Shown here piece by piece: positions 1-64,000 of a DNA stretch of 64,000 nt. The stretch spans positions 90,749,353-90,813,352 of the forward strand of contig NC_057718.1 in NCBI RefSeq assembly GCF_004010195.1, read 5' to 3'. The translations under genes and the position numbers were made by a program. The notes under the pieces are model-generated. The model had not been told where the DNA came from. It saw only the letters and a list, made by a program, of their open reading frames with translations, and ran no database searches. The number at the start of each line of letters is the position of its first letter. The stretch's first letter is position 1. This DNA is from Chiloscyllium plagiosum. Lineage: Eukaryota.

Positions 1-455
1 TGGAGGGAATGAATGATTGTGGATGTGATGTCAATCAAGCGGGATGTTTTGTCCTGTATTGTGTCAAGCTTCATGAGTGTTATTGGAGCTTCCTGCCTTG
101 TGCCTTGTAGATCATGGACAGGATGTTTTTTGGGGGAGAGATTGGGGAGGAGGGGGTGTTGTTGGGAGTCAGGAGGTGAGTTACACACTGCAGAATTCCT
201 ATCTGTGACCTGCCTTGTGGCTATAGTATTCGTATGGTCAGTCCAGTTCGGTTTCTGGTTAATAAGAAGTATGTTGGTAATAGGGGATTCAGCGGTAGTA
301 ATGCCATTGAATGTAAACAGACAGTGATTAGATTCTCTCTTGTTGGAGATGGTCCTTGCCTGGTATTTCCTGGTGTGAATGTTACATGCCATTTGCATAT
401 TGCTATGTCTTGCTGCATTTGAACATGGGCTGCTTCATTAAGGAGTCATGCATTG
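1..455 (-). mobile_element. Decayed CR1-like LINE fragment (second family)
   Basis: Homologous to 4570-5170 and to the reverse complement of 12263-12690. Confidence 0.7.
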
Positions 456-614
456 CCTTCTGAAGGATGGTTAATCAGGAATCTCTCCTGTTCTTACTAC
501 CCCAGCATTGTGTGTATTGGCAGGACTACAGACATACAATCAGTCTACTCGACCGTGTTAGAATTGCACCTTCCTTAGCCAGCAACCTCTGAAGTGGGAC
601 TTGGACACGGAGCT

Positions 615-1430
615 TACATAAGAACATGATAACGAGGAGCTGGAGTAGGCCATCTGGCCCCTTAAGCCTGCTCTGCCATTTAATAAGATCAAGGCTGATC
701 GTTTCATGGCCTCAGGTCCACTTACCCGCCCTCTCACCGTAATACTTACTTCATTTGCTGTTCAAAAAATTATCTTTGCTTTAAAAGCATTCAATGAGGA
801 AGCCTCAACTACCTCACCGGGCAGGGAATTGCATAGATTCACAACCCTCTGGGTGAAGAAGTTCCTTCTCAATTCAGTCCTAAATCTGCTCCTGCTAATT
901 TTGAGGCTGTGCCAGTGGAAACATCCTCTCTAGATCTATCTTATCTAATCCCTTCTTAATATGTTTCTATAAGACCAACCCCCCCCCCCCCCATTCTTCT
1001 GAATTCCAATGTATATAATCCCAGTCTACTCAGTCTCTCCTCATAAACCAACCCCCTCAACTCCGGAATCAACCCAGTGAATCTCCTCTGCATCCCCCCT
1101 AGTGCCAGTACATCCTTTCTCATGTAAGGAGACCAAACTTGCACGCACTACTCCAGGTGTGGCTTTACCAGCACCTTGTACAGCTGCAACATAACCTCCC
1201 TGCTTTTAAACTCAATCCCTTTAGCAATGAAGGACAAAACTCCATTTGCCTTCTTAATTACCCATTGTACCTGCAGACTAACTTTCTGTAACACATGCAT
1301 GAGGACACCCAGGTTCCTCTGCACAGCAGCATGCTGCAATTTTTTACCATTCAAATAAAAGTCCTTTTTTACTGTTATTCCGACCAAAATGGATCAATTC
1401 ACATTTATTAACATTGTACTCCATCTGCCG
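615..1430 (-). mobile_element. CR1 LINE 3' fragment
   Basis: Minus-strand ORF2 C-terminal peptides (YEERLSRLGLYTLEFRRM; LQLYKVLVKPHLE) followed by a 3' UTR ending in a ttcttatg-type tail. Confidence 0.85.
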
Positions 1431-1914
1431 GACATTATGATCTAGATGGTGGCCACTGCACTCCAAGATCTCCCCATTCTATCATTAGGCAACCCAACCC
1501 AACAGGCTTGTAATCACATACACTTTTCTCTCTCAGTATTCAGCATTGCAACTCTGTGCAATTAACATCTCCACAATTCTGACTGTGATAATTTACCACC
1601 ATAATAACATCGGACTGCAATTAATGGTCATGGAATACCGTACATTGTGTTAGACTCAAGACTATTCCCAAACAAAGAACATATAGTCGATTATGAATTC
1701 TGGCCACACATTGTACTGGGCTGCTCCAAGCATGAAGTTAGCCAGTTGTCTTGCAACTTTGCAAGCTCTCGATTTCAGTTCAGTCAGATGCAATAAAGTT
1801 GTCTTCTCTCTGACAGCTACTCAAATTGATTTAGTTCGTGTCTGGCTGCAGTCAGACTGAATTTTACCACAATACAGGTCAGCCAACCCACCCAAACAAA
1901 TATGGGGGGAACAA

Positions 1915-2217
1915 TGGTTTCCAAAGATCCATCCCACCCTTTTCTACAGCCTCTACCATTGGGTAGAAGATACAGAAGCCTGAACACACGCACCAGCCGG
2001 TTTCGAAACAGTTTCTACCCTACTGTTGTTAGAATTCTGAATGGACTCTCAAACTCTTAGCATTTGCCTGTACCTGTGTTTTTGTTTTTGCTGCTGTTTA
2101 CCTATTATTTACTTCTTTATGCTACTTAACTCTGTGATCTGCCTGTATTGCTCGCAAGATAAAGCTTTTCACTGTGCCTCGGTACACATGACAATAAATT
2201 CAATTCAATTCAATTCA
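1915..2217 (+). mobile_element. Rex1/Babar-type LINE 3' end
   Basis: Encodes KDPSHP...LPLGRRYRSLNTRTSRFRNSFYPTVVRILNG. Tail is ttttcactgtgcctcggtacacatgacaataaa(ttcaa)n. Confidence 0.75.
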
Positions 2218-2876
2218 AGTCAACAACGAGATATTATCATATCTGTCTCTGAAACTACAGAACGCAAATGGGTGTTAGAATCAGCGGCCTGCCTGCCATT
2301 TTGAATAGCCTTTTGACAATCTGTTGAGCTTGTAGCAAATGAATCACCAACAGCCTTTTCCCCAATTTTGCACCTCTATTTGATTTCATTCCTGACAATA
2401 TTATCTGACACGTAATTGGGTGAGCTGAGACAGCAGGGTACAGAAGATAACAGTCCACTCAGTTTCCATCACCCTGCTGGGAAACATAAAACACAGCTCC
2501 TGAATCTATGGCATATACCATCAAACAGGACTAAGCAGTCACTTTCTAGTCACCAAGGGTGACCTTTGTAGAGAAATGGTTAGCCCTACGCTGGGATTTT
2601 ATTTTTATTTTGAAACAATACTTTGTTCATAAAAATTTCTTTACGTACATTGTCAGTAGAGCAGTTCAGTTCTGTACAGTAGCGTATGAAGAAACATTGG
2701 AGTCCAACAAACAAACCAAAGCCATTTCTTACTTATACAAGATTATAATTACATGTATTTGAGGCACCGAGGGGGTCTGGTAACTGAATGGACCTTCATT
2801 TAACCTTAGACAGTGGTCTTTCCACACAGTGCCTTGGAGGCAGTATTTTTAAGTTTCAAAAATGTACCTTATTCAT

Positions 2877-3312
2877 GGATGTCCGCATCCACGAACATCA
2901 ACTAGCCACGAAACGACATGACCAGCTATCCCTAGTAGCCACACACGCAGACGACAAGCAACATGAATTTGACTGGGACAACACTACCATTATAGGGCAA
3001 GCGAAACAAAGAACAGCCAGGGAATTCCTAGAAGCATGACACTCATCCACAAACTCCATCAACAAACACATAGACCTGGACCCAATATACCGGCCACTAC
3101 AGTGGACAGCTGAAACTGACAACCGGAAGCGGCAGGGACAGGCCACTATAAACACCGGAGGAAACACCACAGAAGCGCTTCACAGGAGGCTCCCAAGCAC
3201 TGAGGATGTCACCTAGACAGGCGACGAAACGTTTGCAACAAAAACTTCCAGCTCGGCGAACAGAACCACAGCAACGAGCACCCGAGTTACAAATCTTCTC
3301 ACAAACTTTGAA
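2877..3312 (+). mobile_element. Penelope-like element (family C) 3' fragment: GIY-YIG C-terminus plus pLTR with hammerhead
   Basis: Peptide RIHEHQLATKRHDQLSLVATHADDKQHEFDWDNTTIIGQAKQRTAREFLEA*HSSTNSINKHIDLDPIY. 12-bp TSD taccttattcat at 2865-2876 and 3313-3324. Confidence 0.85.
3197..3236 (+). ncRNA. Minimal type-I hammerhead ribozyme motif (PLE family C)
   Basis: gca-CTGAGGA-t-gtcacct/agac/aggcgac-GAAAC-GTT-tgc: conserved core, stem II with one mismatch, gca/tgc stem I. Confidence 0.75.
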
Positions 3313-4159
3313 TACCTTATTCATAAAATATCTTTATATACTTACACAGTTTCTAACGCAGTTCTATAGCATATTAAGAAAACGAATAAACATCTGAGTT
3401 TTGCTCTATCCAGCAAACAAACCAGAGGCATCCCATACCTGTGCAAGATTACATTTACCTGTGAAGCATCGGGTGGGTCCTATAACTGAATAGGATCCCC
3501 AATTAACTTTGGCACAATGAGCCATGTAGGTTTCTCCTCTTCAAGTGCATTCAATGCATTACTTTGGAGTCCAACAGAATGAGAATTACTCTGCATTTGC
3601 TTTGTGTTCCGCCCGCTCTGACTGCCATCTGAAAATCTAAGACAGTGCAGTGACAATTCCTATGACAGCACTGTTGGTGACCAATGCCCTGGATTTTCCC
3701 ATTCTCAGCACAGGACTACATTGGGCTTATGATTGAAACAAGACCACAGGAAACTGAGAGGCAAATTAGAGAACACTGCAGCCAGTAGCTGTTACAACTT
3801 GTTACAAACAGCAAAGCCTAGCACAGTATGTTCAGTGTTGAAAATAATTGAGATTTATTTGCATAGAAAGGAAGATTAGTCACTATTCTTGACAATGAAG
3901 GAGTGTGGAATACCTACTGCATTTCAAAAGGCAAAACCATCTTGATTTCTCAATTTACTCAAGCAAATAATACTCATTGAGCAAACTAGTTATACCTTCA
4001 AATTATTAACATTCATGGAGTTTTTAAAATTCATTCAGGTGATTACTGGCTGGGCATGGATCTATTACCTAGCCATTGCTGTCCTTGAGAAAATGCTTTC
4101 AACCACTGTAGACCATTAGGTGACCTACAATGTTGTGAGGGAAGGAGTTCCAGGGTTTT

Positions 4160-4366
4160 GCAAAAATGAGGACTGCAGATGCTGGAGATCAGAGTCGAGA
4201 GTGTGGTGCTGGAAAAGCACAGCAGGTCAGGCAGCATCTGAGGAGCAGGAGAGTTGACGTTTTGAGCATAAGCTCTTCCTGATGAAGAGCCTGCGCTCAA
4301 AACATCTACTCTCCTGCTCCTCGGATGCTGCCTGACTAGCTGTGCTTTTCCAGTGCCACACTTTTT
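4160..4366. mobile_element. Inverted PLE pLTR mini-element (family A) with degenerate hammerheads
   Basis: Inverted arms gtgctggaaaagcacagc...gctgtgcttttccagtgc with central cctgatgaagagc. 15-bp TSD gagttccagg(g/a)tttt at 4145-4159 and 4367-4381. Confidence 0.8.
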
Positions 4367-4804
4367 GAGTTCCAGGATTTTCAACTAGCAACAAGGAAGG
4401 AACAGTGATATATTTTGGGAATTTGCAGACATTAGTGTTCTCACGTACCTGTTCCCCTTGTCCTTCTGAACGGTAGTGGTTGTAGGTTTGGAAGGTGCTG
4501 TCTAAGGTGCTACCTTAGTGAACTCCTGCAAAGCATTTTGTAGTTGGTATGCACAGCTGCTACTGAGCACTGGGGGTAGTGGAGGGAATGGATGTTTGTG
4601 GATGTGATGCCAATTGAGCATCCTGACTCATGCCCTGTGTGTGTGGTGGATAGGCTTTAGGGAGTAAAGGAGTGAGTTAGTTGCTGCAACTTCCTCACGT
4701 CTGACCTGCTGTTGTAGTCACAGTATTTTTATGGCTCATCTAGTTCAGTTTCTGATACATTATAAGCCCCCAGGATGCTGATAGTGGGGGATTCAATGGT
4801 AATG

Positions 4805-4971
4805 AGCTGAAAATGTGTTGCAGGAAAAGCGCAGCAGGTCAGGCAGCACCCAGGGAACAGGAGAATCGACGTTTCGGGCATAAGCCCTTCTTCAGGAATC
4901 TGCTGCGCTTTTCCAGCAACGCATTTTCAGCTCTGATCTCCAGCATCTGCAGACCTCAGTTTCTCCTCAAA
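4805..4971. mobile_element. Inverted PLE pLTR mini-element (family A) with intact minus-strand hammerhead (4861-4899)
   Basis: Reverse complement reads attc-CTGAAGA-a-gggc/ttat/gccc-GAAAC-GTC-gatt. Perfect 15-bp TSD gattcaatggtaatg at 4790-4804 and 4972-4986. Confidence 0.85.
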
Positions 4972-5928
4972 GATTCAATGGTAATGCCATTGAATGTCCA
5001 AGAGACAAGGGTTAGATTCTGTCTTGTTGGAGATGTTGGCTTGGTAATTGTGTGGCATGAATGCTACTGGCCATGTGTCAGCCCAACCGTAGATATTGGC
5101 TAAGTCTTGTTGCATTTTAGACATGGCCTGAGGGGTCATGGAGGGTGCTGAACATTGTGCAATCATCAGCAAGCAACCCCCCTTTTGACCTTATGGTGGA
5201 GGGAAGGTGAAGCAGCTGAAGATAGTTGAGCCCAGGGCACCACCCTGAGGAATTCCTGCAGAAATATCCTGGAGCTGAGATGACTGACCTCCAACAACCA
5301 TAACCATCTTGCGATTTGACAGGTATGACTGCACCAAGCGGAGAGTTTTCTCCCTGATTCCCATTGACATCAATTTTACGAGGGCTTCTTGATAGCTACA
5401 CTCAGTCAGATGTGACCTTGATGTTAAGTCCAATCACTCTCACCTCACCTTTGGAATCCAGTTCCTTTGTCCATGTTTGGACCAAGGCTGGAATGAGGTC
5501 AGGAGCTGAGTGGTTCTGGTGGAACCCAAACGGTGTCACTGAGCAGGTGCTGCTGGATAGCTGTGTTGATGACACCTTCCATTTGATGTTCAAGAGTAAA
5601 CTGATGGGGCGGTAATTGGCCAGGTTGGATTTGTCCTGCTTTTTGTGTACGGGAAGTACCCAGGAAATTTTCCACATTGTCGTGTAGGTGCCAATGTTGT
5701 AACTGTACTGGAAGAGCTTGGCTAGGGGAGCAGCAGGTTCTGGAGCACAAGCCTTCATTACTATTGCTGGAATGCTGTCAGGGCCCATTGTCTTTGCACT
5801 ATCCAGTGCCTCCCATTGTTATTTGCTATCATGTGGACTGAATTAAATTGTCTGGAGACTGGTATCTGGGATCTCTGGATGCAGCAGAAATGCATCATCT
5901 GCTTGACATGTCTGGCTGAAGAATGTTG

Positions 5929-6220
5929 TGGTAAGATGGCTCAGTGGTTAGCACTGCTGCCTCACAGTACCAGGAACCCAGATTCAATTCCAACCTTGGG
6001 CGACTGTCTGTGTGGAGTTTGCACATTCTCTCCATGTCTGCGTGAGTTTGCTCCAGTTTCCTCCCATTGTTCAAAGATGTGCAGGTTAGGTGAATTGGCC
6101 ATGCTAAATTGTCCAGAGTGTTCAGGGATGTGTAGGTTAGATGCATTAGTCAAGGGTGGGTGTGGGGTGATAGGGCGGATTGCTATTGTGTGGAGTTGTT
6201 GGGCTGTCGGGATTTTTTAA
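5929..6220 (+). mobile_element. HE1-type tRNA-derived SINE
   Basis: tggctcagtggttagcactgctgcctcacag A-box head and tgtgtggagtttgcacattctc core. Confidence 0.85.
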
Positions 6221-7569
6221 AAACGTCAGCCTTATTTTTTGTGCTGACTCCCTTGTCATTGAGGGTGGGGCTACTTGTGGAGCCTTCTCCTCCTCCAGTG
6301 AGTTGTTTATTCACGACTAGATCTGGCGGGACTGCAGATCCATTGGTTGTGGGATCACTTAGATCTATCACTTGACACCCCGTTTTTAGGTGTTCCTGGT
6401 ATTACTTCTGACATACCCTCCTGCATGTTTAAATTATAATAAACACCACATAGATAACAAATCAAAGCTTTTCAAAATCCATGTGGCAAGCAAATGTGGC
6501 ATTACTTCCAAGGACAGCAGGAATACAAATATGCAAACATATAAATTAGCATTATAGAAATTCAGATTAGCATAACACTTGAGCCAATCATCTGCATCGT
6601 CGCCTTACTATGGTCATTCAGTCTTGTGAATGGAGCGTCGATATGTCACCAATCTCATTCAGGATCAGACCGTGTTAAAGTAATGCTAGTTAGATATAGC
6701 AAATATTATGAGCTAGACTAATGAAAAGGCGAGGGAAATACAATCTCATCTGAGGACTTCAAGACTACAGGCAATAAAATGGGAATGTAGTTAAAACTGA
6801 CCTATATTTCACTGGCTACTTAATCAGAATTGATCCCTTGTGATAAAGGAGTTTTCTGAATTCAAGATGGAAGGGGGTACAATGCAATGTGAAGATATTC
6901 CCAGATTAAATGGCGAACCAGTGTTGAACTGTGTATGGAACTGGATCATTACTATAGGTATCGGTAGATTTTTATTGAGCTGGCCCTTTGTAATTCCCTA
7001 ACTATGAAAGCCCATGACCTATTTCGTTGATCAATACATTGAAAAGAAAATTCTTGACCCGTCCCTCACTAATTGCCATGTGGCGATGAACAATAAGAGG
7101 CTGGAATTGTTTTTCATTCTGTTCTCCCTCTCCCTCAAACCGCCATGCTGATTTGTTCATACAATTCCATAAATCATACTGTACGGCAGTACACTCAAGG
7201 ACAGTCAGGTATCCAAATATATAAACATATAAATTAGCATTAGAGAAATTCAGATTAGCATTAATACTTATACAAGTATTAATGTTGGGTTGCCAAGGTC
7301 CACCAACACCATTATTTTTCAGTCTAAGAGACAGCAGTGATCAGGATGATATTAATTCATTTGTAAATGCCGTTGATTTTAATTAGGGACAATGTTTCAG
7401 CGAGGTTAACCCTAAGCAGAGCAGCTGAAATATAGGCTATGACAAGAATTTTTCTTCTCGTGCTGGGAAATAGGTCATACAGCATAGTTATCCTATCACA
7501 ACAATGCATATCCCCAGAAAATTCTCACTCAACACAATGGTCCTGTCAAAATAAAAATAGATACCTAAA

Positions 7570-7945
7570 GGGATGACCTTATAGAAGTTGATAAAATCAT
7601 GAGGGGCATAAATAGGATAAATAGCCAAGTCTTTTTCCCAGGGTAGGGGAGTCCAAAACTAGAAGGCATAGGTTTAAGCTGAGAGGGGAAAGACTTAAAT
7701 GGGACCTGAGGGGCAACCTTTTAACGCAGAGGGTGGTGCGTGTATGGAACGAACTGCCTGAGGAAGTGGTAGAGGCTGGTATAATTACAACATCTAACAG
7801 GCATCTGGATGGGTATATAAATAGGAAGGGTTTAGAGGGATATGGGCCAAGTGCTGGCAAGTGGGATCAGATTAATTTAGAATATCTGGTCGGCATGAAC
7901 GAGTTGGACCAAAGGGTCTGTTTCCATGCTGTACTCTATGAATCT
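7570..7945 (+). mobile_element. HER1/CR1 LINE 3' end
   Basis: RVVRVWNELPEEVVEAG C-terminus and tail tgtttccatgctgtactctatg. Confidence 0.85.
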
Positions 7946-8434
7946 GAGTGCCAAGAAGCATAACAATAATTAAGTGATATAGAAAAGTTAAAGACAGAAC
8001 CCAAAATTCAGGCCTGTTTTAGAGTCTCAGGATTGATCCTATGTTTAATGTAACGTCTGTCTATTTAACCATATGATCTGGGACTGTGTTATCCACAGGA
8101 GAGTTTGAGCAGATGAAGTTTGAGGTTTGTCTTGGAGCCAGGGGGTTTGGTGGCAGGAAGCAATACTTCACACCAAGGCAGTGGAAATCTGGAATTTAGC
8201 CAGGGAGGGAAGCTGAGGTCAAGGGTCAACAAGGTATTAAAATTGAGATCGCTGGCATTTTGTTAGGCAAGAATACTTAGGGTTGTGGAACAAGGGTGAG
8301 TTTAACATAAAGCCATTTCGTTGCGTGAGCTCCATGTAGTATTGCGAAAGTTTCAACGTGAGGTGGTATCCCTCAAAGTGAACAGGTACCGTACTCACAG
8401 TGATGGTCTATCTTGTTAAAGTGTTGCTGACAGG

Positions 8435-8735
8435 TGTTTGTTGCCCATCCCTAATTGATTTCTCAGCCATTTCAGAGGGCAGTTAAGAGACAACGACATT
8501 GCTGCATTTCCAGATTCACTTGTAGGCCTAATCAGATAATGCCAGCTTTTCTTCCCTCACGAATTAATGAACCATATGAGTTTTTGCAATTTTGGATGAT
8601 GCTCCTCATTACCGAGACTAGCTTCAAATTCCATATTTTTGGTTGATTAATTGTGTGTAAATTGCATCAGTGGCGAGGTTTGAACCCAGTGGCTTGTTCA
8701 TCCAGTAACAATACCACTACACTATCATCTCCCCT
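8435..8735 (-). mobile_element. tRNA SINE family 2 (CR1-family-2 tail), decayed
   Basis: ttgcccatccctaatt...gggcagttaagag, homologous to the reverse complement of 45000-45455. Confidence 0.65.
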
Positions 8736-9064
8736 TAAGTCCAAACTTGTCGGGTCATAGAATAGACCCATCGAGTCTGTTCCGCCAAAATTAATTGTTT
8801 ATTAATTGGAGCTGTCATTTACACTACGAAGTAAAGTGTTTCATTTTGACTGATGGAAATGCAATAACTAATGACATCTGATAGCTAACCATTTCTTACC
8901 GCTAAGCGTGATTAAAGAACAAATTGTTCTGTTCGGAAGAGGTTTGATCAGGAGCCATGCCCACGCTCTTACATAACTGTATCTGTACAGTGTCATTGTT
9001 TCAGTGGAAGATACAACACATGTGGTTTAAACAATTCCTTTCAACCTCTTTCTTTCTCCCACAG

Positions 9065-9139
9065 ACCATGTACATGTTCTACGCTCTGGCAATTGTCTGC
9101 GATGACTACTTTGTTCCTTCATTAGACAAAATCTGTGAG
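9065..9139 (+). CDS. slc24a3: Internal coding exon (75 bp, phase 0/0) of K+-dependent Na+/Ca2+ exchanger NCKX3-like: TMYMFYALAIVCDDYFVPSLDKICE
   Basis: Polypyrimidine tract plus CAG acceptor (tctttctcccacag), GTAGGT donor at 9140. The translation matches the NCKX motif YMFYALAIVCDDxFVPSLxKICE. The choice of slc24a3 over other paralogs is less certain than the family call. Confidence 0.93.
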
Positions 9140-9651
9140 GTAGGTGCTGCCTATTATCCATGCTGATTCTCAGAGAGTAAGGCATTGTGCAAGTGTTTAC
9201 AGTTATTGTCAGACTGTGTGTAATGTTTTCACTGTCAATTGAATTTGTAATTGATAATTACCGATAACAGATGAGTACAAAATAATGGCTTTGTGCTCTG
9301 ACTGATTAATCCTTTCTGTGAATTGCAAACTAAAAACATGCAGCGTTGAGCAAAGGTGATCTCAATAGAGACAGCTCAATTGCCTTGACTAATATTTTAG
9401 ACCATCAGAGCTTATAATTGTGCTGGAAGGGAAGCAATAATGGAGGGAATCGGGCAGACATATTCAAAATAATGGTTGTTCTTCCTATGTCTTTGTGATA
9501 GTGAAGATTTCTTTAAAAACATTTTTTGGTGTCCATTGCAGATAATCTTAGTTTACCCATCAATCTATTCTTATCCATGAAGATTTTAAAAACAACTTGC
9601 AACTGCACATAGTTTTGGATACCCATGTTCATAATGGAAAAGGCCATGGTG

Positions 9652-9970
9652 GGGTGGCATGGTTGCTCAGTGGTTAGCACTGCTGCCTCACAGCTGCCTC
9701 CAGGGTCTCAGGTTCGATTCCAGCCTCGGGCGACTGTCTGTGTGGAGTTTGCACATTCTCCCCGTGTTTGCGCGGGTTTCCTCCGGGTGCTCCGGTTTCC
9801 TCCTACAGTCCAAAGATGTGCAGGTCAGATGAATTAGCCATGCAAAATTGCCCATATGTTAGGTGCATTAGTCAGAGGGAAATGGGTCTGGGTGGGTTAC
9901 TCTTCAGAGGATCGGTGTGGACTTGTTGGGCCGAAGGGTCTGTTTCCGCACTGTAGGGAATCTAATCTAA
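9652..9970 (+). mobile_element. HE1-type SINE
   Basis: A/B boxes, core, and tail tgtagggaatctaatctaa. Confidence 0.9.
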
Positions 9971-10349
9971 AAAAGGTCACCTTGTATGTGCACCCTTCCG
10001 CCCTCCGGTGGGGATTATAAATACTACAGCACGACCTCAGACACAATGGGCAGGGCTTAATGGAACCTGGAGTCATCTTGCTCACTGCCTGGGAAAGCTC
10101 TTTTAGAGACTGCCCATCACATTAAGTCCTACCCAGACATTTAAGTGGACAGTAATTGGGTCATCTTCTGGATCAGAGAAGAGAGCTGAGAGCTGATGTC
10201 TCATCACCTAGAAGCTGCCAGCTCTGATGAAGAGTCACCTAGACGTCTGACCCGCTCTGATCTCCAGCATTCGTTGTTTTCAGTTCAGATTCCAATACCT
10301 GCAGTAATTTGCACCTATGTTAGAAGCTGCCTGGTTCACCATTTTACAA

Positions 10350-11212
10350 GATAAAAACAATGACTGCAGATGCTGGAAACCAGATTCTGGATTAGTGGTG
10401 CTGGAAGAGCACAGCAGTTCAGGCAGCACCCGAGGAGCAGCAAAATCGACTTTTCGGGCAAAAGCCCTTCATCAGGAATACAGGCAGAGAGCCTGAAGGG
10501 TGGAGAGATAAATGAGAGGAGGGTGGAGGTGAGGAGAAAGTAGCATAGAGTACAATAGGCGAGTGGGGGAGGGGATGAAGGTGATTGGTCAGGGAGGAGA
10601 GGGTGGAGTGGATAGGTGGAAAAGGAGATAGGCAGGTAGGACATGTCATGGGGACAGTGCTGAGCTGGAAGTTTGGAACGAGTGTGAGGTGGGGAAAGGG
10701 GAAATGAGGAAACTGTTGAAGTCCACATTGATGCCCTGGGNNNNNNNNNNNNNNNNNNNNNNNNNNNNNNNNNNNNNNNNNNNNNNNNNNNNNNNNNNNN
10801 NNNNNNNNNNNNNNNNNNNNNNNNNNNNNNNNNNNNNNNNNNNNNNNNNNNNNNNNNNNNNNNNNNNNNNNNNNNNNNNNNNNNNNNNNNNNNNNNNNNN
10901 NNNNNNNNNNNNNNNNNNNNNNNNNNNNNNNNNNNNNNNNNNNNNNNNNNNNNNNNNNNNGTAGTCACGGAGGGAACAGTCTTTGCGGAAGGCGGAAAGG
11001 GGTGGAGAGGGAAATATATCCCTTGTGGTGGGTTTTTTGGAGGTGTTGGAAATGTCGGCGGATGATTTGGTTTATGCGAAGGTTGCTAGGGTGGAAGGGG
11101 AGCACCAAGGGGGTTCTGTCCTTGTTACGGTTGGGGTCTGAGGGCGGAGGTGCGGGATGTGGATGAGATGCGTTGGAGGGTATCTTTAACCATGTGGGAA
11201 GGGAAATTGCGG
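10350..11212 (-). mobile_element. 5'-truncated Penelope-like element (family A) with hammerhead at 10441-10479; contains an assembly gap
   Basis: Minus-strand peptides NKDRTPLVLPFHPSNLRINQIIRRHFQHLQ (RT-EN linker) and QGINVDFNSFL (C-terminus). Perfect 14-bp TSD tcaccattttacaa at 10336-10349 and 11213-11226. Confidence 0.88.
10741..10960. other. Assembly gap (220 N)
   Basis: Run of N bases. Confidence 1.
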
Positions 11213-11779
11213 TCACCATTTTACAATGAGTATTGAGCCAAAAATGACACCAGCAATGCTACAATACTCTGATAGCAGTACATTTCATCTGATTGTACAC
11301 CCCATCATCATGACAAATATATTGAGTACATTTAAGACTGAGATAGATATGTTCTTGAGTATCAAGAGGATCAAGGGTTACGGGAGAAGGCAGAAGAATG
11401 GAGTTGTGAAATGTATCAGCCATGATTGAATGGTGGAGCAGACTCGATGGGCTGAATGGCCTAATTTCTGCTCCTAAGTCTTATGGTCCCTGCTTTGGAG
11501 AGAGAAGCTCCCAGTTCGAATCCCATTCATAACACAGTCAAACCTGTAAATCCTTTGAACACGCATCAGTGGAGGTGACAGGAGCAGGAGAGATCCCTGG
11601 TCAGCCATGTAATGGGAAAATGTTGGAACCTGTACTGTCACTCTCCACAGCTTCAGGCCTCAAGTAAAATTCATGTTGCCAGAGCAACTCAGACTCCAAT
11701 TCAACCCTAACACACCGCTATCACATCATATATCCTCAGCATACTCAATATTCAGCGCTATTTGCGTAACCTTAGGTGC

Positions 11780-12262
11780 TGAATCAGTCATACAGCACGG
11801 AAATAGACCCTTCGGTCTAACTAGTCCATGCCGACCATGCTCCCAAATTAAATTAGTCCCACTTGCCTGCATTTGGCCCATTTCCTTCCAAAGCTTTCCT
11901 ACTGGTGTACTTATCCAAATGCCTTTCAAACATTGACATTGTACCTACATCCACGACTTCCTCTGGCAGTTCACTCCACATACGGACCACCCTCTGTGTA
12001 AAAACGTTGCCCCTTGTGACCTTTTCAAAACTTTTTCCTCTCACCTTAAAACTATGCACTCTAGTTTTGAACTCCCTCAACCTAGGGAAAAGACCAATGC
12101 TATTCACCTTATCTGTGCCCCTCATGATTTTATAAACCTCGACAAGGACACCCCTCAACCTCCTACGCTCCAGTGGAAATGGTCCCAGCCTATCCAGCCT
12201 CTCCTTATAATTCAAACCTTCCACTCTTGACAACATCCTGGTAAATCTTTTCTGAACCTTCA
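11780..12262 (-). mobile_element. HER1/CR1 LINE 3' fragment
   Basis: KVQKRFTRMLS...YKERLDRLG...RGVLVEVYKIMRG...FTQRVVRMWSELPEEVV. Confidence 0.88.
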
Positions 12263-12690
12263 TATCCAGGCTTGGACTGGAAGCGACAAGTAACATTCAT
12301 GCCATACAAGTGCCTACCAGTGACCATCTCCAGTAGAAGACAATCTAAACATCGCCCTTTGACATTCAATGGCATTACCATCACTGAATACCACACTGTC
12401 ACCATCCTAGGAGGTACCGTTGACCAGAAACTGATTTGAACTGGCCAAATAAGCACAGTGACTGCAAGAGCAGATTAGACGCTAGGAATCCTGCAGTGAG
12501 TAACCCACCTCCTGACTCGCCAAAGCCTGTCCATCATCTACAAGGCACAAGTCAGGAATGAGATAGAATATCCCCACCTGACTGGGTACAGCTCTGTCAA
12601 TACTCAAGAAGCTTGGCACCCTCCAGGACAAAGCAGTCTGCTTGATTGATACCATGTCCACAAACATGCATCACTGACAAAGAGTGAACA
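12263..12690 (+). mobile_element. CR1-like family 2 LINE fragment
   Basis: gtaacattcatgcca...gacattcaatggcattaccatc, reverse-homologous to 4980-5070. Confidence 0.75.
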
Positions 12691-14002
12691 ACATATGAAA
12701 AGAACATATGTTGTATAAATCTATTGAAAGCAGAGGAAAAATATGCAGAAGATTTTCACAAAAAGGCATACAAAATTATGCTACTTCAGATTTCAAACCC
12801 TTGCACGTGACTATTTACCACTGAGCTTGATGAGATAGGCTGGATGCTACATTTAACATTGAAACTCCTGTAACAGCGCCATCTAATTGTGTCACAGCCA
12901 AGCAGAACTGCAAGTGTGGATGTTTAACTGTTACATCTTCCATCATAAATGTTTTTAGGGTTTCTAAGGTTATCAGATCAGCCATAATCTGATTGATTGG
13001 TGAAGCAGATTCAATGGGCTGAGTGGCCTACGTGAGCTCCTACATCTTATGCTCTTAACAATTGAGCGTGTGCCAGGAATCCCTGGCCTGTCCCTGCCTC
13101 TACGTTCCAGTTGCACCCACAGAGCCCACAGCAGTGTGTACATATTATGCAGAATTATTTATATAGAACTGAGGCAGAAATCTGTCACCATATTTCAGCT
13201 GCTCCAGTGATTTTCAGTGATTTTTATTTTCTTCTGTCTTTTTATAAAAGAATGCAAAGAAACCAAGTCAGATATTGGAAAGCAGAGGAATCTACTGCCC
13301 AAATTGCAATTGACCTTTGAATTAATGACATTCAGACATTCAGTGTTCCCTGAAAGAAACATGCACCTACATTTCAGCAAGAGAGTCAAACATTTTAATT
13401 TAAACAACATAATGTTCTGGCCTTTATTAAAAATCACACCAGCTCTGCCATTCTGTACAGAGGCCCGCAGACAGATTGGTGGTCTACCCTCCCCCAATCG
13501 CAGTTAATGGAAAGGTCTTTCTGACTTTTTCCAATTTCTTTAATGTTAATTATGGCCCTGAAATGACGCTGTGTAATTCTTCAAAACAGCCTGAAATAAA
13601 TATTACTGTATTAGGCTTGCTGGAGTGCTTCAGTGAAACCCAGTGCAGGCAGGAGAAATAGAGCATCATCTTCCACTTAGAAATCTAACAGCCTTCCGCA
13701 CTCAATATCGAGTTTAACAGTTTCAGAGCGCAAACACCCCGATTCCTTGTCCTTAACCTACCCCCATACCCCAGGTCCTGTCATGAATGGATTGCATTCA
13801 GTGCAGACAATTTTATCTTCAAACTCGTTATAGTCCTCATTATCACCTCTCTTTTTCCCTGGCTGACCATCAACAATCCCTTTGTCTGCCTAACCATTTC
13901 TCGCTTTCTGTGGGCTCCCTCTCCACTTATTTGCTCACTTCTCTCCCACCCTCCCCCCTCACCCCCAATCCTTGTCATCAGCTTTTCCTTGCTGCTTTAA
14001 CT

Positions 14003-14455
14003 GATGATGTGGAGGTGCCAGTATTGGACAGGGATGGACAAAGTTAAAAAATCACACAACACCAGGCTATAGTCTCAACAGGTTTATTTGGAAGTACTAG
14101 CTTTCGGAGCGCTGCTCCTTCACCTAAGGGCGGCACGGTGGCTCAGTGGTTAGCACTACTACCTCACAGCACCAGCGTCCCAGGTTCAATTCCAGCCGTG
14201 GGCAACTGTCTGTGTGGAGTTTGCACATTCTCTGCATGGGTTTCCTCCTACAGTCCAAAGACGTGCAGGTTAGGTGAATTGGCCATATTAAATTGTCCAG
14301 AGTGTTAGTTGCATCAGTCAGAGGGAAATGGGCCTAGGAGGGTTACTCTTCGGAGGGTCGGTGTGGACTTGTTGCGCTGAAGGGCCTGTTTCCACACTGT
14401 AGGGAATAATCTAATCTATAGTTGGGACTATAACCTGGTGTTGTATGATTTTTAA
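14003..14455. mobile_element. PLE family B inverted mini-element interrupted by an HE1 SINE (14128-14418, +)
   Basis: aaagttaaaaaatcacacaacaccagg...ctagctttcggagcgctgctccttca (partial minus-strand hammerhead), then the SINE, then ggactataacctggtgttgtatgatttttaac. Confidence 0.75.
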
Positions 14456-14904
14456 CGCTAACTGCTAAAGAAGAAGTACAACACTCGAACGTTATCTCTG
14501 TTTTCCTCTCCACGATGCAGGCCGACTTGCTGGGTTTCAGATCTCCAGTCCCTGCAGTTGTTTGTTCGCTGTGACTGAAATAACTGGGTTAGTGCCTCCA
14601 GTAAGACAGCAGAGAGAAGATTATCAGGGGAGATGCTGTGCATCCTGATGTAATCCAGCAGCATTAAGCTGTGCCCAGAACTCACTGGGATGTAAGACAA
14701 TCAGCAGCGCTGTGTGCAAACCAGTGTGTCGCCCATTTTGCTCATCGCTTTTTACAGAAAAACTGCCAAAGCCTCTTGCCCCCGGTTTATCCTCTGCCTA
14801 CAGATGTATGTCACTTCTCTTTTCCAGCAGCCCTTCAATAGCCAGCAGTATCCTTACTCAGCTCCATAGAGGGACAGCATTTCACAGCTAGGCAATGTTC
14901 GTTT

Positions 14905-15440
14905 AACAGCATGGAAAGAGATCCTTTGGCCCAACCCCTCCATGCCCAGGTTCCCAAACTGAACAAATCCCATTTTCTTGCATTTGGCCCCATATCCCGC
15001 TAAACCTTTCCAATTTGTGTACCTGTCCAAATGACTTTTAAATGTTATAATTGTACCTTCCTCTGGCAGCTCGTTTCATACACGCACCACCCTCTGTGTG
15101 AACAGGTTGTCTCTCAGGTCCCTTTTAAATCTTTCCCCTCTCAACTTAAACCTATGCCCTCTAGTTTTTGACTCCCTTACCCTGGGGAAAAGACCTTGTC
15201 TGTCTATCCTATCCATGCCTCTCATGATTCGTCACGTTCCATCCTCCCAAAGTTCTAGCCTATCCAGCCTTTCCTTATAACTCAAACCTTCCAGTCGCGG
15301 TAACATTCTTGTCAATCTTTTCTGCTAACTTTCTTCCCCTGGCAGGGGTGACCAGAATTGTATGCAGTACTCCAGTGCGGCCTTACCAATGTCTTGTGCA
15401 ACTGTGACATGATGTCCCAACTCCTGTACTCAATGCTAAT
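14905..15440 (-). mobile_element. HER1/CR1 LINE 3' fragment
   Basis: Homologous to the reverse complement of 7570-7945 and further upstream ORF2 sequence. Confidence 0.8.
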
Positions 15441-15614
15441 GACAGACACCAGTATTTTGAGTGAACTGTCTTAGAATATTCAGTGATGGAAAAGAACACA
15501 AAAGGGAACCATGTGCCAGTTAAGGAGATAAAGGTCAGCCAGTCAGATTGTAGCATTCCTGCCAGGCTCTGCCAGTCCGAGTTGTCTTGATTTGGCGTCA
15601 GAAGGTTGGCAGAT

Positions 15615-16400
15615 TAAAAATGCAGCTCCAGCTTAATATCCAGAGAGCCTAGGATCAGAGGACATCATCTCAGAATAAGGGCACACATTTAAAGGTGGAG
15701 ATGAGGAGGAATTTATTCTCTTGGAGGGTAGTGAATCTGTGGAATTTCACACCACAGTGGGTTGTCATAGCGAGGTTCAGCACGGAAACAGTCCCTTTGG
15801 TGCAACTTGGCCACATATCCTAAACTAACCTCGTCCCATTTGCCGGTATTTGGCCCATATCCCTCTAAACCCTTCCTATTCAGGTACCCATCCAGATGTC
15901 TTTTAAATGCTGTAGTTGTACCAGCCTCCACCAGTTCCATGCACGGCTAGATGGTTAAGTGCTGAGGTAGTGCTGAGTGTCAAAGCTGAGATAGACCAAT
16001 TTTTAATCGATAAGGGGTTCAAGGGTTATGGGCAAAAGGCAGGAAATTGGAGTAGGGCGGCACAGTGACTCAGTGGTTAGCACTGCTGCCTCACAGTGCC
16101 AGGGACATGGGTTCAATTCTACCCTCGGGCAACTGTCTATGTGAAGTTTGCACTGTCTGCCTGGGTTTCCTCCCACAGTCCAAAGCTGTGCAGGCTAGGT
16201 GGGTTAGCCATGCTAAAAGCCCCACGCAGAGGTGGCGGTGTGGGTCTGGGTGGTGTGCTCTTCAGAGGTGCAGGCCAAATCGTCTATCTCTGCATTTTTA
16301 GGGTTTCTACGGTTATCAGATCAGCCATAATCTGATTGATTGGTGAAGCAGATTCAATGGGCTGAATGGCCTATGTGAGCTCCTCCATCTTACCATCTTA
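15615..16400 (+). mobile_element. CR1 3' fragment with a nested HER1 end (15775-15940, -) and an HE1-like SINE (16055-16310, +)
   Basis: gagatgaggagaaatttattctc...gtgaatctgtggaatt and the nested element motifs. Confidence 0.75.
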
Positions 16401-17110
16401 ACGATTGAGCGTGTGCCCGGCCTGTCCCTGCCCCTACTTTCCAGTTGCACCCAAAGAACCCACAGCTGTGCGTACGTATGAAAATTATTTTAAAACAAAT
16501 CTTTTTAAAAATTACCCCTTTCAAACTATCTCTCAAAAAAAATTGTGGAGCCAGCACCTCACGAAGGGTGAAAACTGTCAAAGGCCGCAAACAAGGGGCA
16601 CAGCATGGAGAATTCAAACTGTGGGTATAAACACAGTGGGATGTAAACATCTCCAGGACAGACCTTTTGCAGGAGGTGAGGTATAAGCAGGGCAGAGCCA
16701 GAATGAAAGGGGCCGCACAACTTAATGGATGAGGATCAAATCAGTTGGAAAGAAGAGGTATGCAGTTAATTAGATGTGAAATATTATTTCCCAACCATGA
16801 CAGGCAGCATTAGCGACCATCCATCAGGGGAATAGTGTATTCTTGCCTAATTTAATTACATTAATATGGGCCATTGTGCTTTCAAAGCTTTAAAAGATGA
16901 AGAGTCGCCTGAAGACTTTATGATTGTTGTTTGTAAATCCTAGCATGATAAGACTCTTTTTGCCAGAATTGACACTGAGAAAATTGATATTCGTGATCTG
17001 ACCTGAAGGTCACCAGTGAACGGGGATCATATTAAGTTGCATATATTTCACAACACAGAACGTAGTGCGTTCAGACTAACAGGGCTGCGCTGGTGTTTAT
17101 GTTCCGCATA

Positions 17111-17305
17111 TGGAGATGCCGGTTTTGGACTGGGGTGTACAAAGTTAAAAATCACACAACACCAGGTTGTAGTCCAACAGGTTTAATTGGAAGCACTAGC
17201 TTTCAGAGCACTGCCAACCACCTGATGAAGGAGCGTCGCTCCGAAAGCTAGTGTGCTTCCAATTAAACCTGTTGGACTATAACCTGGTGTTGTGTGATTT
17301 TTAAC
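17111..17305. mobile_element. PLE family B inverted pLTR mini-element
   Basis: Long inverted arms (agttaaaaatcacacaacaccagg...cctggtgttgtgtgatttttaact). Imperfect 13-bp TSD tatgttccgcata/tatgtttcacata. Confidence 0.82.
17219..17253 (+). ncRNA. Intact minimal hammerhead motif (PLE family B)
   Basis: cac-CTGATGA-a-ggagc/gtc/gctcc-GAAAG-CTA-gtg, with cac/gtg stem I and palindromic AGCT at the stem III position. Confidence 0.8.
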
Positions 17306-17724
17306 TATGTTTCACATAAGTTTCTTTATGCACTACCTGAGCCAACGCTGTCAACGCACCCTTGTTTTCGGTCTGTTTTCGCAGAATTGGCTAATTACTC
17401 AAGGCCAATTTCTTACATTGGTTTATAGAAAACAGTATGGACAATGTTTAGTGTCTCACTGTTTAGATGCTGGTTTGTGTTGCTTCCCTTCACTTTAAAT
17501 GATAGCTCAGCTGCTGTTGGCTCTGAGTTGAGCCTGTTGCTAACCTTAAGCATTTCATTTCTGGTGGGGCTGTAGGTCAATTGAAAAATCAAAATCTGGA
17601 ATATGTAGTTTTTTTTTAATGTAAGGATTTACAGAACCAAGGAGGATAGACGGAGTTACATTACAGATCAGGCATGATCTAACTGAAGGGCAGAACAAGA
17701 TTGTGGACTCCTCCTGTTCCCGTC

Positions 17725-18170
17725 CTGTTACCAGAATGTTGCTGGAATGGAAGGTTTGCATTATAGAGAGAGGCTGGGTAGGCTGGGACTTTCCTCACTG
17801 GAGTGTAGGAGGTCGAGAGGTTATTCAAATCATGAGGGGCATAGATAAGGTGACTGGCAAGTGTCTTTACCTACGCTGGGCGATTTCAAGACTAGGGGAG
17901 CATATTTGGATGGTGAGAGGAAAAAGATTTTAAAAGGACATGAGGGGCAATTTTGTTTAACCAGAGATTAGTCCGTATGTGGAATGAGAGGAAGTGGTGG
18001 ATGGGAATACAGTTACAACATTTAAAAAACATTTGAATAAGTACATGAATAAGAAATGTTTGGAGGGATATGGGCCAAGTGCAGGCAGGTGGGACAAGTT
18101 AAATTTGGGATTATAGTTGGCATGGATTGGTTGGACTGAAGGGTCTGTTTCCATGCTGTATGACTCAATC
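17725..18170 (+). mobile_element. HER1/CR1 LINE 3' fragment
   Basis: IMRGIDKV peptide and tail gggtctgtttccatgctgtatgactc. Confidence 0.82.
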
Positions 18171-18356
18171 GAGTCTGAAACTTTCTATATTTAATTAAAG
18201 ATTCAGTCAATGATCATAATTCAGAACACTGACAATTTTTTGTTCAGGTGGTTTACTTTAACAGGTTAGAAATAAGTTTGAATGTTGTGGCCCCAGTATC
18301 TTAGACCGAATTGATTTTATTTTCACTTTACAATTTCTTCCCTCCTTATATTTTAA

Positions 18357-18495
18357 TGTGTGTGTGCGCGCACGTGCGTGTTCATGCGTGAGTGTATGTG
18401 TGTGCGCATGTTCATGCATGTGCATGTGTGTGTATGCATGTGTGTGTGCATGTGTGTGTATATGTGTATGTATGTGTGTGTGTGTATGTGCGTGT
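18357..18495. repeat. Imperfect (TG)n/(TGCA) microsatellite
   Basis: Alternating purine-pyrimidine tract. Confidence 0.95.
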
Positions 18496-19482
18496 TATCA
18501 CACCACAGCCCACAGCCTTTTCACACACCTTGGTCAGCGTTATTAGTAACCATGTTTTATAAAAGGTTTGTAAGACTGTCATATCCCTGGTTCCCCACAG
18601 TCCTGTGGGATTAATCCACACAGTGTCACCGTCAACAGGGATGGGATTCGGAAATCAGAGATCAATGCTTGGCAATCCATATCTGATCATTGAATTGGAC
18701 AGCGCAAAGGGAGAGCATTTTGCCTGTTGCACGAGCACAGCTGGTCTTGGGGGTAATTCAGAATGGGAAATGATTACTGGCCTTGACAGTGACACCCACA
18801 TCCTATGAGTGAACACCCCTTTTATTCCCCTGCCTTGTTTCAACCAACCAGCAAATTATTTCCTCTTGCATTAACTTCAATATCACATTTCAGTTCATTT
18901 ATTAATTGCAAGGATTCATTTCTTACTCGAGTTTTATTAATATTAGAAGAGGTACCTATTGGTTTGAATTATAATTCTTGGCTCAGTGGTAGCACTCCTG
19001 TCTGTGATGACAGGTTTTGGATAGACGCTGTCACTTCACTGCTATGCTGAGAGATTGACGCACTGTCAGGTGTGGTACAAATCCAAGGCCCTGTCTGCAC
19101 TCTCAGCTACAACATCCCACAATACTGAACAGGAGTTGGTCATTCAACCCTTCAAGCCCATACTACCATTCTGTGAGACCATGGCTGACCTGTGGCCTAA
19201 CTCCATACACCTGCCTTACATCCACAAATCTTTTGGATTTTTTTGTACAGTTTGTGGAAGAAAGTTCCAAATATCTGCCATCCTTTGTGTGTAGAACTGT
19301 CTTTAGTTTCCTGGGCCCTGGACGCTATCCCTCCCACTTTATACCTCCCTGCCTTTCTCACCTCCTTGAAGCTGTTCCAGAAAACCTATCTATTCAACCA
19401 ACCTTTTGCCTGCCTGTCCCAATATCACTTGACATCATTTGAATTCCTTGATAACTCTTTTGTGAGGCACTTAAGGCTGTTT

Positions 19483-19787
19483 TAGATTAGATTCCCTACA
19501 GTATGGAAACAGGCCATTAAGTCCACACCGACCCTCCAGAAAGCAACCCACCCCTCTATATTTACCCCTGACTAATGCACCTAACAGTATGGACAATTTA
19601 GCATGGCCAATTCACCTAACCTGCACGTTTTGGACTGTGGGAGGAAACCGGAGCACCCGGAGGAAACCTATGCAGACACGGGGGAGATTGTGCAAACTCC
19701 ACACATACAGTTGCCCAAGGCAGGAATCGAACCCAGGTCCCTGGTGCTGTGAGGCAGCAGTGCTAACCACTGAGCCACCGTGCCACC
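19483..19787 (-). mobile_element. HE1-type SINE
   Basis: Reverse complement of the HE1 head, core and tail. Confidence 0.9.
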
Positions 19788-20274
19788 CACTTAATGAAGC
19801 AAAGAACTGTGGGTGCTGGAAATCTGAAACAAAAACAGAAAGTGCTAGAGAAATTCAGCAGGTCTGAAGTGAGAAAAGCAGAGTTAACATTTCGTGTCAG
19901 GTTCTGAAGGACCATCACTGGACTCAATGTCAACTGTTTCTCTTTCTATCGATGCTGTCAGGCAGACGTATTATCTGGAGGTGATCAATAAATACAAGTT
20001 ACATTTATGGAACCATACTATTGTGTGCGGGAGACTGCGTTCTCCTACACGCAAACTGTGTTTCCAGGACAAAAGTATTTAATTAGCTTGAAGCCCTTTG
20101 GCTCACAGTTGGGAATGTGGAAGGCCTTATGTACAGAAATGCAGCATTTTCTACCTCCTGACACAAGATGTCACCGATTCTCTAAACCAAACTTATTTCA
20201 CTGAACCTGTTTCCAAATCTGGCAGGCACACCTGCTGGCAGGAAAAGGATATTTTCATTTCAACTTTAACTGGG

Positions 20275-20395
20275 AGTCTCATGGCACAGTGGTAGTATCC
20301 CCGCCTCTGAGCTAGGAGTCCCATGTTCAAGTACCACCCATTCAAGAGGTGTAAGCTAACACTTCTGAACAGGCTGATCAGGAAAATACACATGT
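20275..20395 (+). mobile_element. Old tRNA-derived SINE (family 3); further copies at 20480-20516 joined to 24482-24550, 24565-24675, and 58065-58160 (-)
   Basis: ggcacagtggtagt...ctctgagctaggag...gttcaagt...tctgaacagg. Confidence 0.6.
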
Positions 20396-20580
20396 AACTA
20401 ACATCTCTGAACTGATGATTGAGGAAAATGACTAGATATTCCATTCAAGAACATAATCCAAGGACACACTGTGACTACAGGTGGTCCTGTAGCACAGTGG
20501 TAATGTCACTACCTCACGACTTTATTTCATTTACCTCTTCGTGAAGAGCTCAGTCGCAGCAAAGACATCGGTGGCAGCAA

Positions 20581-23530
20581 GTGGGCCCGACAGCACGGAC
20601 TAGAGTGGGCCCGACAGCATGGACTGGAATGGGCCCGACAGCACGGACTAGAGTGGGCCCGACGGCACGGACTGGAATGGGCCCGACAGCACGGACTGGA
20701 ATGGGCCCGACAGCACGGACTAGAGTGGGCCCGACATCATGGACTGGAATGGGCCCGACAGCACGGACTAGAGTGGGCCCGACAGCACGGACTGGAAAAT
20801 GGGCCCGACAGCACGGACTAGAGTGGGCCCGACAGCACGGACTGGAATGGGCCCGACAGCACAGACTAGAGTGGGCCCGGCAGCACGGACTAGAGTGGGC
20901 CCAGCAGAACGGAATGGAGTAGGCCCGGCAGAGCACGGACTGGAGTGGGCACGGCAGAATATGGACTGGAGTGGGCCTGGCAGAGCGTGGACTGGAGTGG
21001 GCCCGGCAGAACATGGACTAGAGTGGGCGCGGTAGCACGGACTGGAGTGGACCTGTCAGAGCGTGCACTGGAGTAGACGTGGCAGCACGGACTGGAGTGG
21101 GCCCGGCAGAGCAGGGACTGGAGTGGGCCCAGCAGCACAGACTGGAGTGGGCCCGGCAGATCAGGGACTGGAGTGGGCCCTGCAGAACGTGGACTGGAGT
21201 AGGCCCAGCAGCACGGACTGGAGTGGGCCCGGCAGAGCAGGGACTGGAGTGGGCCCAGCAGCACAGACTGGAGTGAGCCCGGCAGTGCAGGGACTGGAGT
21301 GGGCCCAGCAGCACAGACTGGAGTGGGCCCGGCAGAGCAGGGACTGGAGTGGGCCCAGCAGCACGGACTGGAGTGGGCCCAGCATCACGGACTGGAGTGG
21401 GCCCGGCAGAGCAGGGACTGGAGTGGGCCCGTTAGAGCGTGGACTGGAGTGGTCGCGGCAGAACATGGACTGGAGTGGGCCTAGCAGTGCAGGGACTTGA
21501 GTGAACCTGGCAGCATGGACTGGAGTGGGCATGGCAGAACGCAGACTGGAGTGGGACCAGCAGCATGGACTGGAGTGCATGGATTGGAGTGGACCTGGCA
21601 GAGCAGAGACTGGAGTGCACCTGGCAGAACATGGACTGGATTGAGCCCTGCAGCACGGACTGGAATGGTCCCAGTAGCACGGACTGGAGTGGAGCTGGCA
21701 GAGCGTGGACTGGAGTGGACGTGACAGCATGGGCTGGAGTGGGCCCGGTAGCACGGACTGGAGTGGACCCGGCAGAGCAGGGACTGGAGTGGACCCGGCA
21801 GAGCAGGGACTGGAGTGGACCTGGCAGAACAGGGACTGGATTGGACCCAGCAGCACGGACTGTAGTGGGCCAGGCAGAGCAGGGACTGGAGTGGTCGCGT
21901 CAGCACGGACTGGAGTGGGCCCGGCAGAGCAGGGACTGGAGTGGGCCCAGCAGCACGGACTGGAGTGGGCCCGGCAGTGCAGGGACTGGAGTGGACCTAG
22001 CAGAATGCGGACTGAAGTGGGACCAGCAGCACGGACTGGAGTGGACGGGGCAGCACGGACTGGAGTGGGCCCGGCAGAGCACGGACTGGAGTGTGCCCGG
22101 CAGAGCGTGGACTGGAGTGGGCCTGGCAGAACGTGGACTGGAGTGGGCCTGGCAGAGCACGGACTGGAGTCGGCCTGGCAGAGCAGGGACTGGAGTGGGC
22201 CCGGCAGAGCATGGACTGGAGTGGGCCCGGCAGAGCATGGACTGGAGTGGGCCCGGCAGCATGGACTGGAGTGGGCCTGGCAGAGCGTGGACTGGAGTGG
22301 ACCTGGCAGAGCATGGACTGGAGTGGGCCCGGCAGCATGGACTGGAGTGGGCCTGGCAGAGCGTGGACTGGAGTGGGCCCGGCAGCATGGACTGGAGTGG
22401 GCCTGGCAGAGCGTGGACTGGAGTGGGCCCGGCAGCATGGACTGGAGTGGGCCTGGCAGAGCACGGACTGGAGTGGGCCCAGCAGCATGGGCTGGAGTGG
22501 GCCTGGCAGAGCGTGGACTGGAGTGGGCCCGGCAGCATGGACTGGAGTGGGCCTGGCAGAGCATGGACTGGAGTGGGCCCGGCAGCATGGACTGGAGTGG
22601 GCCTGGTAGCATGGACTGGAGTGGGCCCGGCAGAACATGGACTGGAGTGGGCCCGGCAGAACATGGACTGGAGTGGGCCCGGCAGTGCAGGGACTGGAGT
22701 GGACCTGGCAGCATGGACTGGAGTGGGCCTGGCAGAGCACGGACTGGAGTGGGCCTGGCAGCATGGACTGGAGTGGGCCTGGCAGAGCGTGGACTGGAGT
22801 GGGCCCGGCAGCATGGACTGGAGTGGGCCTGGCAGAACATGGACTGGAGTGGGCCTGGCAGCATGGACTGGAGTGGGCCTGGCAGAGCACGGACTGGAGT
22901 GGGCCTGGCAGAGCACGGACTGGAGTGGGCCCAGCAGCATGGGCTGGAGTGGGCCTGGTAGCATGGACTGGAGTGGGCCCGGAAGCACAGACTGGAGTGG
23001 ATCCAGCAGAGCTGAGACTGGAATGGGCCTCGTAGCGTGGACTGGCATAGGCCTGGCAGAGCACAGACTGGAGTGGGCCCAGCAGAGCAGGGACTGGAAT
23101 GGGCCTCGTAGCGTGGACTGGCATAGGCCTGGCAGAGCACAGACTGGAGTAGACCTGGCAGAGCAGGGACTGGATTGGGCCCGGCAGAGCATTGACTGGA
23201 GTGGGCTGAGCAGAACAGGAACTGGAGTGGACCTGGCAGCATGGACTGGAGTGGGCCCGGAAGCACAGACTGGAGTGGACCCAGCAGAGCAGGGACTGGA
23301 TTGGGCCCGGCAGAGCACGGACTGGAGTGGGGCTGGCAGCACAGGACTGGAGTGGGTGGCAGAGTGCGGACTGGTAAGGGTCCTGCAGCATGGATTGGAA
23401 TGGTCCCCGTGGCACGAACTGGAGTGAGCCCCGCACCGTGAACTGAAGTGGACCTGGCAGGGGTGACTGGAGTGGGATCAGTAGGAGGTATTGGAGTTTG
23501 CTTGGCCACGGGGACTGGAGTGGCTTGGCA
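20581..23530. repeat. GC-rich minisatellite, more than 100 units of 24 bp (ggactggagtgggcccggcagcat) and 26 bp (ggactggagtgggcccggcagagcac)
   Basis: Directly visible tandem array. It gives 8-aa periodicity in the ORF track. Confidence 0.98.
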
Positions 23531-24033
23531 TTGCAAACCTGTGGCAGCAAAGTCAGAGGTGAGTTCAGGTTCCTGGCAGCTTCTGCATTGTCAAGGTGGT
23601 CCCAGCGCCGACTCATGGATGCTGCGGTGGAGACGAGTTTGGATTCCTGGCAATGTCTGTGCCAGCGACGTTTCATGGATGTGGCGGTGGCATGAGTTTG
23701 CACTCACTATGAGACCTGGCATCATTAGCACGTGGCTGCATCAGTGTGATGGGCCTGAAATGGACTCAGGGTCCGCAGTGGAATTGAGTTTGGGCCAGTA
23801 CGGTACCCAGCAGCATTAACAGTGTCTGCATTGGCGACGTCCACTGAGAATTCAGCAGCAAGGGTGACAGTGGAGGTGTGATCATGCCAAAGAGGGGGCA
23901 ACTTTTGTTTCTGTGGCAGTGGGGACTCGTATTGGCCTCCTGACCCATGGCCCATGGATAAGCACTTAACAAGAAGGACTGTGAAGTTGGACACATTTTT
24001 CTTTATTTTTTGGCTTTTATATTCTGTGTTTTC

Positions 24034-24368
24034 ATAGATTCCCTACAGTCTGGAAACAGGCCCTTTGGCCCAACAAGTCCACACCGACCCTCCCAAAAGT
24101 AACCCACCCAGACCCATTCCCCGACCTTATGATCCTATATTTACCCCTGACGAATGCTCCCCTAACCTACACATCCTGGACTCTGTGGACAATTTAGCAT
24201 GGCCAATTCACCTGGCCTGCACATCTTTCAACTGTGGGAGCAAACCGGATCAAACCAGCACAAAATGGGGAGAATGTGCAAATTCCACACAGACAATTGC
24301 CCAAGGCAGGAACTGAACCCAGGTTCCTGGCGCTGTGAGGCAGCAATGCTAACCACTGAGCCATTGTG
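24034..24368 (-). mobile_element. HE1-type SINE nested in the 3' part of the minisatellite-bearing element
   Basis: Reverse complement of HE1. Confidence 0.88.
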
Positions 24369-24838
24369 CTGTTTTGTCTTTTTTCCCCCCCTGTGTTTTA
24401 AGAGATTGGCCACACTCTACAACACTTTTCAGTGTGTGCTGAAACACGATACACATGGCAATAAATAAATCAAATCAAATCTTGGCTAAGGTTCAAGTCA
24501 CTTGTGCTCTGGAGGAGAATCTCTGAACAGGTTAATTAGAAAATATTTTCCAACTTTGAGTGCAGGGCTGTTGTGCTGCAGTGTTTTTGTCCATATCTCT
24601 GAGCCAGGAGGCCTGGGTTCAGTTCCCATCTGTTGTGGACATGTGTTATAACAGCTTATTGAGAAAGTGGATTAATGAGTCCATTAATGAATTTGGAAAT
24701 GTGAGCATGCTGCCTGGATCTCAGTCCAGCTCCAACTGAGGGGGTAAAAGGTTACCACACTCCGTCTGTATGGACCGTACGTCTCGGTGGCATTTAATTC
24801 GGCAATCCCAAACGAATGACTCAATGTTTATTAATACA

Positions 24839-24965
24839 GGAGAAAGTGAGGACTACAGATGCTGGAGATCAGAGCTGAAAAACGTGTTGCTGGAAAAGCG
24901 CAGCAGGTCAGGCAGCATCTAAGGAGCAGGAGAATTGACGTTTCGGGCATAAGCCCTTCTTCAGG
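24839..24965 (-). mobile_element. Solo PLE pLTR tail (family A) with intact hammerhead core
   Basis: Reverse complement attc-CTGAAGA-agggcttatgccc-GAAAC-GTC. 16-bp TSD aatgtttattaataca at 24823-24838 and 24966-24981. Confidence 0.85.
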
Positions 24966-25169
24966 AATGTTTATTAATACAAACAATTTATGATTTTCTG
25001 TGTATTAAACTTAAATATTGTGAACATGGTGTTATCCCCAACATTTCCTGAAACCTCACAATTCTCACTTCATTGCATTATGACTCATCAAGTAAATAGG
25101 AAAATAAGTTTAACAGAGAGCTGAGTGTTAAGCAATTAAATAAAACCTGAGGAATCTTACTTTGCACTA

Positions 25170-25490
25170 ATTTTTTTTATTCATTCATGGGATGTGGACA
25201 TCACTGACTAGGTAAAAAGGGCTTTTGCCCGAAACGTCGATTTTGCCTGTCCTCGGATGCTGCCTGAATTGCTGTGCTCTTCCAGCACCACTGATCCATC
25301 ACTGACTAGGCCAACATTTATTGCCCATCCCTAATTCCCCAGATGGCAGTTAAGAGACAGTCACATTGCCAGAAGAGGTAGGGATGACAGTTTCCCTCCC
25401 TAAGGAATATTAGTGAACCAGATGGAGTTTTCTGACAATTGACAATGGATTCATGGTCATTATTAGTTCCAGATTTTTAAAATCCAAGCC
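25170..25490 (-). mobile_element. SINE family 2 with a nested PLE family A mini-insertion (25213-25296)
   Basis: 14-bp TSD catcactgactagg at 25199-25212 and 25297-25310 around gggcttttgcccgaaacgtc. Confidence 0.8.
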
Positions 25491-25619
25491 TAATTGACTG
25501 ACTGCTTTTATTATGTGGATTACAACAATTATTTGCATTCATATGGAACTTCACAGATGCATTATGAAAAATATGTGAAATCAAGCCATTTTTGGAGAGA
25601 ATTGATTGGATGACCAAAG

Positions 25620-26210
25620 GTTTGCTCAAAGGTAGGTTGTTAAGGAGGTGAGAGAGGAGCAGGAGAAGTGGAGGTCTGAAAATTCCAGCGCTTCGGGCCC
25701 AGGCAGCTGAGGACAGGACCATCAATGATGGAGTGACTAATATTGGAAATGTTCAAGGGATCCCCATTACTGAAATGTGGATATCTCCGAGGTGTATGGA
25801 AGGTAGAATGTGGGAGACCAACTCTTGGAATAGTTAAGTCTTGAGATGGCAAAGACATGGGTGTGGACTTTAGCAGAAGAGCAGAGGCAGAGTTAAACTC
25901 AGTCATAGTTAGAGGTGGAACAGGACGTCTCAGTGTGGACACTAATCACAGAGCTGAGTGTGACACCGGGCTTACCAACAGGCTTCTTCAGCCTGAAACA
26001 GTGGTGCGGAGAGGGATGGAATTGATGGTGAGGGAGTGGAGGGTGTGACGGGACCCAAAGGCAATGGCCTTTGGCCTTCCCAACACTGAATTGAGGAAAG
26101 TTCTGCTGGATATCAGATGAGCAGTCTGACAATTTAGGGTTAGTGGAAAGGTCAAGAGAGGGGATGTTGAGGGTGTAGTCAGATCCTCAGGAGATGTCAA
26201 AGGTATTGGT
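25620..26210 (-). mobile_element. Decayed L2-type LINE fragment
   Basis: Minus-strand peptides SDCSSDIQ..NF and KAIAFGSRHTLHSL, resembling the L2 RT C-terminus. Confidence 0.6.
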
Positions 26211-27158
26211 GTAAGAACAGGAAGTGGCTTTACGTGGACTGACTGTGCTTGTCCTGCCTACTGTAATATGGGGGACAGGTTAGGGATGAGCCGAAAGGAG
26301 ATGCTTCGTTTTACTGCTAACCCTCCGCCTTCAAATATATATGTGGAAGCAGCCATAAAACCCATGCAAAAAGGAGGTTCCCAAGAAAAGTCAAAAGACA
26401 TTAACTTGGTTTCTCTCTCTGCACAGATATTGTGAGACGTGCTGAGTTGCTCCAGTTTTTATTTCGGATCTTCAGCATCCGCAGTATTTTGTTTTGGCTC
26501 TTGTTGAGCAAGGTAACTGTTTGGTTTCTGTTGCATTCTGAAAAAATACATCGCTCCTTTTTCAGAGGTTTGCAGTTGTTTTCAGTGTCTGCTTGGTTAA
26601 ATCATTGTGGGACAGATTGTTGAGTTTATCAGGGAGCTCAGCAATTGGATTGCTTGGAGCAACACTATTAACCCACGAGATATGATTCCTCTCCAGCTGT
26701 TAGGTAGGATAAATGCCTTTGTCTCATTACTAGGCATTAAAACAAATCTCAAAGAGACCTGTTTCCCATTTGTTTGACACAGTCTGCAAGTTGTATCACC
26801 CCCATGTGAAATCATCATAATGACATTAAGTAACCTCTTCCATGTCCCTGGAATTTTAAAGAAATGTTTGACGATGCATTTTCTTTCCTGGCATTATCCC
26901 TTTAAGCAACCTTTTGCTACAGCTTCTAATGAATTCACATCAAAAAACACAGATCCAGCCATATTTATATCTGGCTCAAAAAGGAAACATCCAGTGCTAG
27001 TATTACAAGTGGGATTGTGGAAGGAGATTAAATTGGGAATACGGACCGACTGCCAGGTCAGCATAATGAGCATCAGTTCAGGATGGGTAAACACTATTGG
27101 TAATTGTCATGGTGATGACTGACCATGACTGTTTCTTACTGTGCTTTCTCTTCTGCAG

Positions 27159-27243
27159 CGCCTACACCTCAGTGAAGACGTGGCCGGAGCTACATTCATG
27201 GCAGCTGGAAGCTCAGCCCCTGAGCTCTTCACCTCCATCATAG
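27159..27243 (+). CDS. slc24a3: Internal coding exon (85 bp, phase 0/1) of NCKX3-like, alpha-1 repeat: [28 protein letters not shown](G)
   Basis: ttctcttctgcag acceptor and GTAACT donor at 27244. Contains the alpha-1 signature [16 protein letters not shown] and is in frame with the previous exon. Confidence 0.95.
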
Positions 27244-28399
27244 GTAACTCAGTGAAGTCAAGTGCAAGAAAGCAAAGCTGCGCTTTGTTATTCCTGATTT
27301 GTTCATCCCTGTCTTGTCCGTCATTTCTCCAACAAAATTGTTTTGACACTAGTTTTTTTTTGCAGAAATGCAATTTTGCCTGTGGCTTCATTTTCTCGGA
27401 TAGGCACATGGAAGATAATACAATGTAGGCTACGTAGGTTAGTCTGATCTTAGAGTGGGATAAACAGCCGGCACAACATCGAGGACCAAACGGCCTGTAC
27501 TGTGCTGTACTGTTCTATGTTCTATGTTTAAAGCATAATAACAAAATCTTGAGACTTGAGGTCTCGAGGTTATCTAAATCTTTGCTGGTGTTCCACAAGA
27601 AGCCTTTGAGAATTAGGCGACTCTTACTAAAGTGTTCCTCTAGAACCCAGAACTCTCTCAATATCGTAGGGCAGTTATTGCACGGGATGTCATTCCTCTT
27701 TGTTCTTGTCTGTGCCAGCTGTCTATAAGACCAATTCACTTGATCTACTCCCCTACCTTTATTCCCGAGGCCCTGCTATTTCTAGTTTATTCGGATAATT
27801 ATCCAACTTTCTTTTGAAAGTTGTAATTGATTCTTCTTTCTCCTGACAACTTGTTGGGTTTTTTTAAAACTAAGATTTTACCTCTCATCACCTTTATTTC
27901 TTTTGCTAATCCATGGGATAAGTGGGAACACCACTGCCTGCAAATTTCCCCCAAGCTGCACCCCACCCAGACTTGGAAATATAATGCCGGTCCTTTAGTG
28001 TTTCTGGGTCAAAGAGCTGGAAATCCACCTGAACCAGCATTGTGGGTCTTATCTACAGCGAATGGACTGCAGGGGAATAAGAAGCCAGCTCGCCACCATC
28101 TTCTCAAGGGTAACTGGGGAGCGGGGAATAAATGCTGGCCCAGCTAGCAACACCCATGTCGTATGAGTGAATAAAAAACACTCCTATATTGGTGTTGATA
28201 TCAACAGTGCAGGTTCAATTCCCGATGAAAACCCAGCCTTTTCAACATCGCACCCTCACCTGAGTCATGGAAATCTTCAAGTTAAAGTGATCACCAATCA
28301 TCTCTCTCAAATGAGAAAGCAGCTTAAGGTCCTCTGGGACTGTGGTGATGTTCCATTTAAGTGTCCTCTGGAGCTCCATCCTTCCACTAATGGGAACAA

Positions 28400-30480
28400 T
28401 TATAGAGTCATACAGCACGGGAACAGACTCTTCGGTCCAACTCATTCATGCCAACCAAGGTCCCCAGTCTAAGCTAGTCCCACTTACCTGCATTTGGCCC
28501 ATATCCCCCTAAACCTTTCCTATTCTTCTACCTGTCCAAATGTCTTTCTAGTGTTGTTGCTGTATCTGCATCTACCATTTTATCTGGCAGTTCATTCCAC
28601 ATACACTCTCTGTGTGAAACATTTGCCCCTCAGATCCTTTTTTAAATGTTTCTCCTCTCACCTTAAAAGTATGCCCCCTAGTTTTGAACTTACCTACCAC
28701 AGGGAAAAGACCTTGGCTGTTCACGTTATCGATGCCCCTCAGGATTTTATAAACCTCTATAAGGTCACCCCTCAACCTCCCATGCTTCAGTGGAAAAATT
28801 CCCAGCTTATCCAGCCTCTCCTTATAACTCAAACCTTCACTCCTGGCAATATCTTAGGAATTGCGACGTTTAAAAGACGTTTGGATAAGAACGTGAATGG
28901 AAAAGGTTCAGAGAGATATGGACAAGGAGCAGGCAGGTGGAACTAATTTAGTTGGGATTACATTCGGCATGGACTGGTTGGACTGAAGGGTTTGTCTCTG
29001 TGCTGTATGATTCGATGAATCCTCTCCAATTTAATAATGTCCTTCCTATAGCAGATAAATGTACGCGGTAATCCAAAAGTGGCCTCACCAATGTCCTGCA
29101 GAACTTCAACTTGACGTCTTAACTCTTATATTCAATGGTCTGAGTGATGAGGGCAATTGTGTTAAACACCTTCTTAACCACCCTGTCTACCTGCGACACA
29201 GCTTGCAAAGAACAACGTACCTAAACCCCTTGGTCTCTCTATTTGACTACCAAAGGCCCTATCATTAAATATATAAGCCCTGCTCTTGTTTGTTTTACTA
29301 AAATGCATTAACACACATTTATCCAAATTAAATTCCATCTGCCATTCCTCAGCCTATTGGCCCAATTGATCAAGATCCTTTGTAATCTTAGGTAACCTCT
29401 TTCACTGTCGATGATACAGTGACAAACAACAGTGGACTCAGCACCAATGTCTGCAGAACACCACTGGTCATAGGCTACCAGTCTGAAAAACAACCCTCAA
29501 TCACCATCCTCTAACAAAGCTAATTTTGTATACCATTGACAAGCTCTTCCTGAATCCGATGTGGTATAATTTTACTGATCAGTCTACCATGCGGAATCTT
29601 GTCTAAGACTTCTCTAGAATCTATGTAGATAACATCTACCACTCTGCCCTCATCTATCCTTTCGGTTACATCCTCAAAAAGGTCAATCAGGTTTGTGAGA
29701 CACAACTTCCCACGCACAAAGCCATGCTGATTATCCCTAATCAGTCCTCACCCCTCCAAAGCCTATCTCTCAGAATCCTCTCCAACAACGTACCCACCAG
29801 ACTCACTGCTCTGTAGTTCCCAGAGTCCTCCCTACAGCCTTTCATAAATAAAGGCAAAATATTAGCCACCCTCCAGTCCTCTAGCACCTCACCCCTGACT
29901 ATAGATGATACAAATATCTTAGATTAGATTAGATTACATTACAGTGTGGAAACAGGCCCTTCGGCCCAACAAGTCCACACCGACCCGCCGAAGCGTAACT
30001 TACCCATACCCCTACATTTACCCCTTAACTAACACTACGGGCAATTTAGCCTGGCCAATTCACCTAACCTGGACATCTTTGGACTGTGGGAGGAAACCGG
30101 AGCACCCGGAGGAAACCCACGCAGACACGGGGAGAACATGCAAACTCCACACAGTCAGTCGCCTGAGGCGGGAATTGAACCCGGGTCTCTGGCGCTGTGA
30201 GGCAGCAGTGCTAACCACTGTGCCGCCCACTAGAAATTGCTGGAGGCCCTGCAATTTCCTCCCTAACTTTCCACAATATACACCAGATCCGGTCCTGGAG
30301 ATTTATCCACCTTTATGTTTTTAAGCCTTCCAGCACCCCCTCTTATGTAATGTGAACTGTTTTCAAGGCATCAATATTTATTTTCCTGTGTTGCCTAGCT
30401 TCTATGTCTTTCTCCACAGTAAAAACTGACGTGAAGTATGTGTTTCGTATCTCCCTCATCTCCCTATTGACATCTCTCTC
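28400..30480 (-). mobile_element. Long decayed HER1/CR1 LINE with a nested plus-strand HER1 end (28858-29017) and an HE1 SINE (29921-30229, -)
   Basis: RGKLCLTNLIDLFEDVTERIDEGRVVDVIYID (RT) and YKERLDKLGIFPLKHGRLRGDLIEVYKILRG. Confidence 0.88.
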
Positions 30481-30899
30481 CAAATTCCTCGAAGCTTCGA
30501 ACATCTGCTCCTTTCAATCTTCTGTTCCCTAACGCGAACAGTCCAGTTTTCAACATCAACTGTGTAACTCAAGTCCCTCATTGTCATCAATCCTTTCCTC
30601 ACCCCCACTGCAACATATTGTGCAAAAAGTGTGATGCACAAAATTGGACACATTATTCCTGTCGAGGCTAATCCAGTGACTTATAAGCATTCACCGTAAT
30701 ATGCTTTGGATTCTGTTCTTCCATTTATGAAGCTCAGGATCTGGGTGGCTTTTTAACAACTTTCTCAACCTGTCCTGCCACTTACAAACAACTTCTGCAC
30801 CCCCAGATTCCTCCATTTCTGCACCCCATTTTAGAATTCTCTCCATTGCCTCACCTCATTCCTTCCACCAAAATGTGTCACTTCACATTTCTCTTTGCC

Positions 30900-31218
30900 G
30901 TAGAATTTCTACGGTGTGGAAGCAGGCCATTCGGCCCATTGAGCCGAAACTGACCCTCCAAAAAGCATCCCATTGACCCCACCCCTGCTATATTTCTCAT
31001 TGCTAACCCACCTAGCTTGCAGAACCCTGTCCTGTATGGGCAATTTAACGTGGCCAATCCAGCTAACCTGCACATTTTTGCACTGTGGGAGGAAACAGGA
31101 GCTCACCCACATTGACACAGAGAGAATTTGCAAACGGACAGTCATCCAGGGCTAGAATTGAACCCAGATTCCTGGTGCTGTAGGGCAGCAGTACTAACCA
31201 CAGAGACACCGTGCTGCC
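30900..31218 (-). mobile_element. HE1-like SINE within an old CR1 fragment
   Basis: Reverse-complement HE1 motifs. Confidence 0.78.
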
Positions 31219-31549
31219 AGTCATCTGCTACAATCAGCCATTGTACCAGCCTGACTTAGTCTCTTGAAGTCCATCACTGTCCTCTTCACCGTATACTATA
31301 CTTTCAAGTTCTGTGCCATGAGCACACGTTGAAATGGTGCCCTACACACCCCCAAGTCTATGTCACCAATACAGGTATAGAATATTATTCACATAGGTAA
31401 AGCAATGGTCTTAATACCGACCCTGGTGATTCTGACTGTACACACTACACCAGTCTGAAAAACAGTTGTTCACAGCTACTCCCATGCCCTATCACTCAGC
31501 CAACTATGCATCCACATTGCCACTGTTCCTGCTAAGTCACAGGCTTTAC

Positions 31550-32410
31550 ATAGAAACATTGAAAATAGGAACAGGAATAGGCCATTCAAGGTTGCTCTGC
31601 CATTCGATATGATGGTGGCTTGTCATCAACTTAATATGGTGTTTCTTTCCTCAGATCCCTAAGATCTTGATCCCTTTAGCCAGGAGAACTATAACTAACT
31701 GCTTCTTGAAAACTTCAAATGTTGTGACCTTAACTGTTTTGTGTGGCAGAGAATTCCCCAGGCTCACCACTCTCTGGGTGAAGAAATCTGTCCTCATCTC
31801 AATCCTGGATGACCTTCCCGATATCCTTAGACTGTTGGCTCTGGTCATTAGGAACACCTTTCCGGCATTTATGGTGCCTAGTCCTTTGAGAACTTTATAG
31901 GTTTCTATGAGAATGCCCCATCATTATTCGAATGTAGTCCGAACCAATCCAATCTCTCTTCTTATTTCAGTCATGCCATCCCAGGTAGGTAAAAACAATG
32001 ACTGCAGATGCTGGAAACCAGATTCTGGATTAGTGGTGCTGGAAGAGCACAGCAGTTCAGGCAGCATCTGAGGAGCAGTAAAATCGACATTTCGGGCAAA
32101 AGCCCTTCATCAGGGCTTTTGATGAAGGGCTTTTGCCCGAAACGTTGATTTCGCTGCTCCTCGGATGCTGCCTGAACTGTTGTGCTCTTCCAGCACCACT
32201 AATCCATCCCAGGAATCAGTCTGGTAAGCCTCTGTTTATTCCCTCCATAGCCAGAACATCCTTCCTCTGATAAGGAAACCAAAACTGCATATGTTACTCC
32301 AAGGCTGGTCTCAGCAAGGCCCTGTATGAATGCAGCAAGACATCTCAACCCTTTTACCCAAATCCTCCCAATATTAAGGACAACATACCATACTTCCTTA
32401 CCACCTACAT
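31550..32410 (-). mobile_element. CR1 3' fragment hosting an inverted PLE mini-element
   Basis: FFTQRVVSLGNSLP peptide. Confidence 0.78.
31986..32203. mobile_element. Inverted PLE pLTR mini-element (family A) with back-to-back hammerhead motifs
   Basis: tttcgggcaaaagcccttcatcagg / tgatgaagggcttttgcccgaaacgtt. 10-bp TSD ccatcccagg at 31976-31985 and 32204-32213. Confidence 0.85.
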
Positions 32411-32508
32411 GCTTACATTTAGCTTTTGTTGCTTAATTCTGGGTCTACCGGAATAGGCTTCCTTTTTGATAGCAATAACAAGGTTTGAATCTTTAAAGTA
32501 TGGCCCTG

Positions 32509-33430
32509 TGTTACGACACAGTCAACTGAATCAAATCAGCCTCCCTACCGCTGTATTCACAACATAGTAAAATTAAAACCTTCAAAGACCCTCGGAACTG
32601 ACCCCAATGATTCCTAGCCAGACATTTTGAATAAACAGTCCCAATTTTTGTGAATAATCCATACAAGATAACCAGGTTAAACAAAAGACTCAACAATTTA
32701 TTAATAATACAGTGTTCAATTCTTTCTATATCCCAACCACCAGACATTTTTTATGAAAGGCGTTGGAAGACAATTTATTAATAATAATTGCAGAGCAAAG
32801 TCAAACCACAAGGTAATCTAATTAATGTCTAAGATTTAAACCTAGTCCTTTTAAATTCTAGCCTCACACCCTCACAAAGACTGAAAGACAAACCAAAAGG
32901 GTTAAGGGATAAATCAAAAAGGGAGATGTAACAGGCCAGTTCAATTCAGCAGACTCCCCAATCTGTAACGTCATCAGCATATAAAATTAAATCTTGCTTG
33001 GTTTCTGATGACACCGGTGCATGCAAATATCTTCCAAAAGGCTCTAAGGAATGTTCATTCAATTCTCAGAACTTTGGTTCTATTCTTTAAACTTTCAACA
33101 CATTGATAATGAGAGTACAAACAGGGAGAAATCAAACCTTTGTCCCATGGCTTTCACTGGCACAATCTTTGTGATCCAATTACAGTTCAAATACAGTCCA
33201 AAAACCAATTCAAACTCTGGCAACTCTTTTTGTTGTCTCCCTGTAAGGTCTCAGTTAACATTCAACATCTGCTTAAGTATAAGGCCTCCCTGTGGTTGAA
33301 GTGTCTACAGGGCACCTTTTAAACTTGGAACCATCTATAGTTAACTTCCAGTTCTGGCCTCATGAACAAGTAACAGCTCGTTCTCACAGTCCAAAGGTCA
33401 TCTTTCAGCTCTCAGCCCGCAGTTAACAGC
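32509..33430 (-). mobile_element. Possible solo LTR
   Basis: Begins tgttacgac, with candidate taaca ends near 33377 and 33429. No TSD confirmed. Confidence 0.3.
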
Positions 33431-34897
33431 TCCAGACCAAAAATAATTTTAAAAAAAAGTTAAAAATCAAAATGGTGAAAAGAAATCAGCAAGGGTTCTA
33501 TGATTTTATTTATCCTTTCACTCTAAAGTGATTTTATTTTATTTGTCGGGCTCACTTTGCACAAAAAATTACACAAATTATGGACAAAGTATGTTTATAT
33601 TCTGTGAATGGATTCGATATAATTCACCCCCTGACATTTGAGGGATCTTCAAATTGAACCGTATTCTGCTTATGTACTCAGCTGTATAGTGTTTCTGTCT
33701 GCGTGAGACAGTATATTCGCATCTTTTCTCCAAGCTCAATGGTGTGTCATGTGCTGGTGCATTGTTCAATTCTTTCGATATCCCACCCACCAGTTAATTT
33801 TTTGAAAGGCGTTGGAGGATATTTGTTCATTTGGGTATCACCACTGACATCCAGATGCAGTTAGCATCTGCCACAAGTCCCTGGTTAATAATTAGGAGCT
33901 GGATCTCTTACAATAACGGGGCAATGGCACCAATTATAGTGCCATTTCTGTCACTCTGGCTTCTATCTGTTAGCACAACATGGACCAGGAAGTTCTCAGC
34001 TTCAACTCCCGGCTGCTTGTTTCTCCGGGAAATGAACCTGCCGTCTTCATGGTCAATTATCCATGCATACGGACAGAATGAGGCCATTCGACCCTTCATT
34101 CTGGTCGCAGCTCAATGAGCTATCCAATTGGCCTGATTTCATTGCACTTGCCCCACCTTTTCTGATATTTTGTCTTCGAAAATATTTATCCAAATCTCCA
34201 AGTAACTTTGCCTTCCCACTTGCCAATTTTGAAGTCGTACTTACAATTCTTGTTTTTATATATTAGACTTTGATCTAACATTATCAAATTTAAAATGTAC
34301 AGATTTAAAATTGAAACTCATTATTCTATATTAAATTTACATCTTACTTAAAAACTTCACTTCTGCATTATCATGTGTCCACTAACTGCTGACAACACTT
34401 CCTTTGTTCCTCATGTACAATAATACAGAGACTGGAATGATTTTTATTCAGTGTTACCTGTTTTTGACATATTCTCTAAGTCAATTTTTTTAAACAAACT
34501 TTTGAAAATCATAGCTGAAGAATTGTGAATCAGCGCACGATTTGAAAACTGGCCGTTCAAAGTTAATGCTTTAGCGAAACAATATCTCAACAAATTGTCC
34601 ATTTATTCAGATGCTTTCTGAAGAATTCTGGAGCAATTGAGTGATGGTGTTGGGCTATTAGTTTTATGGAGGCTCATTATGGAGGCCTGGTAATGTCAAG
34701 GTAGCTCACACACTGAACGTATACATCGCAAACTTGCAATTTTCAGTATACACTCAGTGTTTGATTATGGCCAAATACTTTGTGTATAAACCCTTTTGTG
34801 TTTACTGTTTGTGCTGTTACATTTTTACTGTGTGTACGGCCGGCATTCCAGAGGTACTATAGCTCTCCCTACTTAACCTTCCCTTTCTATTTCTCAG

Positions 34898-35001
34898 GAG
34901 TGTTCATCACAAAGGGGGATGTCGGGGTCGGAACGATTGTGGGCTCTGCAGTATTCAACATTCTCTGCATTATTGGAGTGTGTGGGCTTTTCTCAGGACT
35001 G
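34898..35001 (+). CDS. slc24a3: Internal coding exon (104 bp, phase 1/0) of NCKX3-like: (G)[34 protein letters not shown]
   Basis: ccctttctatttctcag acceptor and GTAAGC donor at 35002. The G|GA split codon joins it to the previous exon. Contains the [12 protein letters not shown] motif. Confidence 0.95.
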
Positions 35002-35576
35002 GTAAGCAAACCTTTCCACAGCCATCCATAAAGTATTGCACTGTAGTCAATGAGTGGCATCCAAGTTCTGAAGCTCCTGGGCACATGGACACCTCATTGG
35101 CAATTGTTTGGGTGGCATGCCCTGGCACCAAGTACTATAAAAGGGCCAACACTAGGAAACGACTGAGACTGCTGTTCCATTTGATATTTAACGTCCAAGC
35201 ATAGATAAAAGAGCTTCTATTTCTCTCCCTTTCTAGAGGATGAGGAGGCAACATATGTACTATTGGCTTGTTCGTTGCGAATAATGACAATGTGAAAAGG
35301 AACAGCAAATCCACCACTGTTTCCCCAGTAATGTTCACAATATGTTAAAGCAATCTGGACTCTAGATCAAAGCTGTCACTGATTGAACTCAGAAGTGTTT
35401 TAAAATCAAGAGACGCCAGGCAGGATTCACACTAGATGGAGCGAATGCTTACCTTATGTTCAGTATTAACAACTGCCAGCATTTCAGTGGAAGTTGGAGA
35501 TATTGCCATCACATTGGACTGCAGATCTGCCTGTCAGAACCTTGGAAGTCCCCAGCTAGGTTAACTTAATTTGGTG

Positions 35577-35798
35577 AAAGTGAGAACTTCAGATGCTGGA
35601 GATTAGAGTTGAGAGTGTGCTGTTGGGAAAGCACAGCAGTACAGGCAGCATCCGAGGAGCAGGAGAATTGACGTTGCGGGCAAAAGGTCTTCATCAGGAA
35701 TGAGGATGAAGAGCTCTTGCCCAAAACATTGATTCTCCTGCTCCTCAGATGCTGCCTGACCTGTTGTGCTTTTCCAGCACCACACTCTTGACTCTAAT
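35577..35798. mobile_element. Inverted PLE mini-element (family A), degenerate
   Basis: Inverted arms around cttcatcaggaatgaggatgaagagc, flanked by atttggtg repeats. Confidence 0.8.
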
Positions 35799-35859
35799 TT
35801 TATTTGGTGCCGAACCTCCCCTAAGCTGAGCAAATTTCACATTTGGAAGTTGCTTGGAT

Positions 35860-36545
35860 GCAGGGGTGTAATATCAGGATAAAAGATCAATTGTTTAGGA
35901 CAGAAGTGAAGAGAAATTTCCTCAGGAAGGATTGTGAATCTTTGGAATCCTTTATCCCAGAGGATCATGGATGCTCCATGATTGTGTACCTCCAACACTG
36001 AGATGGATAGACGTTTGACTTATCGGGAAATCGAGGAAGGTGGGAAGCAAGGTAGGGCTGGGGGTGGGCTTGTACTCATTGGATTTTAGAAGAATGAGAG
36101 GACACCCGACTGAACCATGCAAACTTCTTAGGAGACTTGGCATGTAGGTAGTGAGAGGTTGTTTCCCTATTATAGGAGAGTCTAGGACCAGAGGGAATAA
36201 TCTCAGAGTAAGGGCTGAGACGAGGAGGAATTTTGTCTCAGAGGTAGTAAATTCTTTGCTGCAGAGGGCTGTCCAGGCTGGTACATTAACTATACAAACA
36301 ACTGAGATAGATTCTTTATCAATAAGGGAATTAAGGATTATGGGTAAAAGGCCAGTAAGTGCAGTTGGGGATCATTGAATCAGCTGGGATCTTACTGAAC
36401 TAATGAGTAAACTCGATGGGCCAAATGGCCTACTCCTGCTCCTCTGTCCTTTGGTCTTATGGGTGGTGGGACAGTGGAATTGAGGTCGAAGGTTGCTCTG
36501 ATTGTATTGAATGAAGCTTAAGGGATCTAATGGCCTGATTTTAAA
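35860..36545 (+). mobile_element. Cluster of nested CR1 3' fragments
   Basis: gagtctaggaccagaggg...aggaggaatttt...gggccaaatggcctactcctgctcct. Confidence 0.7.
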
Positions 36546-37487
36546 CCCATCCACATATGTTTTGACACGCCGTTGCACACAGGTACAGGTACATTGGCAG
36601 TGGAAGGCAGAAGTTTGTTTGGATCTTCTTGAAAATGTGAACGCAGTTGCTTGCAAATATAAACTGATCATGCAGAAATGGCAGCAATGAATGTTTCCCT
36701 GCAATGACCCTTGACCCAGATGGAAATTGTCCAAACAGTGGAATTTTATAGTCCACGAGGGAGTTCCATCGTAGGGATGGTCCTTTTTGATTTAGGATGT
36801 TTGTAAAAGTGTTATGACTGTTGTTCAAGTATTGTGTAACCTGCCTGACTGTTATGTTAGACATGTTAGCATTATATCGTCAAAATAGTGAAAGGCAGAT
36901 TGTGATATTCTGTTATATTTTATGCCGCACTTTTTATTTTCAGCTTTTCACCATTTTCATTAATTCCTTCGAAGACCCGAAAGGTTTGCAGTGTCAGTGT
37001 AAATGATTTTCAATCTGTCAGAGTGAATTCTGCTGCTCCTTGATTAACATAAAGACTAATTTTGTGACACATTTGAGCAGGGACTTCAAACCACAGTATT
37101 GAACCCAAGTGAAAGTTTGAACTATTTAATTTTCTGAAGAAGTGAAGAAGGGAAAGCGGGAGACGGTGTGTGGGCGGGTTTTCAGAGAGAATCTTAATAA
37201 TGTCCTACCAGTGAGGAAGGTGATGTTAAAGGAGCAGTGACCACATGGATAGAGAGATAGCCATGAACCAAAACTGAACAAACTGCTGTGGTGTTGGAAG
37301 TGGCCTCCCTTTGAATTTTGCTTTCCATTTAATATAAGAATTTGGGCACAGGCACAAGAAGATAATGTTATGTTTTGTCAACATAGAGCAAGAGAATTTT
37401 AACATAACATGGAGCACTTTACCAGAAAATTGACAAAATGTTAATTAGAGTGAACACATAAGGATTTCAAAAGGAATGACTATATGA

Positions 37488-38280
37488 CCATAAGACATAA
37501 GATTAGAAATTAGGCCATTCAGCCCATCGAGTCTTGTCCACCATTCAATCATGGATCCCTCTCTCCTTAATCCCCTTGACAATCAAGAACCTATCTATCT
37601 CTATCTTAAGCATACTTAATGATCTGGCCTCCACAACCTTCTACGGCAATGAATTCCATAGATTGACCATTTTCTGGCTGAAGATGTTTCTCCTTATCTC
37701 CGTTCAAAAAAATCTTCCATTTACACTAATGCTGTGCCCTCGGGTCCCAGTCTTTCCTACCAATGGAAACAGTGGTTAGCACTGCTGCCTCACAGCACCA
37801 GAGACCCGGGTTCAAATCCCACATCGGGCAACTGTCCGTGTGGAGTTTGCACATTCTCCCCGTGTCTGCGTGGGTTTCCTCTGGATGCTCCGGTTTCCTC
37901 CCATAGTCTAAAGATGTGCAGGTTAGGTGAATTGGCCATGCTAAGTTGCCCGTAGTGTTAGGTGAAGGGGTAAATATAGGGGAATGGGTCTGGGTGGGTT
38001 GCTCTTCAGAGGGTCGGTGTGGACTTGTTGGGCTGAAGGGCCTATTTCCACACTGAATGAAATCTAACCTAAAAATCTCAACATCCACTTTGTCCAGGCC
38101 ATTCAGTATTCTGAATGTTTCAATCAGATCCCCCCTCGTCCTTCTAAGCCATCAGGTATGGATCCAGAGTCCACAAACATTTCTCATATGTTCCTCATAT
38201 GTTAAGCTTTTTATATTTGGGTCCATTCTCGTGAACCTCCTCTGAACCCTCTCCAGGGCCAGTACATGCTTCCTGAGAAT
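37488..38280 (-). mobile_element. CR1 3' fragment with a nested HE1 SINE (37770-38070, +)
   Basis: ccataagacataag tail and SINE motifs. Confidence 0.8.
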
Positions 38281-39239
38281 GACATCGAAGAATGTGGGAA
38301 CATGAAAGAGAAGTGTGATTCAAGGAATGAACTGCAATCCAGCAGAAGTTCGGAACATGATGGATTCCTTCCATTTGTAGCTGTCTGCTCAGTCTGACTC
38401 ACAAGGTTGTTTCCCGGAACTTGAGCACATAGTAAATTGGCATTCCCATGAGGCCCTGAGAGGAATGCCACAGACCCTGCCCTTTGGATCAAATGAGGCG
38501 TTTCCTGGAAGAGCTTGAAAGTTCTCAGTGCACTATATCTCCCTGAGAAATGAAATATTTAGTCCTTATATCTTGGCTGACTGTGGGACTAAGACAGTCT
38601 GCATTTAGCGCTGTTGAATTTTCTTACACTGATTGCACTTCAACAATTGAAGAATGATCAGCAGCAGGATGTGAATGTGAGCCCTTCTCTTCTTCCTTAA
38701 AGTCAAATTCCACTCGAGCCAGTGATCCTTTGAATTTCATTATCCATTTCTGCAAGCATGATTCTTCTGTCATTTATGACCTCACTCGCCAGGGGATCAT
38801 CTTTATCATCTTTAATAATGATCACCTCAACAAGGACACAAGGAAGGGAGAATTGGGTAGAGTGGACTGAATGTCATTTGCTGGAATTTTCTTTCCAGTG
38901 AAAGCAATAGAAAAACAAAACCAAGTGGGTTCCATAAGGAAAGTGCCAACTGTCCTACTTGGTTTGCCTTGACCGATATGATGTAAACACCGAACTGGTA
39001 AAGATATTTTAAATACAATGCTGTCAGTCGCATTGCCTTTACAGTGGGACCTGCACCACAAATATTGGTCTTTCACCTTGATAGTTCCATTTAAATCAAA
39101 TGAAGATAATCCTGCATCTTAAAATTGAAGCTTATTCCAGCGAGGCTGTTAAATTCCACTCATGAGGTTTAAAAATTCTGCTTGTACTTCGAAGGGCACC
39201 AGTAATGATGCAAAACTCTTGGAGGTGACCTGAGATTGG

Positions 39240-39417
39240 ATTGGATCTGGAGATGAAATGTGACAATTTGTACCTCTATGTAACCTAAACCTTTCATCTG
39301 ACAGGGTAAAAATATCACATCCTGAGATTGCACTGGATGTGATATTTTTACCCTGTCAGATGAAAGGTTTAGGTTACATAGAGGTACAAATTGTCACATT
39401 CCATCTCCAGAACCAAT
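39240..39417. repeat. Long inverted repeat: 66-bp perfect arms (39257-39322 / 39335-39400), 12-nt spacer, extending to 83 bp with 2 mismatches
   Basis: Checked base by base as reverse complements. Confidence 0.97.
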
Positions 39418-39944
39418 ACAATCTATTTAGAACATTCAGGGATTTGTGTCGGTAACAGGAGTTGCAAATCAAGGAGACCAGATTTGATAGGCCCAGGCAC
39501 CGGCATGAGATTTAAAAGGCACCTATTGATTGAAATGCAGGTACCTTATCAATTTCATGCGGCCTGTTCATTCCAATGATTTCGGCATGCGGCCAACACT
39601 AATTGCATTGTTAATTGGCTGGATGCAACAGAAGTAGGTGAAAACCATGAGCGCTGAGCACCACTTAAAGCTAACCTGCATCCCTTTAGGGGTCCATCAT
39701 AGTTAGAAAGGTCAGTGTCTCAGATCTGTGCTGCATGAAGAGGTGACACAGCAGTGGAGGGAGTGAACTCAAGGTTTTCAGTGCCCTGCTCTAGCATTGC
39801 ACTTGCGGCTCCAGCAGTTGAAAAGTGTCAGCGAGGATGTCCTTACTGAAGTGTCCGACATTGCGCATGTTGTTCTTCAGTGAGTTAGGAGAACTGTCCT
39901 CTGCACAACCAAAGTGGCAGGGGCTACGGCTCAGAGCTTTAATT

Positions 39945-40112
39945 TCTCTACCTACTCCCTCTTCCAACAGCCTGCCCCGCCCTTCCTATTATCTCTCAGG
40001 TCCCTTGGGCCACCTCACATTCCTGACGAAGAGCTTATGCTCAAAGCATCAACTCTCCTGCTCTTCGGATGCTGCCTGACCGGCTGTGCTTTTCCAGCAC
40101 CACACTTTTTGA
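39945..40112 (+). mobile_element. PLE family A 3' end with degenerate hammerhead
   Basis: cattcctgacgaagagcttatgctcaaagcatc...gctgtgcttttccagcaccacac. Confidence 0.75.
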
Positions 40113-40364
40113 CCCTGTTCTGTGTTGATCTTCTTGTTTCTCCAAGCTGCCCTGTTCAGCTGTGGCAGAAATGGCAGGGAGCAATTGGGTCATGCATAAA
40201 TTTTGAAGTCTGTAAAAATCCCTTCAGCACATGCCACGCCATGCCCCTGTTGACCATGGCATTTTGAAACAACTAAAAAAAAAAGCACAAATCGCCAAAA
40301 CAGCAGCTGAAAAAAAAATCAATCTTAACATTTGACCTACATCCAGGATTTCGCCATCGAGTGA

Positions 40365-40825
40365 AAGGACAGGAGTGTGCTGGGATACTCCCCACGTGCC
40401 TGGATGGGTGCAACTCCAAGAACACTCAAGAAACTTGCCACCATCAGGACAAAGCAGCCCACTTCATTTTCACCCCACCCACAAACTTTCACTCCCTTCC
40501 AAAAATAGTGGCCAATAGCAGCAGTGTGTACTATCTATGCTCAAGCAACAAAGGCTCCTCAGACAGCACCTTCCAAACTGACGACCACTTCCGCCGAGAA
40601 GGCCAAGGGCAGCAGATACGTGGGATCACCATGGCCTGCAACCTCCCCTCCAAGCCATTCACCATCCTGACTTGGAAATATATCGCCATTCCTTCCCTAA
40701 TAGCACATGGACTGAAGCAGTTCAAGAAGGCAGTTCACTACCACCTTCTCAAGGGCAACCAAAGCTGAGCAATAAATGCTGGGCCCAGCCAGCGATGTCC
40801 AAATCCCATGGACAATTTTTATTTT
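40365..40825 (+). mobile_element. CR1-like family 2 LINE 3' end
   Basis: ccaccttctcaagggcaac...aataaatgctgggcccagccagcgatg tail, also seen at 27925-28180. Confidence 0.78.
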
Positions 40826-41489
40826 AAAATGCAAGCTCTTCTTCCGGTTCCCAAAATGTTCTTGGCAGTTACAGTAAAAATCTGAATCATTTGGCATTTG
40901 AAGTGTCCGTCTACAGCAGTGTTGCCATTTACAAAGCAACTGATTTCAATCAACTCTAGGTTTGAATACAGAGCCATTATCAAAATGCAGGAAATGGTCT
41001 GGGCTGTTCAGTTAATTATTTTGCAGCAATCATTAAAACCTTAAAATTAATTATGTTAATAACTTGCAAAAAAGGCACTCAGTTTGATATTACTTTCAAG
41101 CTTTGAAACCTTCAAATTATGTAAATGAAGACATCAGAAGGAATTAACAGACCGTAAGGTTCTCTGCTTGATAAATTATACTTCAGTTCATTAAAAATAT
41201 TAATAAGATAATCAATGAGGAAAAGTACTTATAACCAGAAAATGGATTGTAAAAGCTCAGATACGAATTAAGTCTAAAGGAAATGATCCCGAGCAATTCA
41301 GTTTGACCATCACTTTCAAGCAATTATCAGCAAAAGTATTGGGACTAAGATAACTAACAGTGAGAAATAACCATGGAAAGGATCTTGCAAAAATGAGACA
41401 ACAGCTTCAGATCCTGACTCTTATCGTGCCCTGATGCAGAGAACTCTCAGTGGAACACCCTCCCCAATACTCTACCTTTTTGAATAGAG

Positions 41490-42860
41490 AGCTATAGAGG
41501 AATACAGCACAGAAATAAACCCTTCAGCCCAATTCATCTTTGCTGACCAGGTTTCCTCAGCTGAACTAGTCCCAGTTGCCTGTGTTTGGCCCATATCCCT
41601 CTAAACCTTTCCTATTCATGTATCTGTCCAATTGTACCCTCCTCAACCACATCATCTGGCAGCTCGTTCCCTTCATGCATTACCCTCTGCATGAAAAGGT
41701 TGCCCCTTAGGTCTTTTTAAAATATTTCCCCCTCACCTTAAACCGACGCCCTCATGACCTGTCTTGCCTGTCCGCACTCATGACTTGTGCCTTTTTCCTT
41801 CCCACCTATCTGCTCCAACCTCCTGTCCGACCTATCACCATTACCCCTACCTCCACCCACCTATCGCACTCTCAGCTACCTTCTCCCCCAGCCCCCCCAC
41901 CCCCCCCCCCTCTAATATATCTCTCTACCCACTAAGCTCACAAGCTTCATTCCTGATGAAGGGCTCTTGCCCGAAACATCAATTCTCCTGCTCCTCAGAT
42001 GCTGCCTGACCTGCTGTGCTTTTCCAGCACCACACTCTCGACTCTTAAACCTATCCTCTCTAGTTTTGCACTCCCCTACGCTGAGGATAAGACTTTGGTT
42101 AGTCACCTTATCGATGTCCTCATGGTTTTATAAATCTCTACAAGGTCACCCCTCAGCCTCCTACGCACCAGGGAAAAAAGTCCCTGCCTTTCCTCATAGC
42201 TCAAACATTCCATTCTCGATACCATCATTGTAAATATTTTTTGCACCCTTTTCACTTTAATAACATTCCCCCTATAGCAGGGTGACCAGAATTGTTGCAG
42301 TATGCCAAATGCGACCTTACCAATGTCTTGTACAGCTGTAACATGTCATCCTAACTCCTGTCCATAATGCTCTGATGAAGACAAGCATGCCAAATGCCTT
42401 CCTCAACCCCTGGTCCATACTTGACACCACTTTCAGGGATCTATGTACCTGCATCACTAGGTCTCTCTGTTTGACAACAATCCCCAGGCCCCTACCATTA
42501 ACTGTGTAAGACCTCCCCAGTTTTGCTTCACCAAAATGCAAAACCTCACATTTATCTGAATGAGACTCCACCTGCCAATCCTCGGCCCACTGGCCTAGTT
42601 GAAAAAAGATGTGGTTGTCTTAGATAACCTTCTTCACCACACCACCAATTTTTGGCTTCATCTGCAAACGTACGAACCATATCTCCTATATTCTCATCCA
42701 AATTATTTATATAAATGGCAAACAACTGTGGGCCCACCACTGAGCCTTGCAACACACCTGTGGTCACAGGCCTTCAGTGTGAACAACAACCCTCTACCAA
42801 TACCCTCTGTCTCCTACTGTCCAGCCAATTTTGTATCCAATTATGTCAGTTTCCATGAGA
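41490..42860 (-). mobile_element. HER1/CR1 LINE fragment with a nested plus-strand PLE 3' end (41755-42045)
   Basis: TTGVLQGSVVGPQLFAIYINNLD...FADE and DKCEVLHFG. The nested element has cctgatgaagggctcttgcccgaaacatc. Confidence 0.85.
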
Positions 42861-43059
42861 ACATAATTCACTAGGGTTAGCTAATATTTGCAAATAATTG
42901 TGCTTTTCTATGGGGTTGTCAGAACAAAGCCAAAATTTGTACTTTCCCAATGTGCACAGCCCATATGATAACTATTGGGAAGAGGAATCTTGGCTGGTGT
43001 TGGCTGTAATTCTATCATACTCTCGGTATTTCTGATTTAATAAGAATATATGTTTATTT

Positions 43060-43375
43060 TTCATTCATTCACAGAATGAGGATGTCACTGGCTAGGCCAG
43101 TATTTATGGTCTAGAGGGCAGTTAGATGTCTACTACATTGCTGCATGTCAGGAGTCACATGTGGGCCAGACCAGATAAGGATGGCAAATTCCTTCCCGAA
43201 AGGAAGAGAACCAGAATGGGTTTTCTCCCCCCAACAACTGATAATGAATTCATGGTCATTAATTCCAGATTTTTATTAAATTCAAATTCCAACATGTTCT
43301 ATGGTGGGATTTGAACCCAGGTCCCGAGAATCTCTGGATTAATAGGCCCATCAATAATACCACTATGCCAGCCCT
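43060..43375 (-). mobile_element. tRNA SINE family 2
   Basis: Reverse-homologous to 45000-45455. Confidence 0.75.
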
Positions 43376-44999
43376 TCCACATAGATTGTGTCTGTATAGT
43401 GAGCTGCTGAAGAGGAAGAAAGAAGAGAAAACAGTTCAGTCAAAGGGTACCTCGTGGCCTGTGCATAGGATTGCCTGCTTTATATTTAATCCCTGTTCCC
43501 CTTGGAGAGAAGGGGGCTGAGAGGAGATTGGGTTGAGGTTTGAGCTAGAGTAGATGGGGAGAAGCTGTTTCCACTCATAACAGGGAAAAAAAGAACATGA
43601 GGGCATTGATTCAAAGTGATGTGCAAACGAGCAAGAATGCTGTCAGGGAAAATTACTTAGTGAATCGTTTGGGTACTGCCTGGATATGTGATGGAGTCAC
43701 GTTCATTTGAGGCTTTCATGAGGGACATTGGATGATTATTTGGATAGAGAGAGTATGCAGGGTTATGGGGTAAAGGCAGGGGATTGGCACTAGACCAAAG
43801 AACTAGTACAGGCAAAAGATGGACTGAATAGTCTCCTTTTGCACTGTGACAATTCTGTGTAAGAATCCACATGAAAGGAATGATACTGATCTTTTCTGAT
43901 AATGGTTGGAGCCAAATCTTTCAGGAATGAATTTGGCATGGGGACTTTGTATCTTGAGGGCCATATGCTGCCTTCTGACCTCTCACGGATGTATGGAACA
44001 CTCAGCTGGATTGGCCAATTAGTGGCCAGAGAACTACCCAATCAACGTCAGTGGACAGGTTCTCAAAACTGGATGGCCAATCAGCTAGTGCTGTCCAGCA
44101 TTGAGGGAACAGCAACCTGCTGTTGCAGGTCAGGGAGAGAGAGGAAAATCTAAAAGCTCAGGTATAAAAGCAGAAGGCGGGTACCCTTGGAGAATAAAAT
44201 GGTCTTAATCTGCTTTATGTTCCTGCAAATCATGACCAATTGTGAAGGAGCATTCACAGGGTAAGGTGGGTTAGCATAACGGGCAGACAGGAAGCAGTGG
44301 CAGTTAATGTCGGAGTAAATTTTGGGGGTAAAGGAAGTGAAGTAAAATATACACTGTCCAGCAGGAGTCTTAGTGTGACGGAAGAGAGAAGTCTTGGGAT
44401 GCGGATATGTGAAATTAAATATCTGTCCGCTCAGGAAATTTATGTACTGAAAGCGCAATTGAGGAAAGGGCACATTGTCCAAGATTATCTGCCTGTGAGG
44501 AATGTTTGCCAGGAGAGTTTAGGCTGAATATTCCAAAGCTGTTCTCGTGTGCATGAAGGTAAGGCCATGGATCAGTCCAGTGCTTTTAAATACACACGGG
44601 CATGGAATGTAAGGATGTTGTATAGACGGCAACCAATCTGTTGTAAGCAATGCTGGGCACGCCACTAAAGAAGGATATGGCAGTAATGGAAAAGGCGCAG
44701 TGAAGATTCATTGGAATGTCAGTTGTGTTTGTAACCATGGAGAACTGTTGCAAAGGCCATTCCCCAGCCTGTACCCACTGCTAGAGAAGATTAAGGTCAC
44801 ATTGAGAAAGCTTTTGGAATCCAGAACATTTTTCAAGAGTAGGTATTGAATTGTTGAAGCTGGTGGTTCAATGAATTGCAAAGGGTTATAAACTCAGGAT
44901 AAACATGAAAAGGGAAGTTGGAAAAAAGCAGAGTTAATGGAACACTCAATGTTTTTTTCTCAAATTGTTGTAACACTTGTCTGAAACACTTATCAGGGA

Positions 45000-45455
45000 G
45001 GCACTGGCCAGGTGGTATTACTGTAAGACTATTAATCCAGAAACTCAGCTAATGGTCTAGGGAGCTGGGTTCAAATCCAACTGTGGCAATTGATGGAATT
45101 TGAATTCAGTAAAGAATGTAGAATTAAGAGTCGACTGATGAAGCCCATAGTCAAGATTAGAGTGGTGCTGGAAAAGCACAGCAGTTCGGGTAGCATCTGA
45201 AGAGCAGGAAAATTGATGTTTCGGGCAAAAGCCCTTCAACAGGAATGATGAAGCCCATAGCTGATTGTCAGAAAGACCTAGCTGGTTCACTAAGATCCTT
45301 TAGGGAAGGAAATCTGCCATCCTTATCTGGTCTGGCCTACATGTGACTCCATACCCACAGCAATGTGATTGACTCTTAACTGCTCTCGGGGCAATTAGGG
45401 ATGGGCAATAAATACTGGCCAAGATAGAGAAGCCCACATCCCGTGAATGAATAAC
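45000..45455 (+). mobile_element. tRNA SINE family 2 (tail shared with CR1 family 2) with a nested PLE solo tail (45151-45245, -)
   Basis: gggttcaaatcc B-box and ggcaattagggatgggcaataaa tail. 15-bp TSD tgatgaagcccatag at 45136-45150 and 45246-45260. Confidence 0.85.
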
Positions 45456-45931
45456 AAAGAAGGGAATTAGATGAGTGTTTGAAGAGGAGAATGCAACAGA
45501 ACATAGAGAAAAACAGGGATACAGGATTGGAAAATCCAGAGCTGATTCAGGCATAAGTACTATTATGCTGCAGTGTCTCAGGTTCTCTCTTTCTTCACAC
45601 TCTATACAAAATAATCAAACAATGGGAAACCTGGAATGAGAAAGTATATTTTTCTAGTCAAGCTCATTGTACCACACACATGTCCAATAGGTTCTACTCC
45701 ATCCATTTCACGCCCAGAAGAAATGTTCCTGTGTACATGCTCACTAAGATAATCCAGTGAAAGTTAACTTTCTTAGGTTAGATTTTTCTTAATATGAAGT
45801 GGGATTTCAAATTGACATAGACACAGGTAGAATCTAGAAGCATGAGAGGTACTGTCATTCAAATGTAAGATTCTGCGAGTATATTTCCCTTCATGGAGGA
45901 ACACAGAGCTAGGGAACACAGTTTCAAATTA

Positions 45932-46098
45932 CAGAGGAACCGCGATTGTCCGAAGGACACGGGCGAGGAGTATTTCATTCGGTTAATCAAGTTCCGGATA
46001 ATCAAATGCCAGATAACATAGTTTAGCTGAGACCTTGTGATCTTGCTGGATAATCCCACATCCAGATAATCGAATGCCAGATATTCGAGGTTCCTCTG
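45932..46098. mobile_element. Tc1/mariner-pogo (Tigger-like) MITE
   Basis: TA|cagaggaaccgcgattgtccg ... cagatattcgaggttcctctg|TA terminal inverted repeats, with internal (g)gataatc repeats. Inserted in a CR1 fragment. Confidence 0.82.
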
Positions 46099-46410
46099 TA
46101 ATTACCCTCCCATTTAAGATGGAAATAAAGAGCAATTTCTTCTCATTGTCAACTTGCAATTTTTGCCCCCAGCGAGTGGCAGAGGCTGAATCATTGAATA
46201 TATTCAAAGCAGAGTTTGTTACCGATTGTTTTGTATTTAATTATTTTAATGGGCTCGGGTTTGTGGAAACCTGGGTGTTGTTTTCTGAAAGGTCAGCGAA
46301 AGGTCAGCGGAACCTTTTATCCCAAATAAGGCACATCTCAGTAGTCCTGTCTTGTGACAACTAGTTGCTCACTGATGAACAAAGGTTGAATTGCAGCTTT
46401 GTGTGGTAAT

Positions 46411-46635
46411 TGTAATGAGGCCAGCCAGGTAGACATCATAGAATGAGTTCCCTGATTGGGACTGTTAACCTGGTCCAATCAGGGAGCCCTAGCTGACAGG
46501 TATAAATAGGAGTGTCAGAGGTTCTGTGCACTCTGAAAGCTAGCTCTGAGGAAGCCAGGCCAGTGTCAAATCCTATGCATCTGTATATAAAGGGTGATGT
46601 GGTGACAGGATACCGGCCTCTGTGGAGTTATTTCA
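46411..46635 (+). mobile_element. Solo LTR (likely Gypsy-type)
   Basis: TG...CA ends (tgtaatgagg...ttatttca), inverted ccctgattgg/ccaatcaggg CCAAT pair, TATAAATA, and a degenerate poly(A) signal. No clear TSD. Confidence 0.65.
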
Positions 46636-47009
46636 CTTTGAATGTTGTTTGGGATAGTTGGTGACCAACTGTCAAAGGAAGGAATTCCCAGCTCAGCTCT
46701 CCTGTTTCTGGGAAAAGCTCTTGAAATGACTCCTGAATGTCCAATTGAAGAGCAACTGAAAGACATCTGAATACTCTGTTTCTCAAGTGAGCTGTGTCTG
46801 CCAAGATCCAGCAGCCTATGTTTGATGATACATGTCTACACATGCTAAAATGTCTGATCAATAGTCTTCTGAATATATGAAACCTTGTCCTTTTCTCTTT
46901 CAACAATAACTAAAAATTATTGGGCAACTGTTTTTTTCCACAAAATAAGTCTATGCAGAGAAAAGTTCCTCTTGTTTTACTCTTTATACAGTATTGTGTC
47001 TGTGCACGA

Positions 47010-47130
47010 GTGTAAATGAGAGAGTGTGTGTGTGTGAGAGAGAGAGTATGTGTGTGTGTGACTGAGTGTGTGTGTGAGAGAATGTGTGTGTGAGTGAGAG
47101 AATGTATGTGAGTGAGTGTGTGTGTGTATA
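47010..47130. repeat. Compound (TG)/(AG) microsatellite, possibly within an old LTR ending near 47408
   Basis: Directly visible. Confidence 0.9.
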
Positions 47131-48489
47131 TGTTTTGGATTATTTAGAGGAATAAGCATTTCTGTTACAAACTAAATATGTTAAACAGTTTTGCATATCC
47201 ATTGAATACGTTTTTTGTTTTGTAATAAATTAATAATTTGTGTCTGTTAAAGAAACCTACTTCTTTTTTAATTTTAAGTGTAATATTGAGAAAGACATAC
47301 AATTGACAAGATCAGGGAAGCAGGTAAAACAATTACATTTATGGTGTGAGCCATGGAGTAGTGGGACGAGAGAAAGACTCTGCATTTCTCCCATCTCAGT
47401 CATAACGAAATTGGCTGATTGCTGATTGACTAAGGAGTCCAGAGTTCCAGGGACAGGAAGAAAACTGAATTTAAGGGCACGTTAGATTAGTCATGATCTT
47501 ATTTAATGGCTGGTCATGCTCACTGGGCCAACATACTCTACAACCTGCTTCTTTTTTTAATGTTCTGAAAACTATAGCCCCATGTTTGTCTCTATTTGCC
47601 ACAATAAACTTACAGAAAAAAATCTCTTTGAGTTCAGTGGAATTACACAGAAACACAGGGTTCAGGTCTTGACTGTTGATGGAGTTGCGTGTTTGTCGAT
47701 GGTCAAGATGTTTGTGAACCAGTTGAGTTCACCGGAAATTCACAATTACTGTTATTCATGTGGCTTTTACATGAATTGTGATCGACTCGCATCCTACCAC
47801 TTTGCAGCTGTTGAATTTGTTGCAGTGTCAGAGCCCAGGACTGGCCAACAGCTGCTGCTATCTGTTCTCACATTGGGAAGCTGAAACCATTCATGGTCAG
47901 CCATTGATTTGAGGTTGAGTGTTAATTAGTTGCTACTTGGATGTGTTTGATAACTGACACTTTATATGATAACGCACTTTTGGACTGAAGTATCGACCCT
48001 TTGGTTTTCCGTGCAAAATAGGTAACTCACTTTGTCAAACTCGAAAGGAATGTGGCTTTCTTGAGTTCTGGTTAGATAAATAGGATTCCAAATGGTTCCA
48101 GTGCTGTATTATTAAGCTGAAGAGTTGAAACAATTTGAGTAAAGGTATTTGCGTTTTCTCTAAATTGCATATCTGAAATAAATTGTCAAACAGATTGCTT
48201 CAGGCTCCTGCTGCTCATCACAAGTAGAGGTAGGAAGTTGTGCTTGAGGGACTGATTTAATAATATCTCTAATTATCTGGATTAGTTGCATCTAATCTGA
48301 TTTGCAATTGATTGGCAGGAAACATAGATTTAGAGTTTGACGCTGTGATGTTCTATGCTAGCCAGCATATGTTATACAACCTAATTTATTTCTGATTAAC
48401 AATATACTTGTTGTTATGTTGCAGCTAACAACAACTCTTTTCTCTCCCTAATTTTTGGAGACTGCTAGTCACACAGATGATTTATTGAG

Positions 48490-49035
48490 TTAGAGTCCTA
48501 CAGTAAGGAAACAGACCCTTCGGTCCAACTAGTCCATGCCAACCATAAACCCAATCTCAGCTAGACCCACCTGCCCGCACTTGGCCCATATCCCTCCAAA
48601 CCTTTTCCTACTCATGTACTTATCCAAATGTAACTGTACCCACATCCACCTCTTCCTCTGGGAGTTCATACTACACACAAGCCACTCTCTGTCCCTCATG
48701 TCTTCTTTCAACCTTTCTCCTCTCACCTTAAAAATATGCCCCCGGTCTTGAAATCCCTCATCCTAGGGAAAAGGCATTTGCCATTCACCTCATCTATGCC
48801 CCTCATGACTTTATAAACCTCTATAAGGTCACCCCTTAATCTCTTACGCTCCAGTGAAAAAGTCCCAGTCTATCCATGATTTGGAGATGCCGGTGTTGGA
48901 CTGGGGTGTACAAAGTTAAAAATCACACAACACCAGTCTATCCAGTCTCTCTTTATAACTCAAAGCCTCTGTTACTGGCAACAACCTGGTAAATCATTTC
49001 TGAACCCTCTCCAGTTTAAAGATATGCTCCCTATA
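48490..49035 (-). mobile_element. HER1 LINE 3' end with a 56-bp PLE family B tail insertion (48877-48932)
   Basis: 12-bp TSD ccagtctatcca at 48865-48876 and 48933-48944. Confidence 0.85.
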
Positions 49036-49184
49036 AAGAGACATGGTCATCCGGGTAATGTTGGGGGGTGCATTCTCCTGCTGTCTTACAGAGAAAGGTT
49101 CACTACATGCTTACAGACTGAAAAAACATGATTTTTTAAAAAAAGATTTTTTAAGACTCTCTCCAAGTTCTTTACGAGATCTTT

Positions 49185-49585
49185 ATGAGATGTAGCCACT
49201 GTTGAGAAACAGTATGTGTGTGTGCTGAAGGTATCCACAAACAGCAATGGGATAGTAACCATATGATCTGTTTTATAATGCCATTTGTTGGGAGCTAAAT
49301 ATTGCCACGGAGACCTTGAGAAATAATCTGTTCTTTTTGAGTAGTGTAGCGGGATCTCTTCTGCCCACCTAAAAGAGCTATGAAAACGATTTTTGAGAAG
49401 ACTTGTAGCTCAGGTTGATGATAAATATGTAAGTTAGCTCGCTGAGAAACTTCATGCTCAGCGAGTTAACTTACAAGCAATGAAAGCTTTAGTTTGATGT
49501 TCCATCTCAAAGATGGGGCTGTGACAGTGCTGCACTCCCTCAGTGTGGCATGTGTCAACAAGATTATGGGTTCCCATCTCTGCAG
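49185..49585 (-). mobile_element. Old Deu-domain-like SINE; related pieces at 18975-19110 (+) and 52830-53030 (-)
   Basis: Reverse complement ctgagggagtgcagcactgtcac...tttgagatgg...aggtgggcagaagagatccc resembles the DeuSINE core as I recall it. Confidence 0.5.
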
Positions 49586-49600
49586 TCAAATCTTTTTTTA

Positions 49601-49905
49601 AGATTAGATTAGATCACTTACAGTGTGGAAACAGGCTCTTCGGTCCAACAAGTCCTCACCGACCCTCCGAAGAGCAACCCGCCCAGACCCATTCCTCTAC
49701 ATTTACCCCTTCACCTAACACTACGGGCAATTGAGCATGGCCAATTCACCTAACCTGTACATTCTTGGATTGTGGGAGGAAACCGGAGCAAATCTACGCA
49801 GACACAGGAGCTCGTGCAAACTCCACACAGACAGTTGCCTGAGGCGGAAATTGAACCCAGGTCTCTGGCACTGTGAGGCAGCAGTGCTAACCACCGTGCC
49901 GCCCA
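49601..49905 (-). mobile_element. HE1-type SINE
   Basis: (agatt)n tail and reverse-complement head. Confidence 0.9.
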
Positions 49906-50304
49906 TAAGCTTTTGATTCCCAAGTAGGTGTGTAATCAGCGACAAAATTGCCTCTGCAAATGTATCTATTGCTGACCTAGTCTGCCATGACTCTATAAAA
50001 TGTTCACGGTAAGGCAACACCGCCAAAATCCTTTGGAAACGTTTGTATCACCACACTCTGGGAATAAAGTGGAAGAGAAGGGCTCTGATAGCTCATCAGG
50101 GTAATTTGTTGAGACATACAGAGCAGGAAGATTCCCAGGTTTATTGCCTGCTCTGTGCTGAGTGAGCTAGTTTTTTCCTGACTGGCAGGAATCCTGTGAT
50201 TGGCGTCTAGATTAAAGGCAGCAAGAGTTTCTTTTAGAATTCTCTATCCAGGCTCAAAATGGGTCACTCCAGTGACTTCAGCTCTCTGAATAACATTCAC
50301 TGAT

Positions 50305-50884
50305 TAAGGACATACAAAACAGGAGCAGATGTTGACCATTTAATCCCTTGGGCTGCATTGACATTAAAACAATCATGGCTGATCTCCTTCTTCAACTGCA
50401 CTTTCCTGCCCCCTCCCCACAACCTATCGTCGCCTGACGGAGGAGCAGTGCTCTGAAAGCTTGTGACTTTGAATAAACTTGTTGGACTATAACCTGGTGT
50501 CGTGCAACTTCTGACTTTGTCCATCCCAGACCAACTCCGGCGTCTCCACATCTTAAATATATTCAACAATGGTACATGCACAACTGTCCCAGAAATTCCT
50601 GAGGTGCACAGCTCTCTGAGTAGAGAGGTTGCCCATCTCGGTCCTAAATTAGCCACAAGACCCCGCACCTGTATTTCAGATTCCCTTGGCAGGGGAAGCA
50701 ACCTCTCAGCTTCCAGCCTGTCAAACCCTTGCTGAACCTTGTCCGTTTCAGTGAGGTCACCTCTCATTCTTCTAAACTACAGAGGCTCGATTTACAAAAC
50801 CAGTCATCAACGGGCAGCCCTCTCACTGGGGAACTCGCATCGTGAACCTTTGCTGTATTATCTCCAAGACAAGCATGTCCTCCT
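50305..50884 (-). mobile_element. Old CR1 3' fragment with a nested PLE family B tail (50430-50552, +)
   Basis: RGDLTETDKV peptide and cgcctgacggaggagcagtgctctgaaagcttgtg (degenerate hammerhead). Confidence 0.72.
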
Positions 50885-51495
50885 AGGAAAAAGTGAGGAC
50901 TGCAGATGCTGGAGATCAGAGCTGAAAAATGTGTTGCTGGAAAAGCGCAGCAGGTCAGGCAATATCCAAGGAGCAGGAGAATCGACGTTTCAGGCATAAG
51001 CCCTTCTTCAGGAATGAGGAAGGTGTGTCAAGCAGGCTAAGATAAAAGGTAGGGAGGAGGGACTTTGGAAAAGGGCGTTGGGAATGCGATAGGTGGAAGG
51101 AGGTTAAGGTGAGGGTGATATGCCGGAGAGGGGGTGGGGGCGGAGAGGTCGGGAAGAAGATTGCAGGTCAAGAAGGCGGTGCTGAGTCCGAGGGTTGGGA
51201 CTGAGATAGGTGGGGGGAGGGGAAATGAGGAAGCTGGAGGAATCTGCATTCATCCCTTGTGGTTAGAGGGTTCCTAGGCAGAAGATGAGGCGCTCTTCCT
51301 CCAGGCGTCGTGTTGCCATGGTCTGGCGATGGAGGAGGCCAAGGACCTGCATGTCCTTGGCAGAGTGGGAGGGGGAGTTAAAGTATTCAGCCACGGGGCG
51401 GTTGGGTTGGTTGGTGCGGGTGTCCCAGAGGTGGCCTCCTCTACATTGGGGAGACAGGCCGCCTACTTGCAGAACGTTTCAGAGAACACCTCTGG
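50885..51495 (-). mobile_element. Penelope-like element (family A) 3' end with an inverted 5' segment
   Basis: Minus strand LWDTRTNQPNRPVAEYFNSPSHSAKDMQVLGLLH...RRLEEERLIFCLGTL*PQGMN. Plus strand GLLYIGETGRLLAERFREHLW at 51433-51495. Hammerhead at 50978-51015. Confidence 0.88.
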
Positions 51496-51549
51496 CTCTC
51501 TGGCGCCGCGAGGCAGCAGTGCTAGCCACTGTGCCACCCTGCCGCCCAC

Positions 51550-51925
51550 AAGGCTGGGACTTTCTTCACTGGAGTGTAGACGGTTGAGGCGTGACCTTAT
51601 AGAGCAACATGGATAAGGTGAATGACAAGGGTATTTTCCTGAGAGTAGAGGAGTTGAAAACTAGGGGGCATATTTTTAAGGTGAGAGGAGAAGGATTTAA
51701 AGTAGATAATGGGCAACTTCGTTACACAGAGAGTGGTTCATGTGTGGAATGAACTGTCAGAGGAAATAGTGGATGCAGGTCCATTTGGATGAGTACCTGA
51801 ATAGGAAAAGTCTGGAGGGAGATGGGCCAAGTGCAGGCAGGTGGGACTAGTTTAGTTTGGGAACATGGTCAGTGTGGACTGGTAGGACCAAAGGGCCTGT
51901 TTCCGTGCTGTATGACTCTATGACC
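51550..51925 (+). mobile_element. HER1/CR1 LINE 3' end
   Basis: gggcctgtttccgtgctgtatgactctatgac tail. Confidence 0.85.
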
Positions 51926-52474
51926 TATCACAATGAACAAGAGCCAGCTGTTTATTCCAAGGGTCTTGAAGATGCCCACTTTGTGTGTCAGACCTGGCAA
52001 GAGGTGGTCTTCCAGATCACATTTGGACTGCTTTCTCCAGGGATTGGCAGGAACCGGCATTACCAGCTTCTAAACCGAAATGGATCCATGTTAAACCGAG
52101 GCAGTAATAGTTTCAGAGGATGGCCTGTGTCGGTTTTGAAGTGATAAACTGTTTGGATCAGTGGAAGTTAAAATTGACCCAGTGTAAATGCTAAACTAAG
52201 GCCCGGCTGTTCTCTCCCAAGTTGATTGATGCATCTCAGGATGTTTCCCGCCTTAGGAGAGACTGCCCCACCAGTCGGGATCGCCCTCTGGGGGCTGGAA
52301 TGGCGTGGGCTCCACCACTCCCCCAGATACAGGCCAGAAGCAGTCTCGAGGCTGCTGAATATCGACGCAGGCTCTTTAAAGGAATTCGCCCACCCACCCC
52401 TCCCATGTCTGGGACGTAAACAGCGATATTGGAATGACCAGGGTGTGTGTTTTATTTTGTGTGATGATGCCATG

Positions 52475-52787
52475 GGGTGGCACGATGGCTCAGTGGTTAG
52501 CTCTGCTGCCTCACCGCATTAGGGACCCGGGTTCACTTCCTGCCTTGGGTGACTGTCTGTGTGGAGTTTGCACATTCTCCCTGTGTCTGCGTGGGTTTCC
52601 TCTAGGTGCTCCGGTTTCCTCCCACAATCCATAGACGTGTAGGCTAGGTGAATTGGCTATGCTAAATTACCCATACTGTTAAGTCCATTAGTCAAGGGTA
52701 AATATAGGGTAGGGAAATGAGACTGGGTGGGTCGGTGTGGACTTGTTGGGCTGAAGGGCCTGTTTCCATACTGTAGTCAATCTAATC
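52475..52787 (+). mobile_element. HE1-type SINE
   Basis: Head, core and tail are all present. Confidence 0.9.
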
Positions 52788-54331
52788 GCGGGATAAACGC
52801 AGGTGGGACCGTGGATCTCACTCTCCTACACTTTCTTCAAAACAGTGCCAGGGATCCTTCCCACCTAAGAGGGGCATATTGGACCTTGGTTTAACATCTC
52901 ACCCAAAAGAAAGCATTCCTTCAGTGATTCCCGAAGTATCAGCTTAAGCGTTTTGACCTGTAGTGGGACTTTGAACCTTCTGATGCATCATTACTAGCAA
53001 CTGAGTCGCTGCTGTCATACAACCAACGGTGACCAAATGAGAGAATGTTACATGATATGATATGCATCACCCAGCTCAAAGCTGGTCAAATCGATCACTT
53101 CAAATAACCAGCTTGACAAACTCTTAATCCCCAATTCCGCTGCGGTCTCCACAGGCCAGGGACATCACCAGGGAATTGAGGCTGATACCGGATCACTGAT
53201 AAAAGCTGGGTTGCATCTTTGTGTTGGTTAGATTTCCTGTCTTGCTGGCCATGTGTTGGGCCACAGCACAGCTTTCAGGTTCTGTACCCAAGTTTTAAAA
53301 TTGTGATGGTCCCGTTTTATATATGTATATATATATATATTATCTGCTGTTTTGACATGATTTTGATCAGTCCAATGCAGTTGCATTTCCTCCTTTAAAA
53401 ATAACGTTGCTTTAACACACAGCCTAGATTACTCACTCAGGGATGAGGGCAGTATATCTGAGACACCTTTACAATCTCACTAGATACTACAGAGTACCAG
53501 TGGAAATTATTTTACCTTAAAGCAATGTACAAGTCATCAATGATTTGACCTTTAATATTTAGACATGAACCAGTGGGATGATCTTTATGGCATTTCCATG
53601 ATCCTTCGCAAATAAATCCATGCTCGATTAAATACTTTGGCTGGTATAAAATTCTGAAGGGACTTGACAGGGCAGATACCAGGAGGGCATTTCCCTTGAC
53701 TGGGGTATCTGGAGCATCAGATCACAACCTCCAAGGAGCCCTTTATGACTGCAATGAGGAGAAATTTCAGTCAAAGGCTTGCGAAGCTTTGAAATGTTCT
53801 ATTCCAGAGCACTGGAGGTTCTCAATCATCGAGCATCTTCAAAGTCAGGAATTGATTGATTTTTGGACGCGATAAAGGCAGTGCACACGAGCGTACTTGA
53901 GGTAGAAGATCAAATGTGATCTTAGTGAAAGAAAGACCAGGCTCAAAGGGCCTATTCCTCCTGCTATTTTCTTGGAGGCAATTGGATGTAACGATACAAG
54001 CAGCCATTTTGTTTTTGTGATTGTCAAATGCAGTGGTGTTGAATAAATCTTGCCACAATATGACCCCAGAGTCCTAGGTCATGCAGAAATGCAATAGGGA
54101 GGTCTCCTTGAAAGATATAAATTGACAATTTTCAGATGTACAACTTTCCAATGAAAATTCGCACTGTTTTATTTTGCTTTATTCCTCATGTTGTCGCCAA
54201 CTGATTTTTGATGAGCCTGCTCCCAGGTGAACTAAATCATGAAGTGTGAGTGTGGAATTGTGTGAAATAGATAGTTGCATGATGGGAAAACTGGCCAACC
54301 TCTAGTTGTTACATATTCTTTGACTGACCTT

Positions 54332-54859
54332 TGTACAACCCCAGCACTGCCTGGCACAACGCAAGATAACAAAGGTCAAAGCATTGCTAACCTCAGCAGG
54401 ATTTGAAGTAGACTGAGTCCACATAACTTCCTTAACCTTGGTAGACCTAGGCAGAGCTTGATCAGGCTGGTTCCACATAAATTTTGAGATACTGACTAAG
54501 CCTGAATAAGGACATCACACAAAATCCTTTCAGCCCCCAACAAGGACACAGTTATGAGATGACATACGTGGCACTAGGTTTTGGGAGGTCAGTATGATAA
54601 ATCTCTGAAGTAATAACACAGATCATAATTCAATGTACCGGTCTAATGGATGACTAACCTCTGGTGATAGTTATTGATAGCTATCGATAAATTTTAAGCA
54701 TAAGTATTGCTGCTTTTTTCTCTGTAAGAGCTGTGATCAACTCTCTCTTTTCCGAGTTCAGCCACTCTGTGTGCAGTTTCCTCGCTAATAAAGATCGATT
54801 ATTTTGTCAGAACAAGGTTTGTTGAACCATTGTGGAGTGTGTGGAGTTTAGCTCTCACA
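54332..54859 (+). mobile_element. Probable solo LTR
   Basis: tgtacaacc...gctctcaca (TG...CA) with AATAAA about 70 bp from the end. Imperfect 5-bp flanks acctt/gtctt. Confidence 0.45.
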
Positions 54860-55104
54860 GTCTTGTAACTATTTCTGTATGAGCTTCTGACTTGGCCAGC
54901 ATTTCTTGTATCTCTGTAATGAGGGTAGGTACCACAGGGATAGAGATTCCAGTTTCTACACTGTGAAGGTCAGGATGCAATTTGGCTTGGAGGAGGGCTT
55001 GCAGGATTTCCCATGAGTCCGCTGTTTGACCTTTCTGGTGGGAAAGGTTACAATTGTGAAGGAACTATCCAAGGAGACTCAGTGAGCTGCTTTTGCTGAG
55101 GGTA

Positions 55105-55720
55105 TATGGGGATGATGGTACAACAATACTGTCACTGGATTAATATTCCACAGGCTAGGTTCAAATTTCACCCTGGCAGCTGGTGGAGTTTGCATTCAAT
55201 TAACGTTGATCTGCAATTGTAAGCTAATTTCAGTTAATGCCATTAAATCATAGAATCATAGTGTGGAAACAGGCCCTTCGGCCCAATAAGTCCACACCGA
55301 CCCTCCGAAGAGCAACCCACCCAGACCCATTGCCCCCATGATCATCAATTGTATTCAAAAACCATTTGGATTACTAATGCGTTTTAAGGAAGAAAATCAT
55401 AGAATCCCTACAGTGAGGGAGCAGGCCATTCAGCCCACTGAGTATAATACAACCCTCCAAAGAGCATCCCAACTGGACACAACCCCCAGCCCTCTATTTT
55501 CCATGGCCATACCGCCTAATCTGCTCATCTTTAGACTGTGGGGAGGAAACTGGAGCATCCAGCAGAAACCCATCCAGATACGGGGAGAATATGCAAACTC
55601 CATGTAGACAGTCCAAGGCTGGAATCAAACTCAGGTCCCTGGTACGGTGAGGCAGCAGTGCTAACCACTGAGTCACACAGAATTCTGCCGCCCTAACTTG
55701 GTCTGGCCGCCCTAACTGTA
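55105..55720. mobile_element. SINE family 2 (+) with nested HE1-type SINE pieces (55250-55336 and 55398-55678, -)
   Basis: Recognisable SINE motifs. Confidence 0.7.
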
Positions 55721-55974
55721 TCAAAATCCTGAGGCAGTTGAGGTGTTTCTGTGAATGTTGCATGCCCCTATTAGCGTTCTTCCCAGGCAACCACGAATAA
55801 AATCAACAACTCAACAATAGAGACTTGAACTTAAGACTCTGTGTCCAGATCATGAATGGAGTTGGAATCCAAAATCATCAACTCAGATTAATTCTATCAT
55901 CAAGGAGCGTCCTACTGTTTATAATTTAAAGTGAGGCGGCCTTTTTTTTCCTGTTGTCTGCAGTGTGTTTGTCC

Positions 55975-56615
55975 CTTGCTGTCACATGTACCTACGTACA
56001 GTGAAAAGTTTTGTTTTGCATGCAGTACAGGCAGATCATGCCATACAAAGTGCATTTGGGTAATAGAACAGAGCAAAGAATACAATGTTACAGCTATAGA
56101 AAAGGTGAACAGAGAGCGAGATCAACTTTAAATTTAAGATTTGAGAGGTCCATTCAGAAGTCTAATAACAGCGGGGAAGAAGCTGTTCTTGAATCTGTTG
56201 GTACACGTGTTTAAGCTTTTGTATCTTCCGCCCGACAGAAGAGGTTGGGAGAGATTATAACCGGGGTGGGAGGGGTCTTTGATGATGTTAGCTGCTTTCC
56301 CGAGGCAGCGAGAGGTATAGGTGGAATCAATGAATGGAGGGTTGGCTTGCAGGATGGACTGGGCTAAGTTCACAACTCTCTGTAGTTTCTTATGGTCCTG
56401 GGCAGAGCAGTGCCATACCAAGCCATAATGCATCTGGATAGAACACTTTCAATGGTGCATCTATAAAAATTGGTAAGGGTCCTTATGGACATGCTGAACT
56501 TCCATAGCCTCCTGAGGAGGTAGAGACATTGTTATGCGTTCTTGACCGTAGTGTCGATGTGGGCGGACCAGGATAGATTGTCGATGATCATCACTCCTAG
56601 AAACTTGACTTCTCT
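55975..56615 (-). mobile_element. Rex1/Babar-type LINE 3' fragment
   Basis: KKLQRVVNLAQSI...RCLGKAANIIKDPSHPGYNLSQPLLSGGRYKSLNTCTNRFKNSFFPAVIRLLNG, with tail cttttcactgtacgtaggtacatgtgac. Confidence 0.82.
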
Positions 56616-57184
56616 TGACATCAAAGTGCAGTGTCCCACACTAGATTATATATCAATTATTACTTAATCATGGTAAGATGTTCTGGTAAAGAGGTGAGCC
56701 TACTACAATGGAAGCAGAGTTTCAAAGTGCTTCAGAATCCCTATTTAATCCTTTCCATCTGATGTTTTAGAATGGCCAGTTTGTGAACTTAAAATAGATG
56801 TTTTTGAGCTGCCACCCGCAAAGGATTTCTGTGTTTGTGTCGGGGAAACAAGAAAATACACAAAGATAACCTCAAGATATCTGTTACTTCTAAGAGAGTC
56901 AATCAATTTTAGTTAATAGACCAGCTTAAGTTAAGATCTAATCAAATCAGGTTGGCGCAGACTTGGGTCCTTAAACGGGCTAACAGAGTACAAGAACTTC
57001 TAAATGCTCACAATTGTCAGAGCCAATCTATTTGTTATGCAAATCAGGTGTGGAAATGTATAAGCAATTTGCAATAATTTTAAGAGGTTTTCAACTCAAG
57101 TTTTAAAATTGATGATGGCATAATTATCTGCTCATGGGAGAAAAGTATAACCTTCAGATTTATATAATACTGGTGGGGATTTTT

Positions 57185-57506
57185 ATAGAATCCCTACAGT
57201 GTGGAAGCAGGCCATTCAGTCCATCAAGTCCACACTGACCCTTTGGAGGGCATCCCACCTAGATCTACCCTGTCCCTATATTTCCCAAGGCTAATCCACC
57301 TAACCTACATATCCCTGGACACCAAGGGCAATTTAGCATGGCCAATCCACCTAACCTGCGCATCTTTGGACTGCAGGAGGAAACCCATGCAGACATGGGG
57401 AGAATGTGCAAATTCCATACTGATAGCCACCCAAAGCTGGAATCAAACTGAGGTCCCTGGCACTGTGCGGCTGCAGTGCTAACCACTGAGCCACCATGCC
57501 ACCCCA
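57185..57506 (-). mobile_element. HE1-type SINE
   Basis: Reverse-complement HE1 motifs. Confidence 0.85.
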
Positions 57507-58689
57507 ATTCCTGAGGTTAATTCATTTGTTGATGCATAATCCTAATGAGTCAGAGTTCTGTGGCTGAGTGCACTGATGTTATAAGCTTCAAAGTATCATT
57601 TAAAACTCTCTGGAAAAGATCCTAAAATTTTATATGGTATTAATTTGGTTTTCAAAGCAAGTAATTTCAAGTAATATCTAAGTCAGACATTATATTATGA
57701 TATAATTATTTTTATCTTATCTATAATATCCTTTTGCATCTGTATAGTTATATGTTCTGTAAATAAATTTGATTATTAGTTTTAGCCTATGTTAGTGGAC
57801 CTAGCACTGCACATAATGTAGGCAACAAAGTTTTGAATTGAGTTTAAATTTAGAGGACAGAGAATGGGAGGTCCCCCTAGATAAGAATCATAGCATCATA
57901 CAGCTCAGAAACAGACTCTATGCCGAGTATAATCCCAAACTAAACTAGTCCCACCTGTATGCACTTGGCCCAGATCTCTCCAAACATTTCCCATTCATGA
58001 GTAATTAATATTCAAATAATTAAGTTGAAAATAAATGTTTCAGTGACAGATATTTTCTAATCAGTGTGTTCAGAGATTCACCTCTGGAGCAAGTGAGACC
58101 TGAACCCCTGCTCTCCTGGACTAGACATAGGGAGGCTATCACTCAACCACAAGGACATTATGCGATAGGATTCAGTGATAAAAGGTGTGAAGTAAAATTG
58201 GTGATACGTGAGGAGAAGGAAGAGCTCTTTTTAATGGAGGTTCAAGGATTGGAAGCTCAGCTAACAGTAAAATATAAAACAGGTCACTGAGGTTGCAATT
58301 CTTCTGATGTTAAGACAGTGGCTTGGAAGTAAAATTTGGATTTAATTGGATGAAATTTCAATTTATCCAAGACTAGATGTTCTCCAAGCTGTCTGAGCAG
58401 AGAGTCAGTGGAAGCGACAAGAGAGATGGTGGTGAGGAACAGTTGGATGTCACCAGCAGATCTTTGGAATCCAACCAAATGTTGTTGATGACATTGATGT
58501 TGTTAAAGACAAAGCATATAAATCAGGCTGAGGACCAATCCTTCAGGGAACTCCCAGGCTAAAGAGGCACAAGCAGGTACATCAAAGCTGACTTTTATTT
58601 ACTTCCTTGTCTCAAATACACTTAAGTATTTTGAATTAAAATCAGTAAGAGACAGCTTGACTTAACGTTTCAGCCTGTGTTACATTCTC

Positions 58690-59102
58690 CCCATCGAAAG
58701 ATTCCAGAACAAGCTCTCTGTTCTGAACTTTGTCATTGAAAGCTGTTCTCCAGAAAGGAAGAGAAAACACTTCATGGACGTTCTCTAAACCTCAGTGAAA
58801 GAAAAAAGCAACCCTCCCTCCCCACCTCTGTTGACTCTTAGGAATCTCAAGCCCAAGACTGACCAATTTGGAGAAGAAGCAGCCACCAAGTTTGCCAGCG
58901 GATTGGATCATCTCCAACAAGCCCTGGTGGATTCCAGGAGCAAGCAGCAAAAGGAGGATGCAGAAATTCAGGCACCCTACTGACCCACCTCACCAAACAC
59001 GTCCTACCCCTCTCCTGTCGCAGGATATGAGGGTTCGATATTAGATACACAACAGCGAAGGAGAAGCAAGCCATCTTCGTTCCCAAGGGACTATCGAAGA
59101 GA
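58690..59102 (+). mobile_element. Decayed RTE-clade LINE 3' end
   Basis: Tail gaagcaagccatcttcgttcccaagggactatcgaagag and a remnant C-terminal CxRIxG motif. Confidence 0.5.
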
Positions 59103-61174
59103 CAAGTAGAGTTATCATGCCAACCCCATCATTGAGAAATCTTCAAAATATTGGAACCAGGCTTCAGAACCATTTGTCCACTCTGCGTATTGTTTTTGGT
59201 TCTTTAGGTGAAAGATGATCTTTATTCGGTGGAAAAATAACAAAAAATGTTCCAATACAGTGGATGAGAATTTTGTCACTATTAGTTGTGTGAGAGCCGT
59301 GTCAAATTGCTTCAATAATTTATTGTTTATTCTCCACGTGACTTCTGAGGGGCTGTGCATTGTGGGTACTGGGTGAGTGACCGCAGTGATAGTATGAATG
59401 TTGAGGAGGGGGGAAGCATGTGGATGAGCAGGAGGTTATGGTCTAGCATCGAGTTAGTATGGAGAATATGAGGTATGATGAGGGCAGGTAGGGTTGTAGG
59501 AAAGGGTCAAGCTGGAATCTCTGTTTCAGAATCAACTTCGACAACGATAGAGCTGGTCAGTCGAGAGTGATTCCATCATACACTCCTTTCTTGTGTCCTG
59601 TAGACAGTAGACATGAAGGAGATAGGCCAACCTGTGCCCACTGCAAGATACCTTTTACCAGGTTGGACCCAGTGAGTTGGATAATTGCTTTCTGCCTTTG
59701 TAGCTAAAATCAGTCCTCTATCTCCAGTGAAGTCTGCAGCATGATTCAGAGGCCACTCTTTTTTGCTACGAAAATTAAAAATTAGCAGAAACCGAAGGAC
59801 GGTGTGAAGAGATTTCTTTGCCAATGTTTGATCTTTCCTGCTGTGTGAACAGAGATTCCAGGGGACATTCCTCACACCTCAGTGAGCTGATGATACAACC
59901 TCTCACATTAGTGGAACAGATGGGTGTGTTTATAACATTGTAATTGGGTTATTATAGTCATAACTCTGTGCTCAGTGTTGGATGTTTCCTGAAGATGTTT
60001 ATGCTGTTCAAGTGATTCCAGAACCTCATTCCAACTTTAGTCTTTTCTGCAGCAAAGTTTGCTGTTTCAATTTGAAGCAATTCATCCGAGCCCAATGTTA
60101 GGTTAGGGACCACGCTTACCCTATCTCTGTGATCTCCTCCAAACTTGCAAACTTTTGTGATATCAGCATTCCTCTAATGCAGGACTCTTTACCATCCTGA
60201 ACTGACTCACACCATCTCTAGGGGGTTGTGCTTTCAGCTCCCTAAGCCCCCAAGCTCTGGAATTGGGTTCTCAATCTCAATCACTGTCATCCCTGGTGCC
60301 AGCCTTCAGTTAGTCTATAATTGGGCAACCCAAATGGACCTCCCATATGGCCATCTCTGTCCTTGCCCAGCTCCACTTACTCTCCAAGATGTAGAGATGG
60401 GGAGTCTCTGCCTTATCTTCAAATTCCTCAGTAGCATTTGATTTATCCTAATCAAACATGCATGTTTTCAGTTGACATCCCTGAATTCCCATTGATTCTG
60501 TTGAATTATTGCTTGTTCTTTTTGATCTCTTTGATCTTTCTGTCACTTTTCCTGGTTCTCTCTTTATAAAGTGTTTCACATAGTTTCCTCCCCGCTCTGA
60601 TTTACCACCTTGTTGTGAACCTCTCACCCTGTGACACATTGAGCTTTTTTGTGCAACTTAATCACTTGTGATTATCATTTTATCTCAGTAATAGACAGTG
60701 TTATAAAATACCTTAGTTGTGCTACCATTTGAACTCCATGTGCTGTAATACTGAGAGTAAATCCAGCTGCTGGTTTTCTCTTACTTTCCCAAGCAAGGGA
60801 TTTAAATGCTTGGCCACATTCTCGGGATAACATCATTTAAGGCTCTGCAGCAGTGGTAATAAAACATTGCGCATTAAATGTGGCTCATAAATCAAACCAG
60901 TATTTATGGGTTTAATGAGTCAAATTTAATGTGACATTTTACAATTTATTTCGAATTCAATCATGTGCAGCCTAGCTCAAAGCACCTGATGCCAAGCTCC
61001 GCACAGCACCCCACATCCAGTGGACAGGCTCAGGCCTGGGCAGTCTGTTGGGTTCCTGATTTGTTGCTGTGAAAGTCAGAGAGAGAGTGGAGCAGAAGAG
61101 GTTTGCTGTGTGTACACCGACTGTCCATCTCTGCCTGACAGTGAAAAGAAAGCTCAGTTGAGAGATCTTCAAGG

Positions 61175-61562
61175 CAGACACACACACACTCGCACCACAC
61201 ACCCTCACATATTCTCTCACACACATATACACTAACATCATACACCCACACACACACACTCGCACCACCACCCTCACACATTCTCACACACACATACAAC
61301 AATAACACTCACCCACACACACACACTTGCACCACACACCCTCACACATTCTCACACACACAACTAACGGCAACACACTGACACCCACACACGCTAACAC
61401 CCACCTGCACACATACTAACACCCAAACAACCACACAGACTTGCACCCACACACTCACACCTACATGCAGTACCACCAACACACCCACACACTAACACGC
61501 ACACCATCACACACTCCTAACACCACACACACTCACAGCTACACACCCACACACACCCACAT
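61175..61562. repeat. CA-rich cryptic microsatellite with a ~70-bp higher-order unit repeated about 3 times
   Basis: cacact(c/t)gcacca..caccctcaca.attctc recurs at about 61185, 61255 and 61323. Confidence 0.9.
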
Positions 61563-61614
61563 CTCAGATCTATTGATTCCAATACTATTACATTGAAGTA
61601 GACAGTCTGCTTCA

Positions 61615-62135
61615 GTCATAGAGTTTTACAGCACGGAAACAGACCCTTCAGTCCATCTCAGCCATGCTGACCAGATATCCCACATTACTCTAGTCCCATT
61701 GGCCAGCATTTGGCCATATCCCTCTGATCTTTCCTATTCATGTACCCATCCAGATGCCTTTTAAATGCTGTAATTGTACCAGCCTCCACCACTTCCTCTG
61801 GCAGCTCATTCCATGCATGTGCCACCCTCTACAGAAAAAAGTTGCACCTTATGTCTCTCTTAAATCTTTCCCCTCTCACCTTAAACCTATGCCCTCTAGT
61901 TTTGGACTCCACCAATCCTGGGAAAAAGACCACAGCTATAACCCTCCATAAGGTCACCCCTCAGCCTCCAACGTTCCGGGGAAAACAGCCCCAGCCTATT
62001 CAGCCTCACCCTATAGCTGAAACCCTCCTACCTTGGCAACATCCTTGTAAATATTTTATGAAACCTTTCAAGTTTCACATCATCTTTCCTGTAGCAGGGA
62101 GAGCAGAAGTGAATACAGTATTCCAAAAGTAGTCC
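61615..62135 (-). mobile_element. HER1/CR1 LINE 3' end
   Basis: Reverse-homologous to 7570-7945. Confidence 0.85.
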
Positions 62136-62315
62136 ATTCATGCATTCTGTTCACCCCCATTATATCAGAACTGAAGGCAAGCATGAAGCTGCTTCTGCAA
62201 GTACCTACATGAGGCTTTTCCTTGATTTATTTCTCATCTTTAACAAAGAAAAGACCATGAGACACTGGGGAGAGGTATAACCCAACGCATACCTTGCCCC
62301 TAAAGGTAATGAGTC

Positions 62316-62508
62316 GATGGTGTGGTGTTGGAAGAACACAGCAGGACAGGCAGCATCCGAGGAGCAGGAGAATCAACCTTTCGGACATTAGCTCTTCATC
62401 AGGAGAATTGACGTTTCAAGCATAAGTTCCTCGGATGCTGCCTGACCTGCTGTGCTTTCCAGCACCACACTCTATTCTGAGCTCCAGCATTTGCAGTCCT
62501 CACTTTCT
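62316..62508. mobile_element. Rearranged inverted PLE mini-element (family A)
   Basis: Imperfect 17-bp TSD cctaaaggt(a/g)atga(g/t)tc at 62299-62315 and 62509-62525. Confidence 0.75.
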
Positions 62509-62769
62509 CCTAAAGGTGATGATTCTACCAAAGCACCACAAGTGTCCTTGCTCCCTGTTGTACACTTAATCTCATCCACAGAAGGTGGGTATATACCTTC
62601 ATCATAGAACCACTGAACAGTTACAGCACAAGAGACCATTCAGCCCAACAAGTCCAGGACTGCATTTTGAATCGAAACCACTATTGCATAAAAATGCTTC
62701 TCCTCATGTTGCCATTGCTGAAGGTCAATACAAAGTCCTCAAGCCCAGATAGGACATATAGTCAGACAG

Positions 62770-63017
62770 GTAAAAACAATGACTGCAGATGCTGGAAACC
62801 AGAGTTTAGGTTAGAGTGGTGCTGGAAAAGTACAGTAGTTCAGGCAGCAACCGAGGAGCAGTACAATCGACGTTTCGAGAAAAAGCCCTTCATCAGGAAT
62901 ACTGATGGAGTTTAACGGTATTCCTGATGAAGGGCTTTTGCCCGAAACGTCGATTTTACTGCTCCTCGGATGCTACCTGAACTGCTGTGCTTTTCCAGCA
63001 CCACTAATCCAGACTAG
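62770..63017. mobile_element. Inverted PLE pLTR mini-element (family A) with two back-to-back hammerheads
   Basis: Plus-strand intact CTGATGA-a-gggc/tttt/gccc-GAAAC-GTC at 62924-62951. TSD agtcagacag at 62760-62769 and 63018-63027. Confidence 0.87.
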
Positions 63018-64000
63018 AGTCAGACAGCATGGAACCAGGCCCTTTGTATCAACTTGTATATGCCAACCAAGTTTCCCAAATTGAAATACTGCCATTTGCC
63101 TGCATTTGGCCCATATCCCTCTACATCCTTCCTATTCATATCCAAATGCCTTTTAAATGCTGCAATTCTGCCAGCCTCCATCACTTCCTCTGGTAGCTCA
63201 TTCCATACACGCACCATCCTCGGCAGAAAAAAGATCCCATTACATCCCTTTTAAATCTTTTCCCTCTCACCTTAATTCTATGCCCTCTAGTTTTGGACTC
63301 CCCCACCCTTGGAAAAAGACCCTGGCTATTCACCTTATATCTGACCCTCATGATTTTATAAACCTCAATATGGCCAGCCCCTCAGCCTCCGATACCCTCG
63401 AAATGTTTCTTATTCATGTCCTTATTCATGTGTCTTTTAAACATTGTAACTGAACCTGCATCCACCACTTCCTCTGCAAGATCATTCCACATGTGAACCC
63501 ACTCTCTGTGTAAGAAAAATGTTGCCCCTAATGTCCTTTTAAAATTTTCTCTCACCGTAAAATATGCCTCCTAGTCTTGAAATCCCCAACTCTAAGGAAA
63601 AGACACCTGCCATTCACTTTCTCTATCCCCCTCATGATTTTATAAACCTCAACCTGCTATGTTCCACTGAAAAAAAGGTTTCAGCCTATCATTATAACTC
63701 AAACCCTCCATGCCTGGTAACATCCTGGTAAATCTTAATTCTGAACCCTCTCCAAATGACACCAAAATTGGAGGTGTGGTGGACAGCGAAGAAGGTTACC
63801 TCAGATTACAATGAGATCTTGATCAGATGGGTCAATGGGCTGAGAAGCGGCAGATGGAGTTTAATTCAGATAAATGCGAGGTGCTGTATTTTGGGAAAGC
63901 AAATCTTAGCAGGACTTATACATTTAATGGAAAGATCCGAGGGAGTGTTGCTGAACAAAGAGACCTTGGAGTGCAGGTTCATAGTTCCTTGCAAGTAGAG
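63018..64000. mobile_element. Tandem HER1/CR1 fragments (minus strand to about 63755, then a plus-strand RT fragment)
   Basis: VRVWNELPEEVMEAG on the minus strand. DTKIGGVVDSEEGYLRLQ and WQMEFNSDKCEVLYFG on the plus strand. Confidence 0.85.

What the first reader, a model, noticed from the sequence alone, without database searches (positions are those of the whole stretch)
3197..63017. Introns seeded with minimal hammerhead ribozymes from three Penelope-like families
Seen in sequence: about 15 or more copies of CUGANGA-N-[stem II]-GAAA-S-SUH in three sequence-unrelated contexts. Family A (gggc/tttt/gccc, GAAAC-GUC) has intact cores at 4861-4899(-), 24930-24968(-) and 62924-62951(+). Family B (ggagc/gtc/gctcc, GAAAG-CUA) is intact at 17219-17253(+). 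Family C (gtcacct/aggcgac, GAAAC-GUU) is at 3197-3236(+). The core is conserved while stem II covaries, and each has a palindrome (ACGU or AGCU) where helix III should be. Families A and C are physically joined to GIY-YIG coding remnants (2877-3312, 10350-11212, 50885-51495). Established: Penelope-like elements carry minimal type-I hammerheads that lack a stable helix III and are proposed to cleave as dimers. Inference: this genome has very high-copy, mostly non-coding ribozyme-bearing PLE derivatives, and plus-oriented copies would be transcribed in the NCKX pre-mRNA. Family B is assigned to PLEs only by architecture, since no coding part is in the window.
Basis: partly seen in the sequence, partly recalled or inferred. 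Interest (0 to 1): 0.72.

Follow-up and report, generated by a model that had tools for sequence, protein, structure and literature searches.

The report
Shark Penelope remnants with minimal hammerheads
The introns of this shark calcium-exchanger gene are littered with short, mostly decayed end-pieces of Penelope-like jumping genes that carry a tiny self-cutting-RNA (hammerhead) motif; the motifs are real but of a kind described in 2014, and nothing here shows that they cut the host transcript.

Summary
The motifs are real: a strict minimal-hammerhead descriptor finds 6 intact cores (5 with helix I; 0 in 12 shuffles), plus about 20 decayed or cut copies, all inside a shark SLC24A3/NCKX3 gene. 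Family C is joined to a Penelope/Poseidon-type endonuclease end, family A to Neptune-type coding remnants; family B has no coding link but shows the same insertion signature (head-to-head pair, one arm about 30 nt longer, 12-bp target duplication). They match the published min-HHR consensus of Penelope-like elements. Two of three intact sense-strand cores are buried in long hairpins, so cleavage of the pre-mRNA is unlikely. One extra pattern: 14 of 20 family-A arms start at the upstream edge of the ribozyme and none at its cut site, so uncleaved RNA was the template. The scan has reported this same system many times in other windows of this genome. Verdict: new members of a known kind; low interest.

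The parts
2877..3312 (+). Family C insertion: 5'-truncated Penelope/Poseidon-type PLE end (endonuclease C-terminal half 2881-3213 with one in-frame stop, min-HHR C3 at 3200 to U17 at 3233, tail); 12-bp target duplication 2865-2876 / 3313-3324
   Evidence: tblastn 92% over 111 aa to P0002; strict descriptor; TSD
4160..4366 (.). Family A head-to-head pair; both cores damaged (G12 to A in both); long arm on -, short arm on +; 15-bp TSD with 1 mismatch
4805..4971 (-). Family A pair: short arm on - with intact min-HHR 4868-4895, long arm on + cut downstream of the ribozyme; 15-bp TSD
9065..9139 (+). SLC24A3/NCKX3 exon (aa 123-147 of P0021)
   Evidence: tblastn 100%
10220..10320 (+). Fourth family (D): decayed min-HHR with internal deletion, tail; 11-bp TSD
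10350..11212 (-). Family A insertion with Neptune-type coding remnant (RT-endonuclease interval 11214-10964; N gap 10741-10960), pyrimidine-rich 3' UTR, min-HHR 10448-10475 (C15.2 to A), long tail; 14-bp TSD spans the whole unit
   Evidence: tblastn to P0014
13575..14565 (+). Old family-D element: faint endonuclease end 13575-13715, 3' UTR, decayed ribozyme near 14465-14500, split by the family-B insertion
   Evidence: tblastn E 9e-4, profile iE 0.42, sequence; weak
14006..14456 (.). Family B head-to-head pair (long arm 14006-14126 on -, cut inside the core; short arm 14419-14456 on +), interrupted by an unrelated repeat 14127-14418
17111..17306 (+). Family B head-to-head pair: intact min-HHR 17222-17250 on + (short arm), long arm on - cut inside stem II; probable 12-bp TSD with 2 CpG-type changes
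19800..19990 (.). Family D decayed inverted pair
24838..24968 (-). Family A solo copy, core intact 24937-24964 but G1.1 to A breaks the first pair of helix I; long tail; 15-bp TSD
25216..25298 (+). Family A solo copy cut inside the core (no CUGANG); short tail; 14-bp TSD
26380..26495 (+). Family D decayed copy
27159..27243 (+). SLC24A3/NCKX3 exon (aa 147-176 of P0021)
   Evidence: tblastn 97%
31986..32206 (.). Family A head-to-head pair (C3 at 32113 on -, C15.2 to U; + arm lacks C3); 10-bp TSD
34898..35001 (+). SLC24A3/NCKX3 exon (aa 176-211 of P0021)
35574..35800 (.). Family A head-to-head pair, both cores damaged
39951..40120 (+). Family A solo copy with part of the upstream UTR; three core defects
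41788..42048 (+). Family A solo copy with upstream UTR; G16.2 to A and G1.1 to A
45151..45250 (-). Family A solo copy, two core defects; 15-bp TSD
48877..48932 (-). Family B tail-only insertion; 12-bp TSD
50433..50553 (+). Family B diverged solo copy, A9 to G, long tail
50884..51495 (-). Family A insertion: Neptune-type endonuclease end 51433-51254 (one in-frame stop), inverted piece 51421-51495 with the YIG motif, 3' UTR, intact min-HHR 50984-51011, long tail
   Evidence: tblastn 85% and 84% to P0014
62311..62510 (.). Family A three-piece rearranged pair (C3 at 62402 on -, damaged); 14-bp TSD with 1 mismatch
62768..63017 (.). Family A head-to-head pair: intact min-HHR 62924-62951 on + (short arm); - arm (C3 62896) with intact core but damaged stem II and long tail; both arms start 6 nt before C3; 10-bp TSD

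Best explanation
These are dead-on-arrival, 5'-truncated insertions of the terminal module (pseudo-LTR plus 'tail') of endonuclease-bearing Penelope-like retrotransposons from at least four families: C (Penelope/Poseidon type), A and D (Neptune type) and B (PLE by architecture). The ribozyme belongs to the parent element. Shown here: the element's endonuclease made staggered cuts (10-15-bp target duplications); copying began at one of two fixed 3' sites about 35 nt apart; copies often sit head to head with one long and one short arm; most stop at the upstream edge of the ribozyme; afterwards they decayed, fastest at CpG. Inferred, from the anole PLE biochemistry: a protein that nicks and extends both target strands primes one arm from each of two internal start sites on uncleaved RNA, and the two cDNA ends join by microhomology. 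The motifs were selected in active parent elements, where they probably cut slowly as dimers or with protein help; the intronic copies are passengers and most likely do not cut the NCKX3 pre-mRNA to any extent that matters.
For: Strict descriptor 5 hits against 0 in 12 shuffles. A, B and C all fit the published consensus CUGANGAH-G..C-GAAAN-palindrome-NUH with a U-rich upstream flank (PMC4209133 supplement). Coding links: 92% over 111 aa to P0002, an RT-bearing protein; 85% over 60 aa and 57-96% over three linker pieces to P0014; 79 of the 88 proteins with a GIY-YIG-like motif among the 163 tested have the CX2-5CxxC linker, which P0002, P0006 and P0011 lack. TSDs of 10-15 bp with at most 1 mismatch at 12 of 19 units. 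3' ends of 17 family-A arms fall in two groups, +84 to +99 (10) and +121 to +129 (7); 8 of 8 scored inverted pairs have one long and one short arm, as described for PLEs (PMC8557442, PMC3846280, PMC11167929). Decay: core intact in 5 of 17 arms; G12 changed in 4 of 17, palindrome cells in 8 of 34, tail CpG cells in 16 of 51. Stem II pairing probability 0.0 in all 5 + strand arms that lie in hairpins.
Against: Non-CpG core cells are somewhat better kept than tail cells (4/160 against 44/714, p=0.08; 8/177 against 80/816, p=0.03 when subfamily-diagnostic tail columns are kept), which leaves room for weak constraint or reflects selection in the parent elements. Family B has no coding link in the window or in three collection scans. 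Clade names rest on linker motifs and best hits, not on a tree. Pfam GIY-YIG hits on the homologues are below the curated cut-off (E 0.005-0.03). No RNA data and no whole genome were examined.
Confidence: 0.88

Rival explanations
1. The short copies are a dedicated non-autonomous, SINE-like class: a 95-130-nt RNA that begins 4-6 nt upstream of the hammerhead core is made from the pLTR promoter and copied in full by PLE protein in trans. This refines rather than replaces the best explanation.
For: 14 of 20 family-A arms start between -10 and +10 of C3 and none at the cut site (+28); binomial p below 1e-10 for exponential truncation with any mean from 30 to 300 nt. Five start exactly at -4 or -6, which are pyrimidine-purine steps in the long copies, and both arms of 62768-63017 start at -6. 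Penelope of D. virilis has an internal promoter in its pLTR (PMC2377424).
Against: Starts were judged by eye, spread over 17 nt, and overlap microhomologies with the target; 4 of 20 arms run further upstream and 2 start downstream. RT stalling at the folded ribozyme, or joining through the element's own short inverted repeat around the core start, would give the same pattern. No RNA 5' ends were seen.
Confidence: 0.3
2. Sense-strand copies are active ribozymes that cut the NCKX3 pre-mRNA (as dimers between distant copies or with protein help) and affect its processing, as proposed for the conserved intronic hammerheads of amniotes.
For: Three intact cores lie on the transcribed strand (3200, 17222, 62924). 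At 3200 stem II forms with probability about 0.5. Conserved intronic type-I HHRs exist in amniotes (PMC6155905 passages).
Against: 17222 and 62924 lie in hairpins of -123.8 and -163.2 kcal/mol (z -16.9 and -20.0). No intact, solo family-A copy lies on + (0 of 3 solo + copies). 3200 is the only family-C copy in the window, helix I probability 0.06-0.21. Published min-HHR monomers show no cleavage and dimers little (PMC4209133); the anole HHR needs its protein and left no RNA-seq ends (PMC11167929).
Confidence: 0.05
3. Family B is not a PLE derivative but a foldback DNA element (MITE-like) or SINE whose hammerhead-like core is incidental.
For: No coding sequence is joined to any of the 4 family-B loci; Rfam gives only sub-threshold hairpin matches at 17181-17268.
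Against: Its pairs are asymmetric (one arm about 30 nt longer), solo and tail-only copies exist with a 12-bp TSD, the 5' ends fall at the core as in family A, and the motif meets every position of the min-HHR consensus, with G-C-U-H at 15.2-17 also seen in published examples.
Confidence: 0.07

Closest known systems
Minimal hammerheads (min-HHR) in the pLTRs of metazoan Penelope-like elements (Cervera and De la Pena 2014, PMC4209133)
   Same: Type-I core, extra nucleotide between 9 and 10.1, G10.1-C11.1 pair, palindromic 15.2-16.2, no helix III, short helix I, U-rich upstream flank; mostly solo copies, some in close opposite-strand pairs, few attached to ORFs.
   Different: No shark is among the terms found in the searched supplement. 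Density is far higher: 6 strict hits in 63.8 kb extrapolates to about 94,000 per Gb (95% range 35,000-205,000, one window only) against about 4,000 (coelacanth) and 9,000 (Xenopus tropicalis) per genome. Family A has a very short helix I (2 bp, a U-U mismatch, 1 bp) and a 4-bp stem II.
Insertion units of endonuclease-positive PLEs (Penelope/Poseidon and Neptune clades; PMC8557442, PMC3846280, PMC11167929)
   Same: Strong 5' truncation, adjacent inverted truncated copy, optional 30-40-bp tail on one end only, target duplications, palindromic junctions, C-terminal GIY-YIG endonuclease.
   Different: Here the unit is mostly reduced to 90-250 bp, and 5' ends pile up at the upstream edge of the ribozyme, which I did not find stated in the passages read.
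Non-LTR retrozymes of animals (bioRxiv 10.64898/2026.07.22.740005)
   Same: Non-coding PLE pLTR derivatives with type-I HHR; reported in one chondrichthyan.
   Different: Retrozymes are head-to-tail tandem arrays; no tandem array of these units occurs in the window.
Ultraconserved intronic type-I hammerheads of amniotes (RECK and others; review PMC6155905)
   Same: Intronic position, type-I topology.
   Different: Those are single conserved loci; these are high-copy, decaying repeats on both strands.

Membership tests
PLE min-HHR | Core CUGANGA ... GAAA ... UH around a stem II | tested here: met
   6 strict hits in three families; 0 in 12 shuffles for the version with helix I
PLE min-HHR | Extra nucleotide after A9 and G10.1-C11.1 pair | tested here: met
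   17 of 17 family-A arms have the extra A and G10.1, 16 of 17 C11.1; also B and C
PLE min-HHR | No helix III; palindromic 15.1-16.1 | tested here: met
   ACGU in A and C, AGCU in B
PLE min-HHR | Short helix I (2-5 bp) | tested here: met
   2 bp plus a further pair in A, 3 bp in B and C; broken in 7 of 15 family-A rows at the first pair
PLE min-HHR | Covariation of stem II within a family | tested here: inconclusive
   Pair 10.2-11.2 is G-C in 10, A-U in 3, A-C in 3, G-U in 1 of 17; score 0.127, reached by 147 of 500 shuffles on 15 rows
PLE min-HHR | Self-cleavage as dimer or with protein | not testable with these tools
   Double-hammerhead folds can be drawn (-9.5 to -18.3 kcal/mol) but lie 5-15 kcal/mol above the best predicted dimers; such energies do not decide activity
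Endonuclease-positive PLE (families A, C) | Ribozyme downstream of an ORF with RT and C-terminal GIY-YIG endonuclease | tested here: met
   Colinear remnants matching P0002, P0011, P0014
Endonuclease-positive PLE (family B) | Ribozyme downstream of an RT/GIY-YIG ORF | tested here: inconclusive
   No coding remnant at 4 loci; 0 matches in two metagenome scans and one viral scan
Endonuclease-positive PLE (A, B) | Inverted truncated copy and a 30-40-bp tail on one end only | tested here: met
   8 of 8 scored pairs; two 3' end classes about 35 nt apart
Endonuclease-positive PLE (A, B, C, D) | Target-site duplication | tested here: met
   12 of 19 units clear, 1 probable, 1 doubtful, 5 none
Neptune/Nematis-type PLE (family A) | CX2-5CxxC finger between RT and endonuclease; placement by RT tree | tested here: inconclusive
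   Finger present in 79 of 88 motif-bearing proteins; P0014 shows only CxxC; in the window that part lies in the N gap; no tree built
Penelope/Poseidon-type PLE (family C) | No finger in the linker; placement by RT tree | tested here: inconclusive
   P0002, P0006, P0011 lack the finger; no tree built
Non-LTR retrozyme | Head-to-tail tandem units each with an HHR | tested here: not met
   All multi-copy loci are inverted; none tandem
Domesticated intronic HHR | Core under constraint at the locus and conserved across species | tested here: inconclusive
   Core not significantly better kept than tail at non-CpG sites (p=0.08); orthologous loci not examined

The most novel reading that the evidence does not exclude
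In this shark lineage most PLE insertions are complete copies of a 95-130-nt RNA whose capped 5' end lies 4-6 nt upstream of the hammerhead core. The ribozyme then sits at the very head of the PLE transcript (which would explain its stubby helix I), only uncleaved RNA is ever copied, and cleavage would act as a decapping off-switch rather than as processing for transposition. One protein dimer priming from the two internal start sites would make each head-to-head pair in a single event, leaving on the order of 100,000 intact-looking ribozyme motifs per gigabase and many 70-100-bp intronic hairpins.
Probability: 0.25. Interest if true: 0.5.

Novelty: new member of a known kind. Interest (0 to 1): 0.17.

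Why it matters
As a ribozyme finding it adds shark families to a class known since 2014 and gives no sign of a host role. Its value is as material: what PLE hammerheads do is still open (PMC8557442 says so; the anole element does not need cleavage for insertion in vitro), and a genome with this many TSD-bounded copies offers a large fossil record of where reverse transcription starts and stops. The two fixed 3' ends and the one-long-one-short pairs mirror the two start sites measured in vitro for the anole element, here in a Neptune-type family; the pile-up of 5' ends at the ribozyme's upstream edge is directly testable by 5'-end sequencing.

Tried and rejected
Rfam: 6 matches at E up to 1, none a hammerhead family, all below gathering score; the curated models need helix III, so this is no evidence against. 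Pfam on the three window fragments: no GIY-YIG hit, because the pieces lack most of the domain. No whole genome is held, so no genome-wide count or consensus. DNA patterns for family B: 0 matches in metagenome contigs twice and viral contigs once. tblastn of 163 PLE-like proteins and two profiles against the window found no coding piece next to family B; the faint endonuclease remnant at 13575-13715 belongs to an older element that B inserted into. Sequencing runs: no RNA holder listed; no reads were laid, so expression and RNA ends are untested. Covariation count on 15 family-A rows did not exceed shuffles. Dimer energies were uninformative. The C3200 pairing values used a wrong stem span and were redone; the B17108 duplication was printed one base off and is read. 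One 33-nt fragment (62400-62432) was dropped from the column counts (17 of 18 arms). A splice-acceptor reading (pyrimidine tract and AG 16-25 nt upstream of C3 in 4 of 4 long family-A copies) was considered; no arm starts at those AGs, so it does not explain the 5' ends. Lunse et al. (PMC5785218) is not held; I saw only its title in a reference list. Look-ups of earlier findings by sequence and by nearness returned nothing.

Full report
Setting. The window is 64,000 bases, 44% GC, with one 220-N gap at 10741-10960. No whole genome is held. The best protein matches to its retroelement remnants are from the bamboo shark Chiloscyllium punctatum at 84-95% identity, so it is shark DNA. Three consecutive exons of SLC24A3/NCKX3 lie on + at 9065-9139, 27159-27243 and 34898-35001 (97-100% to the white-shark protein P0021, against 62-90% to the NCKX4 protein P0053); residues 1-122 and 212-655 have no match in the window, so the whole window is most likely inside the gene and every element discussed is intronic.

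Noticed in passing
window 20580-23374: GC-rich tandem array, about 111 copies of a 26-bp unit (77% matches) with a 50-bp higher period, in the intron between the first two NCKX3 exons; it produces long spurious ORFs.
   Followed up: partly
window 39233-39424: A 192-bp near-perfect palindrome (93%) with no hammerhead motif and no other copy in the window; looks like a foldback DNA element.
   Followed up: no
   Followed up: partly
window 13575-14565: Three-level nesting: an old family-D element is split just upstream of its ribozyme by a family-B pair, which is itself split by another repeat (14127-14418).
   Followed up: partly
window 10475, 40023, 41953, 51011 (upstream flanks): All 4 long family-A copies have a pyrimidine tract ending in AG 16-25 nt upstream of C3, like a splice acceptor; in D. 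virilis Penelope an intron ends at helix I of the ribozyme (PMC4209133). Could be chance in a pyrimidine-rich flank.
   Followed up: partly
P0001, P0007, P0008, P0012: Several annotated shark proteins (a MAP3K7 isoform, a 5'-nucleotidase-domain protein, CUEDC2) end in family-C endonuclease sequence at 74-95% identity: either gene-model read-in or real exonisation of this PLE.
   Followed up: no
window 10741-10960: The 220-N gap is shorter than the roughly 370 nt of coding sequence expected between the flanking matches to P0014, so the gap size is underestimated or the copy has a deletion.
   Followed up: no
window, many places (for example 11853-12296, 28662-28838, 63271-63653): Numerous LINE 3'-end fragments (matches to P0013) and about a dozen copies of a 300-bp repeat make up much of the remaining repeat content.
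   Followed up: no
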